Shown: positions 1 through 64,000 of the stretch, one piece after another
Layout: the number at the start of each line of letters is the position of its first letter
Numbering within the stretch: position 1 is the stretch's first letter
Assembly (NCBI GenBank): GCA_023248595.1
Contig: JAHFEG010000005.1
Location: 19,134-83,133, forward strand
Length of the DNA stretch: 64,000 bases
Source of the DNA: Myxococcales bacterium
GTDB taxonomy: Bacteria; Myxococcota; UBA727; JABDBI01
Direction of reading: 5' to 3'
Notes under the pieces: generated by a model
Told to the model about the DNA's origin: nothing
Databases searched by the model: none
What the model saw: the letters and a program-made list of their open reading frames with translations, nothing else
Made by a program: the position numbers and the translations under genes

Positions 1-266
1 TACGGCATACTGAAATTATGCGGCCTGAATTTGTGATCGGGAAAAACACCAAAGAGGCTGTGATGTCTGGTGTCTTTTTTGGATATGTGGGTTTGATAGA
101 TAATTTAGTAATGCGCATGAAACAGGAACTTGGGTGTCCTGTCAAAGTTTTAGCAACCGGTGGGTTGGCAAATTTATTTAAAGAAGCTTCTTTGACGATC
201 GAAGAAGTGGATGCAGGATTAACGATATCAGGACTGCGTTTGATATATTTTAAAAATCATAAATAG
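1..266 (+). CDS. coaX: type III pantothenate kinase, C-terminal fragment (5' end lies off the window)
   Basis: The frame is open to the left edge. GKNTKEAVMSGVFFGYVGLIDNLV...KVLATGGLA resembles the CoaX C-terminus. Confidence 0.75.
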   Translation, partial: RHTEIMRPEFVIGKNTKEAVMSGVFFGYVGLIDNLVMRMKQELGCPVKVLATGGLANLFKEASLTIEEVDAGLTISGLRLIYFKNHK

Positions 267-286
267 CAGCAGTTTTGTAAAATGGA

Positions 287-1738
287 TTGGAGTTTAAAGG
301 CGTGAGCACTGAAAGAGAAGAGTTAGAAAGCCAAGAAGAAAATCTTGTTGCTGATAGTAATGAGCCTATTCCTGAGCTAAGCAAAGATGAACTTGCTGCG
401 GAGTTAGCGGCAATAGGGAAAATATTGGTAGAACAACCAGTCGAGCCAGAAATCGCTCCTGCAGAAATTGATTTAAATGCCTTATGGGTTGTGCGCCGTT
501 TACGCGCAAAAGGCTTTGAAGCTTATTTAACAGGTGGATGCGTTCGCGATCTTTTGTTGAAAAAACATCCAAAAGATTTTGATGTGGCGACAAATGCTAA
601 ACCCGAAGAAGTGAGACGCATTTTTCGTAACTGCAGACTCATCGGTCGTCGTTTTTTATTGGCTCACATCTTTTTTCCAGGTGGAAAAATTGTTGAGACA
701 GCAACATTTCGTGCCAATCCTGTCGATGTTGCCGAAGATGTTTCAGAAGATTTACTGGTAACCCAAGACAATGTTTATGGCGATATTGAACAAGACGCGA
801 TTAGGCGCGACTTGACCATTAACGGTCTGTTTTATGATCCGGTTGCTGGCAGAGTCATCGACTATGTTGGCGGACGAAAAGATTTGGAAGCAGGTTTAAT
901 TCGTACCATTGGCGATCCAGAAATTCGTTTTAGAGAAGATCCCGTTCGCATTCTTCGTGCGGTGAAATTCGCAAGCCGTTTAGGATTTTCTATCGAAGAA
1001 AATACCTTGGCCGCCATGCGTCGACATGTGGGAGAAATTCCTCGCTGTGCGCCAGCTCGTATTCAAGAAGAGTTTGTGCGCTTACTGACCTCTGGTCAAG
1101 CCAAAGCTGCTTTTAGTTTGTGTTTGGAGCTGGGCATTCTCGATGTTTTGATGCCTGAGCTGGTTGAAGGCTTGAAGATGGAACTGGAAGGCAAAGCAGG
1201 TGAAGGTCAGGCTGCATCTGGTATGTCGCCTGCTGATAGAAGCGCGCAGTGGCAATCATTGTTGGAAGCCTTGGATGCCGTCATTGCCAGAGAAACAGAC
1301 GTTCCTTCAGCTGTTGCTTTTTCTTTGTTGCTTCTTCCTGGTTATTTGGCTTTAGAGAAGTCTACGCAAAATGAACGAAACTGGATTGATAAACTTTGCG
1401 TGAATTGGGCTGAAAGAATTCGTTTAACCAGACACGATCAAGATCGCATTCGTCTGTTGCTGTCAACGCTCAATCTATTCCAAAATGAAAAAATGGAACA
1501 AAAGTCAGTGCAGCATGTTGTGCGCAAACCATGGTTTCGAGAAGCGTTGCTTTTGTATATTTTGCAACTGTTTGCACAGGGTAAATCCCTAGAGCAAGTC
1601 GGTATTTGGAAAGCAATGGCAGAGGAAATTGATAAGCCGTATAAGCAAATACTGCGTGGTCAAAGACCTCCTAGGCCAAAGTTTAGACGCAAATTTCCGC
1701 CTGGTCGTATGCAGCAAAGAAGACGGCCTCACCCTTAA
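287..1738 (+). CDS. pcnB: poly(A) polymerase / class II tRNA nucleotidyltransferase family protein
   Basis: Contains GGCVRDLLL..DFDVAT and RRDLTINGLFYD motifs and a basic Arg/Pro-rich C-terminal tail. The start is uncertain: TTG at 287, or GTG at 302. Confidence 0.8.
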   Translation: MEFKGVSTEREELESQEENLVADSNEPIPELSKDELAAELAAIGKILVEQPVEPEIAPAEIDLNALWVVRRLRAKGFEAYLTGGCVRDLLLKKHPKDFDVATNAKPEEVRRIFRNCRLIGRRFLLAHIFFPGGKIVETATFRANPVDVAEDVSEDLLVTQDNVYGDIEQDAIRRDLTINGLFYDPVAGRVIDYVGGRKDLEAGLIRTIGDPEIRFREDPVRILRAVKFASRLGFSIEENTLAAMRRHVGEIPRCAPARIQEEFVRLLTSGQAKAAFSLCLELGILDVLMPELVEGLKMELEGKAGEGQAASGMSPADRSAQWQSLLEALDAVIARETDVPSAVAFSLLLLPGYLALEKSTQNERNWIDKLCVNWAERIRLTRHDQDRIRLLLSTLNLFQNEKMEQKSVQHVVRKPWFREALLLYILQLFAQGKSLEQVGIWKAMAEEIDKPYKQILRGQRPPRPKFRRKFPPGRMQQRRRPHP

Positions 1739-1944
1739 AAGGATATTGGCCTATGGGATCTGTTTTGCAGAGATCAACACTTTTTTAGGCGAGCAGCTTT
1801 CTGACTAATGGAGAGATGGCGAAAGGAAATGGTTCCTTGGAGGAACAAGCCGTTCGGCTAACACGTTCAATTTGGAAGAGAGGTGGCGACTGTGCAGGAA
1901 ACACGTCAACCCCTATCCATATGATTGTTTAGACGAGGGACTCT

Positions 1945-2436
1945 ATGCGCATTATCATGGTTGCTTTTGCTTTTTTCGTTATTCTTAGCTCAGGTATTTC
2001 TTACGCAGGAATATCTCAGGCGTTTTTGTTTAAAGGGGCGCAAGAAAACAATTTACACTTGATGACCCGAGGGCTTGCCCTGGGCGCTTCATTAACAGCA
2101 AGGACCGGGGTTTGGAGATGGGCAGCTTTGCATGTGGCTGCCAGCAAAAACAATGTGCTAGGAATAGAGCTGCTATTGAGGGCTGGGGCTGATTTGAATA
2201 TAAAAGATGCCGCCGGCTGGACTCCGCTTCACGTAGCGGCTCATTATGGATGCAAAGAAACCGTGGCATATCTTTTGTCCCAAGGTGCTGATATTTATGG
2301 AACTAATGCAACAGGGCGGACCGCTTGGAGTGTTGCCAACCACCAAGGTTTTCCAGAAATTAAAGAACTGATAGAATATTATGGCAAAGTCTACGACAAT
2401 AATTACTATGCACCACTGTTATGGGGCAATAATTAA
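1945..2436 (+). CDS. secreted ankyrin-repeat protein
   Basis: N-terminal signal peptide MRIIMVAFAFFVILSSGISYAG. ANK motifs present (LHVAASKNNVLGIELLLRAGADLN, TPLHVAAHYGCKETVAYLLSQGAD). Confidence 0.85.
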   Translation: MRIIMVAFAFFVILSSGISYAGISQAFLFKGAQENNLHLMTRGLALGASLTARTGVWRWAALHVAASKNNVLGIELLLRAGADLNIKDAAGWTPLHVAAHYGCKETVAYLLSQGADIYGTNATGRTAWSVANHQGFPEIKELIEYYGKVYDNNYYAPLLWGNN

Positions 2437-2547
2437 TCAGAATTGTGAGTATTGGGCTGCTTTTTGAACTGCCCCCCTTTTCTTTTCAAATTACTTTGGT
2501 AGCCTGGCAGGTTCATTTTGGTCAAATAAAAAAGGAAAAGTGAATAT

Positions 2548-3696
2548 ATGTCTAAAACACTTTCTGCCGGTATTGCAATGTTTGCCATGCTTTTTGGCGC
2601 TGGCAATGTCGTGTTTTCATTGGCATTAGGCCGCGATATGGGAGACATGGTTTGGTGGGCGATTGGCGGATTTTGTTTGACGGCAGTGCTTGTTCCTTTG
2701 GTGGGTCTAGTTTCCACAATATTGTACGATGGTGATTACGAGGCTTTTTTAGGCCGCATCGGTGTGATTCCGGGTGCTCTTGTTGCCTTTACCTGCTTAA
2801 TTCTGATTGGTCCATTCGGGGCAATTCCCCGCTGCATTACCACTTCATATGCTGCGATTAAGTGGTATTTTCCTGGATTTACCCTGGCATATTTTAGTGT
2901 GATGGCTGTTATTATCATTTTCTTGTTTACGTTTAGACAAAACAATGTGGTGGACTTAATCGGTAAGTTTCTAGGACCTCTAAAGCTGGCTTTGTTATTT
3001 TCCATTATTGTGGTTGGGCTTTTTTGGATGAGCGGCACCCCCTCTACTATCGATATTACACCTTCTTCGGCTTTGCTAAAAGGCGTTGTGGAGGGTTATG
3101 GAACAATGGATTTGCTCGGAACCATTTTCTTCGCCGGCCTGATTATTGGTAGCCTTAAAAAAGACATGGATCCTGAAAATCCAAATTATAAATTGCTAGC
3201 AATTCAAGGTTTTAAGGCAGGACTAATTGGCGCCTTTTTGCTGACCATTGTTTACACGGGTTTTTGTTTAGTTGCCTCTTTCCATGGACCGAGTGTCGCA
3301 GATGTCGATCGTTATGAGTTGCTGAATGCTTTGGCGCCTTTCATCTTGGGTCCTCAAGGTGGCATGTTAACCAATGCCGCGGTGGCCATGTCCTGCTTGG
3401 TAACTGCCATTGCGTTGACAACAGTGTTTGCGCAATACTTGCATCGGGTCCTCTTAAAAGAACGCGTGAGTTATGTAACAGCTCTGTTTATGACCGTGAT
3501 TGCCAGCGGATTAATGACGAACTTGGGTTTTAAGGGCATCATGGCCTTTATTGCTCCGATGGTAATCGCTTGTTATCCAGCCATGATCGTACTGGTGCTT
3601 TTCAACTTGGGCCACAAGCTTTTTGGAATCAAACTGGTTCGCGTGCCTGTATTTGCTACATTTGCAGTCACTTTAATCGCACAGTTTATGATTTAA
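2548..3696 (+). CDS. brnQ: branched-chain amino acid transport system II carrier protein
   Basis: Polytopic membrane protein. The N-terminal FAMLFGAGNVVF motif is typical of the BrnQ/LIVCS family. At 382 aa it is somewhat short. Confidence 0.8.
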   Translation: MSKTLSAGIAMFAMLFGAGNVVFSLALGRDMGDMVWWAIGGFCLTAVLVPLVGLVSTILYDGDYEAFLGRIGVIPGALVAFTCLILIGPFGAIPRCITTSYAAIKWYFPGFTLAYFSVMAVIIIFLFTFRQNNVVDLIGKFLGPLKLALLFSIIVVGLFWMSGTPSTIDITPSSALLKGVVEGYGTMDLLGTIFFAGLIIGSLKKDMDPENPNYKLLAIQGFKAGLIGAFLLTIVYTGFCLVASFHGPSVADVDRYELLNALAPFILGPQGGMLTNAAVAMSCLVTAIALTTVFAQYLHRVLLKERVSYVTALFMTVIASGLMTNLGFKGIMAFIAPMVIACYPAMIVLVLFNLGHKLFGIKLVRVPVFATFAVTLIAQFMI

Positions 3697-3712
3697 AAAA
3701 GGTCTAGCCTAT

Positions 3713-3758
3713 AAAAAACAGCCCCATGCCATCGGAAATACGCACGCCGTGCAGGGGC
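3713..3758 (-). terminator. probable Rho-independent terminator of the SCP2 gene
   Basis: On the minus strand, GCCCC(T)GC...GCATGGGGC forms a stem and is followed by TGTTTTTT. Confidence 0.5.
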
Positions 3759-3783
3759 AGACGAAGCTTGGTTACTCAATTAG

Positions 3784-4101
3784 CTATGATAAGAGTGATT
3801 GTAGTTTCAGTGCGAGCGCCATGTCGCCTTTCACCTTAATCTTTCCTTGCATGAAAGCCATGGTTGGATTCATTTTTCCGCTTGCCAATGAAACCCAATC
3901 TTCACCCTTGGCAATGGTAATGGTGCATTGAGCATCCTTATCATCTTGGGTGATCCAGTCTGCTTTCTTGGTGAGATCAACGTGCCATTTGCCTCCTCCG
4001 TCACCACCAATGTTGAATAAAAAACTGGCGTTAATTTTCTGTGCTTTTTCTGGGGTTAAACGTTGCTTCATATCTTCAAAAACTTGATTGACTGTCGACA
4101 T
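3784..4101 (-). CDS. SCP2 sterol-carrier domain protein
   Basis: MNPTMAFMQGKIKVKGDMALALKLQSLL is a typical SCP-2 C-terminal motif. Length is 105 aa. Confidence 0.8.
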   Translation of the reverse strand: MSTVNQVFEDMKQRLTPEKAQKINASFLFNIGGDGGGKWHVDLTKKADWITQDDKDAQCTITIAKGEDWVSLASGKMNPTMAFMQGKIKVKGDMALALKLQSLLS

Positions 4102-4172
4102 GTAGTTACCTCATAGATGGGTTTGGAGTAGATTTTGCAGAACTTTTAATGAATGTCAAAGATAAATTCTGA

Positions 4173-4191
4173 TCTTTGGAACGTGCATGCT
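4173..4191. repeat. 19-bp direct repeat, left copy (duplicate of the ilvE 3' end)
   Basis: TCTTTGGAACGTGCATGCT is identical to 6565..6583. Confidence 0.85.
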
Positions 4192-4295
4192 GCATTGTTC
4201 TGGTCAATATCAGGAAGAGACCAAACGCAGTTTTTTTGGGAAACCACCGTCCTGCATGTTATCATTGAGACATCCGATACTTCACAGGGGGGGAT

Positions 4296-6515
4296 ATGGT
4301 TATCCGTCGCGAAGGAAATCTGCCACATGTAGGCGCTAATCATGAAGCAGCGCCAGAGCAACCACCAAGACACGAAGCTGAAGATCTCGAGATAGCTGAT
4401 GGGTTTGTTAAAGCCATACCCAAAGCGCCAGCGCCAGGCTTAGCATTAACTGAAGCATTGAAAAGCAAGGACCTTGTGCTTGCCAAGACCTTGATTGCAG
4501 CAGGGGCACGTCTAAATGGTGAAGAAAAGGATATGGCCGGCCAGGAATTGGTCAAAGAATTAGCTGATGAGAACGCAGAGTTTGCGAAGATCTTAATTGC
4601 AGCAGGGGCCAACCCTAATTGTCTGGATAGCTCTGGTGCCGTCGCATTGCATTATGCGGAAGATCCAGAGATAGCGCAGGCATTGATTGCGGCCGGGGCA
4701 AATTTGGAGTTGAAAGATCAATTCGGCTACACTCCATTAAGTCAAGCGCTGATGCTTAAGTATAGCGAGCTTGCAAAACTTTTTTTGGATAATGGGGCAA
4801 GTGTAACTAAGGAAAACTTAGAAACATTGCTACACCCCGAGCAAGAATCCTTACTTGACTCCTTAGACGATGCAACACTGGAGCGTATTCTCAAAACGCC
4901 CCAAGATGGGAACGGCAACACTTTATTGCATAACAGGAACCTCGATCAGAAGCTTAAAGAGCTTGTGATTGCCCGGGGCATTGATACCAGCACCTGGGTT
5001 AATGCCGAGGGTTTTAGTCCCGAGGACACCCAGAAGGATTTATCGGCAAATTGGTTGACGACCCCCAAGAGCCAAGGATCAGCTGCGCCCGCGCTGACAC
5101 GAATAGAATATGATGCGCAGGCTCAAACGTTAGAAACTGATCTGAAATCTTTGTGGGATAAGGCTATAGGGGAAACTCCGGCAGATAAATTGCCTGTCCT
5201 TTTGCAAGTCAGTGGTCAAAATCATAGCAAAGATGATATTTTTGGGGCAATCAATAGGATCTTAACCAAGGTCAAAAGCCAACAAGCCTGGTTGGGAACA
5301 CCGCGCGCTGACCAGCTCGACATTATGCATAATTTTTACAATGAAATGCTGCATAACTTAAATACCGCCAGCCAAAACCTTAAAAATAAACCAGCAAATG
5401 AGGTCATAGGGCATCTCGTCAGTATCGCTTTACCCGAAATCGAAGGGCGCTGTGCCACTGCTTATCAACAAGAATTCAAACAGCAGGCGGGGTTTTTGAG
5501 TGGGTCACCAGAAGCACTTTCTACCGATGGACAAGTCAAAGCGGCAGCAAACTCTGCCTTGTTATCCCTGGTGGAAAAAATTACGAGCGAACAACATGGG
5601 TCGGATGTCCATTTCTTGGCGGGTTATCAACTAGCTGCAGGTCTTTCTTCTATCCCCGACCCACTATCTCATATAAATCCAGAAACAGCGGGGCAAAACT
5701 TGCGGGCGAGTTTCGATCCCATTTCTTTCACAAAAGACTTCAGCAATCACGTATCCAGGGAGACCGCAACCGATTGGCTTAAAGAGCAAACACCGGCTGA
5801 AGCATTGCCTGAATATCTGGAGCTTAAAAAAGCTGTGGCCGTCAAAGAAAATAATCTGGATGAGAACACCAAAGCCCAGCTTGCAGAAAATGGCATGGAT
5901 GGGGAAAAAACTTTTGAGCTGCTCACCAGCAGAATTTTGCGCGCCGCTAAGCTGGCAGATGCTGCCGCAGGTGAACCCATCACTTCGCAAAATATAGCCA
6001 AAAGTATGCTGCAAAAAACCTTTGGCGTTGCATTCGCAAAAGAAATTCCTACAGAAATCTTGGCACTTTTTTCTGAAAAAGAATTTTCGCAATTTCGGGA
6101 CGCCCTAAAAGAGTTTGTGCAAAGCCGTATTGATCTATTAAGCAGCCCACAGAAAATATCTTTGCGGAGTTGGATCAGTAGTCCGCAGCCCTTATTCGAT
6201 CGCTTGCGTGCGGCGCTGACATTCAATGCTGAGGCGACCAAATTGAATTTTTCGCCCGAACAAAAAACAAAATTTTTGAGTCTGCAAAAAGAATATGAGC
6301 ATAGCATGCAGAAGTTCGCCGATGATTTAGACGCACAGGCTGAGGAGGAAGGCAAAGAATCCGATGTTTCCTATCAAACATCTGCCGGCAGCGTATCAAA
6401 CGCCATCGAAGATGCTCGCCTTCTCAAGTACAACGAGGATGTTTTACAAAAGCCAACGCAAGCCCTGATGATTGCAGTACTCAAAAAGTTTGGTGCTTTG
6501 GGGGTGCCGGCTTAA
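4296..6515 (+). CDS. large ankyrin-repeat protein (739 aa) with an uncharacterised C-terminal region
   Basis: The N-terminal third has ANK repeats (LIAAGARLNG, LIAAGANPNCLDSSGAVALHYA, LIAAGANLELKDQFGYTPL). No signal peptide is apparent. I do not recognise the remaining roughly 500 aa. Confidence 0.8.
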   Translation: MVIRREGNLPHVGANHEAAPEQPPRHEAEDLEIADGFVKAIPKAPAPGLALTEALKSKDLVLAKTLIAAGARLNGEEKDMAGQELVKELADENAEFAKILIAAGANPNCLDSSGAVALHYAEDPEIAQALIAAGANLELKDQFGYTPLSQALMLKYSELAKLFLDNGASVTKENLETLLHPEQESLLDSLDDATLERILKTPQDGNGNTLLHNRNLDQKLKELVIARGIDTSTWVNAEGFSPEDTQKDLSANWLTTPKSQGSAAPALTRIEYDAQAQTLETDLKSLWDKAIGETPADKLPVLLQVSGQNHSKDDIFGAINRILTKVKSQQAWLGTPRADQLDIMHNFYNEMLHNLNTASQNLKNKPANEVIGHLVSIALPEIEGRCATAYQQEFKQQAGFLSGSPEALSTDGQVKAAANSALLSLVEKITSEQHGSDVHFLAGYQLAAGLSSIPDPLSHINPETAGQNLRASFDPISFTKDFSNHVSRETATDWLKEQTPAEALPEYLELKKAVAVKENNLDENTKAQLAENGMDGEKTFELLTSRILRAAKLADAAAGEPITSQNIAKSMLQKTFGVAFAKEIPTEILALFSEKEFSQFRDALKEFVQSRIDLLSSPQKISLRSWISSPQPLFDRLRAALTFNAEATKLNFSPEQKTKFLSLQKEYEHSMQKFADDLDAQAEEEGKESDVSYQTSAGSVSNAIEDARLLKYNEDVLQKPTQALMIAVLKKFGALGVPA

Positions 6516-6536
6516 CTTTAAGAGCTTAAACTCAGG

Positions 6537-7478
6537 TTAAACTAACATAAACTCGGTGATCCATTCTTTGGAACGTGCATGCTTCATATCAATCACATCG
6601 TTGAAAAGTTGATTGGCGCGATGATAGAATGGACCCGGCTGTCCGTGATTTTTATTTCCGATAACCCGGCCATCGACAGATTCAACAAAAGTGACTTGAG
6701 CTGCGCTGCCGGTCAGAAATAATTCATCACACGTATAAACCATAGAACGATCGATGATGTCAAAATCAACCGGGATACCATCATCGTTTAACAAATCGAT
6801 AATCGTACGCATGGTAACGCCCTCTAAAGGACCGGATCCGATATGCGGTGTGACCACGCGATTTCGATAAACCACAAACAAATTAGCCACACTGGCTTCC
6901 ACAATGTTGCCAAGGTCGTCCATCATGAGCGCTTCATCGTAGCCGTTGCGTCTGGCTTCAGAAGTTGCCAATGCGGAATTCAAATAACAGCCACTCGCTT
7001 TGGCTTTGGTAGAAATAGAAGCATCCGAAAATTTTTTCCGACTCGAAACCATGAGGCGCAAACCGCCAGATTTTTTAAAATACTGATTAAGCGGCATCAT
7101 ATAAACAGCAAAAAAGAAAGAGCGTTCGTCCATGCATGGCCCTAAAATTTCATCGTCAGAAAATATAAAGGGTCGGATGTAAAAGTCAGAACTCGGAGCA
7201 TTGGCCTTAATTACATCTGCAATAATTGTTTCAAATGCTTGAAAGGTCATCTCAAAATTAAAGCCTAAAATTTTACAAGCATTCATTAAGCGTTCGTGGT
7301 GATCTTCGAGTCTGAGCACGCGTGCTACGCCTTGGCGATGGTAACCGCGCATCCCACCAAAACACATGGTACCGTACTGCAAACTGTGGCTAGCAATACT
7401 GACACAAGCTTTCTCGTTGGGTACAATGGCATCGCGAAAATAAGCAAATGGCATCATGGACTTAATAGGTACATTCAT
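6537..7478 (-). CDS. ilvE: branched-chain amino acid aminotransferase (class IV aminotransferase)
   Basis: 313 aa with class IV aminotransferase-like sequence throughout (e.g. EASVANLFVV, LTGSAAQVTFVESVDGR). Confidence 0.85.
   Translation of the reverse strand: MNVPIKSMMPFAYFRDAIVPNEKACVSIASHSLQYGTMCFGGMRGYHRQGVARVLRLEDHHERLMNACKILGFNFEMTFQAFETIIADVIKANAPSSDFYIRPFIFSDDEILGPCMDERSFFFAVYMMPLNQYFKKSGGLRLMVSSRKKFSDASISTKAKASGCYLNSALATSEARRNGYDEALMMDDLGNIVEASVANLFVVYRNRVVTPHIGSGPLEGVTMRTIIDLLNDDGIPVDFDIIDRSMVYTCDELFLTGSAAQVTFVESVDGRVIGNKNHGQPGPFYHRANQLFNDVIDMKHARSKEWITEFMLV
6565..6583. repeat. 19-bp direct repeat, right copy (inside the ilvE 3' end)
   Basis: TCTTTGGAACGTGCATGCT is identical to 4173..4191. 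Confidence 0.85.
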
Positions 7479-7539
7479 GTCTTACCTAATAAGATGGTTG
7501 CGAAAATTTGTCATTCCTTAAATAGTTTCTTTTTATCAC

Positions 7540-7559
7540 CATTTGCCAAACTTAAAGCT
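7540..7559. repeat. 20-bp copy of the opu upstream region
   Basis: CATTTGCCAAACTTAAAGCT matches 10326..10345 at 19 of 20 positions. Confidence 0.6.
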
Positions 7560-7641
7560 AAACGTTTTGGAAGGGCTGACACCGTTTCCAAGAGAGTCTT
7601 AATGCGTGGCAAATGGCTGGAAAATTCTACTCAACTCTCTC

Positions 7642-8736
7642 TCACGAGTAAAGATTGGGGCCAAGAAACTGTGCACGGCCAGGACCTCCCTTGCCATCAT
7701 CTTCAGGGTCCGGGTAGTATTTCAGCGGTCTCTTAGGGGACGTGAAAAAGTATCCAAAAGTCAGAAACTTGAAAATTGCCCGTTTTATGTTCGTGATCCA
7801 GCCAGCATTGTTAGCGGCGTCACGATCAATAAGAAATTGATCTAGCGCAGGATTACTGAAAAGATCAGCATAGTGTAGCGGGGTGCTGCCAACATTGTTA
7901 GCTGCGCCAACCTCGGCGCCTTCCTCCAAAAGAAGTTGAACTACCTCAGGATGCCCGGATTGAGTAGCATCGTGCAGTGGGGTGCTGCCAGCATCGTTAG
8001 CTGCGCTAACCTCGGCGTCATGATCAACAAGAAGTTGAACTACCTCAGGATGCCCGGATTGAGTAGCATCGTGCAGTGGGGTGCTGCCAGCATAGTTAGC
8101 TGCGCTAACCGCGGCGTCATGATCAACAAGAAGTTGAACTACCTCAGGATGCCCGGATTGAGTAGCATCGTGCAGTGGGGTGTTGCCAGCATAGTTAGCT
8201 GCGCTAACCGCGGCGTCATGATCAACAAGAAGTTGAACTACCTCAGGATGCCCTTGTAGAGCAGCCAAGTGTGATGGGGTGTTGCCAGCCTTGTTAGCTG
8301 CGCTAACCTCGGCGTCATGATCAACAAGAAGTTGAACTACCGCAAGATGTCCGGAAAGAGCAGCCTCGTGTAGCGGGGTGTTGCCAGCCTTGTTAGCTGC
8401 GTTAACCTCGGCGCCATGAACAATAAGAAATTTAACTAGCGCAGGATCTCCGAAAAGAGCAGCCTCGTGTAGCGGGGTGTTGCCAGCCTTGTTAGCTATG
8501 CTAACCCAGGCGCCTTCCTCCAAAAGAAGTTTAATTACCGCAAGATGTCCGGAAAGAGCAGCATAGTGTAGCGGGGTGTTGCCAACACAGTTAACTGCGT
8601 TAACCGCGGCGCCTTCTTCCCCCAAAAGAAGTTTAACTACCGCAAAACGTCCGGAGTGAGCAACATAGTGTAGCCTGCCTGAAAGTACGACGGGTGAAAA
8701 ACAAAGGAGCGCGACAAAAAATGATTTATTAAACAT
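7642..8736 (-). CDS. secreted ankyrin-repeat protein (about 9 ANK repeats)
   Basis: Signal peptide MFNKSFFVALLCFSPVVLSG. GNTPLH(D/E)A...GH.EVVQLLVDHDA.V repeats every 33 aa. Confidence 0.9.
   Translation of the reverse strand: MFNKSFFVALLCFSPVVLSGRLHYVAHSGRFAVVKLLLGEEGAAVNAVNCVGNTPLHYAALSGHLAVIKLLLEEGAWVSIANKAGNTPLHEAALFGDPALVKFLIVHGAEVNAANKAGNTPLHEAALSGHLAVVQLLVDHDAEVSAANKAGNTPSHLAALQGHPEVVQLLVDHDAAVSAANYAGNTPLHDATQSGHPEVVQLLVDHDAAVSAANYAGSTPLHDATQSGHPEVVQLLVDHDAEVSAANDAGSTPLHDATQSGHPEVVQLLLEEGAEVGAANNVGSTPLHYADLFSNPALDQFLIDRDAANNAGWITNIKRAIFKFLTFGYFFTSPKRPLKYYPDPEDDGKGGPGRAQFLGPNLYS
7931..8227. repeat. three near-identical 99-bp tandem units inside the ankyrin gene
   Basis: Units start at 7931, 8030 and 8129. 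By hand alignment neighbouring units differ at only 1-2 positions. More diverged units continue to about 8640. Confidence 0.9.
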
Positions 8737-8902
8737 GTGTTACCTTTCCGCGGCTTGCGGGGGATTTATTGCAATAAAGTATTCGAATTAAACATTGGAA
8801 ACACTGTATAGTGCTTGCTTGCTGATTTGTCAACAAGTGACGCATGTTTGAGGCGTCTAAAGTAATTTTACGAGAAAAGAGGCAGCTTGATCTTGCACCC
8901 GT

Positions 8903-9047
8903 TTCCCGGCTTGCCTAAAAGTCCAAAATCTAATGCGTTCCTATACTGTAAATATATCGATGCCAGTTACTTTCGCTTCTTTAAAAAACAATGATCCGGA
9001 TGTTTTTTTTAGGAAATTGGATGCCTGCCCAAGAAACCGACATCAGA
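8903..9047 (+). pseudogene. duplicated, internally deleted fragment of the opu promoter and 5' coding region
   Basis: 8903..8954 matches 10346..10397 and 8955..9047 matches 10594..10686, with 2 substitutions and 1 T indel. The missing 196 bp is bounded by the microhomology CTGTAATTAT / CTGTATTAT. Confidence 0.7.
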
Positions 9048-9066
9048 AACCTGAAGAGCAAAGGGT

Positions 9067-10215
9067 TTATTTCAGGTGAAAATATTTTGAAATTCCGATC
9101 ACCTTGATCCGATCTGCGAGAGGATACTCTGTGTCGCCTGGAACAATGACTGTTAAATAATCCAATTTAAGTTCATCTATCGCCATTTGCATTGAACGCG
9201 TCATTTGCGTTTTTTCTGCAAACTTGAATTCAAAACCAATTTTTTTTCCGTCTTGAACAATCATCAAATCCAGCTCTCCTTGGTTGTGAACTCCCCAGAA
9301 ATAGCAGTCTTCCGCATCGGCATTATGGAATCGAATAATTTGTTCTAGCGCCATGCCTTCCCACGAAGCTCCTAGCTTGGGATGCAAATGCAATGCATTT
9401 AAATCACGAATTCCGAGCAATGTGTGCAATAAGCCGCTGTCTCGGAAAAAAATTTTAGGCAATTTTACTTGCCTCTTGCGGATATTTTCAAACCAAGGTT
9501 GTAGTTGACGAACCATGAAGGTTCCCACGAGGATATCTAAATAGCGACGAACAGTTGTGTGGGTAATACCAAGCGATTTACCAATCTCAGAGGAATTTAG
9601 GACGTTGGCGTGACAGTGTGCCAACATTGCCCAAAATCGACGAAGAGACTCGGGGGGGATTTGGATGCCTAGCATAGGAATATCTCGTTCCAAAAAGGTT
9701 GAAATGTAGGCTTTCCTCCAATCAAAACTAGTTTCTTCTGTTTGCGCCAAATACGAGCGTGGAAATCCTCCGCGTATCCAAAGTTTTTGGATCTCACGGG
9801 TTTCTAAAGCAGAAAAAGGCGCGATTTCTAGATGTGTGATTCTGCCTGCGAGAGTTTCAGAGGATTGTTGTATCAGGTCTCTTGAGGCGCTTCCCAAGAT
9901 TAAAAAGCGAAGCGATAGTGATGGATCGTCGACCAAAACTCTTAAAAGGGGAAACAAATTAGGCATGCGTTGCACTTCGTCGATAACCACTAGACCGGAA
10001 AGCATCGATAAAACAACTTTAGGATTTTGCTCTAGCCGATCTAGGTGAACGGGATCTTCTAAGTCGAAGTAGTTGGCGGATGGAAATTTGGTGAAGCTTC
10101 CAATGTAGTCTCTGGCCAAAGTGGTTTTTCCGCATTGCCTGGGTCCAAGCAAGGCGACTACGGGGTTGGCTAAAAAGGCTTTTTGAATGCGGTTTTGATA
10201 TTCTTTTCTATTCAT
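9067..10215 (-). CDS. AAA+ ATPase with DUF4143-type C-terminus (COG1373-like)
   Basis: Walker A LLGPRQCGKTTLA, Walker B VVIDEV, and a C-terminal region typical of this ATP-binding protein family. Confidence 0.8.
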   Translation of the reverse strand: MNRKEYQNRIQKAFLANPVVALLGPRQCGKTTLARDYIGSFTKFPSANYFDLEDPVHLDRLEQNPKVVLSMLSGLVVIDEVQRMPNLFPLLRVLVDDPSLSLRFLILGSASRDLIQQSSETLAGRITHLEIAPFSALETREIQKLWIRGGFPRSYLAQTEETSFDWRKAYISTFLERDIPMLGIQIPPESLRRFWAMLAHCHANVLNSSEIGKSLGITHTTVRRYLDILVGTFMVRQLQPWFENIRKRQVKLPKIFFRDSGLLHTLLGIRDLNALHLHPKLGASWEGMALEQIIRFHNADAEDCYFWGVHNQGELDLMIVQDGKKIGFEFKFAEKTQMTRSMQMAIDELKLDYLTVIVPGDTEYPLADRIKVIGISKYFHLK

Positions 10216-10325
10216 AACCAGACTCTATCATGAAAATTGAACAAGGTCCGTTCAAATTTCACAAAAAATCGTAGCCGTTTGTTTTTAAAGCAAAAATTTT
10301 AGTGATGAGTAAACAATTTTATAAG

Positions 10326-10345
10326 CATTTGCCAAACTTGAAGCT
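10326..10345. repeat. 20-bp opu upstream sequence (presumed original copy)
   Basis: CATTTGCCAAACTTGAAGCT. See 7540..7559. Confidence 0.6.
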
Positions 10346-10406
10346 TCCCGGCTTGCCTAAAAGTCCAAAATCTAATGCGTTCCCATACTGTAATTATGAG
10401 GATAAA

Positions 10407-12266
10407 ATGAGACGCATTTTTTTCATTGTTTATTTTGCCTTCCTGTCCAATTTTGCATGGTCGGCAAATATCGAAAATGTCACGTGTCAGACTGTTCGTC
10501 TTGCTGAGATCGGACGGATAGGTGTCACTTCCACAACGGCGGTTGCCACAGAATTGCTGATTGCGCTTCAATATGTTCCAAAAATTTCTGTATTATCGAT
10601 GCCAGTTACTTTCGCTTCTTTAAAAAACAATGACCTGGATGTTTTTTTAGGAAATTGGATGCCTGCCCAAGAAACCGACATCAGACCTTATTTGAAAGAA
10701 GGTTCATTGGTGCAATTGCATAAAAATTTAGAACATGGTCGCTATACGTTGGCTGTGCCTGAATATGTTTATCAAAAAGGTGTGCATTCATTCGCCGACT
10801 TGCATCGGTATGCCGCGCAGTTTTCCAAGCAAATTTACGGTATTGAATCAGGAAATGACGGCAACCGTCTTATCTTAAAAATGATCGAAGAAAATGCTTT
10901 TTTACTGCGAGGCTGGAATGTGGCTGAGTCGAGTGAACAAGGCATGCTGCTTTCCGTCAAACAAGCAGTAGCGCGAGGCGATTTTGTCGTTTTCTTAGGA
11001 TGGGCGCCTCATCCCATGAATCTTGCAGTCAAAATGCGATATTTGGAGGGGGGGGATCATTTTTTTGGGCCGCAAATGGGTGATTCGAGTGTTTATACGG
11101 TGTCAAGAAATGGGTTTGCGCAAGATTGCCCAAATCTGGCCTATTTCTTTAGGGATTTAACGTTTAGTGTTGATATTGAGAATGAAATCATGCATCTCGT
11201 TTTAGATGAGCACATGACACCCAAAAAAGCTGCTCAAACTTGGATGGGACAAAATGTAAATCTCGTTTTGACTTGGTTAAAAAACAGCAAAACATTTTAT
11301 GGGCAGTCAGGGACAGACGCATTTAAAAAATATCTTTTGTCCATCAATAATTTTGGCGATGTGCCAATGATTAGCAAAATTCCAATTGGTGGTTGGATGG
11401 AAAGCGGCATCGGCTATTTAACGTACCAATTTTCAAACCAGTTTCGTGAATTCTCTAATTTGCTAGAAAAAGGAATTGAGGCCACTATAAAAATTTTGGT
11501 GGCTATTCCTCCTGCATTATTATTAATGATGTTTTGCGCCTTAGCTTATCTGTTGCATCGCTCAGTGGCTTTAAGTTTTTTGATCTTCTTTGGTTTTCTC
11601 ATCATCATGAACCTCGGGCTTTGGGCTGAAACATTACAAACGCTGGTGTTGGTTTTATTTGCTGCATTTTTTTCAATGCTAGTTGGAGTCCCCATCGGAA
11701 TGCTGGCCGCCCGTAAGCCATGGTTTTATCGCGTCTTGCATCCTGTTTTGGATGTGATGCAAACCATTCCGATCTTTGTGTACTTAATCCCAGCGCTGAT
11801 GTTCTTTGGCCTTGGGCTTGTCCCAGGACTTATTTCCACGATTGTTTTTGCTGTTGCTGCACCTGTTCGCTTAACTTATGCGGGTCTTAAAGGTGTTCCC
11901 CTTGATTTGATCGAAGCTTGTGAGGCTTTTGGTGCTACTCGTTTTCAGACGTTGCTGAAGGTCGAAATCCCGCATGCGCTCCCCTCGATTATGGCCGGCT
12001 TTACTCAGTGTATTATGTTGTCGCTATCGATGGTGGTTATCTCTGCCCTGGTTGGTGCTGAAGGTTTAGGGACGCCAGTGCTCAGAGCACTGAACACCGT
12101 CAATATTGGCCAAGGTTTTGAATCGGGGTTAGCCATTGTCATCTTGGCCATTGTGCTCGATCGAACTTTTAATTTATCGAAAAAAAATTTGGAAACACTT
12201 CAAAATAAAGGCATTTTGAAGCATGAACAAGGTGCGCACAATAATAGGATGTCAAATGCTATGTAA
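10407..12266 (+). CDS. glycine betaine/choline-type ABC transporter, fused substrate-binding and permease protein
   Basis: Signal peptide MRRIFFIVYFAFLSNFAWS preceded by GAGGA. N-terminal OpuAC/ProX-like domain. C-terminal permease carries the EAA motif EACEAFGATRFQTLLKVEIPHALPSIMAG. The longer ORF from 10302 is rejected. Confidence 0.8.
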   Translation: MRRIFFIVYFAFLSNFAWSANIENVTCQTVRLAEIGRIGVTSTTAVATELLIALQYVPKISVLSMPVTFASLKNNDLDVFLGNWMPAQETDIRPYLKEGSLVQLHKNLEHGRYTLAVPEYVYQKGVHSFADLHRYAAQFSKQIYGIESGNDGNRLILKMIEENAFLLRGWNVAESSEQGMLLSVKQAVARGDFVVFLGWAPHPMNLAVKMRYLEGGDHFFGPQMGDSSVYTVSRNGFAQDCPNLAYFFRDLTFSVDIENEIMHLVLDEHMTPKKAAQTWMGQNVNLVLTWLKNSKTFYGQSGTDAFKKYLLSINNFGDVPMISKIPIGGWMESGIGYLTYQFSNQFREFSNLLEKGIEATIKILVAIPPALLLMMFCALAYLLHRSVALSFLIFFGFLIIMNLGLWAETLQTLVLVLFAAFFSMLVGVPIGMLAARKPWFYRVLHPVLDVMQTIPIFVYLIPALMFFGLGLVPGLISTIVFAVAAPVRLTYAGLKGVPLDLIEACEAFGATRFQTLLKVEIPHALPSIMAGFTQCIMLSLSMVVISALVGAEGLGTPVLRALNTVNIGQGFESGLAIVILAIVLDRTFNLSKKNLETLQNKGILKHEQGAHNNRMSNAM

Positions 12267-13173
12267 ACAGATTTGTTTTTTAGCTCTGGTTTTTGTTTGT
12301 TTTAGTTTGTCGCTTGATGCCTCGAAAATTGAGCATGTGATCATCGTGAGCGTGGATGGATTAAGGCCAGACGCAATCTCTGCCCAAAATTCACCAGTGA
12401 TAGAAACGCTTAAAAAAAATGGCGTTTGGGCAAACCACGCACAAACGATCATGCCTTCCGTCACGTTGCCTTCTCATACTTCTATGTTGACGGGAAGAAG
12501 TGTCGAAGTCCACAAGGTGACGTGGAATGATTACGATGAGTCGAAGAAAGATGCCGTAAAAGTCCCAACTTGTTTAGAAGTAGCAAGTCGTCAAGGGCTT
12601 TCGACGGCGATGTTTGTGGGAAAAGAAAAATTTAAACATTTACAATCATCCAATGGAGCTGTCTATTTTGCTTGGCCAGCAAGTGATGCGCCCGGAATTA
12701 CGAAAGCAGTGCTGGCATATGAAAGTCAAAATGGTTTGCCGCGGTTAACATTTATTCATTATCCCGATACGGATGTTGCAGGTCATCGCTATGGTTGGAT
12801 GTCGTCGGCCTATTTAGCAGCTTTGAAGAAGATTGATAATTCATTGGCCGAGCTTGTGGCTCTGGTTCAGAACAAAGCATACCAAGAAAATACTGTCATT
12901 ATCTTGACCGCCGATCATGGCGGAAAAGGTAAAACCCATGGCAGGGATATTCCCGACGACATGCAGATCCCTTGGTTGGCAAGTGGTGGCTCTATTCAAG
13001 CTGGGCAAATATATGAAAAGCCCATCGTCACATACGATACCGCTGCGACAGCACTTTTTCTTCTAGATGTCGCGGTTCCTTCAGAGTGGAATGGGAAAGC
13101 TTTACGATTGCCGATGAAGAACAAAACTGAAAATAGAAAGATGCTTCACGGTAAAGCTACTAAACAGAGTTGA
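12256..13173 (+). CDS. secreted nucleotide pyrophosphatase/phosphodiesterase (alkaline phosphatase superfamily)
   Basis: Motifs VSVDGLRPD, PSVTLPSHTSMLTG, DTDVAGHRYG and LTADHGG. Signal peptide starts at MLCKQICFLALVF. Overlaps the opu stop by 11 nt. Confidence 0.8.
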   Translation: MLCKQICFLALVFVCFSLSLDASKIEHVIIVSVDGLRPDAISAQNSPVIETLKKNGVWANHAQTIMPSVTLPSHTSMLTGRSVEVHKVTWNDYDESKKDAVKVPTCLEVASRQGLSTAMFVGKEKFKHLQSSNGAVYFAWPASDAPGITKAVLAYESQNGLPRLTFIHYPDTDVAGHRYGWMSSAYLAALKKIDNSLAELVALVQNKAYQENTVIILTADHGGKGKTHGRDIPDDMQIPWLASGGSIQAGQIYEKPIVTYDTAATALFLLDVAVPSEWNGKALRLPMKNKTENRKMLHGKATKQS

Positions 13174-13230
13174 CATCAAGCCCTCTTTGGATAGTCTAGC
13201 GGCATCAAGTGAAATCAAATGAGGTGCTAG

Positions 13231-14259
13231 GTGGTAAAACGGATTGCAATCAATGGTTTTGGTCGTATTGGCAGAGTGGCCTTTCGAATTATTCATGAGC
13301 GCAATCAAAGAGGCCAAAAAAATATTGTCGTGGGCGCAATTAACGATTTGTCCGATCCCAGCAGCCTTGCTTATTTGCTCAAGTATGATTCTGTCCATGG
13401 TCGCTTTCATGGCGAAGTAGAGTTCGATGGTAAAGTGCTATTGGTTGATGGTCAGCCTATCCATCTAAGCGCTGAACGAGATCCTTCTAAATTACCGTGG
13501 AAAACCACTGATAGCGATATCGTATTAGAATCAACGGGTCATTTTACACGTAAAGACATGGCGGCGAGACATCTACTTGCCGGAGCCCAAAAAGTTTTAA
13601 TTAGTGCGCCAAGTAGCACTGAATCCCCAGCGGATGCCACAATTTGTTACGGTGTGAATCACAAGGTTTATACGCCTAACATGCAAGTGATTTCCACTGC
13701 TTCATGCACCACCAACTGCATCGCACCGATTGCCAAAATATTGCATGAACAATTTGTTATTCAAAAAGCATCAGTCACCACGATTCACAGTTATACGAAC
13801 GATCAACAACTGCTAGATTTGCCCCACTCAGATAAGCGCCGTTCGCGGGCAGCCGCTTTGTCGATGATCCCGACCACGACGGGTGCAGCAAAAGCTGTGG
13901 CTTTGGTTTTGCCGGAACTGGCAGGTAAATTTGACGGCATGGCCGTTCGGGTGCCGACGCCCAATGTGAGCTGTATCGACATGGTGGCGCTGCTTGGTAA
14001 AAACGCGACGGCTGGGGAAATTAATGCTAGGTTTCATGAAGCTTCTAAGGGTGTATTTGCAGGAGTGCTCGGATTTACCGAAGATCCTGTTGTTTCTATC
14101 GATATGAATGGCACCAATGAATCATCTATCGTTGATGCGTCTTGCACCAAAGTATTGGGTGGCGACTTTGTTAAAGTTCTGGCCTGGTATGATAACGAGT
14201 GGGGCTTTGCCAACCGCGCCGTTGATTTGTTAGAAATGATGGCGTTAAGCTGCTCGTAA
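13231..14259 (+). CDS. gap: glyceraldehyde-3-phosphate dehydrogenase
   Basis: INGFGRIGR, active site [19 protein letters not shown] start. Confidence 0.95.
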
Positions 14260-14287
14260 TTTTTTAAAAAGAAATTTAGGAAATAAT

Positions 14288-15478
14288 ATGATTCGCTGGA
14301 TCGATGATCCGAGTTTAGAATTGAAATCGAAACGTGTTTTTTGTCGGGTTGATTTTAATGTCCCATTGACTGAAGATGGTGAAATCGTTGACGATTCTCG
14401 TATAAAAGCAGCGTTGCCGACGATTCAATATTTGCTGGAAAAAGAAGCACGAATCATTTTAGCAAGCCACCTGGGAAGACCAAAAGGTAAACCGCGTCGA
14501 CCGCTATCGTTGGAACCGATTGCTATACGGCTAAATCAATTGTTGTCGCGTGAGATTATTTTCATTGAGGATTGTGTCGGAGACGGCGTCAGACAACTTG
14601 TCATGGATCTGCCCGACGGTGGAATTTTGTTACTAGAAAACCTCCGATTTCATTCTGGAGAAGAGAAAAACGACGAAAGTTTTTCTAAGATGCTAGCCCA
14701 AAATATTGAAATTTATGTCGATGACGCTTTTGGTGTTATGCATCGTGCACATGCATCCACAGAAGGCATGACCCATTTTGTTGATACACGCTTGGGTGGA
14801 TTTTTAGTGCGCAAGGAAATCGAAGCGCTCTATACCATTTGCAGAACGCCAAAAAAGCCCTTCGTTGCTATTTTAGGTGGCGCAAAAGTAAGCGATAAAA
14901 TTGGCGTTATCAGTCATTTACTATCACGGGTTGATAAAATTGTGATTGGTGGTGCGATGGCGCATACGTTTTTAAAAGCCCAGGGAAAATCAATCGGAGC
15001 CAGTCGCTGCGAAGAAGACAGATTGTTGATCGCGCAAAGCATCTTGAATAAAGCAAAGCAATTAGGCGTGGAAATTATTTTACCTGTTGATCATATCGCC
15101 ATGAAAACTCTTGACGAGCAGGCTAAGACTTTTATCGTTGACGGTGATTTGACTGAAGACGAGATTGGCGTCGATATCGGTCCAAAATCTCAAAAACGAT
15201 TTGCAGAGGCAATCTCTAGAAATAAAACCATATTTTGGAATGGCCCCATGGGTATTTTTGAATGGTCGTCTTGTTCAGCAGGAACGGCTGCTGTTGTTGA
15301 TGCCATTTGCAATGCTGAAGCGTTTACTGTGGCAGGTGGTGGAGATTCCGTCGCGGCATTAAAGGCTTTGAATAAAACAGAAAAGATATCGCATGTTTCA
15401 ACAGGTGGCGGTGCAAGCTTGGAATTGATTGAAGGAACTTCTTTGCCTGGACTTGTGGCCATTGGCCATCCTTTTTAA
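14288..15478 (+). CDS. pgk: phosphoglycerate kinase
   Basis: RVDFNVP and GGGDS motifs. 396 aa, lying between gap and tpiA. Confidence 0.95.
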
Positions 15479-15487
15479 GGGGAGCTT

Positions 15488-16258
15488 ATGAAAAGAAAAC
15501 CTTTTGTGTGTGGCAATTGGAAGTTAAATCACAACTTGGCTGCGACCAACGAGTTGATTGATCAAATTATTGTTGGGTTGCCAGCAAACGATAATGTTGA
15601 TGTTGCGATTGCTCCAGTCGCAACCGTGCTTTTTTCTGCAGGTGCCAAAGCCAAAGGATCCAAACTTCAAATCGCGGCACAAAATGTTTTCTATGAAAGC
15701 CAAGGCGCATTTACCGGTGAATGGTCTGTGCAACATTTGCTCGAGTTGGGTTGTCGCTACAGTATTGTCGGTCATTCTGAAAGAAGACAATATTTTCATG
15801 AAACCAATGAAAGCGTCGCTCATAAAACCAAAGCGTGTTTTGCCGGTGGCTTAATTCCCATTGTGTGTGTTGGAGAATCCCTCGCTCAAAGAGAACAAGG
15901 TCAAACCCAAAATATTTTGCTAGAGCAGCTAACACCTGTTCTCGATGTTCTTGTTCCAGAAAACATCCCGCAATTAATTTTAGCTTATGAACCGATTTGG
16001 GCCATTGGAACTGGGAAAAGTGCTTTAGCTACCGAGGCTGAAGAAGTGCATTCATATTTGCGTGGTTTATTGGTAGCTCAATTTGGGAGTTCGCTAGCTG
16101 AGCAGGCTCGCATTATTTATGGCGGTTCCGTGAAAGCAGAAAATACCACCGAGTTGATGAACCAAAAAAATGTGGACGGACTTTTAGTGGGCGGTGCATC
16201 GCTCACCGCCGGTTCTTTTTTGGCGATTGTGAAAGAATGTTTGAAAAGACTTACGTAA
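15488..16258 (+). CDS. tpiA: triosephosphate isomerase
   Basis: GNWKLN, VGHSERR and AYEPIWAIGTG motifs. Confidence 0.95.
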   Translation: MKRKPFVCGNWKLNHNLAATNELIDQIIVGLPANDNVDVAIAPVATVLFSAGAKAKGSKLQIAAQNVFYESQGAFTGEWSVQHLLELGCRYSIVGHSERRQYFHETNESVAHKTKACFAGGLIPIVCVGESLAQREQGQTQNILLEQLTPVLDVLVPENIPQLILAYEPIWAIGTGKSALATEAEEVHSYLRGLLVAQFGSSLAEQARIIYGGSVKAENTTELMNQKNVDGLLVGGASLTAGSFLAIVKECLKRLT

Positions 16259-16330
16259 CTTAGGGGTTGTGATCTGCGCAACTTGCTAGTATAGATTGGG
16301 CCTTGATTTTTGCGAAGGAGCTGCACTTAA

Positions 16331-16687
16331 ATGCTGACATTTTTTGTGGTTTTACAAGTCATAGTCGCTATTTTTATGATTTTAGTCGTGTTGTTGCAAC
16401 CCGGTAATCGTGGTGGTGCCAGTGCTGCCCTAGGTGGCGCCGGTGGTGACACAGTTTTTGGTGGCAGAGGCGCCAATACACTTTTGGCTAAGATTACCTT
16501 TGGTGCTGCTGTTGTTTTCATGGTGAGCAATTTTACGCTCTCTTTTCTGTCAATGCCGCCCAAATCTGTTTTGGATACTGCTGCTGCTTTAAAGCAACCT
16601 AAGCCCGCACTGCCTGCTGCTCCGACTGTTCCTAATTCTCCTGAAACAAATAAAGGAACTGCAAAAGAAAGTGGGAAGGCACCTTAA
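16331..16687 (+). CDS. secG: preprotein translocase subunit SecG (with a Pro/Ala-rich C-terminal extension)
   Basis: VIVAIFMILVVLLQPG..GG and GG...FG motifs with two TM segments. Lies downstream of tpiA. Confidence 0.85.
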   Translation: MLTFFVVLQVIVAIFMILVVLLQPGNRGGASAALGGAGGDTVFGGRGANTLLAKITFGAAVVFMVSNFTLSFLSMPPKSVLDTAAALKQPKPALPAAPTVPNSPETNKGTAKESGKAP

Positions 16688-19600
16688 ACAGTATAGGCTT
16701 GGCATAAAAGTCTGCAAAATTGCGGGCCTTTCTTTTGTTGGTTGCGTTTTATGTTTACTTGTTCTCCTGCTTCTAGCAGGGACTCAAATTGTCACGGGCA
16801 CCCTGAATCATTTTTCTGACCGATTAAAAAAAGAGTTCGGTTTACTGCTTACTTTTAAAGAAGTGCACGTTAAAAACCTTCTAAATGTCTCGGTTGATTC
16901 TCTTTTTGTTTCTAGTGTTGATCAAAAAATTGTCGTTCACGTCAAGACAGTAAACGCAAAATTATCGCTTCTCGATTTTTTTTACAAAAAAATTCCAATT
17001 CGCAGTTTAGAATTAGACGAACCTTCTTTGTTTGTACAAATGAGCGATAAGTCTCTTTTCGCTTTTCCTAAAAAATTAGCTAGGCTTCCTGATATTCGCG
17101 TGAAAGACGGAAGAGTGCATCTCTATAATGGCGATAAAGAACTTTCCCTATCTGGAATAACAGCTCGCTGTGATTCTTCTTATAAAAAGCATCAAATTCA
17201 GTTAAGCATTTCTGATACATTTATTGGTCAGGGCAGCGATTATTATGGGCTAAACGAATTCAGAGCAGATATCTCTTTGTATGGTAAAAATTTATTACTG
17301 CCAGACTCAATTAAGGTCGAAACATTATTAGTGAAAGCTCCTGAATTCCACGCAGAGATGACAGGTCAAGTTCATCGTCGCCATCCTCAAATTGGATGGC
17401 AGTTCGAAGGCAAAGTCCGCGTCCTAGATGTCAACATCAATGAGATCCGTGTTCCCGCTTTAACTGGCGAACTGATTGCTAATCAACATTATTTAGAAAT
17501 GCAGCATGTCGAAGTGGATATGGCTGCGACTAAGGTGAATGCTGCTCTTCGAGTAGAATGGGAAAATGAAATTCCCTTTGCACTTCAAATCGAGGCACAT
17601 GGTATCTCATTGTACGACCTGTTAGCGGAGCTAGATATTCAAAAAGCTTGGACAGAGCTTGGCATTGATTTAGATGCGCAAGCAACAGGTCATTTTTTAC
17701 CGCAGTTTCATTTGCACGGTAAAGCAAAAGGTAGTGCCTATGATTTGGTTGTAACCAATGGGCCGGCGAGAGGTTCTAAGCGTCCTGAAACTATTTTACA
17801 GACATCTCACCCTATTGAATTTGCCACGCAAATTGAAGTGGATAAAAATGCATTTCGTTTTTACGATATGCTTTTTAATGATGGTTTAAGTAAGGGTTCG
17901 CTCAATTGTTTTTTATTTTTTGATGCGCATAAAGGTTTGTCTTTGCAAGGTAAGATGGGGCAGGTTGATTTCGCCTCCGTCAGTTATAATATTGCTGATA
18001 ATCATTATGAAGGCATTGGTCGAACAGATTTAAATGTCAGTGGTCCCTATGAGAACTTAAAGATTACTGGACATATTGATGTCGAAGGTCTTTTATTTGA
18101 AAATTTTGATCTCGGTCGTTTAGCAGGTGAGGCAAAATATCAAAACAACTATTTGTCATTTACCATCGATGAAGCGAAAATAAAAAACTCGCAATATCGT
18201 GGAACATTGGGTTTTGCTTTTGATTCTATTATGCGCATGGACCTCTTTGTTGATTTGAATCAAATTTATATGCAAGATTTACGTCATATTATTCCAAATC
18301 AGCAGTCAAATCTTTTGTATCCAGTACGTGATATGCCCTGGAAGGGAGCGGTTGTTGGACATGTTCAGCTGACGGGGCCTATTGAAAAAGCATACCGACA
18401 TCGGCTTTTGGGATCTGGCGAAATTGATATCATTCCTAATCATGAGTGGTTTGGCGGTACGCTAAACGAGGGGAAATTAAAATTTCATTTAGATGATGAG
18501 TCTATCTACGTTGATCATTTGGAACTAGCTTCCGATATGGCTATTTTAAATGGCGGTGGAAAGCTGCAAAAACGCCGGGGAGAATTGCAGGCCAACATAA
18601 GCGTAATCCAATTGGATTTGGATTGGCTGCCTCTTTCGTATTTTGAAGATATAGGCCTCAAAGGAAAAGTCAATTTAACGGCCGAAGTTGGGGGCAAGAT
18701 TCATAATATTTTGCTCAATGCGAATCTGCACGCCTCCAATATCGAAACAGAGCAAGTCCATATCGGAGATGCTGATTTATCTTTATCGCTGCGTCAGAAT
18801 CAATTATTTTTGCAGGGCCCTATTTTTTCGACAAAAGGCTATGCTTATTTGCAATTAGATTTGAAGAAAAATTTTCCTTTTTCGGGCAATATTCGCTTTC
18901 AATATACGTCGCTTGATGAAATTTTAACCAAAGCGCAATGGCCAGACAAGCTGCGCGGATTTGCTGGCGCAGAAATTGCCTTCGCGGGTAAAGCGAATGC
19001 GCTTGCGCAGACCACGGGCAGTATTAATCTTTATCCAGTTGCGATTACCTATGGCAATTTTAAATTAATATCATCAGGCGCAGTTTTGGCCCAATTCAAA
19101 GGGCCCAATTTTGAGATTGAACGCTGGGTGATGCAGACTTCCCATGGAGACTCTTTTCGAATTAAAGGTCACCTATCTTTGGATAAACTCGATCTGCGTA
19201 TCCATGCACAGGGTGATTTGTGGATGGTGCCATTTTTAGATGAGCGAATCGAGATGGCCTATGGTGATTTTTTTATCGATGCGGGTTTATCTGGAAATAT
19301 CTATAATCCCCTTTTTACAGGTCAGTGGCACGTTGAAAATGCCTCTATCTCTGCGAGAGATTATGCTTACGTTATTGAAAATATTGGGCTCAGTGGAAAA
19401 TTTGATAAGCATAAACTTTATGTGGATAGTCTTCGCGGGTTCATTAAAGATGGTTCTTTTGAGGGCGAGGGAACTGTTATATTAAAGCAGTATTGGCCTT
19501 ATGAATACAACATGAATCTTAAATTTGTAGAAATCCCTGTTTTGTCTCCTTGGATAACCGGAAGTACGAGTGGAAAATTGCAGTTAAAAGGTCTTGCCGA

Positions 19601-20501
19601 GGACCCGCTGCTTGCCGGGGACGTGACTCTTTTAGAGGCACTGATTACCAAGGAATTTAATTTTGACCGACCCCAAAAAGAATCTTATTTTGGGCATCGT
19701 TTGATCGATACGCGTCGCAAAAGTAGTAAACCGCTGCGCTTTGACATCCACATCAAAGGGGATAAAGGAATTAGGATTGAAAATAATTTTTTGAATGCTG
19801 CACTCGAGGCTGATGTTGCTTTAGTGGGAAATAAAGACAATCCTGCCTTAAAAGGAACAGTTGATACAATTTCCGGAGACGTGTTTTTTCGAAATCATCG
19901 CTATCGTTTGCAGAAAGCGAAAGTGTATTTTGATAATCTTTATCGTATTTTGCCACATGTCGATATTGAAGCTGAGGGAAGAGTGGCCGATTATGATATC
20001 TGGGCACGCTTCGAGGGAAATTTAGAAAACTTGCAATTACAATTGCAAAGCCGCCCCACTCTGCCAGAGGTTGACATATTAAGTTTGATGACGATGGGCT
20101 TTACGAATCGCGAAGTAAAAGACACCATGAAAACAGCACAGGCGGCAAGCCTGGAAGTGCTTTCCATGTATTCTGGGATTGGCCAATCGGTAGCAAGTCT
20201 CTTTCCCCGGCAATCAGAAAAGAGTGGAATCTATGTTGATGATTTAAGATTAACATCTCTTTTTTCTCATCGGGGTGGAGTGAGTTTGCCTGCGCTGATG
20301 GTAGGTGTCAATATTTGGAATGGAATGAAGCTGAAATTGCAAAGTGCTTTAGTTGAAAATGAAGATGGAAACAGGGAACAATGGCTTTTATTGGAGCATC
20401 GTTTAAGTCGAAACATGAGATGGCGTTTGTCATGGAACTCCGAGGGGCAGTCCAATTATGGCGATGCTGGCGTGGATTTATGGTACCGTTTGGAGCTGTG
20501 A
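16671..20501 (+). CDS. tamB: TamB-like translocation and assembly module protein (DUF490 C-terminus)
   Basis: 1276 aa, N-terminal TM anchor, beta-rich body. C-terminus WRLSWNSEG...GVDLWYRLEL is typical of TamB/DUF490. Non-ATG start overlaps the secG end. Confidence 0.8.
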   Translation: MGRHLKQYRLGIKVCKIAGLSFVGCVLCLLVLLLLAGTQIVTGTLNHFSDRLKKEFGLLLTFKEVHVKNLLNVSVDSLFVSSVDQKIVVHVKTVNAKLSLLDFFYKKIPIRSLELDEPSLFVQMSDKSLFAFPKKLARLPDIRVKDGRVHLYNGDKELSLSGITARCDSSYKKHQIQLSISDTFIGQGSDYYGLNEFRADISLYGKNLLLPDSIKVETLLVKAPEFHAEMTGQVHRRHPQIGWQFEGKVRVLDVNINEIRVPALTGELIANQHYLEMQHVEVDMAATKVNAALRVEWENEIPFALQIEAHGISLYDLLAELDIQKAWTELGIDLDAQATGHFLPQFHLHGKAKGSAYDLVVTNGPARGSKRPETILQTSHPIEFATQIEVDKNAFRFYDMLFNDGLSKGSLNCFLFFDAHKGLSLQGKMGQVDFASVSYNIADNHYEGIGRTDLNVSGPYENLKITGHIDVEGLLFENFDLGRLAGEAKYQNNYLSFTIDEAKIKNSQYRGTLGFAFDSIMRMDLFVDLNQIYMQDLRHIIPNQQSNLLYPVRDMPWKGAVVGHVQLTGPIEKAYRHRLLGSGEIDIIPNHEWFGGTLNEGKLKFHLDDESIYVDHLELASDMAILNGGGKLQKRRGELQANISVIQLDLDWLPLSYFEDIGLKGKVNLTAEVGGKIHNILLNANLHASNIETEQVHIGDADLSLSLRQNQLFLQGPIFSTKGYAYLQLDLKKNFPFSGNIRFQYTSLDEILTKAQWPDKLRGFAGAEIAFAGKANALAQTTGSINLYPVAITYGNFKLISSGAVLAQFKGPNFEIERWVMQTSHGDSFRIKGHLSLDKLDLRIHAQGDLWMVPFLDERIEMAYGDFFIDAGLSGNIYNPLFTGQWHVENASISARDYAYVIENIGLSGKFDKHKLYVDSLRGFIKDGSFEGEGTVILKQYWPYEYNMNLKFVEIPVLSPWITGSTSGKLQLKGLAEDPLLAGDVTLLEALITKEFNFDRPQKESYFGHRLIDTRRKSSKPLRFDIHIKGDKGIRIENNFLNAALEADVALVGNKDNPALKGTVDTISGDVFFRNHRYRLQKAKVYFDNLYRILPHVDIEAEGRVADYDIWARFEGNLENLQLQLQSRPTLPEVDILSLMTMGFTNREVKDTMKTAQAASLEVLSMYSGIGQSVASLFPRQSEKSGIYVDDLRLTSLFSHRGGVSLPALMVGVNIWNGMKLKLQSALVENEDGNREQWLLLEHRLSRNMRWRLSWNSEGQSNYGDAGVDLWYRLEL

Positions 20502-22879
20502 AATTTTGTTTTTTGATGCTCGTGTATTGTGTTTTTACAAGTGCAATATTAGCCCGTCCTGTTTTTGATGATAATCGATTTGAAAAAAGAGCTATCCCTC
20601 AGAGTGTCGAGGAAAATAGATATCATATTCAAGTTATTGGAAATTATTTTTTTACTGCCAATGTCATCAAAGAAGGTATTTGGGAGCGAATTGAAAAGAG
20701 CGGTTTTTCCCAAAGGATGTCAGAGCAACTCGTTTATCAGTTGAAATTGATTTATCGCCAAGCCGGTTTTGAAAAAGTTGATATTCAAATCAAAGAGATA
20801 AAAAACAATAATTTGCTGGTGGTTATCCAAGAAGGAAAGCAAGTATTAGTGGATGGAATTGAAGTGCAGGGCGGGTATTTTTTTTCCAGTGCTGCGCTTG
20901 CTTTGCGTGTACATGATTTCATAAAAGAGCGCCTTAAGAATAGGGAAAAAAGCACTTTTGATAAGGGTGATCTTGATGAATTGCTGACAGGTGCCAATCC
21001 GCATAATCATCAAAAAACAGTGCGGCTTTTTGAAGGAACATCAATTATTGGCAAATCCTGGTTACCGTATGATGCTAATTTATTTGCGGAAGTCAAAACG
21101 TATTTACGCGATATCTATTATGAATCTGGATTTCTGGATGCACAGGTATTTGGTCCTAAAGTAGCCTACGCTCCCTCCGAATATTTTGTTAACGTCAACT
21201 ATCGTATTGTGGAAGGCGCTCAAATCGTTGTTCATCAAATTGATTTTTGCGGCAATATCCCAATTTCTTTAACGCAATTAGTAAAAAACTCTCCGGTCAA
21301 AATTGGGGATCCGCTGAATGGAGAAAAAGTTGAAAACTTCCGTGCGGCACTAGAAGAAGCACTTTTGAATCAAGGTTATCCTTTTGCAAAAGTGGAAAGT
21401 AAAATTGAATTCCAAGCAAATGAATTGAGTGCAGACATTATTTATTTGGCAAAAGTTGGTCAAAAAATAGAAATTAGCACCATCGAAATCGAGGGCAATG
21501 CTCTAACGAAAGATGAAGTTGTTTTCCGTCGGATTTCTATTCATCCCGGTGAATTGTTTTCCTTGAAAAAAATAAGTGAAAGCCGTTCTGAACTTTTGCA
21601 AACCGATTTGTTTGATGATGTTGCTCTTTATCTGGATCCAAATGACAGTGAAAGTAGTAAGCGGAAATTAATTGTGAAAGTGAAAGAAAGAGGACTGACA
21701 ACGTTTGAGTTTGGCGCAGGTGCTTCTTTGGTTGATGGGCCACGTGTCATGGGAATTGTTCATCAACGTAATTTGGCTGGGCTTGGCATCAATTTTTATG
21801 CGCGATTGCAGCTTAATTATCCTGCACTTTTTTACAACATGCCTTTTTTCTATTCTGAACAAGTTGCTTTGGCTCTTGAAAATCGTTTTGATCATGTTGA
21901 CTCATGGATGAGACCTTTTTTGTACACAGAAGGGAAATTATTGCTCGGATTCGGATATCCAAAGATGCTTAATTTTCCGTATGATGCCGATGGAGCAATT
22001 GACTTAAGTGTGATGCGCGAAATTCGTCCTGCATACAATGCAAATAAATTGGCTCTGCAATTAAGTATAACAACGCGTTTAGCGCCTTGGCTTCATATGA
22101 GTCCGCAAGCAGAAATTGAATATGCTAATTTTGATTGTCCTACCGGAACAAATTTGGGCCAGGGTTGCGGCGATCGCTCGCTGGGAAGCATCTATCGACT
22201 AGATAGGGGAATCGTAAACCAATTAACGCTCAAATTATTAACCCTTGTTGATAAGCGTGATAGTCCGATTAAACCCCGTCATGGTTATTCTTTTGAAATG
22301 AATGTGGACTTTGGTATTGGCAGTGGAGATTTGACAAGTCAGGAGCAAGCACAAGCCAGTCAAAAAATGGCGATCGGTTATGTTAAAATCATGGCGGGTC
22401 TGAATACGTATATCCCTTTGGTCTACCGTTTTGTTTGGAGTTTTAGTGCGAAGTTAGGCAGTATTAATAATTTGATGCCAAATGGGTACATCCCCTTATT
22501 TAAACGGTTCTATTTAGGTGGTACGAGCACCGTAAGAGGTTTTTTTGAGGATCAAATTTTACCTGCTGATTCTGTTTCGCAAGGGAATTCTGTTTTAAGT
22601 TTGGGTGGTCATTTCTTTGCTTTGATGCGCAACGAAATCCGCTTTCCTATTTATCAAGAGCTTGAAGGTGCGGTATTCCTGGATACAGGTGAGTTATTAG
22701 GGGATCTTAACAATTGGTCATTTGGCGATATTAGTATTGGATGCGGTGTGGGTCTTCGCTATCAAACACCGATTGGCCCTCTTTTATTTGATTTAGGTGT
22801 GCGCGTGTTAGATAAAAATCAAGCATTAACTTCTCGTTTTTGGGAACTTTTAGGCTTGCACTTTGCAGTTGGATATTAA
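20480..22879 (+). CDS. bamA: Omp85-family outer membrane protein assembly factor (BamA-size, POTRA domains plus beta-barrel)
   Basis: About 800 aa with a signal peptide from MVPFGAVKFCFLMLVYCVFTSAILA. Has the FYLGG.STVRGF motif and a C-terminal beta-signal ending ...HFAVGY. Overlaps the tamB stop by 22 nt. Confidence 0.8.
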   Translation: MVPFGAVKFCFLMLVYCVFTSAILARPVFDDNRFEKRAIPQSVEENRYHIQVIGNYFFTANVIKEGIWERIEKSGFSQRMSEQLVYQLKLIYRQAGFEKVDIQIKEIKNNNLLVVIQEGKQVLVDGIEVQGGYFFSSAALALRVHDFIKERLKNREKSTFDKGDLDELLTGANPHNHQKTVRLFEGTSIIGKSWLPYDANLFAEVKTYLRDIYYESGFLDAQVFGPKVAYAPSEYFVNVNYRIVEGAQIVVHQIDFCGNIPISLTQLVKNSPVKIGDPLNGEKVENFRAALEEALLNQGYPFAKVESKIEFQANELSADIIYLAKVGQKIEISTIEIEGNALTKDEVVFRRISIHPGELFSLKKISESRSELLQTDLFDDVALYLDPNDSESSKRKLIVKVKERGLTTFEFGAGASLVDGPRVMGIVHQRNLAGLGINFYARLQLNYPALFYNMPFFYSEQVALALENRFDHVDSWMRPFLYTEGKLLLGFGYPKMLNFPYDADGAIDLSVMREIRPAYNANKLALQLSITTRLAPWLHMSPQAEIEYANFDCPTGTNLGQGCGDRSLGSIYRLDRGIVNQLTLKLLTLVDKRDSPIKPRHGYSFEMNVDFGIGSGDLTSQEQAQASQKMAIGYVKIMAGLNTYIPLVYRFVWSFSAKLGSINNLMPNGYIPLFKRFYLGGTSTVRGFFEDQILPADSVSQGNSVLSLGGHFFALMRNEIRFPIYQELEGAVFLDTGELLGDLNNWSFGDISIGCGVGLRYQTPIGPLLFDLGVRVLDKNQALTSRFWELLGLHFAVGY

Positions 22880-22914
22880 ACTGCTACATAGCGCTTTGGA
22901 GATTTACATCAGTG

Positions 22915-24150
22915 ATGAAATCAGTATTAATTCGATGCAGCGTGTTGTCTTTTATGGGTTTATTATCGCTGTCATGTGCGACGCCCTATGGTGATGGGCA
23001 ATTAAAATATAAAGGGCGTACTAATTACTTGTTACAGTTTGCAAAACCTTTAACGCCACAGCGTATATCAGATGTTTATGATCACACTATTGTTAAGAGC
23101 TACCGGGTTAAGTCAGACTGCCAGCCATTTTGTCCCCAAGTAGATGCTTGGCAATATCAATTTAGGGGATCAGACGGGGAACTGATTGTTGGCAGCAAGC
23201 CGATTTCTTCTAAAAAAAAATACTGGAAAAATGAACATGAAGCACGTATTTTGGTGGTTTCATTATTTGGGAAAAATCCAATATACCTCAAAGGGATGTT
23301 AGATTTTTTTGAAAGTTTGCGTTTTCTAAAAGAGGTAAACCATATTCAAGATCCAGTTTGGGGATATGAAACATTTACTTTTCGCGTTTATGTTCCTAGG
23401 CGAAACCCTAAGCGATTAGCATTCCTTGGAGAAATTGGGGGCGCCTTGCCAGAGAGCTATGTGAAACAGCTTTTAGAATTAGGGTGCGAAATTGTTTACG
23501 TTGATAATGCTCAGAAGAATGTTAAACTAGACGCTACATTCTGGAGATTCTTGATTGCAGCAGAAGAAATGCCAGAAGGAGAAAAAATACGCTACTTGGT
23601 TCGCGATGCCGATTGGAAGCTGACAGCTGGGGAGGCTTTTGCTGTAGGAGAATGGATAGATAGCAACATTCGCTTTCATCGTATGAATTTGAATGGTGCG
23701 TGTATTGCACCAGTTACTGCTTCTTTATGGGGCGGTTTTCATGTTGGCAAAGAAAGCCTTTTTGATGATTTGCATACTTTTATCGAGTCCTATCCCTATC
23801 GGTTAGAATACGGCGACGATGAGCTTTTTATTAGAGATATTATTTGGCCTCGTATGAAATATAGTGGTTCTGTTTTGACGCATTATGACCTTTCGGGTTG
23901 GAAAACTTGGTTTGGAAATCCTTTTGTGGGTAGCTGCGAACAACCAACACAGAAATACTGTGATGCCATCAAGCCAGGAGGAGTTTGTGAAGATCGTTTG
24001 CTCCCTGATGACGTGATTTTTCCGGCTGTGGCGTTAGGTATGCGTGCCACTTTGGATGAATTAAAAGCAGATCCAACTTATTTTGATATGCATCTTGAAA
24101 CGGAAAGAGGCAAGCGTGTCAGAAAAGCTTTGTCTGTAGACCATAAATGA
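22915..24150 (+). CDS. lipoprotein with a possible DXD (GT-A-like) glycosyltransferase domain
   Basis: Lipobox LLSLSC. SLFGKNPIYLKG and YLVRDADWKL segments recall a poorly characterised glycosyltransferase-like family. This assignment is from memory only. Confidence 0.55.
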   Translation: MKSVLIRCSVLSFMGLLSLSCATPYGDGQLKYKGRTNYLLQFAKPLTPQRISDVYDHTIVKSYRVKSDCQPFCPQVDAWQYQFRGSDGELIVGSKPISSKKKYWKNEHEARILVVSLFGKNPIYLKGMLDFFESLRFLKEVNHIQDPVWGYETFTFRVYVPRRNPKRLAFLGEIGGALPESYVKQLLELGCEIVYVDNAQKNVKLDATFWRFLIAAEEMPEGEKIRYLVRDADWKLTAGEAFAVGEWIDSNIRFHRMNLNGACIAPVTASLWGGFHVGKESLFDDLHTFIESYPYRLEYGDDELFIRDIIWPRMKYSGSVLTHYDLSGWKTWFGNPFVGSCEQPTQKYCDAIKPGGVCEDRLLPDDVIFPAVALGMRATLDELKADPTYFDMHLETERGKRVRKALSVDHK

Positions 24151-24249
24151 TTTATGGTCCAAGCCCGATAAGAATCTAATTTTGTGTATTGACCGTCATG
24201 CGGCCTTATCGTAGCCTCACCTTCTTTTCATTATTAAGGAGCCTCATTC

Positions 24250-26898
24250 ATGGCGGACACTCTTCCTCCTGGGCAGTTACCTGTTGGTGTCGACGACAGT
24301 AATAAAAAACACATATTGACAGTCAGTATTACCGAAGAGCTTCGGTCTTCTTTCCGCGATTATTCAATGAGCGTAATTGTCGGTCGTGCTTTGCCTGATA
24401 TTCGCGATGGTTTAAAACCAGTTCATCGCCGTATTTTATATGCCATGTATAAAGAAGGTTTATTATCTTCTAAAAAGTTTAGTAAATGCGCCGGCGTGGT
24501 TGGAGAAGTTCTCAAAAAATATCACCCTCATGGCGATAGTCCTGTTTATGAAGCCTTAGTGCGTATGGCGCAGCCTTGGAATATGCGCGAATTGCTCATT
24601 GAAGGGCAAGGTAATTTTGGTAGCGTCGACGGCGATCCTGCAGCTGCTTATCGTTATACTGAAGCACGCTTAACTAAACTTGCTGAAGAATTGCTGCGTG
24701 ATATTGAAAAAAACACGGTTGATTTTACACCTAACTTCGACGGAACCGTCGATGAACCGATGGTGTTGCCTTCCAGAGTTCCCAATCTGCTAGTCAATGG
24801 TTCCGAAGGTATTGCTGTCGCTATGGCCACACGTTGCCCGCCTCACAACTTGGGAGAAGTTGTGACTGCATTGCTGGCAATTATTGAAGAACTATACGAA
24901 GAAGGTCCAGTCATAGACGATAAGGCTTTGCTGCAAATGGTTCCTGGTCCTGATTTTCCAACAGGTGGTATGATTTGCGGTACCAGTGGTTGCTCGCAAG
25001 CTATTTTGACAGGTCGAGGTTCAGTTCCAGTGCGTGGTCGCGCAGTTGTTGAGCAGAATGCTAAGACCAAACGTGAGCAAATTGTTATCGATGAAATTCC
25101 ATTTCAGGTCAACAAAGCCCGACTCCTCGAACGCATTGCGGAATTGGTGCAAGACAAACGAATCGACGGTATTACCGATATTCGTGACGAGTCTGATCGT
25201 GATGGCATGCGTATTGCCATTGATTTAAGACGCGACGCTATGGGCGAAGTTATTTTAAACCAACTTTACCAATTAACGCCGCTGCAATCATCGTATCCTG
25301 TAAACATGTTATCGATTTTACACGGTCAGCCCAAAGTGCTCGGACTTCGTGACATTTTGGTTGAGTTTATTGCTTTTAGGCGTGAAGTCGTGACCAGACG
25401 TACACGCTATGAACTTGAAGAAGCGCAAAAGCGATTCCATATTCTAGCAGGGCTCATGACTGCTTTAGATGATATTGATCGCGTGATTGAGATTATTCGT
25501 TCTTCTTCCAATACCGAAGAAGCAAAAAATAAATTGATTGAGGAAAAATTTATACACGCAATTCAGATTGCGCTTTTTGCTCAAATACCAACGACGCAGA
25601 TTGGACAGTGGCTAAAGCAAGGACATGCTCAACTAGACGAAACCCAGGCTAGCGCGATTTTGGAAATGCGCTTGTCCCGTTTGGTTGGTCTTGAGCGTGA
25701 AAAATTAATCCATGAAGGCCAAGAATTATTAGTGCTGATTACGCGCTTGCAGGAAATTTTAGGAAATCTGAAAGTTTTGATGGGAGTTATCAAAAATGAG
25801 CTTCTGGATATCAGAACTCAATTTGCGACGCCACGCAGAACACAGATAATTGGCCATGTCGGCAATCTGACAGATGAAGATTTGATTCCCGAAGAAGATA
25901 TGCTCGTGACAGTTTCTCATATGGGTTACATCAAACGCGCGCCGTTATCTAACTACCGTGCACAAAGACGGGGTGGTAAAGGTAAACAAGCTGTTGTGGC
26001 CAGAGAAGAAGATTTCATTCGAGATGCCTTCGTTGCTTCGACACATGCATACTTGTTGACGTTTACAAGTCTAGGCAAAGTATTTTGGCTAAAGGTTCAC
26101 GAAGTTCCACAAGCAGGACCGCAGTCGAAGGGACGTCCTATTGTTAACTTGGTGCAGTTGGCAGAAAACGAAAAAGTCCGAGCGATTTTATCGGTACGGC
26201 ATTTTCCAGAGAAAGAAGAAGAAAGATTTGTGGTCACCGCCACTCGTCGTGGAAAAGTCAAGAAAACTGATTTGTTGGCATATTCGAATCCGCGTTCCAA
26301 TGGACTGATTGCTTGCGGCATTGAAGAAGGTGATGAGTTGGTCAGTGTTCGCATTACCAACGGTAAACAAGATTTGCTTTTGTCGACCAAAGATGGCATG
26401 GCGATTCGCTTCTCTGAGGAAGATGCGCGACCAATTGGGCGGCAATCTGTAGGAGTTCGCGGAATCAGTTTGCGTGAAGGCGACGCTGTGGTGAGTATGG
26501 ATATTCTTAACGAAAATACCAGCATGCTGACTGTTACCGAGTATGGCTACGGCAAACGCACGAGCATCGATGAGTATCGTAGACAATCTCGTGGTGGCGT
26601 AGGGTTGATCACCATCAAAACGGACGAACGTAATGGCGGCGTGGCAGACGCTGTGCAAGTTCTAGAAACCGATACTGTCATGATTATTACCGATGCAGGC
26701 ACATTGATTCGACTGCAAGCAAGCGAAGTATCGCAAATCGGACGTAACACCAAAGGTGTGCGCTTGATTTCGGTTGATCGTAAGGCTAAAGAACGTGTTA
26801 TCGCCGTGGAACGTATTGCGGAAGAGGAAGCGGAGGCTGGCGCTGAAGCCGGAGTTGAAGCTGAAGCTGAAGGTTCAGAAGAGCCAGCAGCAGAATAA
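24250..26898 (+). CDS. gyrA: DNA gyrase subunit A
   Basis: HPHGD, catalytic region [12 protein letters not shown]-terminal beta-pinwheel repeats and an acidic tail. Confidence 0.97.
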
Positions 26899-26907
26899 TT
26901 GTTGGTT

Positions 26908-28107
26908 TTAGTCCACTTCATAACCTGCATAGAGTACTTTTTGTCTAGCCGACTCAAAGTGTTTTCGATCTTTCTCTATGTGGGCCATGATGGCATCTGT
27001 TGTGGCATTGGCTTCTAACATTTTTCTACAAACATTATCGCCAAAGAGTAAATCGATAGCTAACCGATCAGAAACAAATTCGTAAGCCTCGGTGCGCCAA
27101 GCAAAACCATCGAATTGGTAAGCTGCCCACAAAATTGCGACGGCTGTTTTAAGGGGTAAAAAGGCCTCTCGATCAGTGATATGAATTTGCAGACCTCCGC
27201 ATAATTTCCCTGCATGTTTATCGGACAGCGGCGTGAACCAGCAAGGCCGCAGAATTGTGCCAGGTAAATGACAGCTTTGAGCCAGGTCTACCAAGCGATC
27301 GGGATCTGTAATGTAGGAGGCACCAAGTATTTCAAAAGGTCTTGTTGTGCCTCGACCTTCGGAAAGGTTGGTACCTTCCAAAAGACAGGTGCCTGGATAA
27401 ACGAGTGCAGTTGTTTCCGTGGCCATGTTAGGTGAGGGCAAAATCCAAGGAAGTTTTGTGTCTGAAAAATAAAAATTTCTTTTCCAATTTTCCATCCAGA
27501 CTACTTCTAAGTCGCAGATGTTTTTATCGAATGCTTTGAAAAAATATGCGAGCTCTCCGAGGGTGAGCCCATGGCGATTGGCCAGTGGATATTCTCCGAC
27601 GAAAGAAATAAATTCAGGCAATACTTCGTTGCCTTCGACGCTTAAGCCCCCGATGGGATTTGGGCGATCAAGGACCATGCAGGAGATACCAGCCTTTTGG
27701 CAACTTTGCATGGCAAAAGCGATGGTGTAAGCGAAGGTATAATAGCGACTACCGATGTCCTGCAAGTCGCAAACCAGGACATCCAGATCTTCTAAATATT
27801 CGGGTTTGATAAAAAGACTGTCTTTAGAGTGGCCATAGAGACTGATGATGGGAAGTTTGCTTTTAGGATCGATAAGGGTATCGACAGCTTCCATGTAGTG
27901 GGCATTGCCAAAAAATCCATGCTCAGCTCCAAAAAGACTGACCACGTTGATGCCATGTTCCAGGCAGAGCGTAAGGATGTGGCGTAGACGATGATCAACG
28001 CTGCTGGGGTGACCAAGCAAGCCAACGCGTTTACCTTGCAGACGTTTAAAATTAGAAGCAACTAAAACATCAAGTCCGGTTTTGACGATTGGTAATTGTT
28101 CAGGCAT
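26908..28107 (-). CDS. DUF1343 family protein (exo-beta-N-acetylmuramidase NamZ-like)
   Basis: GLDVL...RVGLLGHPSSV is an N-terminal DUF1343 pattern. Start chosen at the ATG preceded by GAGGAG; the ORF extends to 28146. Confidence 0.75.
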   Translation of the reverse strand: MPEQLPIVKTGLDVLVASNFKRLQGKRVGLLGHPSSVDHRLRHILTLCLEHGINVVSLFGAEHGFFGNAHYMEAVDTLIDPKSKLPIISLYGHSKDSLFIKPEYLEDLDVLVCDLQDIGSRYYTFAYTIAFAMQSCQKAGISCMVLDRPNPIGGLSVEGNEVLPEFISFVGEYPLANRHGLTLGELAYFFKAFDKNICDLEVVWMENWKRNFYFSDTKLPWILPSPNMATETTALVYPGTCLLEGTNLSEGRGTTRPFEILGASYITDPDRLVDLAQSCHLPGTILRPCWFTPLSDKHAGKLCGGLQIHITDREAFLPLKTAVAILWAAYQFDGFAWRTEAYEFVSDRLAIDLLFGDNVCRKMLEANATTDAIMAHIEKDRKHFESARQKVLYAGYEVD

Positions 28108-28188
28108 GCTGCGCTCCTCATGATGACCATCGATCACTTCACCCATTTTTGGGATTTATCCTGCCAAAGTGTGCGTGTGCATTCTTTT

Positions 28189-28896
28189 ATGCAATATAGA
28201 AACTTGCCGCAAAAAAGCAAGGATTCGGGACTTGTTTTTATCGAAGTAGATGTAGGAAAGAAAATCGCTCTGGAAATGAGTTCGGCGATTCCTATTTTTT
28301 CTTGGGGCATTGTTCCTTCTGAAAATTTTGAATGGACGACCGCAAATTGTCAGCAAGTTGTATCGGTTTATGAAAAATACGCCGAGGCTGCCCAAAAAGC
28401 AGGTTATCAAATTGCGGTTTTGAGTGCAGATGAAGATGGCCTATTGCATCAGTTGCTTTCACCGCGTTTTCATCAAAATTTATCTTTTCAATCTCGTCTG
28501 GAAATTATGCTAAGGTTAATTCAAGCCATCCAGAAATGGATTCCCCGTGTTGGTGTCGCTTTAACGGTTGAAGAACTTTGTCCAGGTGGACTTGATGCCA
28601 CTGATGGTATTGAAATTGCCTTGGCCATGGAAGCGGCTGGAGTGGCATTTATTTTAGCAAACGCGGGGACACGTGATTTTCCGGCGCTCAAAAATCGCAG
28701 GCCAACCAAACTTAAAAATGAAGAAGCCAATTTACCGGATAATCAGGAAGTGAATTTGGCAAGTAGTTTGTGGTTAGTGGGCCGTGTAACCATTCCTGTT
28801 TTTGCGCAAAGCGATCGTGTTTTTGTCGATGACATCGCTGGTATTGCTAAGGAATGTGGACTTGCAGGAATCGTAAGTATGAGTGAGCTAATATGA
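28189..28896 (+). CDS. degenerate Old Yellow Enzyme-like TIM-barrel fragment protein
   Basis: Resembles the central and C-terminal part of NADH:flavin oxidoreductases (AAQKAGYQIAVL...LSPRFHQ...RLEIMLRLIQAIQ...GVALTVEE). The HxxHGYL catalytic stretch is replaced by SADEDGLL. Confidence 0.5.
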   Translation: MQYRNLPQKSKDSGLVFIEVDVGKKIALEMSSAIPIFSWGIVPSENFEWTTANCQQVVSVYEKYAEAAQKAGYQIAVLSADEDGLLHQLLSPRFHQNLSFQSRLEIMLRLIQAIQKWIPRVGVALTVEELCPGGLDATDGIEIALAMEAAGVAFILANAGTRDFPALKNRRPTKLKNEEANLPDNQEVNLASSLWLVGRVTIPVFAQSDRVFVDDIAGIAKECGLAGIVSMSELI

Positions 28897-29606
28897 TTGC
28901 GTTAACAGGACGGGTTTTAGAAGGCGTTTTTTTACGTCGTTACAAGCGTTTTTTCGCAGATGTGCGCTTGAACGATGGCACGGAAATTGTGGCGCATACG
29001 CCAAATACCGGCAGCATGAAAGGGCTGTGTGACGAAGGGAATTTGTGTTTGGTCACCTATCAGCCTTCACCCACACGAAAACTGCATTATACTTTGCAGG
29101 CCATCAAAGTGAAAAATGCTTGGGTTGGTTGCAACACTAGTTTGCCAAATCCGCTGGTGGCATATGCCATCCAAAATAAACAGATTCCGCAACTATTGGG
29201 CTATCAGAAAATCCGCCGCGAAGTTCCTTATGGGCCAGACAATCGCTCAAGGATTGATTTGCTTTTAACTGACCACGAGGACAATAAGCCTGATGTCTTT
29301 GTGGAAGTGAAGAATGTGACTTTAAAAGAAGGGGATTTGGCGCTTTTTCCCGATGCCGTGACCAGCAGAGGCCAAAAGCATTTGTTTGAATTAATCAATG
29401 AAGTCAAAGCGGGGCATCGTGCGGTCATGAATTTTCTGGTGCAGCGAGAAGATTGCACTGGTTTTTCACCAGCAGAGAAGATTGATCCAGATTATGCCAA
29501 AGCTTTGATTCTCGCACGCGACGCCGGCGTTGAGCTGTTGTGTTTAACGGCTCGGATTGATAAGATGGGTGTCCAAATCGTTGGAGAGTTGCCGATCTAC
29601 CTTTAA
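28893..29606 (+). CDS. sfsA: sugar fermentation stimulation protein SfsA (DNA/RNA nuclease fold)
   Basis: N-terminal RYKRFFADV and FVEVKNVTL motifs. 237 aa. Confidence 0.9.
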   Translation: MIALTGRVLEGVFLRRYKRFFADVRLNDGTEIVAHTPNTGSMKGLCDEGNLCLVTYQPSPTRKLHYTLQAIKVKNAWVGCNTSLPNPLVAYAIQNKQIPQLLGYQKIRREVPYGPDNRSRIDLLLTDHEDNKPDVFVEVKNVTLKEGDLALFPDAVTSRGQKHLFELINEVKAGHRAVMNFLVQREDCTGFSPAEKIDPDYAKALILARDAGVELLCLTARIDKMGVQIVGELPIYL

Positions 29607-29629
29607 GATCAAGACGAGAAAGTCCCAAA

Positions 29630-30562
29630 ATGTATCAAATCACTGAATGCGAAAATACCAAAGCATACCTTGCTATCGAAGGTTTAGAGAATCAACTTTT
29701 GCAAGAATTGCCGAGCGAAAAAGAAATTTTTGGCCGTCTGATTTGGGTGAAAGAAGAACTTAAAAATCCTGTATTTTGGTTTGCTAACCAATGGCAAGAA
29801 AATTACCAAATCGAGTTTGATTCGATTTCTGATTGTGCCAAGGCGCTATCTTCTATTCAAAAAAATTGGTGGCCCTATTTTTCTGCGCATGCCCGTCGAG
29901 GAACTTTGATTCAAGACGCTCTGCCATATATCTCACCCAAACCATTGGTGTTTCCAGGCTCCATGCAAACAACGTACCCACCTCTTGGTTCTTGGACGTT
30001 GCTGGGCCCCAACACAGCTTTGGCGTCGCCAGTTTGTAGTAGTCCGCGGCCCCATGGCGAATGGAATTTTGTGGAAGACCGAGTTGGTCCACCGAGCAGA
30101 GCTTATTTGAAACTGTGGGAAGTTTTCTCGATGCTGCAAATGTGTCCAAAGCCTAAAGAAAAATGTTTGGATCTTGGCGCAAGTCCCGGTGGTTGGACTT
30201 GGGTTTTAACTCAACTGGGTGCGCGCGTGGTTGCGATTGATCGCAGCCCTTTGCGTGAGGACTTGATGACATCGCCACTGGTTCAGTTTCAAAACGGCAA
30301 CGCCTTTAGTGTGAATCTGGAAGATTATCCTGATACTTCTTGGCTCTTTTGTGATGTGATTTGTTACCCCGAAAAACTATATGAATTTTTTATGCAAAAA
30401 GTTTTACCGTCGTCAATTCAAAACGCTGTTTGTACACTGAAGTTTCAAGGCAGCGAGCATTATCCTGTGATTCAAAAATTTGCAGCAATTCCCGGTGGCT
30501 CTCTCATACATCTTACCCACAACAAACATGAACTGACTTTCGTTTTTCGAAGGACGGTATAG
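29630..30562 (+). CDS. rlmM: 23S rRNA 2'-O-ribose methyltransferase RlmM-like
   Basis: SAM motif CLDLGASPGGWTWVL, plus WLFCDVICYPEK and TLKFQG segments as in RlmM. 310 aa. Confidence 0.75.
   Translation: MYQITECENTKAYLAIEGLENQLLQELPSEKEIFGRLIWVKEELKNPVFWFANQWQENYQIEFDSISDCAKALSSIQKNWWPYFSAHARRGTLIQDALPYISPKPLVFPGSMQTTYPPLGSWTLLGPNTALASPVCSSPRPHGEWNFVEDRVGPPSRAYLKLWEVFSMLQMCPKPKEKCLDLGASPGGWTWVLTQLGARVVAIDRSPLREDLMTSPLVQFQNGNAFSVNLEDYPDTSWLFCDVICYPEKLYEFFMQKVLPSSIQNAVCTLKFQGSEHYPVIQKFAAIPGGSLIHLTHNKHELTFVFRRTV
30525..30553 (+). repeat. cassette-boundary direct repeat, copy 1 (inside the rlmM 3' end)
   Basis: AACATGAACTGACTTTCGTTTTTCGAAGG. Confidence 0.9.
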
Positions 30563-30633
30563 GTAGGTTGAAAAACTAGATCAATTGGCTATTGTTTGCT
30601 ATGTTACATTAAATGTATTTAAAGAGTGCTTTT

Positions 30634-32088
30634 ATGAATAAATTAAATTGGTTTTCTTTTGTAGTTGTTTGCCTTTTTTTGTTTCCTGACGCCAAAGCTC
30701 AAGGGGCAGAGAAGTATCTAAAAGCAGCGAATCAAAGCAACGCTCGCGCTCAATTCATCCTCGGGCTTGAATATGACCTCGGCCATGGAGTTGCTCAAGA
30801 TTACAAGAAAGCGATGGAATGGTACCTGAAAGCAGCGAAACAAGGAGACGCGGGTGCTCAAGCCAGCATCGGCGCTCTATACTACCAGGGCCATGGAGTT
30901 GCCCAAGATTATAAAAAAGGTATGGAATGGTACCTGAAAGCAGCGAAACAAGGTCACCCTTTGGCTCAATATGGTCTCGGGTCTGCATACTACGAGGGCT
31001 TAGGAGTTGCTCAAGATTACAAGAAAGCGATGGAATGGTTCCTGAAAGCAGCAAACCAAGGTAATGCTGAGGCTCAATTTATGCTTGGGGATTTGTATGA
31101 AACCGGCAAAGGAGTTCCTCGAGATTACAAGAAAGCGATGGAATGGTACCTGAAAGCAGCGGATCAAGGTTTTCCTGAGGCTCAACGTAACATTGGAAAT
31201 ATGTACAGCGAAGGTTGGGCCGTCCCCAAAGATCCTAAAAAAGCAATTGAATGGTGGAAAAAAGCTGCGGCTCAAGGAGATCTGGCTGCCCAATTGAGGC
31301 TTGGGTTGACATACTTCGAAGGCCGGCTTGTTAGTCAAGATTATAAACAGGCTTTTGAATGGTTCCTGAAAGCAAGCAATCAAGGTAATGCCGAGGCTCA
31401 ACATATGATTGGAGTTCAGTACAATGATGGTTTGGGCGTAATACATGATTATAAAAAAGCCATGGAATGGTATTTGAAAGCAAGCAATCAAGGTAATGCC
31501 GGGGCTCAACATATGATTGGAGTTCTTTATGCTAAAGGTTTGGGCGTCACGCAGGATTTTAAAAAAGCAGCGGAATGGTATCTGAAATCGGCGAAGCAAG
31601 GCAACGATGAGGCTCAATTTAATCTCGGGGCTCTATACGTCATCGGCCAAGGAGTTCCTCAAGATTATAAAAAAGCGGCCGAATGGACCTTGAAAGCAGC
31701 GAATCAAAGCCACGCTCAAGCTCAAAGTAACATGGGATTTCTGTACGGCGGCGGTTTGGGCGTCACGCAGGATGATAAAAAAGGAGCGGAATGGACCTTG
31801 AAAGCAGCGAACCAAGGCGATGCTCAGGCTCAATTTAATATTGGAATTCTATACTACTTAGGCCAAGGAGTTCCTCAAGATTACAAAAAAGCCATGGAAT
31901 GGTACCTGAAAGCAGCGAATCAAGGCCTCGCTCAAGCTGAATACAATCTCGCCATTTTATATTTCGAAGGCTCGGGGGCTGAAAAAGATCTTAAACAAGC
32001 TTTTGTATGGTGCGAAAAGGCGGCAAGGCAAGGTTTCCAGCCTGCTATAGACATGCTCCAAGAATTAAAAAAAATAGAGAACCATTAA
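30634..32088 (+). CDS. secreted Sel1-repeat (SLR/TPR-like) protein, about 12 repeats
   Basis: Signal peptide MNKLNWFSFVVVCLFLFPDAKA. Has a 36-aa periodic G.GV.QDYKKAMEWYLKAA.QG.A.AQ motif. An alternative ATG lies at 30613. Confidence 0.9.
   Translation: MNKLNWFSFVVVCLFLFPDAKAQGAEKYLKAANQSNARAQFILGLEYDLGHGVAQDYKKAMEWYLKAAKQGDAGAQASIGALYYQGHGVAQDYKKGMEWYLKAAKQGHPLAQYGLGSAYYEGLGVAQDYKKAMEWFLKAANQGNAEAQFMLGDLYETGKGVPRDYKKAMEWYLKAADQGFPEAQRNIGNMYSEGWAVPKDPKKAIEWWKKAAAQGDLAAQLRLGLTYFEGRLVSQDYKQAFEWFLKASNQGNAEAQHMIGVQYNDGLGVIHDYKKAMEWYLKASNQGNAGAQHMIGVLYAKGLGVTQDFKKAAEWYLKSAKQGNDEAQFNLGALYVIGQGVPQDYKKAAEWTLKAANQSHAQAQSNMGFLYGGGLGVTQDDKKGAEWTLKAANQGDAQAQFNIGILYYLGQGVPQDYKKAMEWYLKAANQGLAQAEYNLAILYFEGSGAEKDLKQAFVWCEKAARQGFQPAIDMLQELKKIENH
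30700..32040. repeat. 108-bp periodic coding repeats (Sel1 units)
   Basis: For example, GATTA(C/T)AA.AA.G..ATGGAATGGTACCTGAAAGCAGCGAAACAAGG occurs at 30799 and again at 30907. Boundaries are approximate. Confidence 0.75.
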
Positions 32089-32117
32089 AACATGAACTAA
32101 CTTTCGTTTTTCGAAGG
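32089..32117 (+). repeat. cassette-boundary direct repeat, copy 2
   Basis: AACATGAACTAACTTTCGTTTTTCGAAGG matches copy 1 at 28 of 29 positions and starts immediately after the Sel1 stop codon. Confidence 0.9.
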
Positions 32118-32139
32118 GCAGAAATTTTTAAGAGGGCTT

Positions 32140-32853
32140 ATGAAATCAATTAAAATTAGTATGGCTATTTCTGGGATCATTGGTTTAGTCATGCTTCCCA
32201 TTGCTATTTCTTTTTTATACAACACACATTCCTTTTTGAGAGAGGCGGTAAAAACGGAAGGAACAGTAGTGGATTTTATTTCGAGCCCTTCAAGCAGCGG
32301 AGGGTCAGCAACGACCTATGCGCCTGTTGTTCATTTTCAAATACCCGACGGTCGCATAATTGAATTGATATCAGACATATCATCGTACCCTCCCAGCTTC
32401 ACGATGGGAGAAACGGTCGGAGTTTATTATCTTCCTTCTCAGCCAAAGCAAGCCCGCATTGATAGTTTCTTTTCACTATGGGGCGTGGGGGCAAGTATTG
32501 GCGGCATGGGGTTGGTGTTCTGTTTAACCAGCTTTTTTATGTTTCTTATTTCGCGGCTGAACAAACGCAAGGCGGAGTATTTGAAACGCAACGGACAAGC
32601 GGTCCAAGCAACGTATCAGGGTGTGGAAATTAATAGTTCATTTACTGTCAACGGCCGCTCTCCTTACCGTGTTGTGACGCATTGGAAAAATCCTGTCACA
32701 GGTGAGTTGCATATTTTTAAGAGCGAAAACCTCTGGTACAATCCCGCCGATCATTTGAAGGAACATCAATACATCACGGTCTATCTTGAACTCAGCAATC
32801 CAAAAAAATACTGGGTCGATACGAGTGTGCTGCCTAAATTGGCAAATTCTTAA
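32140..32853 (+). CDS. DUF3592-type membrane protein
   Basis: Architecture is TM, beta-rich domain (TEGTVVDF...YAPVVHFQ...GETVGVYY), TM, then a second similar domain. Confidence 0.7.
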   Translation: MKSIKISMAISGIIGLVMLPIAISFLYNTHSFLREAVKTEGTVVDFISSPSSSGGSATTYAPVVHFQIPDGRIIELISDISSYPPSFTMGETVGVYYLPSQPKQARIDSFFSLWGVGASIGGMGLVFCLTSFFMFLISRLNKRKAEYLKRNGQAVQATYQGVEINSSFTVNGRSPYRVVTHWKNPVTGELHIFKSENLWYNPADHLKEHQYITVYLELSNPKKYWVDTSVLPKLANS

Positions 32854-32875
32854 TCGAGAACTTCCCAAATAGAGA

Positions 32876-32905
32876 AACGTCGAGCTTACTTTCGTTTTTC
32901 GATGG
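32876..32905 (+). repeat. cassette-boundary direct repeat, copy 3 (degenerate)
   Basis: AACGTCGAGCTTACTTTCGTTTTTCGATGG. The core ACTTTCGTTTTTCGA is intact at 32888..32902. Confidence 0.75.
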
Positions 32906-32943
32906 ATGCTCTAATTTGCACTGAATGGACAGCTAAAATAAAC

Positions 32944-32971
32944 TTGACAATATCTGCAATTTTGATAATAT
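32944..32971 (+). promoter_or_regulatory. candidate sigma70-type promoter of hipBA
   Basis: TTGACA (32944-49), 16-nt spacer, TAATAT (32966-71). The hipB ATG at 32979 sits about 7 nt after the -10 box, so the transcript may be leaderless. Confidence 0.4.
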
Positions 32972-32978
32972 ATATCTT

Positions 32979-33314
32979 ATGTCAAAAGCGCCTGCTGCTC
33001 TTTCTTCCATGCCACCTGTCGCTTTAGAAGCCCTAAAACGACTAGGTGAAGATCTGGCTATTGCAAGGGTGCGTCGCCGAGAATCACAACGGGTATGGAG
33101 CCAGCGTTTAGGTGTCTCCGTTCCCACACTCATCCGATTAGAACAAGGCGATCCTGGGGTCAGTATGGGTATTTACGCAACCGCTTTGTGGCTCATCAGC
33201 CGCACACCGGCACTTGCACAATTGGCCGACCCTCAACATGACCGCGGAGCCTTAGAACTTGATATCCGAAAAGCCCTTCGACAACACACACGCAGGAAGA
33301 GAAGGCATGACTAA
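32979..33314 (+). CDS. hipB: XRE-family HTH antitoxin (HipB-like)
   Basis: HTH segment SQRVWSQRLGVSVPTLIRLEQGDPGVSMG. Overlaps the downstream hipA start. Confidence 0.8.
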   Translation: MSKAPAALSSMPPVALEALKRLGEDLAIARVRRRESQRVWSQRLGVSVPTLIRLEQGDPGVSMGIYATALWLISRTPALAQLADPQHDRGALELDIRKALRQHTRRKRRHD

Positions 33315-34536
33315 AAATTGTTACCAACCTGTCGACCAGCTGTTTCTCTGGATGCTAACTGAGCCCACAAAGCCCATATTGATTGGCGAGCTCAACATGG
33401 TTCGCCACGTACGCGGTGTCTCGCTACGTTATGAACAGTCATGGAGAGAAAACGGATTTGCTTTAAGTGAAGATTTACCTCTAGAAGGCCAAGACGAATT
33501 TTTTCCAACTGTGCAAGATACAGCCGTGGGAGCTATCGATGACGCAAGACCCGATCGTTGGGGTGAACGCGTGATTAGGCTTATCGATAAACCGCTAAGG
33601 CTGTCCCTGATGGAATACCTATATTTCGCCGGAGATAATCGATTTGGAGCCCTCGGTGTTTCTCTCTCCAGAGATAAATATGAACCTTGCGACAAAAATC
33701 CACTGCCATTTTTAAGCGATATTGAGACAATTGAACAACTGGTTCAAAAAGTGCTGGCCAATGAGCCTATCCCTGAGGAGCAAAAACGACTCATCTCTGC
33801 AGGTGTCAGCATGGGTGGAGTTAAACCTAAAGCGTTGCTTAATATTCAGGGTGAGCCTTGGGTGGTTAAGTTTTCCGATGGTGACCCAATCGATACTCCC
33901 TTAATAGAACATGCTTCCATGACACTCGCTGCTTTGGCAGGCATTCGAGTGGCCGAGACAAAAACGATTCGCATGAACTACGGTCACGCGGTTGCCATCA
34001 AACGCTTTGATCGCATCAAGAACCAGCGTGTACACACTCTTTCCGCTTATGTGGCATTGAAAGCAGCAGCCGAGCCATTTGGCTACCCTGAATTAGCCTT
34101 GCTTTTACGACGACGTGGACCTAGTAAAAACAGTACTAATTTAAAACACATGCACGAACTATTTCGCCGCATGGTATTCAATATTTTGATTGATAATACC
34201 GACGATCATGAAAAAAATCATGCGCTCTTGGTTAATGCAGAACAAGAATATGAATTATCACCTGCTTACGACATACTGCCTTCTGGGCAAGCGTTGGGTT
34301 ACCAACAAATGCGTGTCGGCACAGAACAGGCAGACTCTACAATCACTAATGCTCTATCGCAGTGCGAACTATTTTCCTTAAGTCAAGAAGAGGCCAGAGC
34401 AGAAACTCTTAGAGTCATCAAAGTCATTAATACTTGGAAAGAACACTTTAAAGCCTGTGGCGCTTCCCCCCGTGATATTGAAATGCTCGAAGAACAAATT
34501 GATAGGCCGTTCTTGAAACAACAAAGACAAACATGA
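33307..34536 (+). CDS. hipA: HipA-family serine/threonine kinase toxin
   Basis: DDARPDRWG and NILIDNTDDHEKNHALL motifs. ATG at 33307 overlaps the hipB stop by 8 nt. Confidence 0.85.
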   Translation: MTKNCYQPVDQLFLWMLTEPTKPILIGELNMVRHVRGVSLRYEQSWRENGFALSEDLPLEGQDEFFPTVQDTAVGAIDDARPDRWGERVIRLIDKPLRLSLMEYLYFAGDNRFGALGVSLSRDKYEPCDKNPLPFLSDIETIEQLVQKVLANEPIPEEQKRLISAGVSMGGVKPKALLNIQGEPWVVKFSDGDPIDTPLIEHASMTLAALAGIRVAETKTIRMNYGHAVAIKRFDRIKNQRVHTLSAYVALKAAAEPFGYPELALLLRRRGPSKNSTNLKHMHELFRRMVFNILIDNTDDHEKNHALLVNAEQEYELSPAYDILPSGQALGYQQMRVGTEQADSTITNALSQCELFSLSQEEARAETLRVIKVINTWKEHFKACGASPRDIEMLEEQIDRPFLKQQRQT

Positions 34537-34558
34537 GCTAACTTTCGTTTTTCGAAAA
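34530..34558 (+). repeat. cassette-boundary direct repeat, copy 4
   Basis: AACATGAGCTAACTTTCGTTTTTCGAAAA. It contains the hipA stop codon (34534-36). Confidence 0.9.
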
Positions 34559-34561
34559 AGC

Positions 34562-35095
34562 TTATCTTGTTAGCTCTTCCCAATTTTGCTTTGCAATTTT
34601 AGCTGCATCGCCCTGTAAGATAGGTGCTGTAAAAATTCCGCCTATTAAAGGAGCGCTATCTTCAAATTCGATTCTTCCCTTTACAATGTAGTTATCGTAT
34701 TCAAAATTCTTAAGAGAAGCCACCTTGCTTAATTTGTCAACGTTGACACCTTCCGATTGTGTCCGCACCCAGAAATTAATAATATTTCCTTTATTATCAA
34801 AAGTCATAAATAAGCTATCATGTTTTTTAAAGGCATCTATAATTTTATCTTTTTGCATGATATTGAAATCATTTAAGTCGCGTCCCGGATCAATGCTGAT
34901 CCAGGTCATCATGACATGGATTAATCTTAAATCCGCACCGCTTTCGTCTTTTTTGTCTTCAATGTATGAAAAGATTGTCCCATCTGGGTTAAATGAGAAA
35001 TTTTTTAGATTGCTTTCGAACTGTACGCTGCCAAATTGGCAAGATGAGCCAAGTGTGGTCAAGAAAAAAAGAACGGCGACAAGTTTTTTCAGCAT
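34562..35095 (-). CDS. hypothetical lipoprotein
   Basis: Signal/lipobox MLKKLVAVLFFLTTLGSSC. I recognise no domain. Confidence 0.6.
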   Translation of the reverse strand: MLKKLVAVLFFLTTLGSSCQFGSVQFESNLKNFSFNPDGTIFSYIEDKKDESGADLRLIHVMMTWISIDPGRDLNDFNIMQKDKIIDAFKKHDSLFMTFDNKGNIINFWVRTQSEGVNVDKLSKVASLKNFEYDNYIVKGRIEFEDSAPLIGGIFTAPILQGDAAKIAKQNWEELTR

Positions 35096-35191
35096 AAGCT
35101 TTAAGTTTCCTTTTAAGGATACCAATTTTTAAGTATTGTGTTGACCGTACCAAATCGTTTATCATGTTCCTGTTTAAACAACTAGTTACTT

Positions 35192-37255
35192 ATGGATATT
35201 ATGAATAAGAAATTTCGCCACCAGTCAAAATCACAACAAGAATCAACTTTGATTGAAGGCATTGCCAGAAGAAATCCGAAAGGTTTTGGTTGGCTAGAAA
35301 CAGACAACGCAAGAAGAGAAGGCATTTTCATACCGCCACGCGAAATGATGTTGCTGATGGACGGTGACAAAGTTCGTTGTCGTCTCGAACCCAATCCTAA
35401 GGGGCCTGTCGCCTACATTGAGCAAATTATTGAGCATGCCAAAGCAGTTGTGATTGGTACGTTTTACAGAAAAAAACGAGATGAAATTGTTGAAACACAA
35501 GGACAAGCACTTGCTTCTCCTGTCGTGATTCCTCCCCAATTTAGAAACGACACTCGTTTAATTGACAACGGTACTTTGGTGGAAATTGAGATTACCAGAT
35601 ATCCGGGTAAAGGTCTTCAAGCAGAAGGTCGCGTCGTGCGCGTGCTTGGAAAGCAAGGCGACTTCGTCTCAGAAGTTGAAGTGCTGTTATCACAAAGTAA
35701 AGCATTGCGTAGCTTTACACCTGCTGCTCACATGCAAGCCCATACGTTTGGAGAAAATCCTAGCCCTCAAGACATGAAGAATCGACGTGATTTAACCAGC
35801 GTCGCGCTTTGTACTATTGATGGCGAGACTGCCAAAGATTTCGATGACGCCGTTTATGCTTGTTATGAAGGTGATGCCATTTGGGTAACTGTGGCGATTG
35901 CCGACGTGAGCCATTATGTTGCTCCTGGTTCTGCTATTGATGTAGAGGCATTTGCCAGAGGCACGAGTATTTATTATCCGGGACATTGTATCCCCATGAT
36001 TCCTGAAGAATTATCTAACGGTTTATGCTCATTGAAACCAAATGTTCCTCGTTTGTGCATGATTGTGGAAATGTTGATAACAAAATCTGGTGCGATTAAA
36101 AAAGTACAATTCGACGAAGCGGTTATGCATAGCCAGGCACGCTTAACTTACAATCAAGTGCAAGCATACGTCGATGGTGACTTTAAAGCCATGCGTGAAA
36201 TTCCAGAACAAGTTGGAAAAAGTCTTCAAGTGCTTTGGAGTGCTAGTCGTGCCTTGCGTAAGGCGCGGCAAAAACGTGGTGCGCTTGATTTTGATGCGGC
36301 TGAAAGTGTGGTCGCTCTCGATGATTCTGGCGAACCCATTGCAATTAATCCTATACTAAGGCTAGAAGCGCATCGAATGATTGAAGATTTAATGGTTGCC
36401 GCCAATGAATCAGTTGCTCAGCATTTAGAAAAGAAGGGTTGGCCTACCATTTTTCGTATTCACGAAGAGCCGCAGGCTGAAAAGTTAAAAGCATTCTTAA
36501 CGCTTGCTCAAAGCATGGGCGCTATTTCTCCTGCAGATGTGAAAGAATTGCAAAGAGAAAAAATAGAACCAAAAGCTTTGGCTAAAATCATTGAGCGTTT
36601 TCAAGATCATCCGGCCAAAGGCGCATTGGATACGTTAATGCTACGTTCCATGATGCAGGCGCGCTACAGTGCCGAAAATGTAGGACACTTCGGACTTGCT
36701 TCTAAAAGTTATTTGCATTTTACTTCGCCTATTCGTCGTTATCCAGATTTGAGTGCGCATCGTGTTTTGCGTCTTTCGATGCTTCGTAAAAAGAAGCTGA
36801 GTGAAAGCGAAACCATTGCCATGACTGAAGAAATGGAAAAGATAGCAGCACAGTGTAGCGAAAAAGAACGAAAAGCTGTTGAATTGGAGCGGCAAATCAA
36901 TTCGTTGCATGCGGCTTGGGTCATGCAAGACAAAGTTGGTGAAGAAGATATAGGGACCATCACAAGCTGTACAGACTTTGGTTTATTTGTCAGACTTTCT
37001 AAGTACCACGTCGAAGGATTGGTGCATGTTGCTCACTTGAGCAAAGAACATATGCATTTTGATGCAGATCAAATGCGATTGGTTGAAAAAAGTACGGGAC
37101 GAAGTTTCAAAATCGGCGATAAGCTAAAAGTACGCGTTTTGTCGGTTAACGTGGCGAAGCGCTTTATTGATTTAGGGCCAGTCCTTGGAAAAGATCAACC
37201 AAAGGAAAAAGATCGTGGAAAAAAAAGCAGAGGGCGATCACGTCGAAAGTCATAA
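35192..37255 (+). CDS. rnr: ribonuclease R
   Basis: RNB domain (DFDDAV, HFGL, YLHFTSPIRRYPD), C-terminal S1 domain and a basic tail. Confidence 0.93.
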   Translation: MDIMNKKFRHQSKSQQESTLIEGIARRNPKGFGWLETDNARREGIFIPPREMMLLMDGDKVRCRLEPNPKGPVAYIEQIIEHAKAVVIGTFYRKKRDEIVETQGQALASPVVIPPQFRNDTRLIDNGTLVEIEITRYPGKGLQAEGRVVRVLGKQGDFVSEVEVLLSQSKALRSFTPAAHMQAHTFGENPSPQDMKNRRDLTSVALCTIDGETAKDFDDAVYACYEGDAIWVTVAIADVSHYVAPGSAIDVEAFARGTSIYYPGHCIPMIPEELSNGLCSLKPNVPRLCMIVEMLITKSGAIKKVQFDEAVMHSQARLTYNQVQAYVDGDFKAMREIPEQVGKSLQVLWSASRALRKARQKRGALDFDAAESVVALDDSGEPIAINPILRLEAHRMIEDLMVAANESVAQHLEKKGWPTIFRIHEEPQAEKLKAFLTLAQSMGAISPADVKELQREKIEPKALAKIIERFQDHPAKGALDTLMLRSMMQARYSAENVGHFGLASKSYLHFTSPIRRYPDLSAHRVLRLSMLRKKKLSESETIAMTEEMEKIAAQCSEKERKAVELERQINSLHAAWVMQDKVGEEDIGTITSCTDFGLFVRLSKYHVEGLVHVAHLSKEHMHFDADQMRLVEKSTGRSFKIGDKLKVRVLSVNVAKRFIDLGPVLGKDQPKEKDRGKKSRGRSRRKS

Positions 37256-37322
37256 AAATGCTGGCCCGCTTTGGGCCGATTTACATGCTGAGTCCCATTG
37301 TCTTATTTCTGATGAAAATTTA

Positions 37323-37970
37323 ATGGCTGGCGATGAGCAAACTGAGCCCGGCATGGTGGCTTGTGAAGAAGTAAGCGTTCTCGCCACCGAAGTCGTCATG
37401 CCCCCGGAGTTGTTATGCCAGCCCAGGCACGAAAAAGACAAAAACCCCAAACTGAAAATAGGAATGGCCGTCATGATCATGATGGGTATTGGTGTATGGT
37501 CATGGATTTTAACAAAAAATCACAAAGGGGCACCGCTTAGCTCTAGAGAAGTTCAAGTGCAAATTGCTGGCCAAACATTAATGGATAGCACGCCGGTTCT
37601 ATTGCCCATGAAAATGATTCAAGAAAAGGTAGTTTTTCATGTCGATATTAATCAAAGACTACGCGAAACGCTTCGCTATATGAATTTAGGAAGGCAGGCA
37701 TTAAAAGAACGATACATGGCAAAAGCCATCGAAAATTTCGTACGGGCAAAGCAAATTTTAAATGGTCTTCCATACACGAAAGCAAATTTTTTGCACAGTG
37801 AACTTAATGCGTTGCATGCCAATGCTCTTTACTGGCAGGGATTTTTAGCTTTGCAAAAAGAGAATCAGTGTCAGGCTAAAGCCTACTTCGTCGGGGCGCA
37901 AGTCATGGCGCCTCACGATCGAAAAATTCAGGATCGCCTCAAGGAAATTTCACCGTCATTAAGATGTTAA
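37323..37970 (+). CDS. hypothetical single-pass membrane protein with a TPR-like C-terminus
   Basis: TM segment IGMAVMIMMGIGVWSWIL. The start is uncertain: the ORF opens at 37185, overlapping rnr. Confidence 0.5.
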   Translation: MAGDEQTEPGMVACEEVSVLATEVVMPPELLCQPRHEKDKNPKLKIGMAVMIMMGIGVWSWILTKNHKGAPLSSREVQVQIAGQTLMDSTPVLLPMKMIQEKVVFHVDINQRLRETLRYMNLGRQALKERYMAKAIENFVRAKQILNGLPYTKANFLHSELNALHANALYWQGFLALQKENQCQAKAYFVGAQVMAPHDRKIQDRLKEISPSLRC

Positions 37971-38015
37971 AAATTGATAAAACCGTTCGGCTTTTCCATT
38001 AGATGCAAAAAATTG
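37963..38015. repeat. 53-bp perfect direct repeat, left copy (duplicate of the CYTH gene 3' end)
   Basis: GATGTTAAAAATTGATAAAACCGTTCGGCTTTTCCATTAGATGCAAAAAATTG is identical to 39515..39567. Confidence 0.92.
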
Positions 38016-38377
38016 AGATAGTGCCTATGTTTTTTTTAATGCTTTGGTTTGGAGCTTGCCCAACAACGAGCTCAGTAAAAATTTTACCCGTAACCGAATG
38101 AGCCTCCCAGGTATTTAAAGGTGAGCCGGCGGAAATTCTTCCGATTGCAAAAATGGAAGGTTTGTTGGTGCTATAGACAGTCGGACCAAACCCAACCATG
38201 ACAAATGAAACAATACGCAGAGAACTTACCCAGAAAGCCTTAATCGTCAGTGCTATATCAACCAAGAGACAGTGTTAGCAAACCACCGCATTGTTTTTAA
38301 GTGTTGCATTTCGAAGTTGACTTGGCCATATTATTCCGAGTAGAAGTGTTTTATTAAAATTACACAAGGAGTATCAG

Positions 38378-38917
38378 ATGAAAACAAATACCACGTTGTT
38401 TGTTTTTTTAATGAGTTTAAGTATGTCCTTTAGTAATAATGTAGCTGCAACTATAACCGGAACCTATAGGTATGAACATAGTAGCTTGTCTGGTGGCTGC
38501 AACGCTGGCGCTAAGGAGCAGTTATTAAAAACTGCCCAGCAAGAAGCTATAAGGACATGTCAAGGCCACCATGGTACGGTTACAAATATTGGTTCTATGT
38601 ATAAAGAAGGCGGTGCCGTAAATGCGAAAACTTGCATTATCTTTGGTATATATGATTGTTCCACCAACAATAAACCAAAAAGCTGGTATGGGTGTAGTAA
38701 CTGCAAAACCAACACAGATAGAGAATCAGAATTAAACAATAAAACTGGTGGATTTAGTAGAAGCGTTCCTGCGTTACCAGAAAATGCTGCATGGAATGAT
38801 TTATGCACTGCTATGGGAAAGAAATGCATAACAGTTATTGATTGGAAAGGAACTACACAAGGTTGTGAAAGTTGGGCGTTGGATGGTAGCCGTGCTGTAT
38901 TATGCGAAGATCTATAA
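38378..38917 (+). CDS. secreted cysteine-rich protein
   Basis: AAGGAG Shine-Dalgarno sequence, signal peptide MKTNTTLFVFLMSLSMSFSNNVAA, and 11 Cys in the mature part. I recognise no family. Confidence 0.7.
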   Translation: MKTNTTLFVFLMSLSMSFSNNVAATITGTYRYEHSSLSGGCNAGAKEQLLKTAQQEAIRTCQGHHGTVTNIGSMYKEGGAVNAKTCIIFGIYDCSTNNKPKSWYGCSNCKTNTDRESELNNKTGGFSRSVPALPENAAWNDLCTAMGKKCITVIDWKGTTQGCESWALDGSRAVLCEDL

Positions 38918-38967
38918 TCAACTTTTTTCAGTAAAGTTAAGGATTAAATTTATATGACGAATAAAAA

Positions 38968-38998
38968 GACCAACATTTTGTTGGCCTTTTTTTTAATG
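38968..38998 (+). terminator. possible Rho-independent terminator
   Basis: GACCAAC-ATTTT-GTTGGCC stem-loop followed by T8. Confidence 0.45.
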
Positions 38999-39019
38999 CC
39001 GTAAAAATGTAGGCAGCTT

Positions 39020-39124
39020 TCAGCGTCGTCCTTTTTTACCTCGTGGGTCATCCACGACCTCAAGCGGCAATTCTTTGAGACGCTTGTGCAAAACGCCATA
39101 AGCCGGTCTGTTATTTCCAGTCAT
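39020..39124 (-). pseudogene. possible N-terminal remnant of an ISAs1/IS4-like (DDE_Tnp_1-associated) transposase
   Basis: The 34-codon ORF MTGNNRPAYGVLHKRLKELPLEVVDDPRGKKGRR* recalls the ..DPR..GKRH.L motif. The reading continues as KLPTFL after the stop. Recognised from memory only. Confidence 0.3.
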
Positions 39125-39507
39125 TCATTTTTTCTTCCTTAAATCACTTGTAAATTCGACGACCAGAAAGCATTATAACCCTGGCCTTATTACGCTTTTA
39201 GTCACAACTGCGGGGGCTGCTAATGAACTGAACGAACCAGGAAAAGATATTTTCTTCTGCACAAAGGATTTAGAGTCTTTTCAATCGAGTCCCGCCTCTG
39301 TGACAGGTGGTAACAACGATAACCCTGGCACTGAGGATAGCATGCAGGTCCACTTCCCTCTGAACAATGATAAGCATAATGCTTTCAATCTTAGACATTG
39401 CTTTGTTGCTTTCGCAATGGTTGAGAAAATAGAGGGCTCTCTCGGCTGTTAGCAAGCGTTCTTGCCCCTAAAGTCGTCATGCCTGCGCTGGCATGACAAC
39501 AGAAAAT

Positions 39508-40218
39508 CTAAACCGATGTTAAAAATTGATAAAACCGTTCGGCTTTTCCATTAGATGCAAAAAATTGCGCATTGGCTTTTTGAAAAAGTTCGAGCAAAAA
39601 ATGTTCAGCATTTTGGTAGTGAAGGGACGTCGGGATTTCTAGTTCAACTTCATAGTGAATGATTTCTGATTTAAATGTTGTCTCATCCATTTCCAGTAAA
39701 AATTCATTTTGGGCAATTGCGACGGGAATGCAAGTGCGCTGATTGGTGAATGAACCAATCATTTGCAAAGGTTTGTTTGAGCTCAGAATACTAATCTGTT
39801 TACAGAGAAATTCTCGCGTTCTTATTTTTTTGGAATCATTGGCTGCTGACTGAGCAAGCAAGTAATCGAGTGGCGAGCACTTTTGTTCAAGCAATTGTCT
39901 GGCAATCGTTTCAGGAATGTCGTCTTCGTATTCTAACTTGATTGACATGCTTTTTTGATTTTTTGCTGCTTTGGGATCATTTCCTTTGATGCATAAAATA
40001 AAGCGATCGTTTTCATAGCGCAAACGTATCGCTAAAGAATTTGCTCTTAAAATGAGATCTGAGGTGTCAAAAAAATAATTATTTTGCTTAAGTAATAGAA
40101 AATCTTTGGCTTGGCTTATGCTCATTGCAGTTTCTTTCACGCGCTGAAATGTGTTTGCGTCATGGAAGCGGTATTTCAGTTCGATTTCTTGATGAAGTTC
40201 TTGATGCAAATGGGGCAT
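39508..40218 (-). CDS. CYTH domain protein (CyaB/thiamine triphosphatase-like)
   Basis: N-terminal EIELKYRF (ExExK) signature. 236 aa. Confidence 0.75.
   Translation of the reverse strand: MPHLHQELHQEIELKYRFHDANTFQRVKETAMSISQAKDFLLLKQNNYFFDTSDLILRANSLAIRLRYENDRFILCIKGNDPKAAKNQKSMSIKLEYEDDIPETIARQLLEQKCSPLDYLLAQSAANDSKKIRTREFLCKQISILSSNKPLQMIGSFTNQRTCIPVAIAQNEFLLEMDETTFKSEIIHYEVELEIPTSLHYQNAEHFLLELFQKANAQFFASNGKAERFYQFLTSV
39515..39567. repeat. 53-bp perfect direct repeat, right copy (inside the CYTH gene 3' end)
   Basis: Identical to 37963..38015. It encodes ..QFFASNGKAERFYQFLTS. Confidence 0.92.
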
Positions 40219-40325
40219 ATGGGGATTGTTCCGTTTAATTATTTTGTTATCTTGTCAGCTTTATTTGTGCTTGTCATGAGTGTTATCAGTTTGGCACCGC
40301 GTTCATTTTTATAAGGGGAACAATC

Positions 40326-41711
40326 ATGGGTTTTCGCATCGAAACCGATAGCATGGGAGAAGTCAAAGTTTTAGCCAAAGCATATTGGGGGGCGCAAACC
40401 CAGCGCAGTTTACAGAACTTTAAAATTGGTCAGGAACATTTTTCTCTCGATTTTATCCATGCCTATGCTTTGGTGAAACAAGCAGCTGCCCAAGTAAATG
40501 CAGATCTAGGGGAGCTAGATGCCAAAGTCGCTGCCTGGATTAAACAGGCAGCTCAGGAAATAATTGATGGTCGTCACGACGATCAGTTCCCCTTGGTGAT
40601 TTGGCAAACTGGTTCTGGCACGCAGACCAATATGAACCTAAACGAAGTGATTGCCAATCGCGCTATTGAAATAGCGGGTGGCAAGATTGGGAGTAAAAAA
40701 CCAGTTCATCCCAATGACCATGTCAACAAAAGCCAAAGCACAAACGATACTTTTCCCACTGCGATGCATGTCGCTGCTGTTCTTTCTATTCATCAAAAAT
40801 TATTGCCGGCGATCGATCAGTTAATCAAAACATTTGATGAGAAAGCCAAGACGTTTCATCATGTGGTTAAAATGGGACGAACGCATTTGCAAGATGCCAC
40901 GCCGATTACTCTAGGCCAAGAAATTGGTGCTTGGTCTGCCCAATTGCGCGACGCCAAAGAGGCGATTGAAGCTGTGGGTCCTAAGATATGCGAATTGGCG
41001 GCGGGTGGAACAGCCGTGGGGACAGGATTAAATGCGCATCCTGAATATGCAGTTAAAATTGCAAAGCATCTTGCCAGACTAACTGGTTATAGTTTTACTT
41101 CTGCAAAAAATAAATTTGCGGCGCTCGCCTCACACGATGCCTTAGTATCGTTGTCGGGTGCTTTAAGTGTATTGGCTTGTGCACTGATGAAAATTGCTAA
41201 CGACGTGCGCTGGCTGGCCAGTGGTCCTAGAGGTGGCCTTGGTGAATTGATGATTGCAGAAAACGAACCAGGTTCTTCGATTATGCCAGGCAAAGTAAAT
41301 CCGACGCAATCTGAAGCAGCAACAATGGTTTGTTGCCAAGTAATAGGCAATCATACGACGGTCATGATGGCGGGTAGCCAGGGTAATTTTCAATTAAATG
41401 TTTACAAGCCTGTGATTATTTATAACGTGTTGCAGTCAATTCGAATTTTAGCCGACGTGCTGGTGAGCTTTGATGAACATTGTGCACGTTCGATTGAGCC
41501 TAACTTGAATCGATTAAAAGAATTGAAGGACAAGTCGCTCATGCTCGTGACAGCGTTGGCACCTTATATTGGTTACGATCAAGCAGCCCATGCTGCCAAA
41601 AAAGCCCATCAAGAAAACAGCACACTGAAAGAGGCAGTTTTATCGATGGGTCTCATGACTTCTGAAGAATTTGATGAGCGAGTTAAACCAGAAAGCATGG
41701 TTGGTAATTAG
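40326..41711 (+). CDS. fumC: class II fumarate hydratase
   Basis: [11 protein letters not shown] signature, plus [11 protein letters not shown] and HLQDATP motifs. Confidence 0.96.
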
Positions 41712-41775
41712 GATGCTTTCAGGTTTTGGTTAAGAAACTTTTCCTGCTTAAAGCACGAGAGAGTTTGTGAAAATT

Positions 41776-42045
41776 TCAGTCTTTGTGCAGCGGGCAGATA
41801 GTTGTTTGAGCACAACCCGTCGTACCAGTTAATATGTATGGCGAACGATGCTTGCATTCCGCTGACAATGAAGGGGTTGGGTTATAACATTCCTGTGTAA
41901 CCTTATTCTCATCAATGTAGTAGCAGCACGCTGGATGCTCATTCGGATTCGTTGTCTTCTCATCACTCAGTTGGTTTTCTCCATTTGGTGAGCAAGCGCC
42001 TACAACCATCATGAGTAGCGATAACGCTAATATTTTTTTAATCAT
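41776..42045 (-). CDS. small cysteine-rich lipoprotein (paralog A)
   Basis: MIKKILALSLLMMVVGAC lipobox and 7 Cys. Paralog of 42191..42445. Confidence 0.7.
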   Translation of the reverse strand: MIKKILALSLLMMVVGACSPNGENQLSDEKTTNPNEHPACCYYIDENKVTQECYNPTPSLSAECKHRSPYILTGTTGCAQTTICPLHKD

Positions 42046-42190
42046 TGCTTTTACCTCTGACTGGGTTTTATGTCTTTTAGTTTAACACAGAGCCAGTAGG
42101 CGGCGCAAGCATGTGTCGGTTTTAGTGTACGACTTTAGGGTAAGGTCTGGAATCATATAAGAAAATTAATAAAAAAATATATGGTTTCTC

Positions 42191-42445
42191 TTAAGATTTG
42201 AGGGAACCCTGCGGGGGTTTACAAAGGCCTATATTACTTTTAGGACAGGGTGTCTCTGTCCAACTAACATTACTGTCGTTGTAAAACTCGCATTTGTGAC
42301 GCGAAAAAATAGTTTTACTGCAAAACTGGTTTGCATTTTGACAGCACTTTGAGTGTAGTTCTGTCGCAAAACTGTTCTCATCGTTTTGTGAACATGCACC
42401 TAGAACTGTCATGAGTAGCGATAATGTTAATATTTTTTTAATCAT
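42191..42445 (-). CDS. small cysteine-rich lipoprotein (paralog B)
   Basis: MIKKILTLSLLMTVLGAC lipobox and 7 Cys. Confidence 0.7.
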   Translation of the reverse strand: MIKKILTLSLLMTVLGACSQNDENSFATELHSKCCQNANQFCSKTIFSRHKCEFYNDSNVSWTETPCPKSNIGLCKPPQGSLKS

Positions 42446-42574
42446 TATTTCTACCTTTTACTGGGTTTTACATCTTTAGTTTAACAAAGATCCAGAAGTT
42501 GGTGCAAGCATGAGCCAGTTTTAATTTTGATGATTTAAGAGATTTTTGAATTCTGACGCCGATACTCTAATTGC

Positions 42575-42600
42575 AAAAAGGCCTCTTAAAAAAGAGACCT
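42575..42600 (-). terminator. Rho-independent terminator of hupB
   Basis: On the minus strand, AGGTCTCTT..AAGAGGCCT forms a 9-bp stem (one G-U pair) followed by TTTTT. Confidence 0.6.
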
Positions 42601-42623
42601 TTTCATTTTATCAAGACCGCAGA

Positions 42624-42896
42624 TTAAAGTTGGTCTTTAAATGCGCGAGCTGGACGGAAACCAACGGTACGAGAAGCTTTGATTTTGATTTCTTCTCCAG
42701 TACGTGGATTGCGACCTGTTCTAGCTTTGCGTGAACGTACAACGAAAGTACCAAATCCAGGATAAGAAAATTTCTCATCGGCTTTGATGCTTTTTTGCAT
42801 GGCCTCAAATACCGCGTCAATAATATCTGCACCTGCTTTTTTGGTCAGACCATCTTGGTTCTTGCAAACAAAATCTACTAGTTCTGTCTTTGTCAT
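42624..42896 (-). CDS. hupB: HU-family DNA-binding protein
   Basis: 90 aa with GFGTF.V..R.AR.GRNP.TGE.I.I as in HU/IHF. AAGGAG Shine-Dalgarno sequence. Confidence 0.93.
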   Translation of the reverse strand: MTKTELVDFVCKNQDGLTKKAGADIIDAVFEAMQKSIKADEKFSYPGFGTFVVRSRKARTGRNPRTGEEIKIKASRTVGFRPARAFKDQL

Positions 42897-42931
42897 TGTC
42901 TATTTCTCCTTTTAAAACTATTTATCCATCG

Positions 42932-42953
42932 TTGTTTGTTAAATAACAAACAA
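42932..42953. promoter_or_regulatory. perfect 10-2-10 palindrome upstream of hupB
   Basis: TTGTTTGTTA-AA-TAACAAACAA lies 36-57 nt upstream of the hupB ATG. Confidence 0.35.
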
Positions 42954-43126
42954 AGGTGATAGGGCCTCGATACTTGCTGAATGTCTTTTAGCCAGTAACT
43001 TAAACCTTCTCTTCATCTGTTGTCCGATATGCTATCAATCGTCAACTGAAAATATACAAAAACCACAAAATTGTGTAATTTTTTTAAAAAAAAGAATGGC
43101 CGGACATTATTTTCTCTGGGTGTGAT

Positions 43127-43975
43127 TTGAAAACAGGTATTATTGTTTCGCATTTTGGCGTTAAAGTTTTGGTAGAAGATACACATGGAGTGCGTCTACC
43201 TTTTCATGTTGCGCGTAATTCTGGTCATGTTGTAGGTGATTTTGTTGACTTGGGATCGCCGCGTTTAAGGCGTTTGCCGAGGAGAAATGAACTTTCTAGA
43301 AAAGTGCATGCAAAAACCCAGGTGATTGCTGCCAATTTGGATGCGATTGGCATTGTCACTGCTGTGATCCCAAAAACCCCGAGAACATTTATTGATTTGG
43401 TAGTGGTTGGTGCTTTGAGTCAAAATATAAGGCCATTGATCATCGTCAATAAATCTGATGAGCCAGACACCGCTCAGTACTACCAAGATTTGTGTACAAC
43501 ATTCGATGATGATATTTCTATTTTTGATGTGAGCGCAAAAAAGGGTGATCACATTGCTGAGCTTTGTGACTTTCTGACAAAAATAGGGCGTACAGCGTTT
43601 GTCGGCGTATCAGGAGCTGGAAAAAGTTCTTTAGTGAATGCGTTGCTGCCAAATGCCTGTCTTTCGATCGGTTTGATTGATGCTAGCAATCAGCACGGAC
43701 AACATATGACAACGGTTTCGACTTTACTAAAACTACCTGGTGGTGGCGAGTTGATTGATACGCCAGGCATTAGAGATTTTGAACCTGTCGATGTGGCACC
43801 TTTGCAATTGGCGCAGTATTTTTTGGGATTTGAGAAAATTTTGCAAGACCCGTGCAAATTTCGTAATTGCTTGCATCTCAATGAACCAGAGTGCTCAATC
43901 TTAGCAGCTGTCAAAAGTGGAAAAATTAAAAAAGATCGTTACGAAAATTATGTTCAGATGATGAAAAATCTTTAA
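43127..43975 (+). CDS. rsgA: ribosome small-subunit-dependent GTPase A
   Basis: GVSGAGKSSLVNALL, DTPGIR and the zinc motif CKFRNCLHLNEPEC. TTG start. Confidence 0.9.
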   Translation: MKTGIIVSHFGVKVLVEDTHGVRLPFHVARNSGHVVGDFVDLGSPRLRRLPRRNELSRKVHAKTQVIAANLDAIGIVTAVIPKTPRTFIDLVVVGALSQNIRPLIIVNKSDEPDTAQYYQDLCTTFDDDISIFDVSAKKGDHIAELCDFLTKIGRTAFVGVSGAGKSSLVNALLPNACLSIGLIDASNQHGQHMTTVSTLLKLPGGGELIDTPGIRDFEPVDVAPLQLAQYFLGFEKILQDPCKFRNCLHLNEPECSILAAVKSGKIKKDRYENYVQMMKNL

Positions 43976-43987
43976 GGAAAATATGTC

Positions 43988-44386
43988 GTGAAATTCAATT
44001 TATGGTTTTTTCTCGCTGGAATTTTTGGTCTGAGCGCATTGATTTTTGATGCTTTTGGATCCCATGCCTTATCAAGTTGGCTGGCTTTATCGCCCGAAGA
44101 TATGAGTCTTGTCAAACAATCTTGGCAAACCGCAACCAAGTACCAATTGGTGCATGCTTTGTTGCTTGTGTTCTTTGCTGGTATGACTTTTGAAAAAAAA
44201 CAGTGGAACCTTACCTGGGGAAAAATCTTCATCGTGCTGGGTGTGATTTTATTTTGCGGTGGGATTTATGTGAAAATATTAACAGGCATGACTTGCTTTG
44301 GACAAATTGCTCCCTATGGAGGCGGTTGTTTGATGCTGGCCTGGGTCTGCTTAATTGTGACAGCGTTTCGAACTGGTAACCGGTAA
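43988..44386 (+). CDS. DUF423 family membrane protein
   Basis: Four TM segments and a FGSHAL motif. GTG start. Confidence 0.75.
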   Translation: MKFNLWFFLAGIFGLSALIFDAFGSHALSSWLALSPEDMSLVKQSWQTATKYQLVHALLLVFFAGMTFEKKQWNLTWGKIFIVLGVILFCGGIYVKILTGMTCFGQIAPYGGGCLMLAWVCLIVTAFRTGNR

Positions 44387-44387
44387 G

Positions 44388-45647
44388 CTATGCTGCATTA
44401 GGTGGGTTAATTTGCTTTTCCATCACGACAGTTGGAGGTTCTTTTTTTAAAACAGCCCGTTCGTTTAGGACGATTTCTTGAACACCTTTTTGGCTTGGTG
44501 TATCGTACATGACGTCGAGCATGGCATTTTCCAAAATGGTGCGAAGGCCTCTGGCTCCAGTTTTACGTTTTAGCGCTTCTTTAGCCACTGTTTTTAAGGC
44601 TTCATCGGTAAAACGCAAAGAAATTCCATCCATTTCCATGAGTCTTTTGTATTGCTTTGCTAATGCGTTTTTCGGTTCAGTTAAAATTTGCACCAAAGTC
44701 TCTTCCGATAGATCCTCTAATGTCGCGGTGACAGGAAGCCGGCCAATTAATTCAGGAATAAGGCCAAACTTGAGAAGGTCTTGTGGCTGGACTTCTTTGA
44801 AATAGTCACTCGATGATTTATCGCTTTTTCCACGTACTTTGGCACCAAAGCCCATTGTTTTTTGGCCTACGCGTTGCTCAATAATTTTTTCCAGACCTGA
44901 AAACGCACCGCCACAGATAAAAAGAATTTGAGAAGTGTCTACCTGTAGAAATTCTTGCTGCGGATGTTTGCGACCACCTTTAGGAGGGACGTTGCAATTG
45001 GTGCCTTCGATTAATTTAAGCAAGGCTTGCTGAACGCCTTCGCCTGAAACATCGCGCGTGATGCTGGGATTTTCACCTTTTCGAGTAATTTTATCAATTT
45101 CATCGATGTAGACAATTCCGCGTTGCGCTTTTGTGATGTCTCCATCTGCTGAGTTCAGCAAATTGACAATCATATTTTCGACATCTTCTCCGACATAACC
45201 TGCCTCAGTCAAACTCGTGGCATCGGCAATTGTGAATGGTACTTTCAAAATACGTGCTAAAGTTTGGGCAAGCAAGGTTTTGCCAGAACCGGTAGGCCCA
45301 ATAAGCAAGATGTTGCTTTTTTGCAGTTCGACGTCTGAAGTGTCAACTTCGCTAAAAATGCGTTTATAGTGGTTGTGCACGGCAACAGACAGCGTCTTCT
45401 TGGCATGCTCCTGACCCACAACATATTTATCGAGGATGCTTTTGATCTCTGCTGGTTTTAGTAAGCTGATTTCATCTGCTGGCGAAACGTCGCTAATGAG
45501 TAAATCTTCAGCAATGATATCGTTACAAAGAGCAATGCACTCCTCGCAGATATAAACAGAAGGACCGGCCACCAACTTCCTAACTTCTTTTTGAGATTTA
45601 CCACAAAAAGAGCATAAAAGCGCACTGTCATCACGTCTGCCTACCAT
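44388..45647 (-). CDS. clpX: ATP-dependent Clp protease ATP-binding subunit ClpX
   Basis: Zinc finger CSFCGK...CEEC, Walker [18 protein letters not shown]. Confidence 0.97.
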
Positions 45648-45650
45648 GGT

Positions 45651-46253
45651 CTATCCCACCTTTACTGTTTCATGCCTGGTAACAATTCTGTCCACGAGAC
45701 CATAAGCAATGGCTTCTTCTGCACTTAAGTAATAATCTCGGTCTGTATCTTTTTCGATTTGTTTGAGTGGTTTGCCTGTGTGTCTGACCAAGATGTCATT
45801 TAAAAGTCGTTTAATTTTTAAGATTTCTCGGGCCTGGATTTCGATATCGGTTGCCTGTCCTTGAGCGCCGCCCAAAGGCTGATGAATCATGACGCGGCTG
45901 TGGGGCAAAATAAGACGTTTGCCTTTGGTGCCTGCAGATAAAAGCACAGCTCCCATAGAAGCACATTGCCCAACGCAAACTGTTGAAACATCGCTGCGTA
46001 CATACAACATGGCGTCATAGATTGCCAAACCGGCAGAGACCGAACCGCCGGGAGAATTGATGTACATGGTGATGTCTTTTTCGGCATCTTCGCTTTCTAA
46101 AAAGAGCAATTGGGCCACAACAGAATTGGCGACTTGGTCATCAATGGCGGTTCCCAAAAAAATAATCCGATCTTTTAAAAGGCGTGACCAAATATCGTAA
46201 GCACGCTCGCCTCTGGGGGTCTGCTCGATTACTGTTGGTGGGTAGTATGTCAT
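45651..46253 (-). CDS. clpP: ATP-dependent Clp protease proteolytic subunit
   Basis: [11 protein letters not shown] (active-site Ser) and MIHQPLGG (His). 200 aa. Confidence 0.97.
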
Positions 46254-46276
46254 GTAAGCTCCTAAAAGATGAAAAA

Positions 46277-46882
46277 TTATAACATTACTTTATTCAAAAA
46301 CTGGCCTTGTTCGTCCAACTCATAAATGATGGGCGATCCCGTCGGTATTTCGACAGAAACCACATCTAAATCGCTTAGATGTTCAAGCTCTTTTATGAGC
46401 CCTCGCAGCGAATTTCCATGCGCTGCCACCAGAACTGTTTCTTTTTTAAGCAAGCAAGGCAATATGGTGCTTCGATAATAAGGTAAAACTCTATCGCAGG
46501 TATCTTTTAAGCTTTCACCATTTGGGGGCCTGATATCATAGCTACGCCTCCAAATCTGGACTTGTTCTTCACCGAATTTGGTCCGCATTTCATCTTTGTT
46601 TAAACCTTGCAAATCACCATAATGACGCTCATTTAAAGCAGGCGAACAGGCCAGGGGGAGTGCGATTTTCCCAATGATATCTAAAACAATTATGGCTGTT
46701 TCAATGGCTCTTTTTAATGTTGAAGTAAAAGCCCTGTCGATTTTGAAATGTTTTAATTTCTGGCCAGCCACTTGAGCTTCTTTGACTCCAAGTTCGCTTA
46801 AATCAACATCTTCCCAACCTGTAAAGCGATTTCCCGCGTTCCAAACAGACTGACCGTGTCTTAATAAAATAAGTTGGCTCAT
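46277..46882 (-). CDS. gpmA: 2,3-bisphosphoglycerate-dependent phosphoglycerate mutase (short form)
   Basis: [18 protein letters not shown] and AAHGNSLR motifs. Confidence 0.85.
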
Positions 46883-46897
46883 GGCATACTCTTTGAA

Positions 46898-47707
46898 CTA
46901 TCGCTGCATTGCAGCTTCAGTGAAATCATTTGGAGACAATTTGGCTTTAGGATCGATATTGTCAACCGTGATAATGGTACTGCTTTTCGTTTGCAGATTT
47001 TTCATTTCAATATCAACGGGCACGAAATTGCCTTCAATTTTTTTAAGTTTACGCACTTTTAGGACTTTTAGAGGTTGACCGGCTTTATCGAAAAAGTCGA
47101 TTTTGGCTGCAATCGATTGCGCTTTTTCAATATAAAGGAGGAGCTTTCCATAAGGAGATTCTGCCATTTTGGGTGTTACTTCGATAACATAAACAGATTG
47201 ACCGCCTAACTGCTGATCGGGTAGTTTTTTAACAGAGACGTCATCTTTCTTATCGCTAGGATAGGGTAGCAAGTCGGCATATATAAAATCAGACCCGAAA
47301 AAAGAACTTGTGGCATTCCCTGCTGCGATGCGACGAACTGTTTTGGCTGCTGGCACATAGACATATTGATCAGGTAGTTGACCCTTTCTTTCTTTCACCA
47401 AGAAAGCTGTTCCTTTGAGGTCGGCAGGTTTGAGGAATTTGATTAGGTACTGCAACAGATTTTCTTTTTCGCTGAGGGCTTTAAAAAGAAGCACTCGCTC
47501 TTTTTTATGGCCTTCAGAACTGGTAATCAACATATTGATGGTCGCTGTGCCTTGGGAAGTTCCGAACATGGATTTGGCAAAAGCCTTCTTTAAAATAGCG
47601 TCAGTCTCATCAACTGCGGCAGCCATTTTTGGAACATCTTTTCCAAAGGCAAAAAATCCTAACAGACCGAAAACAAAAACAATTGATAAGAGCAAAATAC
47701 GACGCAT
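46898..47707 (-). CDS. LolA-like outer membrane lipoprotein-sorting protein
   Basis: Signal peptide. The FFGSDFIYADL motif and overall layout resemble the LolA_like family. Confidence 0.6.
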   Translation of the reverse strand: MRRILLLSIVFVFGLLGFFAFGKDVPKMAAAVDETDAILKKAFAKSMFGTSQGTATINMLITSSEGHKKERVLLFKALSEKENLLQYLIKFLKPADLKGTAFLVKERKGQLPDQYVYVPAAKTVRRIAAGNATSSFFGSDFIYADLLPYPSDKKDDVSVKKLPDQQLGGQSVYVIEVTPKMAESPYGKLLLYIEKAQSIAAKIDFFDKAGQPLKVLKVRKLKKIEGNFVPVDIEMKNLQTKSSTIITVDNIDPKAKLSPNDFTEAAMQR

Positions 47708-47800
47708 CGAATACCCCTTTAATAGTTCAGAAACTTCTCATATCACAGACTCGCCAGGACTACCAAGTTAGTTCAAAATGGTGTCAAGGATAAAAAAATC

Positions 47801-47828
47801 TTGACGGTGCCCTGTTGGGAGTGATAAT
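47801..47828 (+). promoter_or_regulatory. candidate sigma70-type promoter
   Basis: TTGACG, 16-nt spacer, GATAAT. It lies about 160 nt upstream of the ATG at 47987. Confidence 0.3.
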
Positions 47829-47986
47829 CATTTAGATAAAGCGAATTTAAACCAGGTGGTTTTGACTTTTTCATTCAATCTTAGGTTTGCGTTTTTTATT
47901 TTTGCACGTTTCCCTCTTTTAAGCGATGACGTGCACAGAGTTTGCTATTCATTATTTTTCTAAAACATCATGGAGAACATCTGCTT

Positions 47987-48616
47987 ATGTCCCAAGGGCA
48001 TCTTGATCGATTTTCGAATGCGCTCGATACAAAAAGAGTTCGAACCAACGGCTCATCAGGATCTGCATCTCCTAATAAAGCCAGCCAAACGAAAAACACC
48101 ACATATGAGAAATATAAAGCTTCCTTGCATGCTTTTTTCGACGGAAAAGCACCATTGCCAGAGCATATTCGTTCTTTGTCTCCAGGAACTGAAACAGAAA
48201 GTGTGCAGGTTGTAACTTCTCATCTCCCAAGCGATCAGGAGACTGTAGAAGCAGAAAAAAAATCTGTAGAACGCTTACCTAGACGGCGATCAATAGCATG
48301 TGCTCCGACCTATGATGTTTTCATTGAAGCCATCAAAAGATCAACAACTCCAGATGAAATTACCCGAACTGTTGACGCTCTTTTTGAAGCAGAGCATCCG
48401 TTGCCGGCTGACGAAGATATTTTATCCAAAGGTCTTTCTCATCGAGATGAAGACGTGGTGCTTCATATTTTGCAAACCCTTGAGCAGCTGTTAGCTTCGC
48501 AGCCAGTCAAAAGCCCTCGATTACTAAAGACACGTATTGAAAATGCTGCGTTGCTAACATCCTCTGTTCAAGTCAAAGCACTTTGTAAGTCTCTTCGAGA
48601 ATTGGTTATTAATTAA
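47987..48616 (+). CDS. hypothetical protein
   Basis: ORF with no recognised domain. ATG at 47987 is preferred over the TTG at 47942. Confidence 0.5.
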   Translation: MSQGHLDRFSNALDTKRVRTNGSSGSASPNKASQTKNTTYEKYKASLHAFFDGKAPLPEHIRSLSPGTETESVQVVTSHLPSDQETVEAEKKSVERLPRRRSIACAPTYDVFIEAIKRSTTPDEITRTVDALFEAEHPLPADEDILSKGLSHRDEDVVLHILQTLEQLLASQPVKSPRLLKTRIENAALLTSSVQVKALCKSLRELVIN

Positions 48617-48666
48617 TCTGAGTTTTGTTTAAGTGAGCAATGCAAGCGGTCTTAAATCTTTCTTTA

Positions 48667-50028
48667 TTATTTCCCGATACAAAATCGGCTGAAGATTAAA
48701 TCCAGAACGTCTTGATTAATGGACTTTCCAAGAAGTTGATCGAGAGCTTCACCTGCAACGCGAAGTTCAGAGGCCACTACTTCGTCGACTTCGCTTATTT
48801 GAAATGCATTTCGTGCCAGCAAAAGTGAATCGTGAGCAAGCTGCACTTGGATTTTTTGTCGTTCTCTTGTCAGTAAAATTTCTTGTTGTCCCGAACCATC
48901 TTTCATTAATAAATGCGATACCTGCTCGTGCAATTCTTTTATGCCCACACCTGTTTTTGCCGAAATAAAGACAATATTTTTTTCAAAATCACCATGCTGT
49001 GTTTGCAATAAATCTGTTTTGGTAAAAACTTTTAACACAGGCGCTTGGATTGTTTGGAGGAGCGATTCTAAATAGGCTTGCTTGGAGGCATCTTGATCGG
49101 TGGCATCAACAAGCCATAAAATTGCATCTGCGCGTTCCAGTTCATGGTGTGCTTTTTCGATGCCCAGTGCTTCGACAGTTTCGGCTACTTGCACATCACG
49201 AATACCTGCCACATCGATGAGTGATACCGGGATGCCGCCAATCACCCAAGCAGCTTCGACGACGTCTCTGGTGGTTCCAGGTAAATGATGGACCAAAGCG
49301 CGTTCTTGACCTAACAAAGTGTTAAGCAACGTCGATTTTCCCGCATTAGGCAGGCCAAAAAGTAAAACGCGTGCCCCTTCGATCATTTTTTGACCAAGTT
49401 CTGCGCCATCCAATAATTTTTGTAAAAGTTGAGCAGAATTTTCCATGTCTAAAAGCAAACGTTCTTTTTGTTTTTCACCTAAATCTTCATCGGGAAAATC
49501 GAGTCTTGCTTCCATTTCACAAAGCACATCGACAATGCAAGTTCGGGCAGGTTGCAAAAATTTTCCCAAGCCACCTTTGACATTACGCAAAGCCACTTGA
49601 GCAGCTTCTTTAGAGCGTGCGCTAATCAAATCGCAAACAGCCTCGGCTGCGCATAAATCCATTTTATGATTGAGCACTGCGCGCAAAGAAAATTCTCCAG
49701 GCTCTGCCATGCGACAGCCAGCAGCCTGCAATTTTTTTAAAACTTCTTGCACGATGATAGGACTGCCGTGAACAGATAACTCGAAGGAAGATTCGCCCGT
49801 ATAACTTTTACCGTGAGGATAGGCCACGCAAATAGCTTCATCGATGCCAGTGATATCTCCGAGCGTTGCGACGAAAAATTTTTGTGCGCCTTTTTTAGGC
49901 AAAAAGATGCGCTCTTTAATTAATAAAGCATCACGGCCGCTGACACGAATCACAGCGATAGCACTAGGTAATGCCGGCGTTGCTGCTGCGCAAATAGTGT
50001 CTTTTTGATGTAAGTCCAGAGCTATCAT
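48667..50028 (-). CDS. mnmE: tRNA modification GTPase MnmE
   Basis: GLPNAGKSTLLN, DVAGIR and C-terminal CIGK. Confidence 0.95.
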   Translation of the reverse strand: MIALDLHQKDTICAAATPALPSAIAVIRVSGRDALLIKERIFLPKKGAQKFFVATLGDITGIDEAICVAYPHGKSYTGESSFELSVHGSPIIVQEVLKKLQAAGCRMAEPGEFSLRAVLNHKMDLCAAEAVCDLISARSKEAAQVALRNVKGGLGKFLQPARTCIVDVLCEMEARLDFPDEDLGEKQKERLLLDMENSAQLLQKLLDGAELGQKMIEGARVLLFGLPNAGKSTLLNTLLGQERALVHHLPGTTRDVVEAAWVIGGIPVSLIDVAGIRDVQVAETVEALGIEKAHHELERADAILWLVDATDQDASKQAYLESLLQTIQAPVLKVFTKTDLLQTQHGDFEKNIVFISAKTGVGIKELHEQVSHLLMKDGSGQQEILLTRERQKIQVQLAHDSLLLARNAFQISEVDEVVASELRVAGEALDQLLGKSINQDVLDLIFSRFCIGK

Positions 50029-51923
50029 TTTTCTGGCTGCCCTTTTTGAATGGCAATCAGCAGAAGACTAATAGCAACGGGTGTGATGCCGCTAATGCGT
50101 GAAGCTTGGCCCAAGGTGCGAGGTCGAATCTTTTTGAGTTTGTCAAAAACTTCGTTGCTCATGCCTGAGAGTTGTTGTTCAAATATGAAAGTAGGAATAT
50201 CGACGGCTTCTAAATCTGTTTGATTTTGCAAGTGACGCTTCGAACGCTCAATGTAGCCGGCATATTTTGCCTCGACAGCAGCGCGAAAACGAACGCGTGT
50301 GTCAGGATGAGGGACACCACCAGAAGCTTCTTCAAGCTCGGCGATCGAATTTGCATCGACTTCAGGGCGTTTTAAAATCAAACCCAGAGGCATAGGCTCA
50401 TCAATGGCAGTAGAACCCAATGAGGCCAAGATGGCTTGAACTTTTTCGGTCGGATAAATTCGCGCTTTTTGGATGCGTAAAATCTCTGCGTCGACATCAT
50501 TTTCGAAAGCTTGCATTTGAGCGTAACGCGTTGCCTCTAGTAAACCAGTTTGGTGCCCGACATCCATCAAACGTCGATACACATTGTCTTCTCGAAGTAA
50601 CAAGCGGTGTTCGGCTCTAGAGGTGAACATGCGATAAGGCTCGTCGGTGCCTAGCGTGACCAAGTCGTCGATCAAAACGCCGGCATAAGCGACGTGCCTT
50701 GGCAGAACAATTGCTGCAGTTCCTTTTAGAGAAGCGATAACATTTAATCCTGCAAGCAGACCTTGAATGGCAGCTTCTTCATAACCCGTCGTGCCATTGA
50801 TTTGACCCGCACAATAAAGACCAGGAACCTGTTTGGTTTCTAGTGTCGCATAAAGCTGTGTGGGAATAACAAAATCGTATTCAACTGCATAACCCCAACG
50901 CGTAATTTCAACGTCTTCGAGTCCCCTGATAGTTCGCAAAAACTGCAGCTGCACGGCAGGTGGCAATGAAGTCGACAAGCCGTTCGGGTAGACTTCGTAA
51001 GTATCAAGTCCTTGTGGTTCTAAAAAAATCAGGTGAGATTCTTTTTGTGCGAAGCGGATGACTTTATCTTCGATACTGGGACAGTAACGTGGTCCAACGC
51101 CGCCAATCTGGCCATTATAAACAGGGGCAAGACCTTGGCTCACGGCTGTGAGGATGGTGTCATGGGTTTGTGGGTTGGTCGCTGTCATTCGACAGGACAC
51201 TTGCTTTAAAAGAGGGGGGCCGCTGTTAAATGAAAATCGCGGGGCTGGTGTCTCGGGCAATTGCTCTTCGAGGATTTCATTGCGAATGGTGCGGCCGTCG
51301 AGTCTGGGGCAGGTACCGGTTTTTAATCGACCGAGTTCGATCCCAAGATTTCGCAGTGAACCTGAGAGTCCTGCACTGGGTGCTTCTCCTGCTCTGCCCC
51401 CGGGTGTGGTTTGGTGGCCCAAGTGCAATTGGCCACCCATAAAAGTACCAGTTGTCAAAATAACACGACGCGCAAAGACATTGCCGCCATGTCTGGTTTG
51501 GACACCTGCAATCTGTCCAGTGTCGTTTGAGAAAACACCAATAACGTCGTCTTGACGTACTTTCAAATTTTTAGTGGAGAATATAACTCCCGACATGGCT
51601 TTTTGATAACGATCCATGTCGCTTTGGCAACGTGTGGCTTGCACGGCTGGGCCGCGTGAAGAATTGAGGGTGCGAAAATGAATGCCGGTAAGGTCAGCAA
51701 TTAATGGCATCTGGCCGCCAAGTGCGTCCATTTCTTTGACCAAATGACCTTTGCCCACACCGCCAACAGCTGGATTACAGCTCATGGCAGCAATGCGTTC
51801 AATGGAACCAGTCAGCATCAATGTGGAAAAGCCTAAACGGGCACAGGCTAAAGCTGCTTCACAGCCCGCATGACCGCCACCCACCACAATTACCTCATAT
51901 GTATTTTTAAACCCCGAATTCAT
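50025..51923 (-). CDS. mnmG: tRNA uridine 5-carboxymethylaminomethyl modification enzyme MnmG
   Basis: FAD motif VVGGGHAGCEAA. 632 aa. Its stop overlaps the mnmE start by 4 nt. Confidence 0.96.
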   Translation of the reverse strand: MNSGFKNTYEVIVVGGGHAGCEAALACARLGFSTLMLTGSIERIAAMSCNPAVGGVGKGHLVKEMDALGGQMPLIADLTGIHFRTLNSSRGPAVQATRCQSDMDRYQKAMSGVIFSTKNLKVRQDDVIGVFSNDTGQIAGVQTRHGGNVFARRVILTTGTFMGGQLHLGHQTTPGGRAGEAPSAGLSGSLRNLGIELGRLKTGTCPRLDGRTIRNEILEEQLPETPAPRFSFNSGPPLLKQVSCRMTATNPQTHDTILTAVSQGLAPVYNGQIGGVGPRYCPSIEDKVIRFAQKESHLIFLEPQGLDTYEVYPNGLSTSLPPAVQLQFLRTIRGLEDVEITRWGYAVEYDFVIPTQLYATLETKQVPGLYCAGQINGTTGYEEAAIQGLLAGLNVIASLKGTAAIVLPRHVAYAGVLIDDLVTLGTDEPYRMFTSRAEHRLLLREDNVYRRLMDVGHQTGLLEATRYAQMQAFENDVDAEILRIQKARIYPTEKVQAILASLGSTAIDEPMPLGLILKRPEVDANSIAELEEASGGVPHPDTRVRFRAAVEAKYAGYIERSKRHLQNQTDLEAVDIPTFIFEQQLSGMSNEVFDKLKKIRPRTLGQASRISGITPVAISLLLIAIQKGQPEK

Positions 51924-52066
51924 GGGCGTACTTTAAGCAATAACTTATTTTCTGCAAGGGATGAAGGAACGTTACTGGAGCGACTTCGGTCACTTTTTTC
52001 TTTAAAGCTGAAACATTGCGCCCATCTATTTTGTTACATTTCTGTAGTCATAAATGGAGTTATTTT

Positions 52067-52663
52067 ATGTTTCGAAAAAGAAAAAATAGAGTTGTCAATT
52101 TATGTTTCTGGCTAGTTTTATTTATTTCAAATGCGAGTTCAGCTCAATATTTTGGTAACAATGCTTTTCAGGTCCCCTTCGTTGGTTGGATGGGGTTTGA
52201 TACCACTGCGGGTGGGCTTGTTGATCCTGCGCTCAACCAACCATGGCAGTCTACCGATCAGGTACAGCTGGGCTTTGGTTACATGCGAACTCTTATGAGT
52301 GGGTATCGTTTATGGTATACGGTGCAAACTGGATTAGGGTTTGGTTACACTAAAAACTACGAGCAAGCAGCTCATCAAATTGTAATTGGTATCAATGTCG
52401 CTTCCGGTTTACGGTATAATTTTTTAGAAAAACGCCATCGGCCTTTTATTGCTGCTCAAGGTGAATATTTGCATTTTTTTAATCTGGATGCTGGTACTGG
52501 CCGTGCCTTTTGGATCGGAATATTGTTTGGACCAGGATACGAATGGATTTTTGGTAACAATATGGGTATTCAATTGGAAACCGGAGCGCACGCGCTCTTT
52601 GATCTTCTAAATCCGGTTCGATACACCTGGGCGTCTCGGTTGTCGTATACACTTTATTTTTAA
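52067..52663 (+). CDS. small outer-membrane beta-barrel protein (putative)
   Basis: Signal peptide, alternating Gly/aromatic beta-strand pattern, and C-terminal ...SYTLYF. Confidence 0.55.
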   Translation: MFRKRKNRVVNLCFWLVLFISNASSAQYFGNNAFQVPFVGWMGFDTTAGGLVDPALNQPWQSTDQVQLGFGYMRTLMSGYRLWYTVQTGLGFGYTKNYEQAAHQIVIGINVASGLRYNFLEKRHRPFIAAQGEYLHFFNLDAGTGRAFWIGILFGPGYEWIFGNNMGIQLETGAHALFDLLNPVRYTWASRLSYTLYF

Positions 52664-52683
52664 GCTGCCTTAAACAAATATAA

Positions 52684-52884
52684 CTATCCTTTGATGTGTA
52701 ATTGTTTTTTCTGAGCCAATGCTAGACCCTTGGCTAGATTATTGCCGACGATAACCTCCTTGTTTTTTTTAGATTGAGATTGACACACTTGAGGAGAGCA
52801 CAAATGTTTCACAATATAAGCAACTGCAATTGCTAAAAGAACAAAGGTCAGTGTTGAATCTATCAATGTTGCCCATGTGCTCAT
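52684..52884 (-). CDS. possible FeoB-associated Cys-rich small membrane protein
   Basis: 66 aa starting 2 nt after the feoB stop. One TM segment (LTFVLLAIAVAYIV) is followed by CSPQVC. Confidence 0.4.
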   Translation of the reverse strand: MSTWATLIDSTLTFVLLAIAVAYIVKHLCSPQVCQSQSKKNKEVIVGNNLAKGLALAQKKQLHIKG

Positions 52885-52885
52885 T

Positions 52886-54835
52886 TTAAAATCCCAATGC
52901 GGATCCTGCCTGGAACAAAGCAAAAGAACATAGCCAAGCAAGAACAGTCATGTAACTAAATTGGAAGGCAGGCCACCGCCAGCTTTTGGTCTCTTTTTTG
53001 GTGGCTGCCAGCGTGCTCATGCATTGCATGGCTAAAGAATAGAAAATCATTAACGATAAAGCAACCAGGGGGGTGTAAACAGGCTTGCCCGTTTGTGGAT
53101 TGATATCGTTTTGGATTGCTTCTTTAAGGGTCATTTTTGTTTCGTCTTGGCTGTGTCCAAGTCCATACATGACTCCCAGGGTAGAAACGAAAACTTCTCG
53201 AGCGGCAAAACTAGATAAAATGCCAACGCTAATCTTCCAATCAAAACCCAGTGGTGCCACTACAGGTTCGATTAGCTGACCCAATTGACCGGCATAGCTG
53301 TTCTTGATCTGGGCTTGAATTTCGCTTTGATTTTTTGTCGTTTGTTGGGTTTCATTTCTTGGAAAAGTGAAAAGGCCCCATAAAATAATTGTCATTGCCA
53401 AAATAACCGTTCCGGCTTCACGCAAAAAAAGCCAGATGCGGGTCCAGATGTTTTGCGCAAGAGATGACCAGCGTGGCATTCGATAAGGCGGAAGTTCTAA
53501 AATCAACGAAGGAGTTGGTCCTTTTAAGACAAATCTTTTAAGGAGAGCTGCTACGCCAAATGCAGCGATGATACCAATTCCATACATGGAGAGCATGACC
53601 AATGCGCCTATTTCGATAAAACCCCAAAGAGGCGGAGCGGAAGCAAAAACAGCTGCAATTAAAAGTCCATAGATCGGCAATCGTGCTGAACAGGACATCA
53701 ATGGTGTCACCAAGATGGTGACGAAACGATCTTTTTTAGATTCAATGACGCGGGTTGCCATAATCGCGGGAACAGCACAGGCAAAACCAGATAGCAATGG
53801 TACAAATGCGCGACCAGATAAACCGACTTTCGACATAAACCTATCGAGCAAAAAAGTTGCTCGTGCCAAATAACCAGAATCTTCTAGCACTCCAATAAAT
53901 AAAAATAAAATGGCGATAAGAGGTATGAAAACAATGACGCTGCCAACACCAGAAATAATACCGTCTGTAATCAAAGAACCGATCAGGGAATCATCAGGAA
54001 AAAAAGACCGTACAATATTCGAAAAATAGGAAATGCCATTTTCGATGCCATTCATAAATGGCGTTGCCCCCAAAAATAAGGACTCGAACATCACAGCAAA
54101 AACCAAGATAAGAAAAATCGGTCCCCAAAATAGGTGTAGCAAAATATCATCAGCGCAAAAACGCTTCTTTTTAGGCGTTTTAATAGTATTTTTAAGAACA
54201 CCTTGCAACCAAACTTCAATTTGTTGATATCGCTTGGTGATATCGGTAGCGCTGGGTTTGTGAAGTGTTTGGCTGTGTGTAGATCTTGAGGGCTCGACTT
54301 GCGCTGTTTGTAGTTTGACCCATTGATCGATTTCGACAAGCAAGGCGTCGATACCAACTCCTGTTACTGACGACAAAGAGACAACGGGTACCGATAGCCT
54401 TTGCGATAAAAGCAAAGTTTTAATTTCAATACCTTGCCTCTGGACTTCATCCATCATTGTTAAAGCGAGAAGCAGTGGCTTTTTTAAATCCAACAATTGC
54501 GAAACTAAATATAAGTTACGCTTCAGTTGTGTTGCATCAACAACGGCAACAATTAGATCGCTTATTGATGATGGCCCAAGTTGCCCCAAAACACCTTTAA
54601 CTGTGACTGTTTCGTCTTCAGAGCGTGAATAGAGGCTATAAGTCCCTGGCAAATCAACAACGCAAACCTGATTTTTCGAAGGTAAATTTAAATTTCCTTC
54701 ACGCAAGTCCACAGTAATACCAGGGTAATTGGCAACATGTGCTTTCAGGCCCGTTAGGCGATTGAACAGCATTGTTTTACCGGCATTGGGATTGCCGACT
54801 AACAACACGCGAGGCTTGATTTTAAAAGTATCCAT
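52886..54835 (-). CDS. feoB: ferrous iron transporter FeoB
   Basis: N-terminal G domain LVGNPNAGKTMLFN and DLPGTYSL, followed by a polytopic membrane domain. Confidence 0.95.
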   Translation of the reverse strand: MDTFKIKPRVLLVGNPNAGKTMLFNRLTGLKAHVANYPGITVDLREGNLNLPSKNQVCVVDLPGTYSLYSRSEDETVTVKGVLGQLGPSSISDLIVAVVDATQLKRNLYLVSQLLDLKKPLLLALTMMDEVQRQGIEIKTLLLSQRLSVPVVSLSSVTGVGIDALLVEIDQWVKLQTAQVEPSRSTHSQTLHKPSATDITKRYQQIEVWLQGVLKNTIKTPKKKRFCADDILLHLFWGPIFLILVFAVMFESLFLGATPFMNGIENGISYFSNIVRSFFPDDSLIGSLITDGIISGVGSVIVFIPLIAILFLFIGVLEDSGYLARATFLLDRFMSKVGLSGRAFVPLLSGFACAVPAIMATRVIESKKDRFVTILVTPLMSCSARLPIYGLLIAAVFASAPPLWGFIEIGALVMLSMYGIGIIAAFGVAALLKRFVLKGPTPSLILELPPYRMPRWSSLAQNIWTRIWLFLREAGTVILAMTIILWGLFTFPRNETQQTTKNQSEIQAQIKNSYAGQLGQLIEPVVAPLGFDWKISVGILSSFAAREVFVSTLGVMYGLGHSQDETKMTLKEAIQNDINPQTGKPVYTPLVALSLMIFYSLAMQCMSTLAATKKETKSWRWPAFQFSYMTVLAWLCSFALFQAGSALGF

Positions 54836-54843
54836 TGGGGAGC

Positions 54844-55101
54844 CTAGTCAATCCATTGTACAAAGAATAGAGCTGCTTCTTTTTGCCTTAAACACAACTG
54901 AGTACCGCATACTGCGACATGCAAAGGACCACCAAAGGGCCCGCGGCGTAACAGCTTAATGAGACTGCCATCGACCATGCCCATTTCCAAAAGCCTCAAT
55001 ACCTCAGGGCTTGTTGGTGCTGGTAATGTACGCAGGATCCCTTCTTTTCCGCAGGGGAAATCGCTCAAGCGCTGTTCTTTAGGGTGGCGAAAAGGTCTCA
55101 T
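54844..55101 (-). CDS. feoA: ferrous iron transport protein FeoA
   Basis: SH3-like FeoA domain (LSDFPCGKEGILRTL...EMGMVDGSLIKLLRRGPFGGPLHV). Alternative starts lie at 55119 and 55167. Confidence 0.8.
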   Translation of the reverse strand: MRPFRHPKEQRLSDFPCGKEGILRTLPAPTSPEVLRLLEMGMVDGSLIKLLRRGPFGGPLHVAVCGTQLCLRQKEAALFFVQWID

Positions 55102-55106
55102 TTTGG

Positions 55107-55127
55107 TTTTGATACTCATTATCAAAA
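55107..55127. promoter_or_regulatory. perfect 8-5-8 palindrome at the feoA 5' end, Fur-box-like
   Basis: TTTTGATA-CTCAT-TATCAAAA. The minus strand reads TTGATAATGAGTATCAA, resembling GATAATGATAATCATTATC. Confidence 0.35.
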
Positions 55128-55253
55128 TGTTTATCTGATTACTAATCGCTTGCGGAGGAATTTGCAATTGTATTCCTTAGAAATTGTGAATATCAATCTT
55201 CTTCTAAAGTGTCTCCTGAAAAATTAAACATTTGCTTATCATACGAATAGAAA

Positions 55254-56282
55254 ATGTACCTTTTCCTGCTCTTGATTTTATCCTTATCGATTTTCCAAAC
55301 GAGTTGTCAAAAGCAACCTTCGGTTTCGGCTGCTGCATTGCCATCTGCAAAAAAAGCAGTAGCTCCCATGGGTTCATCGACAAACAATGCAGATTTAGAA
55401 AAAAAGAAATTGTTAGCGGCGGCTAAGGCTCCCGTGAAACCGGGCCTTGCTCAAGATTTTTTTTGGGCCGAATTTTATTTTTATGAACGGCGTTTCATCG
55501 AAGCTGCGCAAATTTTTTCTGCAATTTTAGATCAAGATGACAAATATCCTAACGCTCGTAATTTATTGGCACGCTGTTTTTATTTTTTAGGCAACCCCGA
55601 TAGATCCCATGCTGAGCTTGATTTTGTTTTATCCCATCCCAGCAAAAATGCTGAAGAGTTGCTTGATGCCTTGTTTTTGATGGGCGCAATTGCTCTAGAG
55701 TCTCCAACGTCTTCGACAAAAATGCTTCAAAAAGGCATTGGCGCCTGGGAGACTTATTTAAAAATTGCTCCTAAAAACAATCTGCGTAGCAAGGTCGAAC
55801 CGGGACTCAAAGAGTTACATGAAAGATTGAAAGCCAACAAAAATAATTCTGTGGCCTTGACTGCTAAACCAGCTTCTCATCAAACGCGTTTTCAAAAATT
55901 ATCGTCAAATGCAAAGGACTTTGAAAAACGAAAAGCCCAGGGTCTTGATGCCTTTGATACCGAAGATTTACTTTTGGCAGAAAAAAAATTGAAAGAAGCA
56001 TTAGCGCTTGATTCGACAGATGTCGAAATTGCCACGGTATTGGGACGTATTTTAATTAAAACGAACCGCTTTTCAGAAGCGCTATTGAAATTTCAAAATA
56101 TTACAAAAAAGTATCCCAAATATTCCCCTGGCTGGCACTATCAAGGCATGGCTTATATGATGAACGCAAATCCGCAGAAAGCAGTCGAAAGCTGGAAGCG
56201 GGTTATTCACTTAGATCCACAATATGCGGCACAATTTAAATTACAAGATCGCATCGCTGTTGCCACAAGTATGATTCAATAG
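55254..56282 (+). CDS. TPR-repeat lipoprotein
   Basis: Signal/lipobox MYLFLLLILSLSIFQTSC followed by several TPR-like helical repeats. Confidence 0.7.
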   Translation: MYLFLLLILSLSIFQTSCQKQPSVSAAALPSAKKAVAPMGSSTNNADLEKKKLLAAAKAPVKPGLAQDFFWAEFYFYERRFIEAAQIFSAILDQDDKYPNARNLLARCFYFLGNPDRSHAELDFVLSHPSKNAEELLDALFLMGAIALESPTSSTKMLQKGIGAWETYLKIAPKNNLRSKVEPGLKELHERLKANKNNSVALTAKPASHQTRFQKLSSNAKDFEKRKAQGLDAFDTEDLLLAEKKLKEALALDSTDVEIATVLGRILIKTNRFSEALLKFQNITKKYPKYSPGWHYQGMAYMMNANPQKAVESWKRVIHLDPQYAAQFKLQDRIAVATSMIQ

Positions 56283-56290
56283 GAGAAGAG

Positions 56291-57037
56291 ATGGCTGAAG
56301 GGTTTGAAACACTAGAAGGTTGGTTTTCGCTCCATGATTTCCGCCATTTTAATTGGCCGGTGTGGAATGCTTTAGCAAAAGAAGAAAAGCATGAAATCCA
56401 AGAAGAATTAGCTGCACTTTTAAGTCGCTATATGCAGATTGAAGAAAAGCGAGAAGGTAGTTTTGCTTTTTATAATATCGTTGGTCAAAAAGCTGATTTT
56501 TTATTTTTAAATCTGAGACCATCGCTTAGTGATTTTAGTTTTGTTGAACAAGAATTTCATAAAACGCAGTTTGCTAAATTGACAACTCCTGCATACTCGT
56601 ATGTATCTGTTGTTGAGTTAAGCAACTATGTTGTCAGCCATGAGAAAACACCAGAAATTGAAGCAATGATCAATTCACGTTTAAAACCCGTATTGCCAAA
56701 AACAAAACATATCTGTTTTTATCCAATGAATAAACGTCGCGAAGGCACTGAAAATAATTGGTATTTATTACCTCTTGAAGAACGAAAGCGTTTGATGAAA
56801 AGTCATGGCATGCTGGGGCGCAAATTTGCAGGTCAAGTGACTCAAATGATTGGTGGTTCGATTGGCCTCGATGATTGGGAGTGGGGCGTTACTTTATTTG
56901 CGGAAGATCCTTTGGTCTTTAAGCACGTGGTCACTGATATGCGATTTGACGAAGTCAGTGCCAGATATGCTGATTTCGGTGCTTTTTTCGTTGGGAACCA
57001 GTTGACATTACCGCAACTTAAACAAATTTTGATATGA
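56291..57037 (+). CDS. hemQ: chlorite dismutase family protein, HemQ/ChdC-like coproheme decarboxylase
   Basis: LEGWFSLHDFRHFNW, FYPMNKRR...NWY.LP.EER..LM..HG and DDWEWGVTLFAEDP..FK..V..MRFDE patterns. Confidence 0.8.
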   Translation: MAEGFETLEGWFSLHDFRHFNWPVWNALAKEEKHEIQEELAALLSRYMQIEEKREGSFAFYNIVGQKADFLFLNLRPSLSDFSFVEQEFHKTQFAKLTTPAYSYVSVVELSNYVVSHEKTPEIEAMINSRLKPVLPKTKHICFYPMNKRREGTENNWYLLPLEERKRLMKSHGMLGRKFAGQVTQMIGGSIGLDDWEWGVTLFAEDPLVFKHVVTDMRFDEVSARYADFGAFFVGNQLTLPQLKQILI

Positions 57038-57048
57038 GGAGTGATTTT

Positions 57049-57387
57049 ATGTTTTATCTAACTCGCCGAATGTTTTTCTCAATTTTTCTAACCACAGTTT
57101 TTCTAATCTCAACAGGGCCCAGTTTGGCAAGTCTAAATGGTGGGTTGCCGGGCGGTAACCCCGCAGTTGCAGCATACGTGCTTGCTTTAGTGGTAGCGCA
57201 ACAGGTCATGCAGCAAGGGCAACAAGTAGCGCAAGCAGAAGCGTTGCAAGAAGAAGCGCAGCGACAGGAATGGCAATCGGTGCAGCGAGCGGAACGGCAA
57301 AATGCGGCAAAAAAACCAAAAAGAAATAAGGGGCTGGGAAAGGGATGCAAGCCTATTCAGCAACCTGGAAAATCTGGAAAAAAATAG
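57049..57387 (+). CDS. small secreted Gln/Ala-rich basic protein
   Basis: Signal peptide MFYLTRRMFFSIFLTTVFLISTGPSLAS, then a low-complexity Q/A-rich and K-rich tail. Confidence 0.45.
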   Translation: MFYLTRRMFFSIFLTTVFLISTGPSLASLNGGLPGGNPAVAAYVLALVVAQQVMQQGQQVAQAEALQEEAQRQEWQSVQRAERQNAAKKPKRNKGLGKGCKPIQQPGKSGKK

Positions 57388-57411
57388 GAAACAAGTCATA
57401 AAATAGGAAAT

Positions 57412-57996
57412 TTAGGTTCCGGTATCATTCCATAACTTGATAACCGGAACTTCTCTTTCCCATCCCAACACACTTAAAGCGGCTGGGGCAAGAAAAAAAT
57501 TTTTCCCCCGTTCGGCTCGAAGATCAATCCAGCGAGCAGCCAAAACGCGGGAAAAATGACCGCTAGAAAATATGGCAACGTTGTTGTGGATGGCGACTAT
57601 CTTTTGAATAACGCGATCGGCTCGCATCGTCACTTCTTCTGGGCTTTCTCCGCCCGGCGCACCGTCTCTAAATAAAAGCCAATCTGGATTTTGTTCTCGG
57701 ATTTCTGCTGTTTTCAGTCCTTCATAGTGACCATAATTCCATTCGGACAAATCGTCTAAAATTTCGGCTTTGTCTAGTAAGCCACAAAGTTGACAGGTTT
57801 CTTTGGCTCTTCTGGAAGGACTGCAAAAAACTTTGCTAAAAGTTTTAAGCACTAATTTTTTTTTAATTCTTGTAGCTTGTTGCTTACCATTTTCAGTTAA
57901 ACCAATATCTGTAAAACTTGTGTGTTGTCCACTTAAACTCCAGGTTGTCTCACCGTGTCTAATGAGAAAGATTTCAGGTTGTTTGTCTGTTGTCAT
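57412..57996 (-). CDS. histidine phosphatase family protein
   Basis: LIRHGETTWS (RHG motif) and SSGHFSR. Confidence 0.8.
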   Translation of the reverse strand: MTTDKQPEIFLIRHGETTWSLSGQHTSFTDIGLTENGKQQATRIKKKLVLKTFSKVFCSPSRRAKETCQLCGLLDKAEILDDLSEWNYGHYEGLKTAEIREQNPDWLLFRDGAPGGESPEEVTMRADRVIQKIVAIHNNVAIFSSGHFSRVLAARWIDLRAERGKNFFLAPAALSVLGWEREVPVIKLWNDTGT

Positions 57997-58075
57997 GATT
58001 AGACCCCACAAAAATTTTGTTCAATGACACATAATAAGATACAAGAAAATTTTAAGCTAATTTCTGAGGTGGCAA

Positions 58076-58999
58076 ATGCGACATTATTTTTTGTATTTTT
58101 TATCTTTTTATTTATTTGGAATTACGTCTTGTATCTCTTATGTATCTGCTAATCTTGATCTGCCGATTTCCAATGAAGAATTAAATAGATGTCAGCCAGC
58201 TGGTTCGTTGCTAGAGCTGTTGTCTCTATTAGATGTGGAGCATGAGAATACGATGCCTAGTATTATTCAAGCAACTCAAGATAAATGGCTTAGGAAAAAG
58301 GGTACAGAACGCTGGGAAATAGCTTCTTTGTACGAAGATAAACGAAATGAAATTACGCCACTTTTAATGCGAATGAACCTTGTTCAAGAAATTAATCCAC
58401 ACGATAAGCATTATGCATATGCTATTATTTTAGGCGCAACCTTATCTAGCGTAAGAGAACGAATCGAGTTTATGTTGCGTCAATGGGAACAAGGCATTCG
58501 TTTTGAGCAAATCGTTTTTCTTGGTGGCGCACGCCTTTTATATGAAAAAACAGAACCCCAAAATTTAATTATTTATCCATCTGCAACGCTGCCAAGACTG
58601 AAAAAAAGCTGGCAATTTCAGGGAGAATTGCCCAAAACAGAAACGGATATGATGAAAATTATTTTTTCCCAAGTTGAATTGCCGGTTGGCATGGAAAAAT
58701 TAAAGGTCATTTTTGTTGATGCTTCCGCAAAAAAAGCAGCAGCGGGTAAGCTTGTTCGACCTAATACTGGCGATACAGTTTTAGCTTGGTTGCAATTAAA
58801 ACCGATTTCGGGCTCTGTTTTGGCAATTTCTTCCCAACCCTTTGTTGCTTACCAAGACGCAGTTCTTAAAGCGCTGTTGCCGGCAACTTTTTCCATCGAT
58901 ACTGTGGGCAAAGAAGCACCAGAAAACCTTGCGGTTGGAGTCCATTTGGATAATTTGTCTCGCTTGCTCTACCAAAAATGCTCAAGATACCATGATTGA
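58076..58999 (+). CDS. hypothetical exported protein
   Basis: N-terminal hydrophobic signal. I cannot recognise a family with confidence. Confidence 0.5.
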   Translation: MRHYFLYFLSFYLFGITSCISYVSANLDLPISNEELNRCQPAGSLLELLSLLDVEHENTMPSIIQATQDKWLRKKGTERWEIASLYEDKRNEITPLLMRMNLVQEINPHDKHYAYAIILGATLSSVRERIEFMLRQWEQGIRFEQIVFLGGARLLYEKTEPQNLIIYPSATLPRLKKSWQFQGELPKTETDMMKIIFSQVELPVGMEKLKVIFVDASAKKAAAGKLVRPNTGDTVLAWLQLKPISGSVLAISSQPFVAYQDAVLKALLPATFSIDTVGKEAPENLAVGVHLDNLSRLLYQKCSRYHD

Positions 59000-59041
59000 C
59001 AGGTATGGATCGGCGCTTAGCATGCAAAATAAGAGATAAAC

Positions 59042-59995
59042 ATGACTATTGAATTTCAAGATTATTATCAAATTCTTGGGGTCGCACGAGATTCCTCCCA
59101 ACAGGAAATTCAGAAGGCTTATCGGCAATTAGCACGAAAGTACCATCCTGATGTGAGCAAGGAAAAAGGCGCCGAAGAAAAATTTAAAAAAGCATCTGAA
59201 GCCTATGAAGTGCTTAAAAATCCTGAAACTCGGAAAAAATACGATGCATTAGGACAAAATTGGAAAGCAGGGGAGTCGTTTACGCCGCCGAGTGGTTGGC
59301 AAAATGTTCATTCCAATTTTGGAGGTCAGGGGCCGTCGTCAAATGGTTTTAGTGATTTTTTTGATGTGATTTTTGGACAAGCATTTGGCCAGGGAACACA
59401 AGCTCCTGGTGCTTTTTGGGGAGATGCTCGAGCGGCAACGAAGGGCGAAGATCAAACTAGCGAAATTGTTGTTTCTTTGAATGAGGCTTTTTCGGGAATT
59501 CAAAAAGAGATTGTGCTTTTACAAAATAGTCACAGTGCTCATCCTAAGGAAAAACGCATCAAAATAAAAATTCCGCCAGGGACGACAGAAGGCACGCGGC
59601 TGCGTTTTAGAGGACAGGGAAAAGAAGGCCGGTTTAAAGGGCCCAAGGGTGATCTTTTTTTGCGGATTAAGCTTTCACCACATCCTTTATTTCAGGTTTC
59701 GGGTCATCATGTGCGCTCTGAAATTGCCATCAGCCCTTGGGAAGCTGCTTTAGGTGCGACAGTGGAGGTGCCTACATTGTCTGGTAAAGTGAATCTGAAA
59801 ATCCCGCCGGGAACATCTTCGGGGGCGATCTTGCGCTTAAAAGGAAAAGGGTTTCCTATAAAAGAAGGTGGCTTTGGGGATCAGCATGTTGCCTTAAAAA
59901 TCTGTGTTCCCCAAAAATTGACATCAAAAGAGAAAACAATTTTTGAGGAGTTGGCCAAAGAATCTACTTTTAATCCGCGTCATGAACGCGAGTAA
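59042..59995 (+). CDS. cbpA: DnaJ-class co-chaperone lacking the zinc finger (CbpA-like)
   Basis: J domain DYYQILGV...KYHPDVS, G/F-rich linker, C-terminal substrate-binding domains, and no CxxCxGxG repeats. Confidence 0.85.
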
Positions 59996-60002
59996 TCTAT
60001 TT

Positions 60003-60317
60003 TTAAGTTTTGCTTGTGTTGGTTGAGCTCTCGCTGCTCGCAGGTTTCTCGCTTTTAGGCTCAGGCTTATCTGTTTTAGGGGTCGAATCAAATTTGTTGG
60101 CGACTTCGCTTTTTACCTCGCCAGTTTTTTTCGTTGATGCATATAAATCACTGTACCAACCGCCCCCTTTTAATTGAAAAGAGGTTTGGCTTACCTGTTT
60201 TGCCAGTGTCTCTTCTTTCCCGCAAACTGAGCAAACACTTGGAGGAGGCTCATTTACTTTTTGCAAAATCTCTTCAATATGCGAGCAAGCGCTACAATAA
60301 AATTCATATATGGGCAT
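60003..60317 (-). CDS. FmdB-family zinc-ribbon protein
   Basis: MPIYEFYCSAC...CSVCG is the classic FmdB/CxxC_CxxC_SSSS N-terminus. Confidence 0.8.
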   Translation of the reverse strand: MPIYEFYCSACSHIEEILQKVNEPPPSVCSVCGKEETLAKQVSQTSFQLKGGGWYSDLYASTKKTGEVKSEVANKFDSTPKTDKPEPKSEKPASSESSTNTSKT

Positions 60318-60408
60318 AATTAAGACCTCGAATTGGGATAATGGTTGTAAGACATAAGCATGCCAACCCAATGGGTCAAGCCTTTACAGACATCGCGTGG
60401 AATTGATT

Positions 60409-61008
60409 ATGTTTCTATCGAAGAAGTTAAAAATATATAGCCAAACGCAATTGCCAACAACGTATGGTTTATTCGACTGCATTGTTTTTAGAGATGAGCA
60501 GAACATCGAACACCTGGCCATGGTTAAGGGCAACACGAAATCTGTTCAAAATTTGCTGTGCCGCATTCATTCAGAATGTTTGACGGGCGAAGTGTTTGGT
60601 TCACTTAAGTGTGATTGTAAATTCCAATTGAATGCTGCGTTAGATAATATTGAAAAAAGAGGCGAGGGTATTTTGCTTTATCTTCGTCAAGAAGGCCGCG
60701 GCATTGGTTTGGGTAATAAAATAAAGGCCTATTCTCTGCAAGAAAAAGGCGTTGATACCGTCGACGCCAATTTGATTTTAGGTTTTCCAGAAGATGCAAG
60801 AGAATACGATATTGCTGCAGAAATGCTGCTGATCCTAGAAATTACTTCTATCGAATTGATGACCAATAACCCAAATAAGATAAGTGCAATTCAAAAGGCT
60901 GGAATCAAAGTAAAGCATGAGCCTCACCAAATTAAGTATCTATCTGATGCCGCAGAATCTTACTTAAATGTTAAAAGAGATCGCATGGGTCACTTATTTG
61001 ATAAGTAA
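60409..61008 (+). CDS. ribA: GTP cyclohydrolase II
   Basis: RIHSECLTGEVFGSLKCDC and LRQEGRGIGL motifs. Confidence 0.92.
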   Translation: MFLSKKLKIYSQTQLPTTYGLFDCIVFRDEQNIEHLAMVKGNTKSVQNLLCRIHSECLTGEVFGSLKCDCKFQLNAALDNIEKRGEGILLYLRQEGRGIGLGNKIKAYSLQEKGVDTVDANLILGFPEDAREYDIAAEMLLILEITSIELMTNNPNKISAIQKAGIKVKHEPHQIKYLSDAAESYLNVKRDRMGHLFDK

Positions 61009-61030
61009 GACGCGATCTCGCTACTTTCTT

Positions 61031-61900
61031 TTAAGCTTGCGCCTCTGCACGACCAGAAACACGAATAGCTAAGGCTCCATCGGGTGCATTGTAGGTTTCA
61101 ACAAATCCTTCGGCAAGTAATTTATCAAGAACTCTTCTGCGGGTATCGGGTGTTGAATCTAAATGTGCAGAACGCCATCTTGTTAAAAAATATCCAAGTC
61201 CTACATAGCCACCACTAAATTTATTTTGTGCTTGCTCTAGTTCTGCTAAAAAAGCATCCATGGCCAAATCGCCAGTGACAGTCGATATCTCCAAATCTAC
61301 GATTTCATTGTCGGCGTATTCATTGGCAAAATCATCTTCAGTAATGTCGCGCTCAAAAACAGAAAGGCCTTGCATCATATCGATATGATCAAATGCTGCA
61401 CTACGAATACGTTTACTAACACCTGTGCCGCCCCAGCTGGCGATATATGCTTGTTTTCCTAAAGCGCGAACACCTTCAATGGCGGGAGCGTAATCAGCAT
61501 CTCCAGACATGAGCACCATGGTGTCAAAGGCATTGGCCGCTGCCAGGCGTAGCATATGAGCTACCATGGTCGTGTCGACTTCTTTTTCGAGTATGTACTT
61601 GTTTTCGGCCCCACAATCAGAACAACTAATACATCCTACTTTTCTTTTAAAGGTATGCACAAAAAAACCAGGCTGGGTTTCGAGCATATCGAGAAAACCG
61701 ACTAACTTTTGCTGAGGCTCAGTTTGATTTATTGAAACATCTTCAATGCCAGTGTAGTAATATGCACCCCAAAGATGAGAACCTCTTGCGCGTTCTACCA
61801 GCCAGTCTGAGAGCCTGGTAAAATCAATGCGCCGCCCTTTTGCAGCCTCTCGCCAACCAGAATAAAAATTTTTACCGTCGAAAAAAAGCGCAACTCGCAT
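61031..61900 (-). CDS. NYN (LabA-like) domain protein with an inserted Cys pair and an extra C-terminal domain
   Basis: MRVALFFDGKNFY, EKEVDT and VLMSGDADYAPAIE motifs, plus CISCSDCG and a roughly 90-aa C-terminal extension. Confidence 0.75.
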   Translation of the reverse strand: MRVALFFDGKNFYSGWREAAKGRRIDFTRLSDWLVERARGSHLWGAYYYTGIEDVSINQTEPQQKLVGFLDMLETQPGFFVHTFKRKVGCISCSDCGAENKYILEKEVDTTMVAHMLRLAAANAFDTMVLMSGDADYAPAIEGVRALGKQAYIASWGGTGVSKRIRSAAFDHIDMMQGLSVFERDITEDDFANEYADNEIVDLEISTVTGDLAMDAFLAELEQAQNKFSGGYVGLGYFLTRWRSAHLDSTPDTRRRVLDKLLAEGFVETYNAPDGALAIRVSGRAEAQA

Positions 61901-61966
61901 ATATAGTCCTCATGAGATCAAAAAGCGAAATCCCTTAAATTCATTTTAAGAACACCGTGGCAATTT

Positions 61967-62878
61967 TTAGTTCTGTTCAAGGCGCTCTTCAATATAAGCA
62001 GACATTTTTAGCTCATCAATATATTGATGAAATTCCCGTTCAATTTCTTTTTCATAAAGCTGCTTATGCAAGTCTTTTTCAACTTTCTCAAGTGGTATTT
62101 TATCGACGGGAATACGTTTACTCACAAAAATAACAAAATACCCATTGTTAGACTCTATGGGTGAACTAAAACCGAGTTCAGATAAATTGAAGGCATGTTT
62201 TTCAAAATCTGCCAACAAGTCTCCTTTCTTAACTTCGCCAAAGTCACCTAAAACAACATCTTTTTCCGTGGACAAGCTTTTGCTTAGCGTAAAAAATTCT
62301 TTTCCAGACTTTAGTTGTGAAAAGGCTGCTTGTGCTTTTTTATGAGAGGCTGCTGTTTTACCTTTGAAGAGCAAGTAATGTAAATGAACTTTAAACTCTC
62401 CCCCATCGAGCGGGTACTGTTCGCGGTAAGCAGATTTGATGTCATCGTCGGAAATTTTAACACGGCTTTTAATCTTAGCCTGAATTATTTTCATTTTATA
62501 AAGCTGTCTTTTCAGCTGTTCTCGGTATTGTTCTAACTCTAGGCCTTGATGTTTCAGTGCATTCAAAAAACCATCTCCGTCGAGATTGTATTGTTTCATC
62601 ACTGATTTAATAGTTTGCTCTATCTCTTCAGCTGTTACCTCTAGGCCAAGTTTTTTGATTTCTTGGAAAATAACTTGATCTGAAATTAATGATTCAAGTG
62701 CTTGCTTTTGCGTTAGAACCGCATCTCTAGTGTCTTTGATTAATTGATTAACTTCACTTTCCAAAATTGGCTCTTTGCCTACGACGCATACCACACGATC
62801 GACAATTAAGGGGGCAGCAAAAGAGAAAGAGAAAAACAATGAAGATAGAAATAAAAATTGGTAAAAAGATTTTGTCAT
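61967..62878 (-). CDS. SurA-like periplasmic chaperone with a degenerate parvulin domain
   Basis: Signal peptide MTKSFYQFLFLSSLFFSFSFA, a SurA_N-like helical region, and a C-terminal rotamase-like segment. The ORF opens at 62935. Confidence 0.7.
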   Translation of the reverse strand: MTKSFYQFLFLSSLFFSFSFAAPLIVDRVVCVVGKEPILESEVNQLIKDTRDAVLTQKQALESLISDQVIFQEIKKLGLEVTAEEIEQTIKSVMKQYNLDGDGFLNALKHQGLELEQYREQLKRQLYKMKIIQAKIKSRVKISDDDIKSAYREQYPLDGGEFKVHLHYLLFKGKTAASHKKAQAAFSQLKSGKEFFTLSKSLSTEKDVVLGDFGEVKKGDLLADFEKHAFNLSELGFSSPIESNNGYFVIFVSKRIPVDKIPLEKVEKDLHKQLYEKEIEREFHQYIDELKMSAYIEERLEQN

Positions 62879-62885
62879 CAAGGTC

Positions 62886-63881
62886 CTACTTCTTTTTGAG
62901 GATGCTGCCCATAATTTGTATAAAAGCTTTCTCATCTACTTCGATACGGCCTTTTTTGCGAAGGCGGTTGTTGATTTGCTTTATTCCACTTTGTTCATGC
63001 TCGTTGGCAATATTTTCTAGAACTCGGGTTTTTAATTCTGACGGCGTTTCTAATCTGGCAACTTCTTCATCGATGACTTGGAAAATATGGTACCCATACT
63101 CACTAACAACAGCTTCGGAGACTCGCATTTTTTTTAACTCAAAACAATAGTCAAAGATTTTAGGAAGTTGTTTTTCTTGAAACCAGCCTAAGTCGCCTCC
63201 ATTTTCTGCTTCAGGTGCAAGACTATATCGCTTGGCTGCTGTTTCAAAAGCTATTTTTTCTTCTTTCACTTTAGAAATAACAAAACGAGCTTCTTCTTCA
63301 CTTTGCACCAAAATTTGTCTGGCACGAATGCGTTTAGGAAATAAAATAGCTTTTTCTTTTTCTAGTCTTATTTTAATTCGCGCTTTTTCAAATGGTGGTG
63401 ATTTTTCTAATTCTTGTTGGAGATATTTTTTAATAACCATCGCATTTTTTAATTGTTCTCGATAATTGTCAGGCGTTAAATATTTTTCATGCAATGTTCT
63501 TCTGAGTGCAGCATGCGGATAAAAGTTGGTGTTTTGATGCAATGCATGAGCAACTTCACCATCTTTAATACTGACGTTTGCTTGCTTGGCTGCCTGCAAA
63601 AGCAATTTTTCTTCCAGCAATCTATCTAAAATAGCGCGTCCCATTTTAAGTTGGTCAGTCTTTAATGAGAGTTGCGAGACCCCTGCTCTTAGAAGTTCTG
63701 TTATCAAATCAGCTGAGGTAATTGGTTGGCCGTTGACTTTGGCGACTATTTGCAAAGGGCGTGTCTTGGACGATCCTGCCGAGCACGCCCCGAATAAACA
63801 AGCAAAAAACCACAACACGATAAATAAATTAACTACATAAAATCGCGATGGGTTAATTGAGCCAAGGATATTTATACTCAT
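62886..63881 (-). CDS. peptidylprolyl isomerase (parvulin/PpiC type), probable lipoprotein
   Basis: RARQILV...GGDLGWF...YGYHIFQV rotamase motifs and lipobox LFGAC. The start is either 63881 or 63923. Confidence 0.8.
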   Translation of the reverse strand: MSINILGSINPSRFYVVNLFIVLWFFACLFGACSAGSSKTRPLQIVAKVNGQPITSADLITELLRAGVSQLSLKTDQLKMGRAILDRLLEEKLLLQAAKQANVSIKDGEVAHALHQNTNFYPHAALRRTLHEKYLTPDNYREQLKNAMVIKKYLQQELEKSPPFEKARIKIRLEKEKAILFPKRIRARQILVQSEEEARFVISKVKEEKIAFETAAKRYSLAPEAENGGDLGWFQEKQLPKIFDYCFELKKMRVSEAVVSEYGYHIFQVIDEEVARLETPSELKTRVLENIANEHEQSGIKQINNRLRKKGRIEVDEKAFIQIMGSILKKK

Positions 63882-64000
63882 CTGCCTTTGGGGATAATTC
63901 AAGTTTTGATACCCGGTCTTCATAGATTTTTACTGAGTAATTCTTTTTTAAATCATCCACAAGCCTTAAAAATGCAGCTTTGCGTTTTTCTTGACTGACT
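63853..64000 (-). CDS. C-terminal fragment of an unidentified protein (5' end lies off the window)
   Basis: An open minus-strand frame ends ...RLVDDLKKNYSVKIYEDRVSKLELSPKADEYKYPWLN*. It is not in the ORF track because it is under 60 aa. Confidence 0.4.
   Translation of the reverse strand, partial: VSQEKRKAAFLRLVDDLKKNYSVKIYEDRVSKLELSPKADEYKYPWLN

Follow-up and report, generated by a model that had tools for sequence, protein, structure and literature searches.

The genome analysed here carries short accessory segments at the extreme ends of core genes, bounded by direct repeats that copy the terminus of the adjacent core gene and so leave that gene whole. Approximately 15–20 such terminus-duplication islets were found genome-wide in 2.0 Mb, holding one to three accessory genes in inserts of about 0.75–3 kb. 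In the window (the whole stretch of 64,000 nt that was analysed), they lie at the 3′ ends of ilvE, rlmM and a CYTH-domain gene and at the promoter and 5′ end of opu; sites outside it include tRNA 3′ ends (three islets) and the 3′ end of an icd-like gene. The initial annotation had recognised a single logic in the four window loci, with repeat sequences that are distinct at each, and both points hold; the four repeat sets are present where it had placed them and are far beyond chance. The host is a small uncultured freshwater bacterium, represented by a 61-contig MAG of 2.0 Mb with a coding fraction of 92 %.

The features at ilvE (locus L1) are:
4150–4195, − strand: distal copy of the ilvE 3′ end, consisting of T′ and a degenerate relic e′ (4150–4172); from repeat comparison and strains X4 and X11
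4296–6515, + strand: cargo, 739-aa ankyrin-repeat protein (Pfam Ank_2)
6537–7478, − strand: ilvE, class IV aminotransferase, the target gene; the repeated terminus is its last 51 nt, 6537–6587

The ilvE direct repeat noted earlier is present in this genome (G000), where 4173–4195 and 6565–6587 are identical at 22 of 23 positions, a match for which the estimated chance expectation within 6 kb is ~0.01 per genome. It is longer in the sister strain X11, where an intact ilvE end directly precedes T′ and the repeat covers at least 51 nt from the stop codon. Strain X4 lacks 4173–6536, and with it the ankyrin gene, the missing segment beginning exactly at 4173. The 739-aa protein has one paralogue, 47 % identical, on contig C16.

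The features at opu (L2) are:
7531–7559, + strand: old opu upstream pseudo-copy, part A0, 26/29 identical to 10317–10345
7642–8736, − strand: 364-aa ankyrin protein with eight 99-nt repeats, inside the old opu pseudo-copy (Pfam and repeat comparison)
8903–9047, + strand: old opu 5′ pseudo-copy, part A1, matching 10345–10396 and 10594–10685
9067–10215, − strand: cargo, 382-aa AAA_14 and DUF4143 (PD-(D/E)XK-fold) ATPase (Pfam)
10317–10685, + strand: functional copy B, opu promoter region and first 93 codons, start codon at 10407

Region 10317–10685 recurs as 7531–7559 plus 8903–9047, and these copies bracket the ATPase gene. What had been described as a repeat of the opu promoter is thus a genuine duplication, but it extends through the first 93 codons of opu, which truly begins at 10407. 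The 197 nt that carry the start codon and signal peptide have been lost from part A1 of the older copy. The end of A0 and the start of A1 map to one position in copy B, 10345. The ankyrin gene between them has no bounding repeat of its own, a correction to the initial annotation, and sits within the old pseudo-copy. Its insertion without duplication indicates that more than one route may operate. The ATPase unit is ~1.27 kb long, with the stop codon 19 nt from the repeat, and DUF4143 has been assigned to the PD-(D/E)XK fold (PMC3424549).

The features at rlmM (L3) are:
29630–30562, + strand: rlmM-like FtsJ methyltransferase gene, the target; R1 at 30524–30553
30554–32117, + strand: cassette 1, Sel1-repeat protein (30613–32088) and R2 (32088–32117), R2 being 29/30 identical to R1
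32118–32905, + strand: cassette 2, DUF3592 protein (32140–32853) and R3 (32876–32905), R3 being 23/30 identical to R1
32906–34558, + strand: cassette 3, hipB-like HTH gene (32979–33314), hipA (33259–34536) and R4 (34529–34558)

Four copies of 30 nt from the rlmM 3′ end (starting at 30524, 32088, 32876 and 34529) delimit this array, and a genome-wide search found none elsewhere. The first cassette supplies the last two codons and the stop codon of rlmM, the 9 nt after R3 resemble the rlmM stop region, and the hipA stop codon falls within R4. Depth over cassette 1 is near zero in strains X3, X4, X6 and X10. A contig of X6 joins 30555 to 32908, which is the exact R1-to-R3 spacing of 2352 nt, so that two cassettes are absent and rlmM with a single repeat is followed directly by hipBA, while in X4 and X10 other DNA follows 30549. 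When G000 was compared with the sister species G001, the hipA 3′ end and R4 were 94 % identical (222/236) and the gene after R4 76 % identical (435/572), with the break at R4 (p = 4e-6); hipBA has been exchanged across species, and R4 bounds the exchange. As the distal hipBA is common to G001 and the proximal Sel1 gene is missing in other strains, the order of the array fits entry beside the core gene.

The features at the CYTH gene (L4) are:
37963–38015, + strand: distal copy of the CYTH 3′ end, 53 nt, 100 % identical (repeat comparison)
38016–39450, + strand: cargo, Cys-rich secreted 179-aa protein (38378–38917) and non-coding DNA
39451–39514, + strand: segment m, a hairpin (MITE/REP-like) remnant, spacer and the last two CYTH codons
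39508–40218, − strand: CYTH-domain gene, the target; proximal repeat 39515–39567

The first 8 nt of the distal copy double as the end of a 261-aa gene (37185–37970), and the left junction has an 8-nt microhomology, GATGTTAA. This cargo is absent from G001 and from the lake strain X3, in which 37962 is joined to 39515 and one 53-nt copy remains. At least 39481–39514 of segment m corresponds by homology to DNA beside the native CYTH gene of G001, though here it lies between both repeat copies; entry of a circle (T-m-K) at an X3-like site would explain this, a simple duplication of T would not. Parsimony requires two steps at L4 under single-crossover and staggered-break models alike. On contig C22, outside the window, G000 has 137 nt in duplicate (135/137 identical), beginning at a stop codon, and G001 has one copy, a clean empty site. 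The C22 cargo starts within a transposase gene fragment (IS3 type, 96 aa) that is a copy from another locus, and its start appears to be an arbitrary capture end-point.

The initial annotation had suggested a genome scan and a strain comparison, and both showed the pattern it expected. Direct repeats scoring ≥18 flank 26 of the 1734 genes and inverted repeats flank 7; local pairs of ≥17 nt number 116 direct versus 16 inverted, the direct count including repeats within repeat-protein genes. The presence/absence polymorphism falls exactly at the repeat junctions of CYTH, ilvE, rlmM and C22. It is the variable genes that are bracketed, with 3 of 31 repeat-bracketed genes common to the sister species compared with 48 %. 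The outer repeat edge lies 0–9 nt from a gene terminus at C22, C33, C57, L3, L4, C60, C42 and, in strain X11, L1, and gene-to-repeat gaps within the units are 1–100 nt (1 nt and 10 nt on C60). Across the genome the cargo includes hipBA, abiE, a vapBC-like MazE–PIN pair, Fic, AAA_14/DUF4143, ankyrin, Sel1 and secreted proteins; the earlier claim of enrichment in eukaryote-like repeat proteins was overstated, since toxin–antitoxin, Fic and ATPase–nuclease modules dominate genome-wide. A 61-contig MAG, with an L1 repeat of just 23 nt, might be suspected of chance similarity, unrelated local tandem duplication or mis-assembly of a metagenome bin. This is very improbable, as the structure is 100 % identical in independent assemblies, direct repeats far exceed inverted ones, in data from three unrelated studies the polymorphic segments end at repeat edges, and similarity comparison found that the cargo resembles no neighbouring gene.

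Genes that could account for mobility were sought by several means. Pfam searches found no mobility genes in the four window loci, and a six-frame search that read through stops found no integrase remnants in the islets. In the whole genome, six-frame searches found no serine recombinase or resolvase, and the only tyrosine recombinases were XerC, XerD and one divergent 391-aa orphan on contig C4. The absence of an integrase in cis, as first annotated, is therefore confirmed, and transposase sequence in islet cargo is limited to the C22 fragment. Insertion of a transposon or IS was rejected for the window loci because the repeats are direct copies of the target of 19–370 nt, with no inverted termini and no transposase. 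No R or M genes were found in the scanned cargo, the nearest being the PD-(D/E)XK-fold DUF4143 ATPase.

Our preferred, though tentative, reading is that these micro-islands enter via a single crossover at a copy of the gene end that the cassette itself carries, the Campbell-type route put forward initially. A DNA segment that includes 23 to ~370 nt copied from the end of the target gene would circularise, and one Campbell or att-like crossover between the circle and the chromosomal terminus would restore the core gene and leave the displaced end copy beyond the cargo. Later cassettes entering beside the core gene would build arrays, recombination between repeats would delete or excise cassettes, and ordinary homologous recombination in the flanks would spread them among strains. 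The data show the repeats, their position at gene termini, the cassette-wise polymorphism, the G001 empty site, the lack of integrases and the enrichment of variable genes. Of these, the polymorphism, the empty site and the lack of a recombinase in cis count in favour of this reading, as do the hipBA exchange bounded by R4 and the arbitrary capture end-point at C22. The circle and the crossover we infer, preferring them on the basis of the L4 anatomy, the arrays with identical repeat edges and the location of repeat edges at gene termini; the recombination system may be general RecA-type recombination on short homology or a trans-acting enzyme. Against a single crossover, no circular form or crossover was observed, the public runs found all being assembled contigs, 23–53 nt is short for RecA-type events, the model gives no account of how a segment first acquires its gene-end copy, and a staggered-break duplication accounts just as well for L1 and for the clean 137-nt case on C22.

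In that alternative (Nobusato, Furuta), the strands would be cut 20–370 nt apart, foreign DNA ligated and the gaps repaired, with cargo nucleases such as the DUF4143 PD-(D/E)XK ATPase perhaps making the cuts. C22 is a textbook case, with one copy in G001 versus the doubled 137 nt in G000, and the repeats vary from 19 to ~370 nt with no common motif and no attC-like fold. All four AAA_14/DUF4143 genes in the genome lie within repeat-bracketed islets, three as single-gene units of 1.26–1.32 kb. In other genomes, direct repeats of 48–133 nt bracket 3 of 39 such genes, and solitary nuclease genes such as mcrA provide a precedent (PMC2853133). Yet non-specific cuts are not expected to double the same 30 nt thrice at rlmM or the C60 tRNA end, ancestral segment m lies between the L4 copies, edges cluster at gene termini although any spacer edge would be viable, and most cargo (Sel1, ankyrin, hipBA, abiE, Fic) has no DNA nuclease; we regard this origin as unlikely. 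It is likewise doubtful that the islets are relics or satellites of integrase elements, with repeats that are tyrosine-integrase att sites and an integrase that was lost or acts in trans from an unassembled element, following the logic of CIMEs or mobilisable islets. The tRNA 3′ ends do host three islets, the arrays look like tandem accretion on a single att site, and the recombinase on C4 is a candidate enzyme. A tRNA-Arg gene on C60 has three copies of one repeat, which starts 3 nt before the T arm, another on C42 has a repeat starting inside the 5′ anticodon stem, and both repeats end at CCA; these boundaries match the identity blocks typical of integrase att sites. Starts at such classical positions hint that a true site-specific enzyme acts on at least some of the loci. 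Yet many integrases would be needed to serve over 15 different att sequences, and no integrase remnant was found in any islet, nor any serine recombinase in the genome. The units are also too compact for decay products, and repeats of 137–370 nt exceed the usual length of att cores.

The repeats would be a selection filter and not a mechanism if transforming DNA had been inserted, illegitimately or with the help of homology, through two independent junctions and only gene-end-duplicating events survived in a genome with 92 % coding sequence. The variable repeat length, the L4 microhomology and the duplication-free insertion into the dispensable opu pseudo-copy agree with this, as do near-identical tracts of ≥2.7 kb in strains otherwise 4–7 % diverged, and most long-target-duplication cases are in competent species (Furuta et al. 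2010, PMC2853133). The ComEC gene is intact, but ComEC is nearly universal and no proof of competence. Neither the identical repeat edges in arrays nor edges at gene termini are predicted, and we consider this explanation quite improbable.

Though the route had initially been put forward as possibly undescribed, its outcome matches the 'insertion with long target duplication' that Kobayashi's group reported for restriction-modification (RM) genes, with no known mechanism (Nobusato 2000, Gene 259:99; Furuta, Abe and Kobayashi 2010, PMC2853133). Furuta et al. (2010) required direct repeats >30 bp that are single-copy at a relative's empty site, an insert <20 kb with no mobile element, and RM cargo. 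Single-copy empty sites were found for the C22 137 nt (G001), L4 53 nt (X3) and L3 30 nt (X6) repeats, the L1 repeat is below the 30-bp cut-off in G000 (23 nt) and at least 51 nt in X11, and inserts of 0.75–3 kb lie within the size limit and have no mobile element, but the cargo is not RM. Both phenomena involve small units with no transposase or integrase and direct repeats of tens to hundreds of nt, often spanning a start or stop codon so that the target gene is intact. The islets differ in their non-RM cargo, a far higher density (≥15 loci in 2 Mb), arrays of two or three cassettes on one repeat, and use of tRNA ends.

Like integron arrays and CALINs, the islets consist of compact, co-oriented single-gene units, mostly promoter-poor, each followed by a repeated site-like sequence, with the newest cassette adjoining the fixed end and toxin–antitoxin-rich, strain-variable content. 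An integron or CALIN was nevertheless rejected, as NCBIfam integron-integrase models scored far below cut-off (the best two tyrosine recombinases being XerD and XerC) and shuffled sequences fold at least as well as the repeats, with the exception of R4, which forms a terminator-like hairpin with downstream DNA. Unlike integron sites, islet repeats copy the local core-gene terminus and hence differ at every locus. CIMEs and tandem accretion are known at gene 3′-end att sites, as for ICESt1/ICESt3 in fda and e14/phage 21 in icd; there too the element brings a new end for the gene, segments with no integrase lie between direct repeats and successive elements use one repeat, and one of the sites here is likewise an icd-like 3′ end. 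Here, however, the assembly has no cognate integrase, the units are 0.75–2.4 kb versus several kb or more, and the sites are many. The minimal mobile elements of Neisseria, and integration hotspots lying between core genes, share with the islets alternative small gene sets between conserved flanks, homologous recombination in those flanks and a lack of mobility genes, but are not defined by duplicated gene termini or repeat-delimited cassettes.

What is new here is the density of islets, the arrays of up to three cassettes on one repeat, the cargo (hipBA, abiE, vapBC-like, Fic, ankyrin and Sel1) and the presence of all AAA_14/DUF4143 genes inside islets. More speculatively, and with little expectation that it will prove correct, the islets might represent an integrase-free, integron-like system in which any core-gene terminus could serve as attachment site and small gene-end circles would be captured, stacked and exchanged across species, with the AAA_14/DUF4143 ATPase–nuclease as a possible selfish engine, an autonomous single-gene element that would make breaks or long duplications.

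The window (C32:19134–83133) is part of a 1.99 Mb genome (G000) in 61 contigs, and the public runs containing its sequence are metagenomes from groundwater and lakes. The four repeat sets described in the initial annotation were all found in place, and they are as follows.

4173–4195 and 6565–6587: ilvE repeat, 22 of 23 nt identical, the latter copy within the last 51 nt of ilvE
6537–7478, minus strand: ilvE, the target gene of this repeat
10317–10685: opu repeat, copied as 7531–7559 and 8903–9047 around an AAA_14/DUF4143 ATPase gene (9067–10215, 382 aa)
rlmM 3′ end: 30 nt repeat, four copies (R1 to R4), found nowhere else in the genome
CYTH 3′ end: 53 nt repeat, identical copies around a Cys-rich 179 aa gene with a signal peptide

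The ilvE pair encloses an ankyrin gene (739 aa), and in a sister strain (X11) the repeat is at least 51 nt long and reaches the stop codon. The repeat described as an opu promoter is present but its extent had to be revised, as it covers the promoter and the first 93 codons of opu, which starts at 10407. The older opu copy is 197 nt short, and a 364 aa ankyrin gene has been inserted within this old pseudo-copy without a repeat of its own. The rlmM repeats mark the borders of the Sel1 (R1–R2), DUF3592 (R2–R3) and hipB-hipA (R3–R4) units. Mis-assembly is excluded because the junctions of the four loci are 100 % identical in independent assemblies.

Genome-wide, 116 pairs of local direct repeats (≥17 nt, spacing 300–6000 nt), a count that still includes repeats internal to repeat-protein genes, were found versus 16 inverted pairs. 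With within-gene repeats removed, approximately 15–20 loci have one to three genes bracketed by a copy of the neighbour's terminus (islets), and when all 1734 genes were tested uniformly, 26 had direct-repeat flanks and seven had inverted-repeat flanks.

Bracketed sites on other contigs
C60: tRNA-Arg, three repeat copies
C42: second tRNA-Arg site
C48: tRNA-Lys
C25: icd-like 3′ end
C22: 3′ end, 137 nt
C54 and C23: 5′ ends

Cargo of the bracketed loci
hipBA: one module
abiEi/abiEii: two pairs
MazE-PIN pair and ORF6N gene: one
Fic genes: two
AAA_28, glyoxalase, arginase-family gene: one each
opu-like ABC genes: one set
NfeD/SPFH: one pair
Secreted BNR/propeller proteins: present
Ankyrin and Sel1 proteins: present

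The link to variable genes, on which the initial annotation had staked its proposal, survives: a DNA homologue in the sister species (G001) exists for just 3 of the 31 bracketed genes, versus 48 % of other genes (p=1e-5). GC3 of the bracketed genes is slightly above that of other genes. At the icd-like site, the NfeD/SPFH cargo (C25:98193–99633; G001 K11:9995–11409) is 91 % identical between the two species and its flanks 72–86 %, an excess reflecting either strong constraint or recent exchange. Separately, two core segments that lie 50 nt apart in G001 (K24:8733–8783) are parted in G000 (C57:1–3221 with C37:14180–17283) by a wHTH-Fic-wHTH arrangement, a contig break and an abiE cassette, and this accretion is a compound hotspot.

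Contigs from other populations, 4–12 % diverged, were aligned to the window, and the predicted presence/absence polymorphism at the repeat junctions was observed at CYTH (X3), rlmM (X6) and ilvE (X4). In X3, 37962 is joined to 39515 with 53 nt in common, so that the cargo is gone and a single copy is left. In X6, 30555 is joined to 32908, the exact R1–R3 spacing, giving the order rlmM-R-hipBA, with neither the Sel1 nor the DUF3592 cassette; X4 and X10 have unrelated DNA beyond 30549. X4 also lacks 4173–6536, with 19 nt of other sequence in its place, the X12 sequence departs after 4172, and in X11 a whole ilvE end precedes the distal copy. An empty opu site was not found, as no joint was present in four further runs compared with 3600–11200. 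In X3, 32499–35162 (at least 2.7 kb) is 99–100 % identical to G000, other X3 genes are 93–96 % identical, and no X3 contig over 1–14000 reaches 99 %; this tract is evidence that the cassette region was recently exchanged laterally. The islets are real and mobile.

A joint in X1 (34222 to 30650) was considered as a circle junction and rejected; it coincides with a conserved HipA motif, has low depth and is treated as a contig from another organism. The 3′ part of rlmM (30337–30555) is 10–12 % diverged in X3, X4, X6 and X10, with alignments stopping upstream of 30337, and because this is far above the divergence of adjacent genes, rlmM evolves fast or recombines at this end. Differences among the R copies fall at third codon positions in 8 of 12 cases (p~0.02, the differences not being independent), which is only suggestive of an origin from diverged rlmM alleles; this test was limited to the R copies, mismatches at the other loci being too few.

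The entire G001 genome (1.085 Mb, 79 % nucleotide identity to G000) was also compared. The 137 nt segment duplicated on C22, where the duplication starts precisely at the stop codon, is single copy and without cargo in G001. The hipA 3′ end with R4 is 94 % identical between the species, versus 76 % for the adjoining gene (p=4e-6), the break in identity is the right edge of R4, and the G001 hipA is a truncated relic. Homology at the CYTH locus extends from CYTH to 39481, beyond the repeat edge at 39515, and hence the state in X3 is most parsimoniously a deletion between the 53 nt copies. The region of 1–14000 is absent from G001, leaving no outgroup for the ilvE and opu loci. Genome and metagenome contig collections yielded only distant rlmM-like matches (44–62 % amino acid identity), unusable for synteny, and an exact-protein look-up matched only 100 % identical contigs.

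Other features were noted nearby. A dispersed REP/MITE-like hairpin repeat, TTGTCATGCCAGCGCAGGCTGGCATC, lies at 37370–37419 and 39451–39500, with ~25 copies genome-wide (e.g. C34:6342, C57:20168), and G001 has a full 363 nt hairpin element with inverted ends between a 261 aa gene and CYTH, the position of the cargo in G000. Synteny breaks at 41705/48668, the counterpart of 48668–51965 adjoining that of 41705 on G001 contig C33. Three tandem ORFs of 84–90 aa (41776–42896, minus strand), with a 94 nt repeat at 400 nt spacing (41984/42384), form a small tandem gene family.

The tyrosine recombinases of G000, in a six-frame search reading through stops, are XerD, XerC and a divergent 391 aa protein on C4 (6570–7745). 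The same search revealed no integrase relics in any islet, in agreement with the initial annotation that integrase is absent in cis, and decayed islands were rejected on this basis. No serine recombinase was found in a search of the genome. An integron was rejected, as IntI is absent and attC-like folding of the repeats was not found, nor do the loci qualify as transposons. A single site common to all loci was likewise rejected, the repeats sharing no motif on inspection by eye. The ComEC gene is intact, offering weak support for DNA uptake. A wHTH (HTH_36) family of 250–300 aa has 23 paralogues at ~57–85 % identity, often at contig ends (e.g. C25:83582–84433, C37:14213–14974, C37:16529–17272, C34:7410–8282); two copies flank a Fic gene in a composite-element-like arrangement, and the family may be an unrecognised insertion-sequence-like element.

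Two formal models, a circle with a single crossover and a long staggered break followed by fill-in, have an identical end product. We tentatively favour the crossover, at somewhat under even probability, whereby a circle bearing a copy of the gene end would recombine once at the chromosomal terminus, in att or Campbell fashion. It is favoured because arrays reuse a single site with identical repeat edges (four copies at rlmM, three at tRNA-Arg) and because at eight sites the gene terminus and the outer repeat edge are 0–9 nt apart, where a duplication could stop anywhere in the spacer. At CYTH, the DNA between the copies includes 39481–39514, the native CYTH neighbour in G001; a circle carrying the repeat, the segment 39451–39514 and the cargo, on entering an X3-like site, would leave this segment between the copies, an outcome that simple duplication would not yield. 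The C22 cargo begins inside an IS3-type transposase gene fragment copied from another locus, which also favours the crossover and would fit arbitrary excision end-points. Strict staggered-break duplication is thus considered unlikely.

Several points count against the crossover. The circular form is one that we only infer, 23–53 nt is short for RecA, and no account is given of how a gene-end copy was first gained. The tRNA repeats start at the T arm or anticodon stem, classical positions of integrase sites, and so speak for islands of the integrase type, against which stands the lack of integrase relics in the six-frame search; an origin as integrase relics or satellites is considered about as unlikely as the strict staggered break. 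One insertion, the 364 aa ankyrin gene, lacks any duplication; illegitimate insertion filtered by selection is a further reading, though a distinctly improbable one.

All four AAA_14/DUF4143 paralogues in G000 (mutual identity 25–30 %) are inside repeat-bracketed islets, three of them single-gene units of 1.26–1.32 kb with the stop codon 0–19 nt from the repeat. DUF4143 has a PD-(D/E)XK fold (PMC3424549). The gene is highly multicopy in family-level relatives with 1.5–2.4 Mb genomes (22 copies in G004, 11–13 in G016, G018 and G012). In other genomes, from a set of 300, 3 of 39 evaluable DUF4143 genes were flanked by direct repeats of 48–133 nt, one a tRNA end, versus none or one with inverted-repeat flanks, an effect that is real but modest and pertains to this family alone. 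Its presence in islets recalls the connection to nucleases already published for long target duplication, though most G000 islets are without a nuclease. COG1373 (AAA_14 plus DUF4143) is a concrete candidate gene family for tests of how genomes lacking integrases can still take up and lose accessory genes.

Though an undescribed gene-capture route was initially proposed, the loci match a published, mechanistically unsolved kind, sharing the structure of the 'insertion with long target duplication' (PMC2853133) but not its RM cargo. Furuta, Abe and Kobayashi (PMC2853133) and Nobusato et al. noted that the repeats frequently cover start or stop codons, such that the target gene is kept intact, and left the mechanism open while suspecting double-strand breaks. 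The question of mechanism dates from 2000 and was previously tied to restriction enzymes. New in G000 are the high density, the stacked arrays and the quite different cargo, in which eukaryote-like repeat proteins occur beside Fic, toxin-antitoxin and ATPase-nuclease genes; natural strains differ by entire cassettes. The same architecture with different cargo, the arrays and the cassette-wise strain differences indicate a process that is general, ongoing and independent of restriction enzymes. The several lake and groundwater populations provide a tractable natural system for the question of how small integrase-less genomes acquire and shed accessory genes and genes for host interaction while their tightly packed core genes remain unharmed.

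Follow-up and report, generated by a model that had tools for sequence, protein, structure and literature searches.

Gene content and repeat family at the rlmM locus

Analysis of a 64-kb stretch of DNA, referred to below as the window, revealed three compact, co-oriented cassettes at the 3' end of an rRNA methyltransferase gene, located between successive copies of a 30-nt direct repeat (Table 1). Pfam confirmed their genes as Sel1, DUF3592, and hipBA, in agreement with a preliminary description of this DNA, which had also placed the four-copy motif at the cassette boundaries with coordinates accurate to within 1 nt. The target gene, called rlmM in that description, does encode an FtsJ-family, RlmM-like methyltransferase, but scored 73 bits against the NCBIfam RlmM equivalog and thus stayed under the cut-off of 176; we use the name in this looser sense. 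The best named matches of the protein were Bdellovibrionota/Oligoflexia-like (about 50%), and its C-terminus NKHE.T was invariant in more than 6000 homologs. For the product of the convergent gene to the right of the array, no family was found in Pfam or NCBIfam.

Table 1. Features at the rlmM locus and at the nearby CYTH gene (positions in the window)
Feature	Position	Strand	Remarks
RlmM-like (FtsJ-family) rRNA methyltransferase gene, target	29630..30562	+	Pfam FtsJ
Repeat copy 1, attL-like	30524..30553	+	In functional rlmM 3' end; core 30536-30550
Cassette 1, Sel1	30554..32087	+	Promoter-like site 30568-30595; secreted protein, 12 Sel1 repeats
Repeat copy 2	32088..32117	+	29/30 identical to copy 1
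Cassette 2, DUF3592	32118..32875	+	Membrane protein gene 32140-32853, Pfam DUF3592
Repeat copy 3	32876..32905	+	23/30 identical to copy 1; intact core, degenerate flanks
Cassette 3, hipBA	32906..34528	+	hipB 32979-33314, hipA 33307-34536; HTH_31, HipA_C
Repeat copy 4, attR-like	34529..34558	+	26/30 identical to copy 1; holds hipA stop codon
Convergent 177-aa gene, putative secreted/lipoprotein	34562..35095	-	Right neighbour of rlmM at empty site
53-nt direct repeat, left copy	37963..38015	+	Last 8 nt of 261-aa gene and displaced CYTH 3' end
1.5-kb insert	38016..39514	+	179-aa Cys-rich secreted ORF 38378-38917 and about 1 kb non-coding
53-nt direct repeat, right copy	39515..39567	+	Functional 3' end of CYTH gene
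CYTH gene	39508..40218	-	

The Sel1 gene spans 30613/30634-32088, its stop codon (32086-32088) abutting copy 2, and the hipA TGA falls inside copy 4, both as described before. The DUF3592 start codon follows copy 2 after 22 nt, without a convincing promoter of its own, and the best non-self homologs of the protein reached just 48-49% identity. The hipBA operon has its own strong promoter (32944-32971, TTGACA-16-TAATAT), and the module from promoter to stop codon was found in three unrelated contexts (78-86% nt identity), with homology extending from 32930/32936 to 34524/34529 and ending exactly at the start of copy 4; the repeat motif was not found at these homolog loci. Judged by these matches, the hipBA module is mobile on its own. 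Throughout the array, 0-22 nt separate a gene from the next repeat copy and 22-80 nt a repeat copy from the next gene, and pseudogene debris was absent from the three cassettes. These tight boundaries, together with a common left edge, suggest units built round one site and not three randomly eroded islands. As had been noted, hipB is richer in GC (52.7%), but its GC3 is normal (0.41) and the entire insert has a GC content of 44.6% vs 42.7 +/- 2.9% in 1-kb windows, so that composition is marginal evidence of foreign origin.

A repeat search recovered the four 30-nt copies with identities to copy 1 of 100, 97, 77, and 87% in order, spacings between successive copies of 1564, 788, and 1653 nt, and a common left boundary AAAC.... 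Their 15-mer ACTTTCGTTTTTCGA occurs exactly at 30536, 32100, 32888, and 34541, each time on the plus strand; the 64 kb held no further match at up to two mismatches, and four matches were reached in 0 of 100 shuffles (mean 0.32). By this count the motif is not a dispersed REP-like element, a possibility considered in the preliminary description. Read in the rlmM frame, the repeat copies give KHELTFVFR, in copy 3 NVELTFVFR (reading NVELTFVFRWML*). All mismatches of copies 2-4 (12/12) lie outside the 15-nt core (P ~ 8e-5). Coding constraint alone does not freeze this core, because copy 1 of the sister lineage L228 (92.7% identity) differs at 6/30 positions with three changes in the core, and the core of L126 (83% nt identity) has one. 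An inverted repeat had also been claimed for the core: it is present (CTTTCG-TTTTT-CGAAGG, 5/6 pairs), but represents a weak dyad of 5-6 bp, and folding of copies 1-3 gave nothing significant (z -0.08 to +1.18).

The region of copy 4 contains an 8-bp inverted repeat, GAGCTAAC..GTTAGCTC (DNA fold z = -2.9), with a counterpart at the L126 site (GAGCTGAC..GTCAGCTC). Both would suit a functional element that is selected independently after each gene, for instance as a terminator, a regulatory signal, or an RNA motif, and is not a recombination scar. We consider this the least probable of all explanations: the motif is an in-frame verbatim copy of rlmM coding sequence and is missing at the hipBA homolog loci, copies 1-3 do not fold, RNA folds were neither significant nor conserved, Rfam returned zero family matches, and no terminator-like sites were found at the copies.

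States of the site in relatives and a second insertion

In L126 the site is empty. There, rlmM is directly convergent with a 177/192-aa gene homologous to 34562-35095, exactly the arrangement that had been predicted, and the segment of about 4 kb has thus been inserted where rlmM ends. The L126 homology blocks to the left and right of the insert overlap by 34 nt, which is the duplicated segment, and L126 1008-1117 aligns to 34529-34634 of the window, identifying ancestral chromosome on the right flank of copy 4. Collinearity of L218 with the window and with L126 ends at window position 30552, where the core has its right edge, and the DNA beyond is unrelated for at least 3.9 kb; L228 has the Sel1 5' junction in common with the window. 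L218 and L228 represent two further states of the site. Every same-strain contig carried the same three-cassette order, and none of these contigs revealed a differing array, an empty site, or a circle, so that present-day mobility is unproven. Of 84 more distant rlmM loci, none had its 3' end repeated inside a 10-kb range; searches of viral contigs, phages, and plasmids did not recover the motif, and matches in JGI metagenomes stayed at chance level. Copies 1, 2, and 4 contain the lineage-specific codon CAT, where relatives have CAC, which requires circulation within the lineage or gene conversion.

A second repeat-flanked insertion (37963-39567), which the preliminary description had overlooked, was identified at a distance of 3.4 kb, where a CYTH gene ends. 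Its 53-nt repeats form a perfect pair and are unrelated in sequence to the 30-nt repeat; L126 harbors a single copy of the 53-mer, which differs at several positions from the two identical copies of the window. Neither a recombinase nor a recognisable remnant was detected in the 1.5-kb insert. The whole 64-kb window encodes no integrase, serine recombinase, or transposase, as the preliminary description had stated. The unrelated 53-nt repeat makes a single-recombinase explanation harder, and the second insertion would be compatible with a homology-driven, recombinase-free mechanism.

Origin of the array

The insertion, its empty site, the breakpoint recurring in relatives, the conserved core, and the lack of a local recombinase are direct observations. 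To explain them we favor site-specific accretion in tandem, with minimal cassettes that are flanked by att sites and carry no integrase (probability about 0.55), and we infer serial insertion within this lineage. Conservative site-specific recombination would place cassettes into the last codons of the RlmM-like gene, at a site of about 30 bp with an invariant 15-bp core. A circular incoming unit would bring its own copy of the site, and since this copy mimics rlmM codons K299-R307, integration would rebuild a working rlmM 3' end on the left and move the previous copy rightward, which would also set the order of insertion. The tail of the target protein past FVFR (RTV*) is supplied by the first cassette, and with change confined to this unconserved part the site may serve as a safe harbour. 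The recombinase may be encoded elsewhere in the genome, act in trans from a transient helper element, or have been lost. Against this reading stand the absence of a recombinase from the 64 kb, the weak dyad of the site (5/6 bp arms), the uniform array of the same-strain contigs, the negative searches for the motif in viral contigs, phages, plasmids, and metagenomes, the 84 distant loci without duplication, and the CAT shared by copies 1, 2, and 4. The second insertion with its unrelated 53-nt repeat also counts against it and would need a second recombinase or a sequence-independent mechanism.

Homology-driven cycling without a recombinase is unlikely, but carries the most weight among the alternatives. 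RecA-type loop-out and Campbell-type re-entry on 30-53 nt of homology, with transfer among cells of the same lineage, would re-create the flanking duplication by a single crossover, and arrays would grow by unequal exchange between strains with different inserts. This fits two nearby insertions with unrelated repeats (30 nt and perfect 53 nt) that both consist of host 3'-end sequence and both lack a recombinase, as does the window, and it fits copies bearing host-lineage substitutions (CAT in 1, 2, and 4, and the 53-mer differences from L126). However, how three cargos first gained the same site and left boundary is left unexplained, a core kept far better than its flanks is not what a sequence-blind process predicts, and the break in L218 falls on the identical nucleotide although the DNA beyond it is unrelated. 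The minimal processing segment for RecA is usually about 25 nt, and a perfect core of 15 nt with diverged flanks is shorter than that.

Variable repeat lengths (30 and 53 nt) of host sequence at two sites, the perfect 53-nt pair, and the absence of mobile-element genes would also fit a scheme in which staggered nicks or a fork jump had duplicated 30-53 nt of host DNA, i.e., target-site duplication by break repair or replication template switching around captured foreign DNA. Such an origin seems very improbable, as three successive events would all have had to strike one and the same 30-nt stretch with identical edges. In addition, copies 2-4 match the host in the core but not in their flanks, and the break in L218, a third lineage, is at this position too.

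Finally, the array could be a fossil island, put together long ago or at another place by integrase-bearing elements that were deleted afterwards. The copies would then be dead att scars without current function that became fixed in the lineage. The standard model has islands decay to CIMEs (PMC5704250), and the identical array in every same-strain contig, the Sel1 junction already present in L228, the degenerate copy 3, and the host-like GC and GC3 of the cassettes are in line with it. We nevertheless judge it unlikely, slightly more so than cycling, since random deletion would hardly have trimmed all three units so far that one gene or one operon is left in each, with tight edges and no debris. 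Moreover, the cores are perfect in 4/4 copies and copy 2 is nearly identical to copy 1 despite the drift of L228 copy 1, which argues for continuing exchange or constraint.

Comparison with known systems

Units stacked at the last codons of a gene, each bounded by a copy of these codons, are a known signature of repeated site-specific insertion; the array is unusual in the very small size of its units and the lack of a recombinase nearby. Regarding integron cassettes and CALINs, each unit here likewise consists of an ORF and a recombination site, all are compact and co-oriented, the DUF3592 unit is apparently promoterless, and a toxin-antitoxin cassette with its own promoter lies within the array, as in chromosomal integrons. 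CALINs are clusters of attC sites without an adjoining integrase, as is the case for the array here. Sel1 and toxin-antitoxin genes are typical small-module cargo on Acinetobacter/Psychrobacter plasmids, which links them to pdif modules; a search of these plasmids gave only weak Sel1 matches. Still, known host-served cassettes, either integron (IntI and attC) or Xer-dependent modules (IMEX/pdif) with a dif-like site, are a highly improbable explanation. IntI is not present in the window, and an attC-like site was rejected, since copies 1-3 lack an attC-like hairpin, as reported before. The integron analogy of the preliminary description therefore fails: the site is 30 nt long, lacks the extended imperfect hairpin, and copies the coding end of a housekeeping gene, and the first site lies inside this gene, not at an attI beside intI. 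A dif/pdif-like site was rejected as well, with similarity to the consensus no better than that of random 60-mers; GC skew is uniformly positive across the window without a terminus signature, and all sites are in direct orientation vs alternating in pdif modules.

The analogy to tandem islands was apt. Tycheposons are found in tandem, separated by partial tRNAs, with successive integrations driving older elements outward and degraded remnants occurring (10.1101/2020.12.28.424599). Like these and other tRNA/tmRNA islands, the array consists of stacked units with a piece of the target gene repeated between them, but tycheposons are defined by integrase and replication modules and measure several kb to more than 10 kb, whereas here the target is protein-coding and the hallmark genes are absent. 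CIMEs retain attL and attR after loss of integration and transfer genes (PMC5704250), and the cassettes resemble them and ICE/IME accretion (e.g., ICESt1/3 at the fda 3' end) in being att-flanked without such genes. CIMEs, however, are understood as decayed ICEs/IMEs, usually of several kb with gene remnants, in contrast to intact single-function cassettes with tight edges, no debris, and no ICE/IME partner. Dehalococcoides ssrA islands are also tandem, and a 20-bp direct repeat taken from the 3' end of ssrA marks their borders; 15 of the islands lack an integration module and were proposed to be cis-mobilized (PMC3146451). Several tandem units downstream of one essential gene, bounded by its 3' end, are common to both systems, while the Dehalococcoides islands target tmRNA, have about 10 kb or more, and in many cases carry a CcrB-like serine recombinase (DsiB) beside attL, a module not seen here.

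In composite islands of the staphylococcal cassette chromosome (SCC), insertion likewise targets the final codons of a gene for a 23S rRNA methyltransferase, and tandem elements are each marked off by a short direct repeat holding those codons. The differences concern the gene (rlmH there, RlmM-like here), the site (18-nt integration site there, 30-nt repeat with 15-nt core here), the unit size and content (several to tens of kb there, 0.76-1.6 kb and a single gene or operon here), ccr or another serine recombinase, which the window lacks, and the lineage, here an uncultured Gram-negative. PsiSCC and ACME elements are bounded by 18-bp repeats at the rlmH/orfX 3' end and have no recombinase genes, Ccr coming from another element (PMC7029136). 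Under site-specific accretion, the cassettes at rlmM would behave like cis-mobilizable or pseudo-SCC elements.

A repeated rlmM 3' end

Four exact occurrences of the 15-mer ACTTTCGTTTTTCGA were detected across the 64 kb, always on the plus strand, with no further match in this stretch even when two mismatches were allowed, and none of 100 dinucleotide-preserving shuffles reached four matches. Each occurrence lies in one copy of a 30-nt repeat (copies 1–4). Copy 1 is the genuine 3' end of an RlmM-like methyltransferase gene, and direct repeats with this 3' end, all in one orientation, are found at every boundary of the three cassettes (Sel1, DUF3592, and hipBA), the layout expected of an accretion array.

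Positions of the repeat copies, their target gene, and other features of the window
Feature	Position	Strand	15-mer at	Identity to copy 1 (%)
RlmM-like, FtsJ-family methyltransferase gene, 310 aa	29630-30562	+
30-nt repeat, copy 1	30524-30553	+	30536	100
30-nt repeat, copy 2	32088-32117	+	32100	97
30-nt repeat, copy 3	32876-32905	+	32888	77
30-nt repeat, copy 4	34529-34558	+	34541	87
12-repeat Sel1 protein	30634-32088
Second locus, 53-nt repeat	37963-38015
Second locus, 179-aa Cys-rich secreted ORF	38378-38917
Second locus, 53-nt repeat	39515-39567
Replacement region with a tandem pair of paralogous genes for small secreted Cys-rich proteins	41710-42574	-
DUF423 membrane-protein gene	43988-44386
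Ankyrin-repeat protein	1945-2436
Ankyrin-repeat protein	4296-6515
Ankyrin-repeat protein	7642-8736
AAA_14/DUF4143 gene	9067-10215

Since copies 2 and 4 read KHELTFVFR and copy 3 reads NVELTFVFR in the rlmM frame, they are copies of coding sequence. The left boundary is identical in all copies and conservation is confined to about 30–37 nt, so that the site is a short, "simple" one without arm sequences. Copies 2–4 show 12 mismatches with respect to copy 1, all of which fall on the 15 flanking positions and leave the 15-nt core unchanged (product of hypergeometric probabilities c. 8e-5). Coding constraint fails to explain this protected core, since the orthologous rlmM cores are changed at three positions in L228 (P0363) and at one in L126 (GCA_038920345.1), both contigs of relatives. 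A lineage-specific CAT is common to copies 1, 2, and 4, where L126, L228, and a further relative, L218 (P0361), all have CAC, which implies that the cassettes circulated inside the lineage or that the copies undergo homogenisation.

The dyad to which the preliminary description had ascribed the geometry of a recombinase core site is present, but it is weak, with CTTTCG-TTTTT-CGAAGG alone. An 8-bp inverted repeat surrounds the core at the ancestral junction (window 34536-34572, GAGCTAAC..GTTAGCTC), and a matching one at L126 1015-1058 (GAGCTGAC..GTCAGCTC) resembles compensatory change. Its DNA fold in the window revealed a z-score of -2.9; a conserved hairpin was rejected, as the minimum-free-energy folds of L126 and copy 4 differ and RNA folds were not significant, with weak z-scores. 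This inverted repeat may act as a bidirectional terminator or may have arisen by chance. No Rfam family matched the site.

Comparison of the rlmM product with the NCBIfam RlmM equivalog model resulted in 73 bits (cut-off 176), with the catalytic C-terminal half alone being matched, and its family, comprising more than 6000 matches, is annotated by JGI as 23S rRNA C2498 2'-O-methyltransferase. Based on these similarities, we refer to the gene as RlmM-like, with a putative C2498 methyltransferase activity. Residues N298, K299, H300, E301, and T303 are invariant in RlmM, and the tail after FVFR differs in every lineage (RTV-stop, RMAVIL..., RAVHS..., RAI-stop), so that the insertion point is neutral for the enzyme, a "safe harbour". 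The target was restored after insertion, rlmM retaining NKHELTFVFR with its unconserved tail alone altered. The closest named RlmM relatives, Bdellovibrionota/Oligoflexales MAGs, share just about 50% identity, indicating that the lineage is poorly sampled.

The site in related lineages

The closest RlmM relatives were collected by protein search and their contigs compared with the window. The empty site that had been predicted, with rlmM directly convergent with a homolog of the 177-aa gene at 34562-35095, was found in L126 (83% nucleotide identity to the window in rlmM) and represents an unoccupied attB. Past the convergent gene, genes for RNase R, the CYTH protein, and fumarase follow in the order of the window. 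In BLAST alignments, positions 1-1041 of L126 correspond to 29517-30557 of the window, and positions 1008-1117 to 34529-34634; these two blocks share 34 nt, which represent the duplicated segment.

In a third lineage (P0361, contigs L218-L227; 86.5% identity), L218 is collinear with the window as well as with L126 as far as position 30552 of the window, where the core has its right edge; at least 3.9 kb of unrelated DNA follow, including an IS256/Mutator transposase fragment. This C-terminal fragment is located at 13201-13485 of L218 (ERZ27280196 k141_2678990, 1-14826), a contig that also displays a large rearrangement, the DNA 5' of sfsA matching window 52066-61007 in inverted order, and an additional 390-aa DnaJ-domain gene between sfsA and rlmM. 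The other two long contigs of the lineage, L219 and L220, end 17–300 nt past rlmM, which is suggestive of local strain heterogeneity without proving it, and in contig L226 a c. 33-nt indel is found at a distance of about 100 nt past the core. In L228, representing a fourth lineage (92.7% identity), the core is mutated to ACTTTTATTTTTAGA and followed by sequence homologous to the 5'-terminal part of the Sel1 cassette. Thus, the rlmM site exists in at least three states among close relatives. With an empty site in L126 and reuse of the site in other lineages, its initial reading as an insertion hotspot is right.

The site varies between lineages; among same-strain contigs from four samples, the array order is identical, and neither circles nor empty sites nor a variable cassette number were seen. 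Exact-protein look-up with RlmM, DUF3592, HipA, and the 177-aa neighbour likewise revealed the same arrangement alone. Outside the lineage of the window, none of 84 distant RlmM-family loci (NKHELT C-terminus, flanks of up to 10 kb, a range that larger islands escape) had its own 3' end duplicated.

A Pfam scan of about 55 ORFs of the window revealed housekeeping genes (gyrA, gap-pgk-tpi, bamA/tamB, clpXP, mnmEG, feoB) and ankyrin/Sel1 proteins, and agreed with the earlier statement that the 64 kb carry no integrase, serine recombinase, or transposase: neither a Phage_integrase-family match, as expected for IntI, in ORFs of at least 110 aa nor a resolvase or serine-recombinase domain was found in the window. 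Scanning genome contigs with the 15-mer, a pattern too short for this purpose, resulted in chance matches across phyla alone. A longer degenerate pattern gave no match in viral contigs, and its two JGI metagenome matches, one in an ORF for a desaturase and the other in an rplU region of high GC content, were rejected as chance. Neither the motif nor the inserts had counterparts in viral contigs, phages, or plasmids, apart from generic Sel1 repeats among the plasmids. Of the papers covered by our literature search, none connected rlmM to both an integration site and an integrase.

Cargo of the cassettes and a second locus

Based on Pfam, the cassettes encode a secreted 12-repeat Sel1 protein, a DUF3592 membrane protein, and a hipBA pair, the latter with a strong own promoter. 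Each comprises one gene or operon in 0.76–1.6 kb and is gene-tight: the Sel1 stop codon adjoins copy 2, that of hipA lies inside copy 4, and every copy is followed within 22–80 nt by a start codon or a promoter. Neither integrase fragments nor other debris were detected inside or between the cassettes, which is compatible with complete decay from integrase-bearing elements without being evidence for it. The foreign composition suggested for the insert was not significant (GC content of 44.6% vs 42.7 +/- 2.9%; GC3 host-like).

Matches to HTH_31 and HipA_C and an 8-nt gene overlap, as in type II systems, characterize the third cargo as a predicted hipBA toxin-antitoxin system. Its promoter (score 10/12, extended -10) is conserved in L215 and L216, two contigs with close hipBA homologs, and the promoter-to-stop module recurs with 78–86% nucleotide identity in three unrelated neighbourhoods (L215 2797-4390, L216 775-2369, and L217 7-1463). 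Homology to the window ceases precisely at the start of copy 4, and no rlmM-like motif or own boundary repeats were found at these three loci. In the window, the last 3–5 codons of hipA are replaced by the repeat. Other toxin-antitoxin genes neighbour hipBA in L215 and L216 (Phd/PIN and Phd). For the DUF3592 protein, the donor search returned no close homolog. The Sel1 gene contains 108-nt units (30701-32080; about 12 copies, 62–72% identical in DNA), within which several metagenome assemblies of the strain break. Apart from this protein and three ankyrin-repeat proteins, the window encodes housekeeping functions; such an ankyrin and Sel1 repertoire is typical of bacteria interacting with eukaryotic hosts.

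Scanning every ORF 3' end for downstream duplicates revealed a second locus, a perfect 53-nt direct repeat that combines the 3' end of the minus-strand CYTH gene with the last 8 nt of a convergent 261-aa gene. The repeat brackets an insert of 1.5 kb, comprising one Cys-rich secreted ORF and c. 1 kb of non-coding sequence; this insert is missing in L126, where one 53-nt copy lies between directly convergent flanking genes. As at rlmM, no more than the last one or two codons of the target gene were replaced. The 53-nt repeat and the rlmM site have no motif in common, and the insert revealed no recombinase or recognisable remnant of one; an ISAs1-type fragment was rejected, the short ORFs of the non-coding part having no Pfam match.

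Four indels interrupt the synteny with L126 over 16 kb; two of them are such repeat-bracketed insertions at gene 3' ends, and the other two differ in form. A DUF423 gene between rsgA and clpX, absent in L126, has no flanking repeat and is thus a simple gain or loss. The fourth is a replacement, in which two small secreted Cys-rich genes with near-identical signal-peptide and upstream segments (c. 41990-42090 and 42400-42490) stand opposite L126 6727-8020, where an AAA_14/DUF4143 ATPase gene is found instead; a paralog of the latter is present elsewhere in the window.

Possible origin of the array and comparison with known systems

We favour tandem site-specific accretion of minimal att-flanked cassettes by a recombinase that is unlinked or lost (probability of about 0.55), any present activity of the array being putative. 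A cassette-borne site would have recombined with the rlmM 3' end by conservative site-specific recombination, in three rounds. This reading fits since the core is protected, the left boundary is common to all copies, the insertion point is neutral, and hipBA is mobile; the features match a circle of one gene and one site better than three eroded islands.

The second locus, with a repeat unrelated to the rlmM site and likewise no recombinase, allows for either two site-specific systems that left integrase-less cargo or the contribution of a sequence-independent process. It speaks for the main rival, a sequence-independent crossover of the Campbell type that would use short homology among cells of one lineage, which we nevertheless consider unlikely, since it hardly explains three different cargos with one site and one protected core. 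Quite improbable, in our view, is a further reading, either a new non-integron cassette platform or a recombinase-free process duplicating 3' ends of convergent genes. In the former case, single-gene cassettes may each end in a simple site of about 30 bp mimicking a housekeeping gene's final ten codons, and an unlinked recombinase may insert and possibly shuffle them, integron-like yet unrelated; in the latter, a general process may be aimed at such gene ends, as at the CYTH locus.

With respect to integrons, attC sites are imperfect palindromes of 57–141 nt folding as single-strand hairpins, and complete integrons also possess an IntI tyrosine recombinase next to attI and a Pc promoter. The conserved unit here is 30 nt alone, and single-strand folds of copies 1–3 on both strands gave z-scores of -0.08 to +1.18, unlike attC sites of integrons or CALINs. 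Thus, the integron analogy drawn previously holds for the array layout but not for identity, with no attC-like hairpin at copies 1–3 and no IntI in the window. A dif-like site has 28 nt, in which a 6-nt spacer separates the XerC arm from the XerD arm. Xer modules (IMEX/pdif) were rejected, as the best match of each copy to dif and pdif consensus sequences had 13–17 mismatches of 28, equal to random 60-mers (mean 15); the GC skew of the window revealed no terminus signature.

Closer parallels are known. In Dehalococcoides, tandem islands are located 3' of ssrA, each bounded by a 20-bp repeat that copies the 3' end of ssrA, and 15 of them without integration module were proposed to be cis-mobilizable (PMC3146451). 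Cis-mobilizable elements (CIMEs) have lost their integration genes, kept attL and attR, and are stacked by accretion (PMC5704250). Composite islands of SCC, psiSCC, and ACME are delimited by 18-bp repeats located in the terminal codons of rlmH/orfX, an rRNA methyltransferase gene (PMC7029136), and partial tRNAs act as separators of tandem tycheposons (10.1101/2020.12.28.424599). By analogy, the rlmM array may work like these systems. It differs from them in its RlmM-like target, in that every unit is integrase-less, in units of 0.76–1.6 kb that are gene-tight and debris-free, and in a short simple site. SCC proper was rejected, as the target is an RlmM-like FtsJ-family gene, not rlmH (orfX), and no ccrAB or ccrC was found in the window.

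If the cassettes are mobilised in trans, they would form a very small and simple non-integron cassette system, each unit being a gene with a 30-bp site, housed in the dispensable tail of an rRNA-methyltransferase gene. The logic of SCC at rlmH, where a methyltransferase 3' end serves as safe harbour, would then reach another gene and phylum, and the array would be a tractable case for the origin of minimal cassettes and the spread of integrase-less cargo in uncultured, probably host-associated bacteria. If the array is only a fossil, it would be an ordinary genomic islet whose scars are unusually clean. Altogether, the architecture is documented in other systems, and what sets this array apart is the RlmM-like target, the lack of an integrase in every unit, the very small, gene-tight units, and the short simple site.
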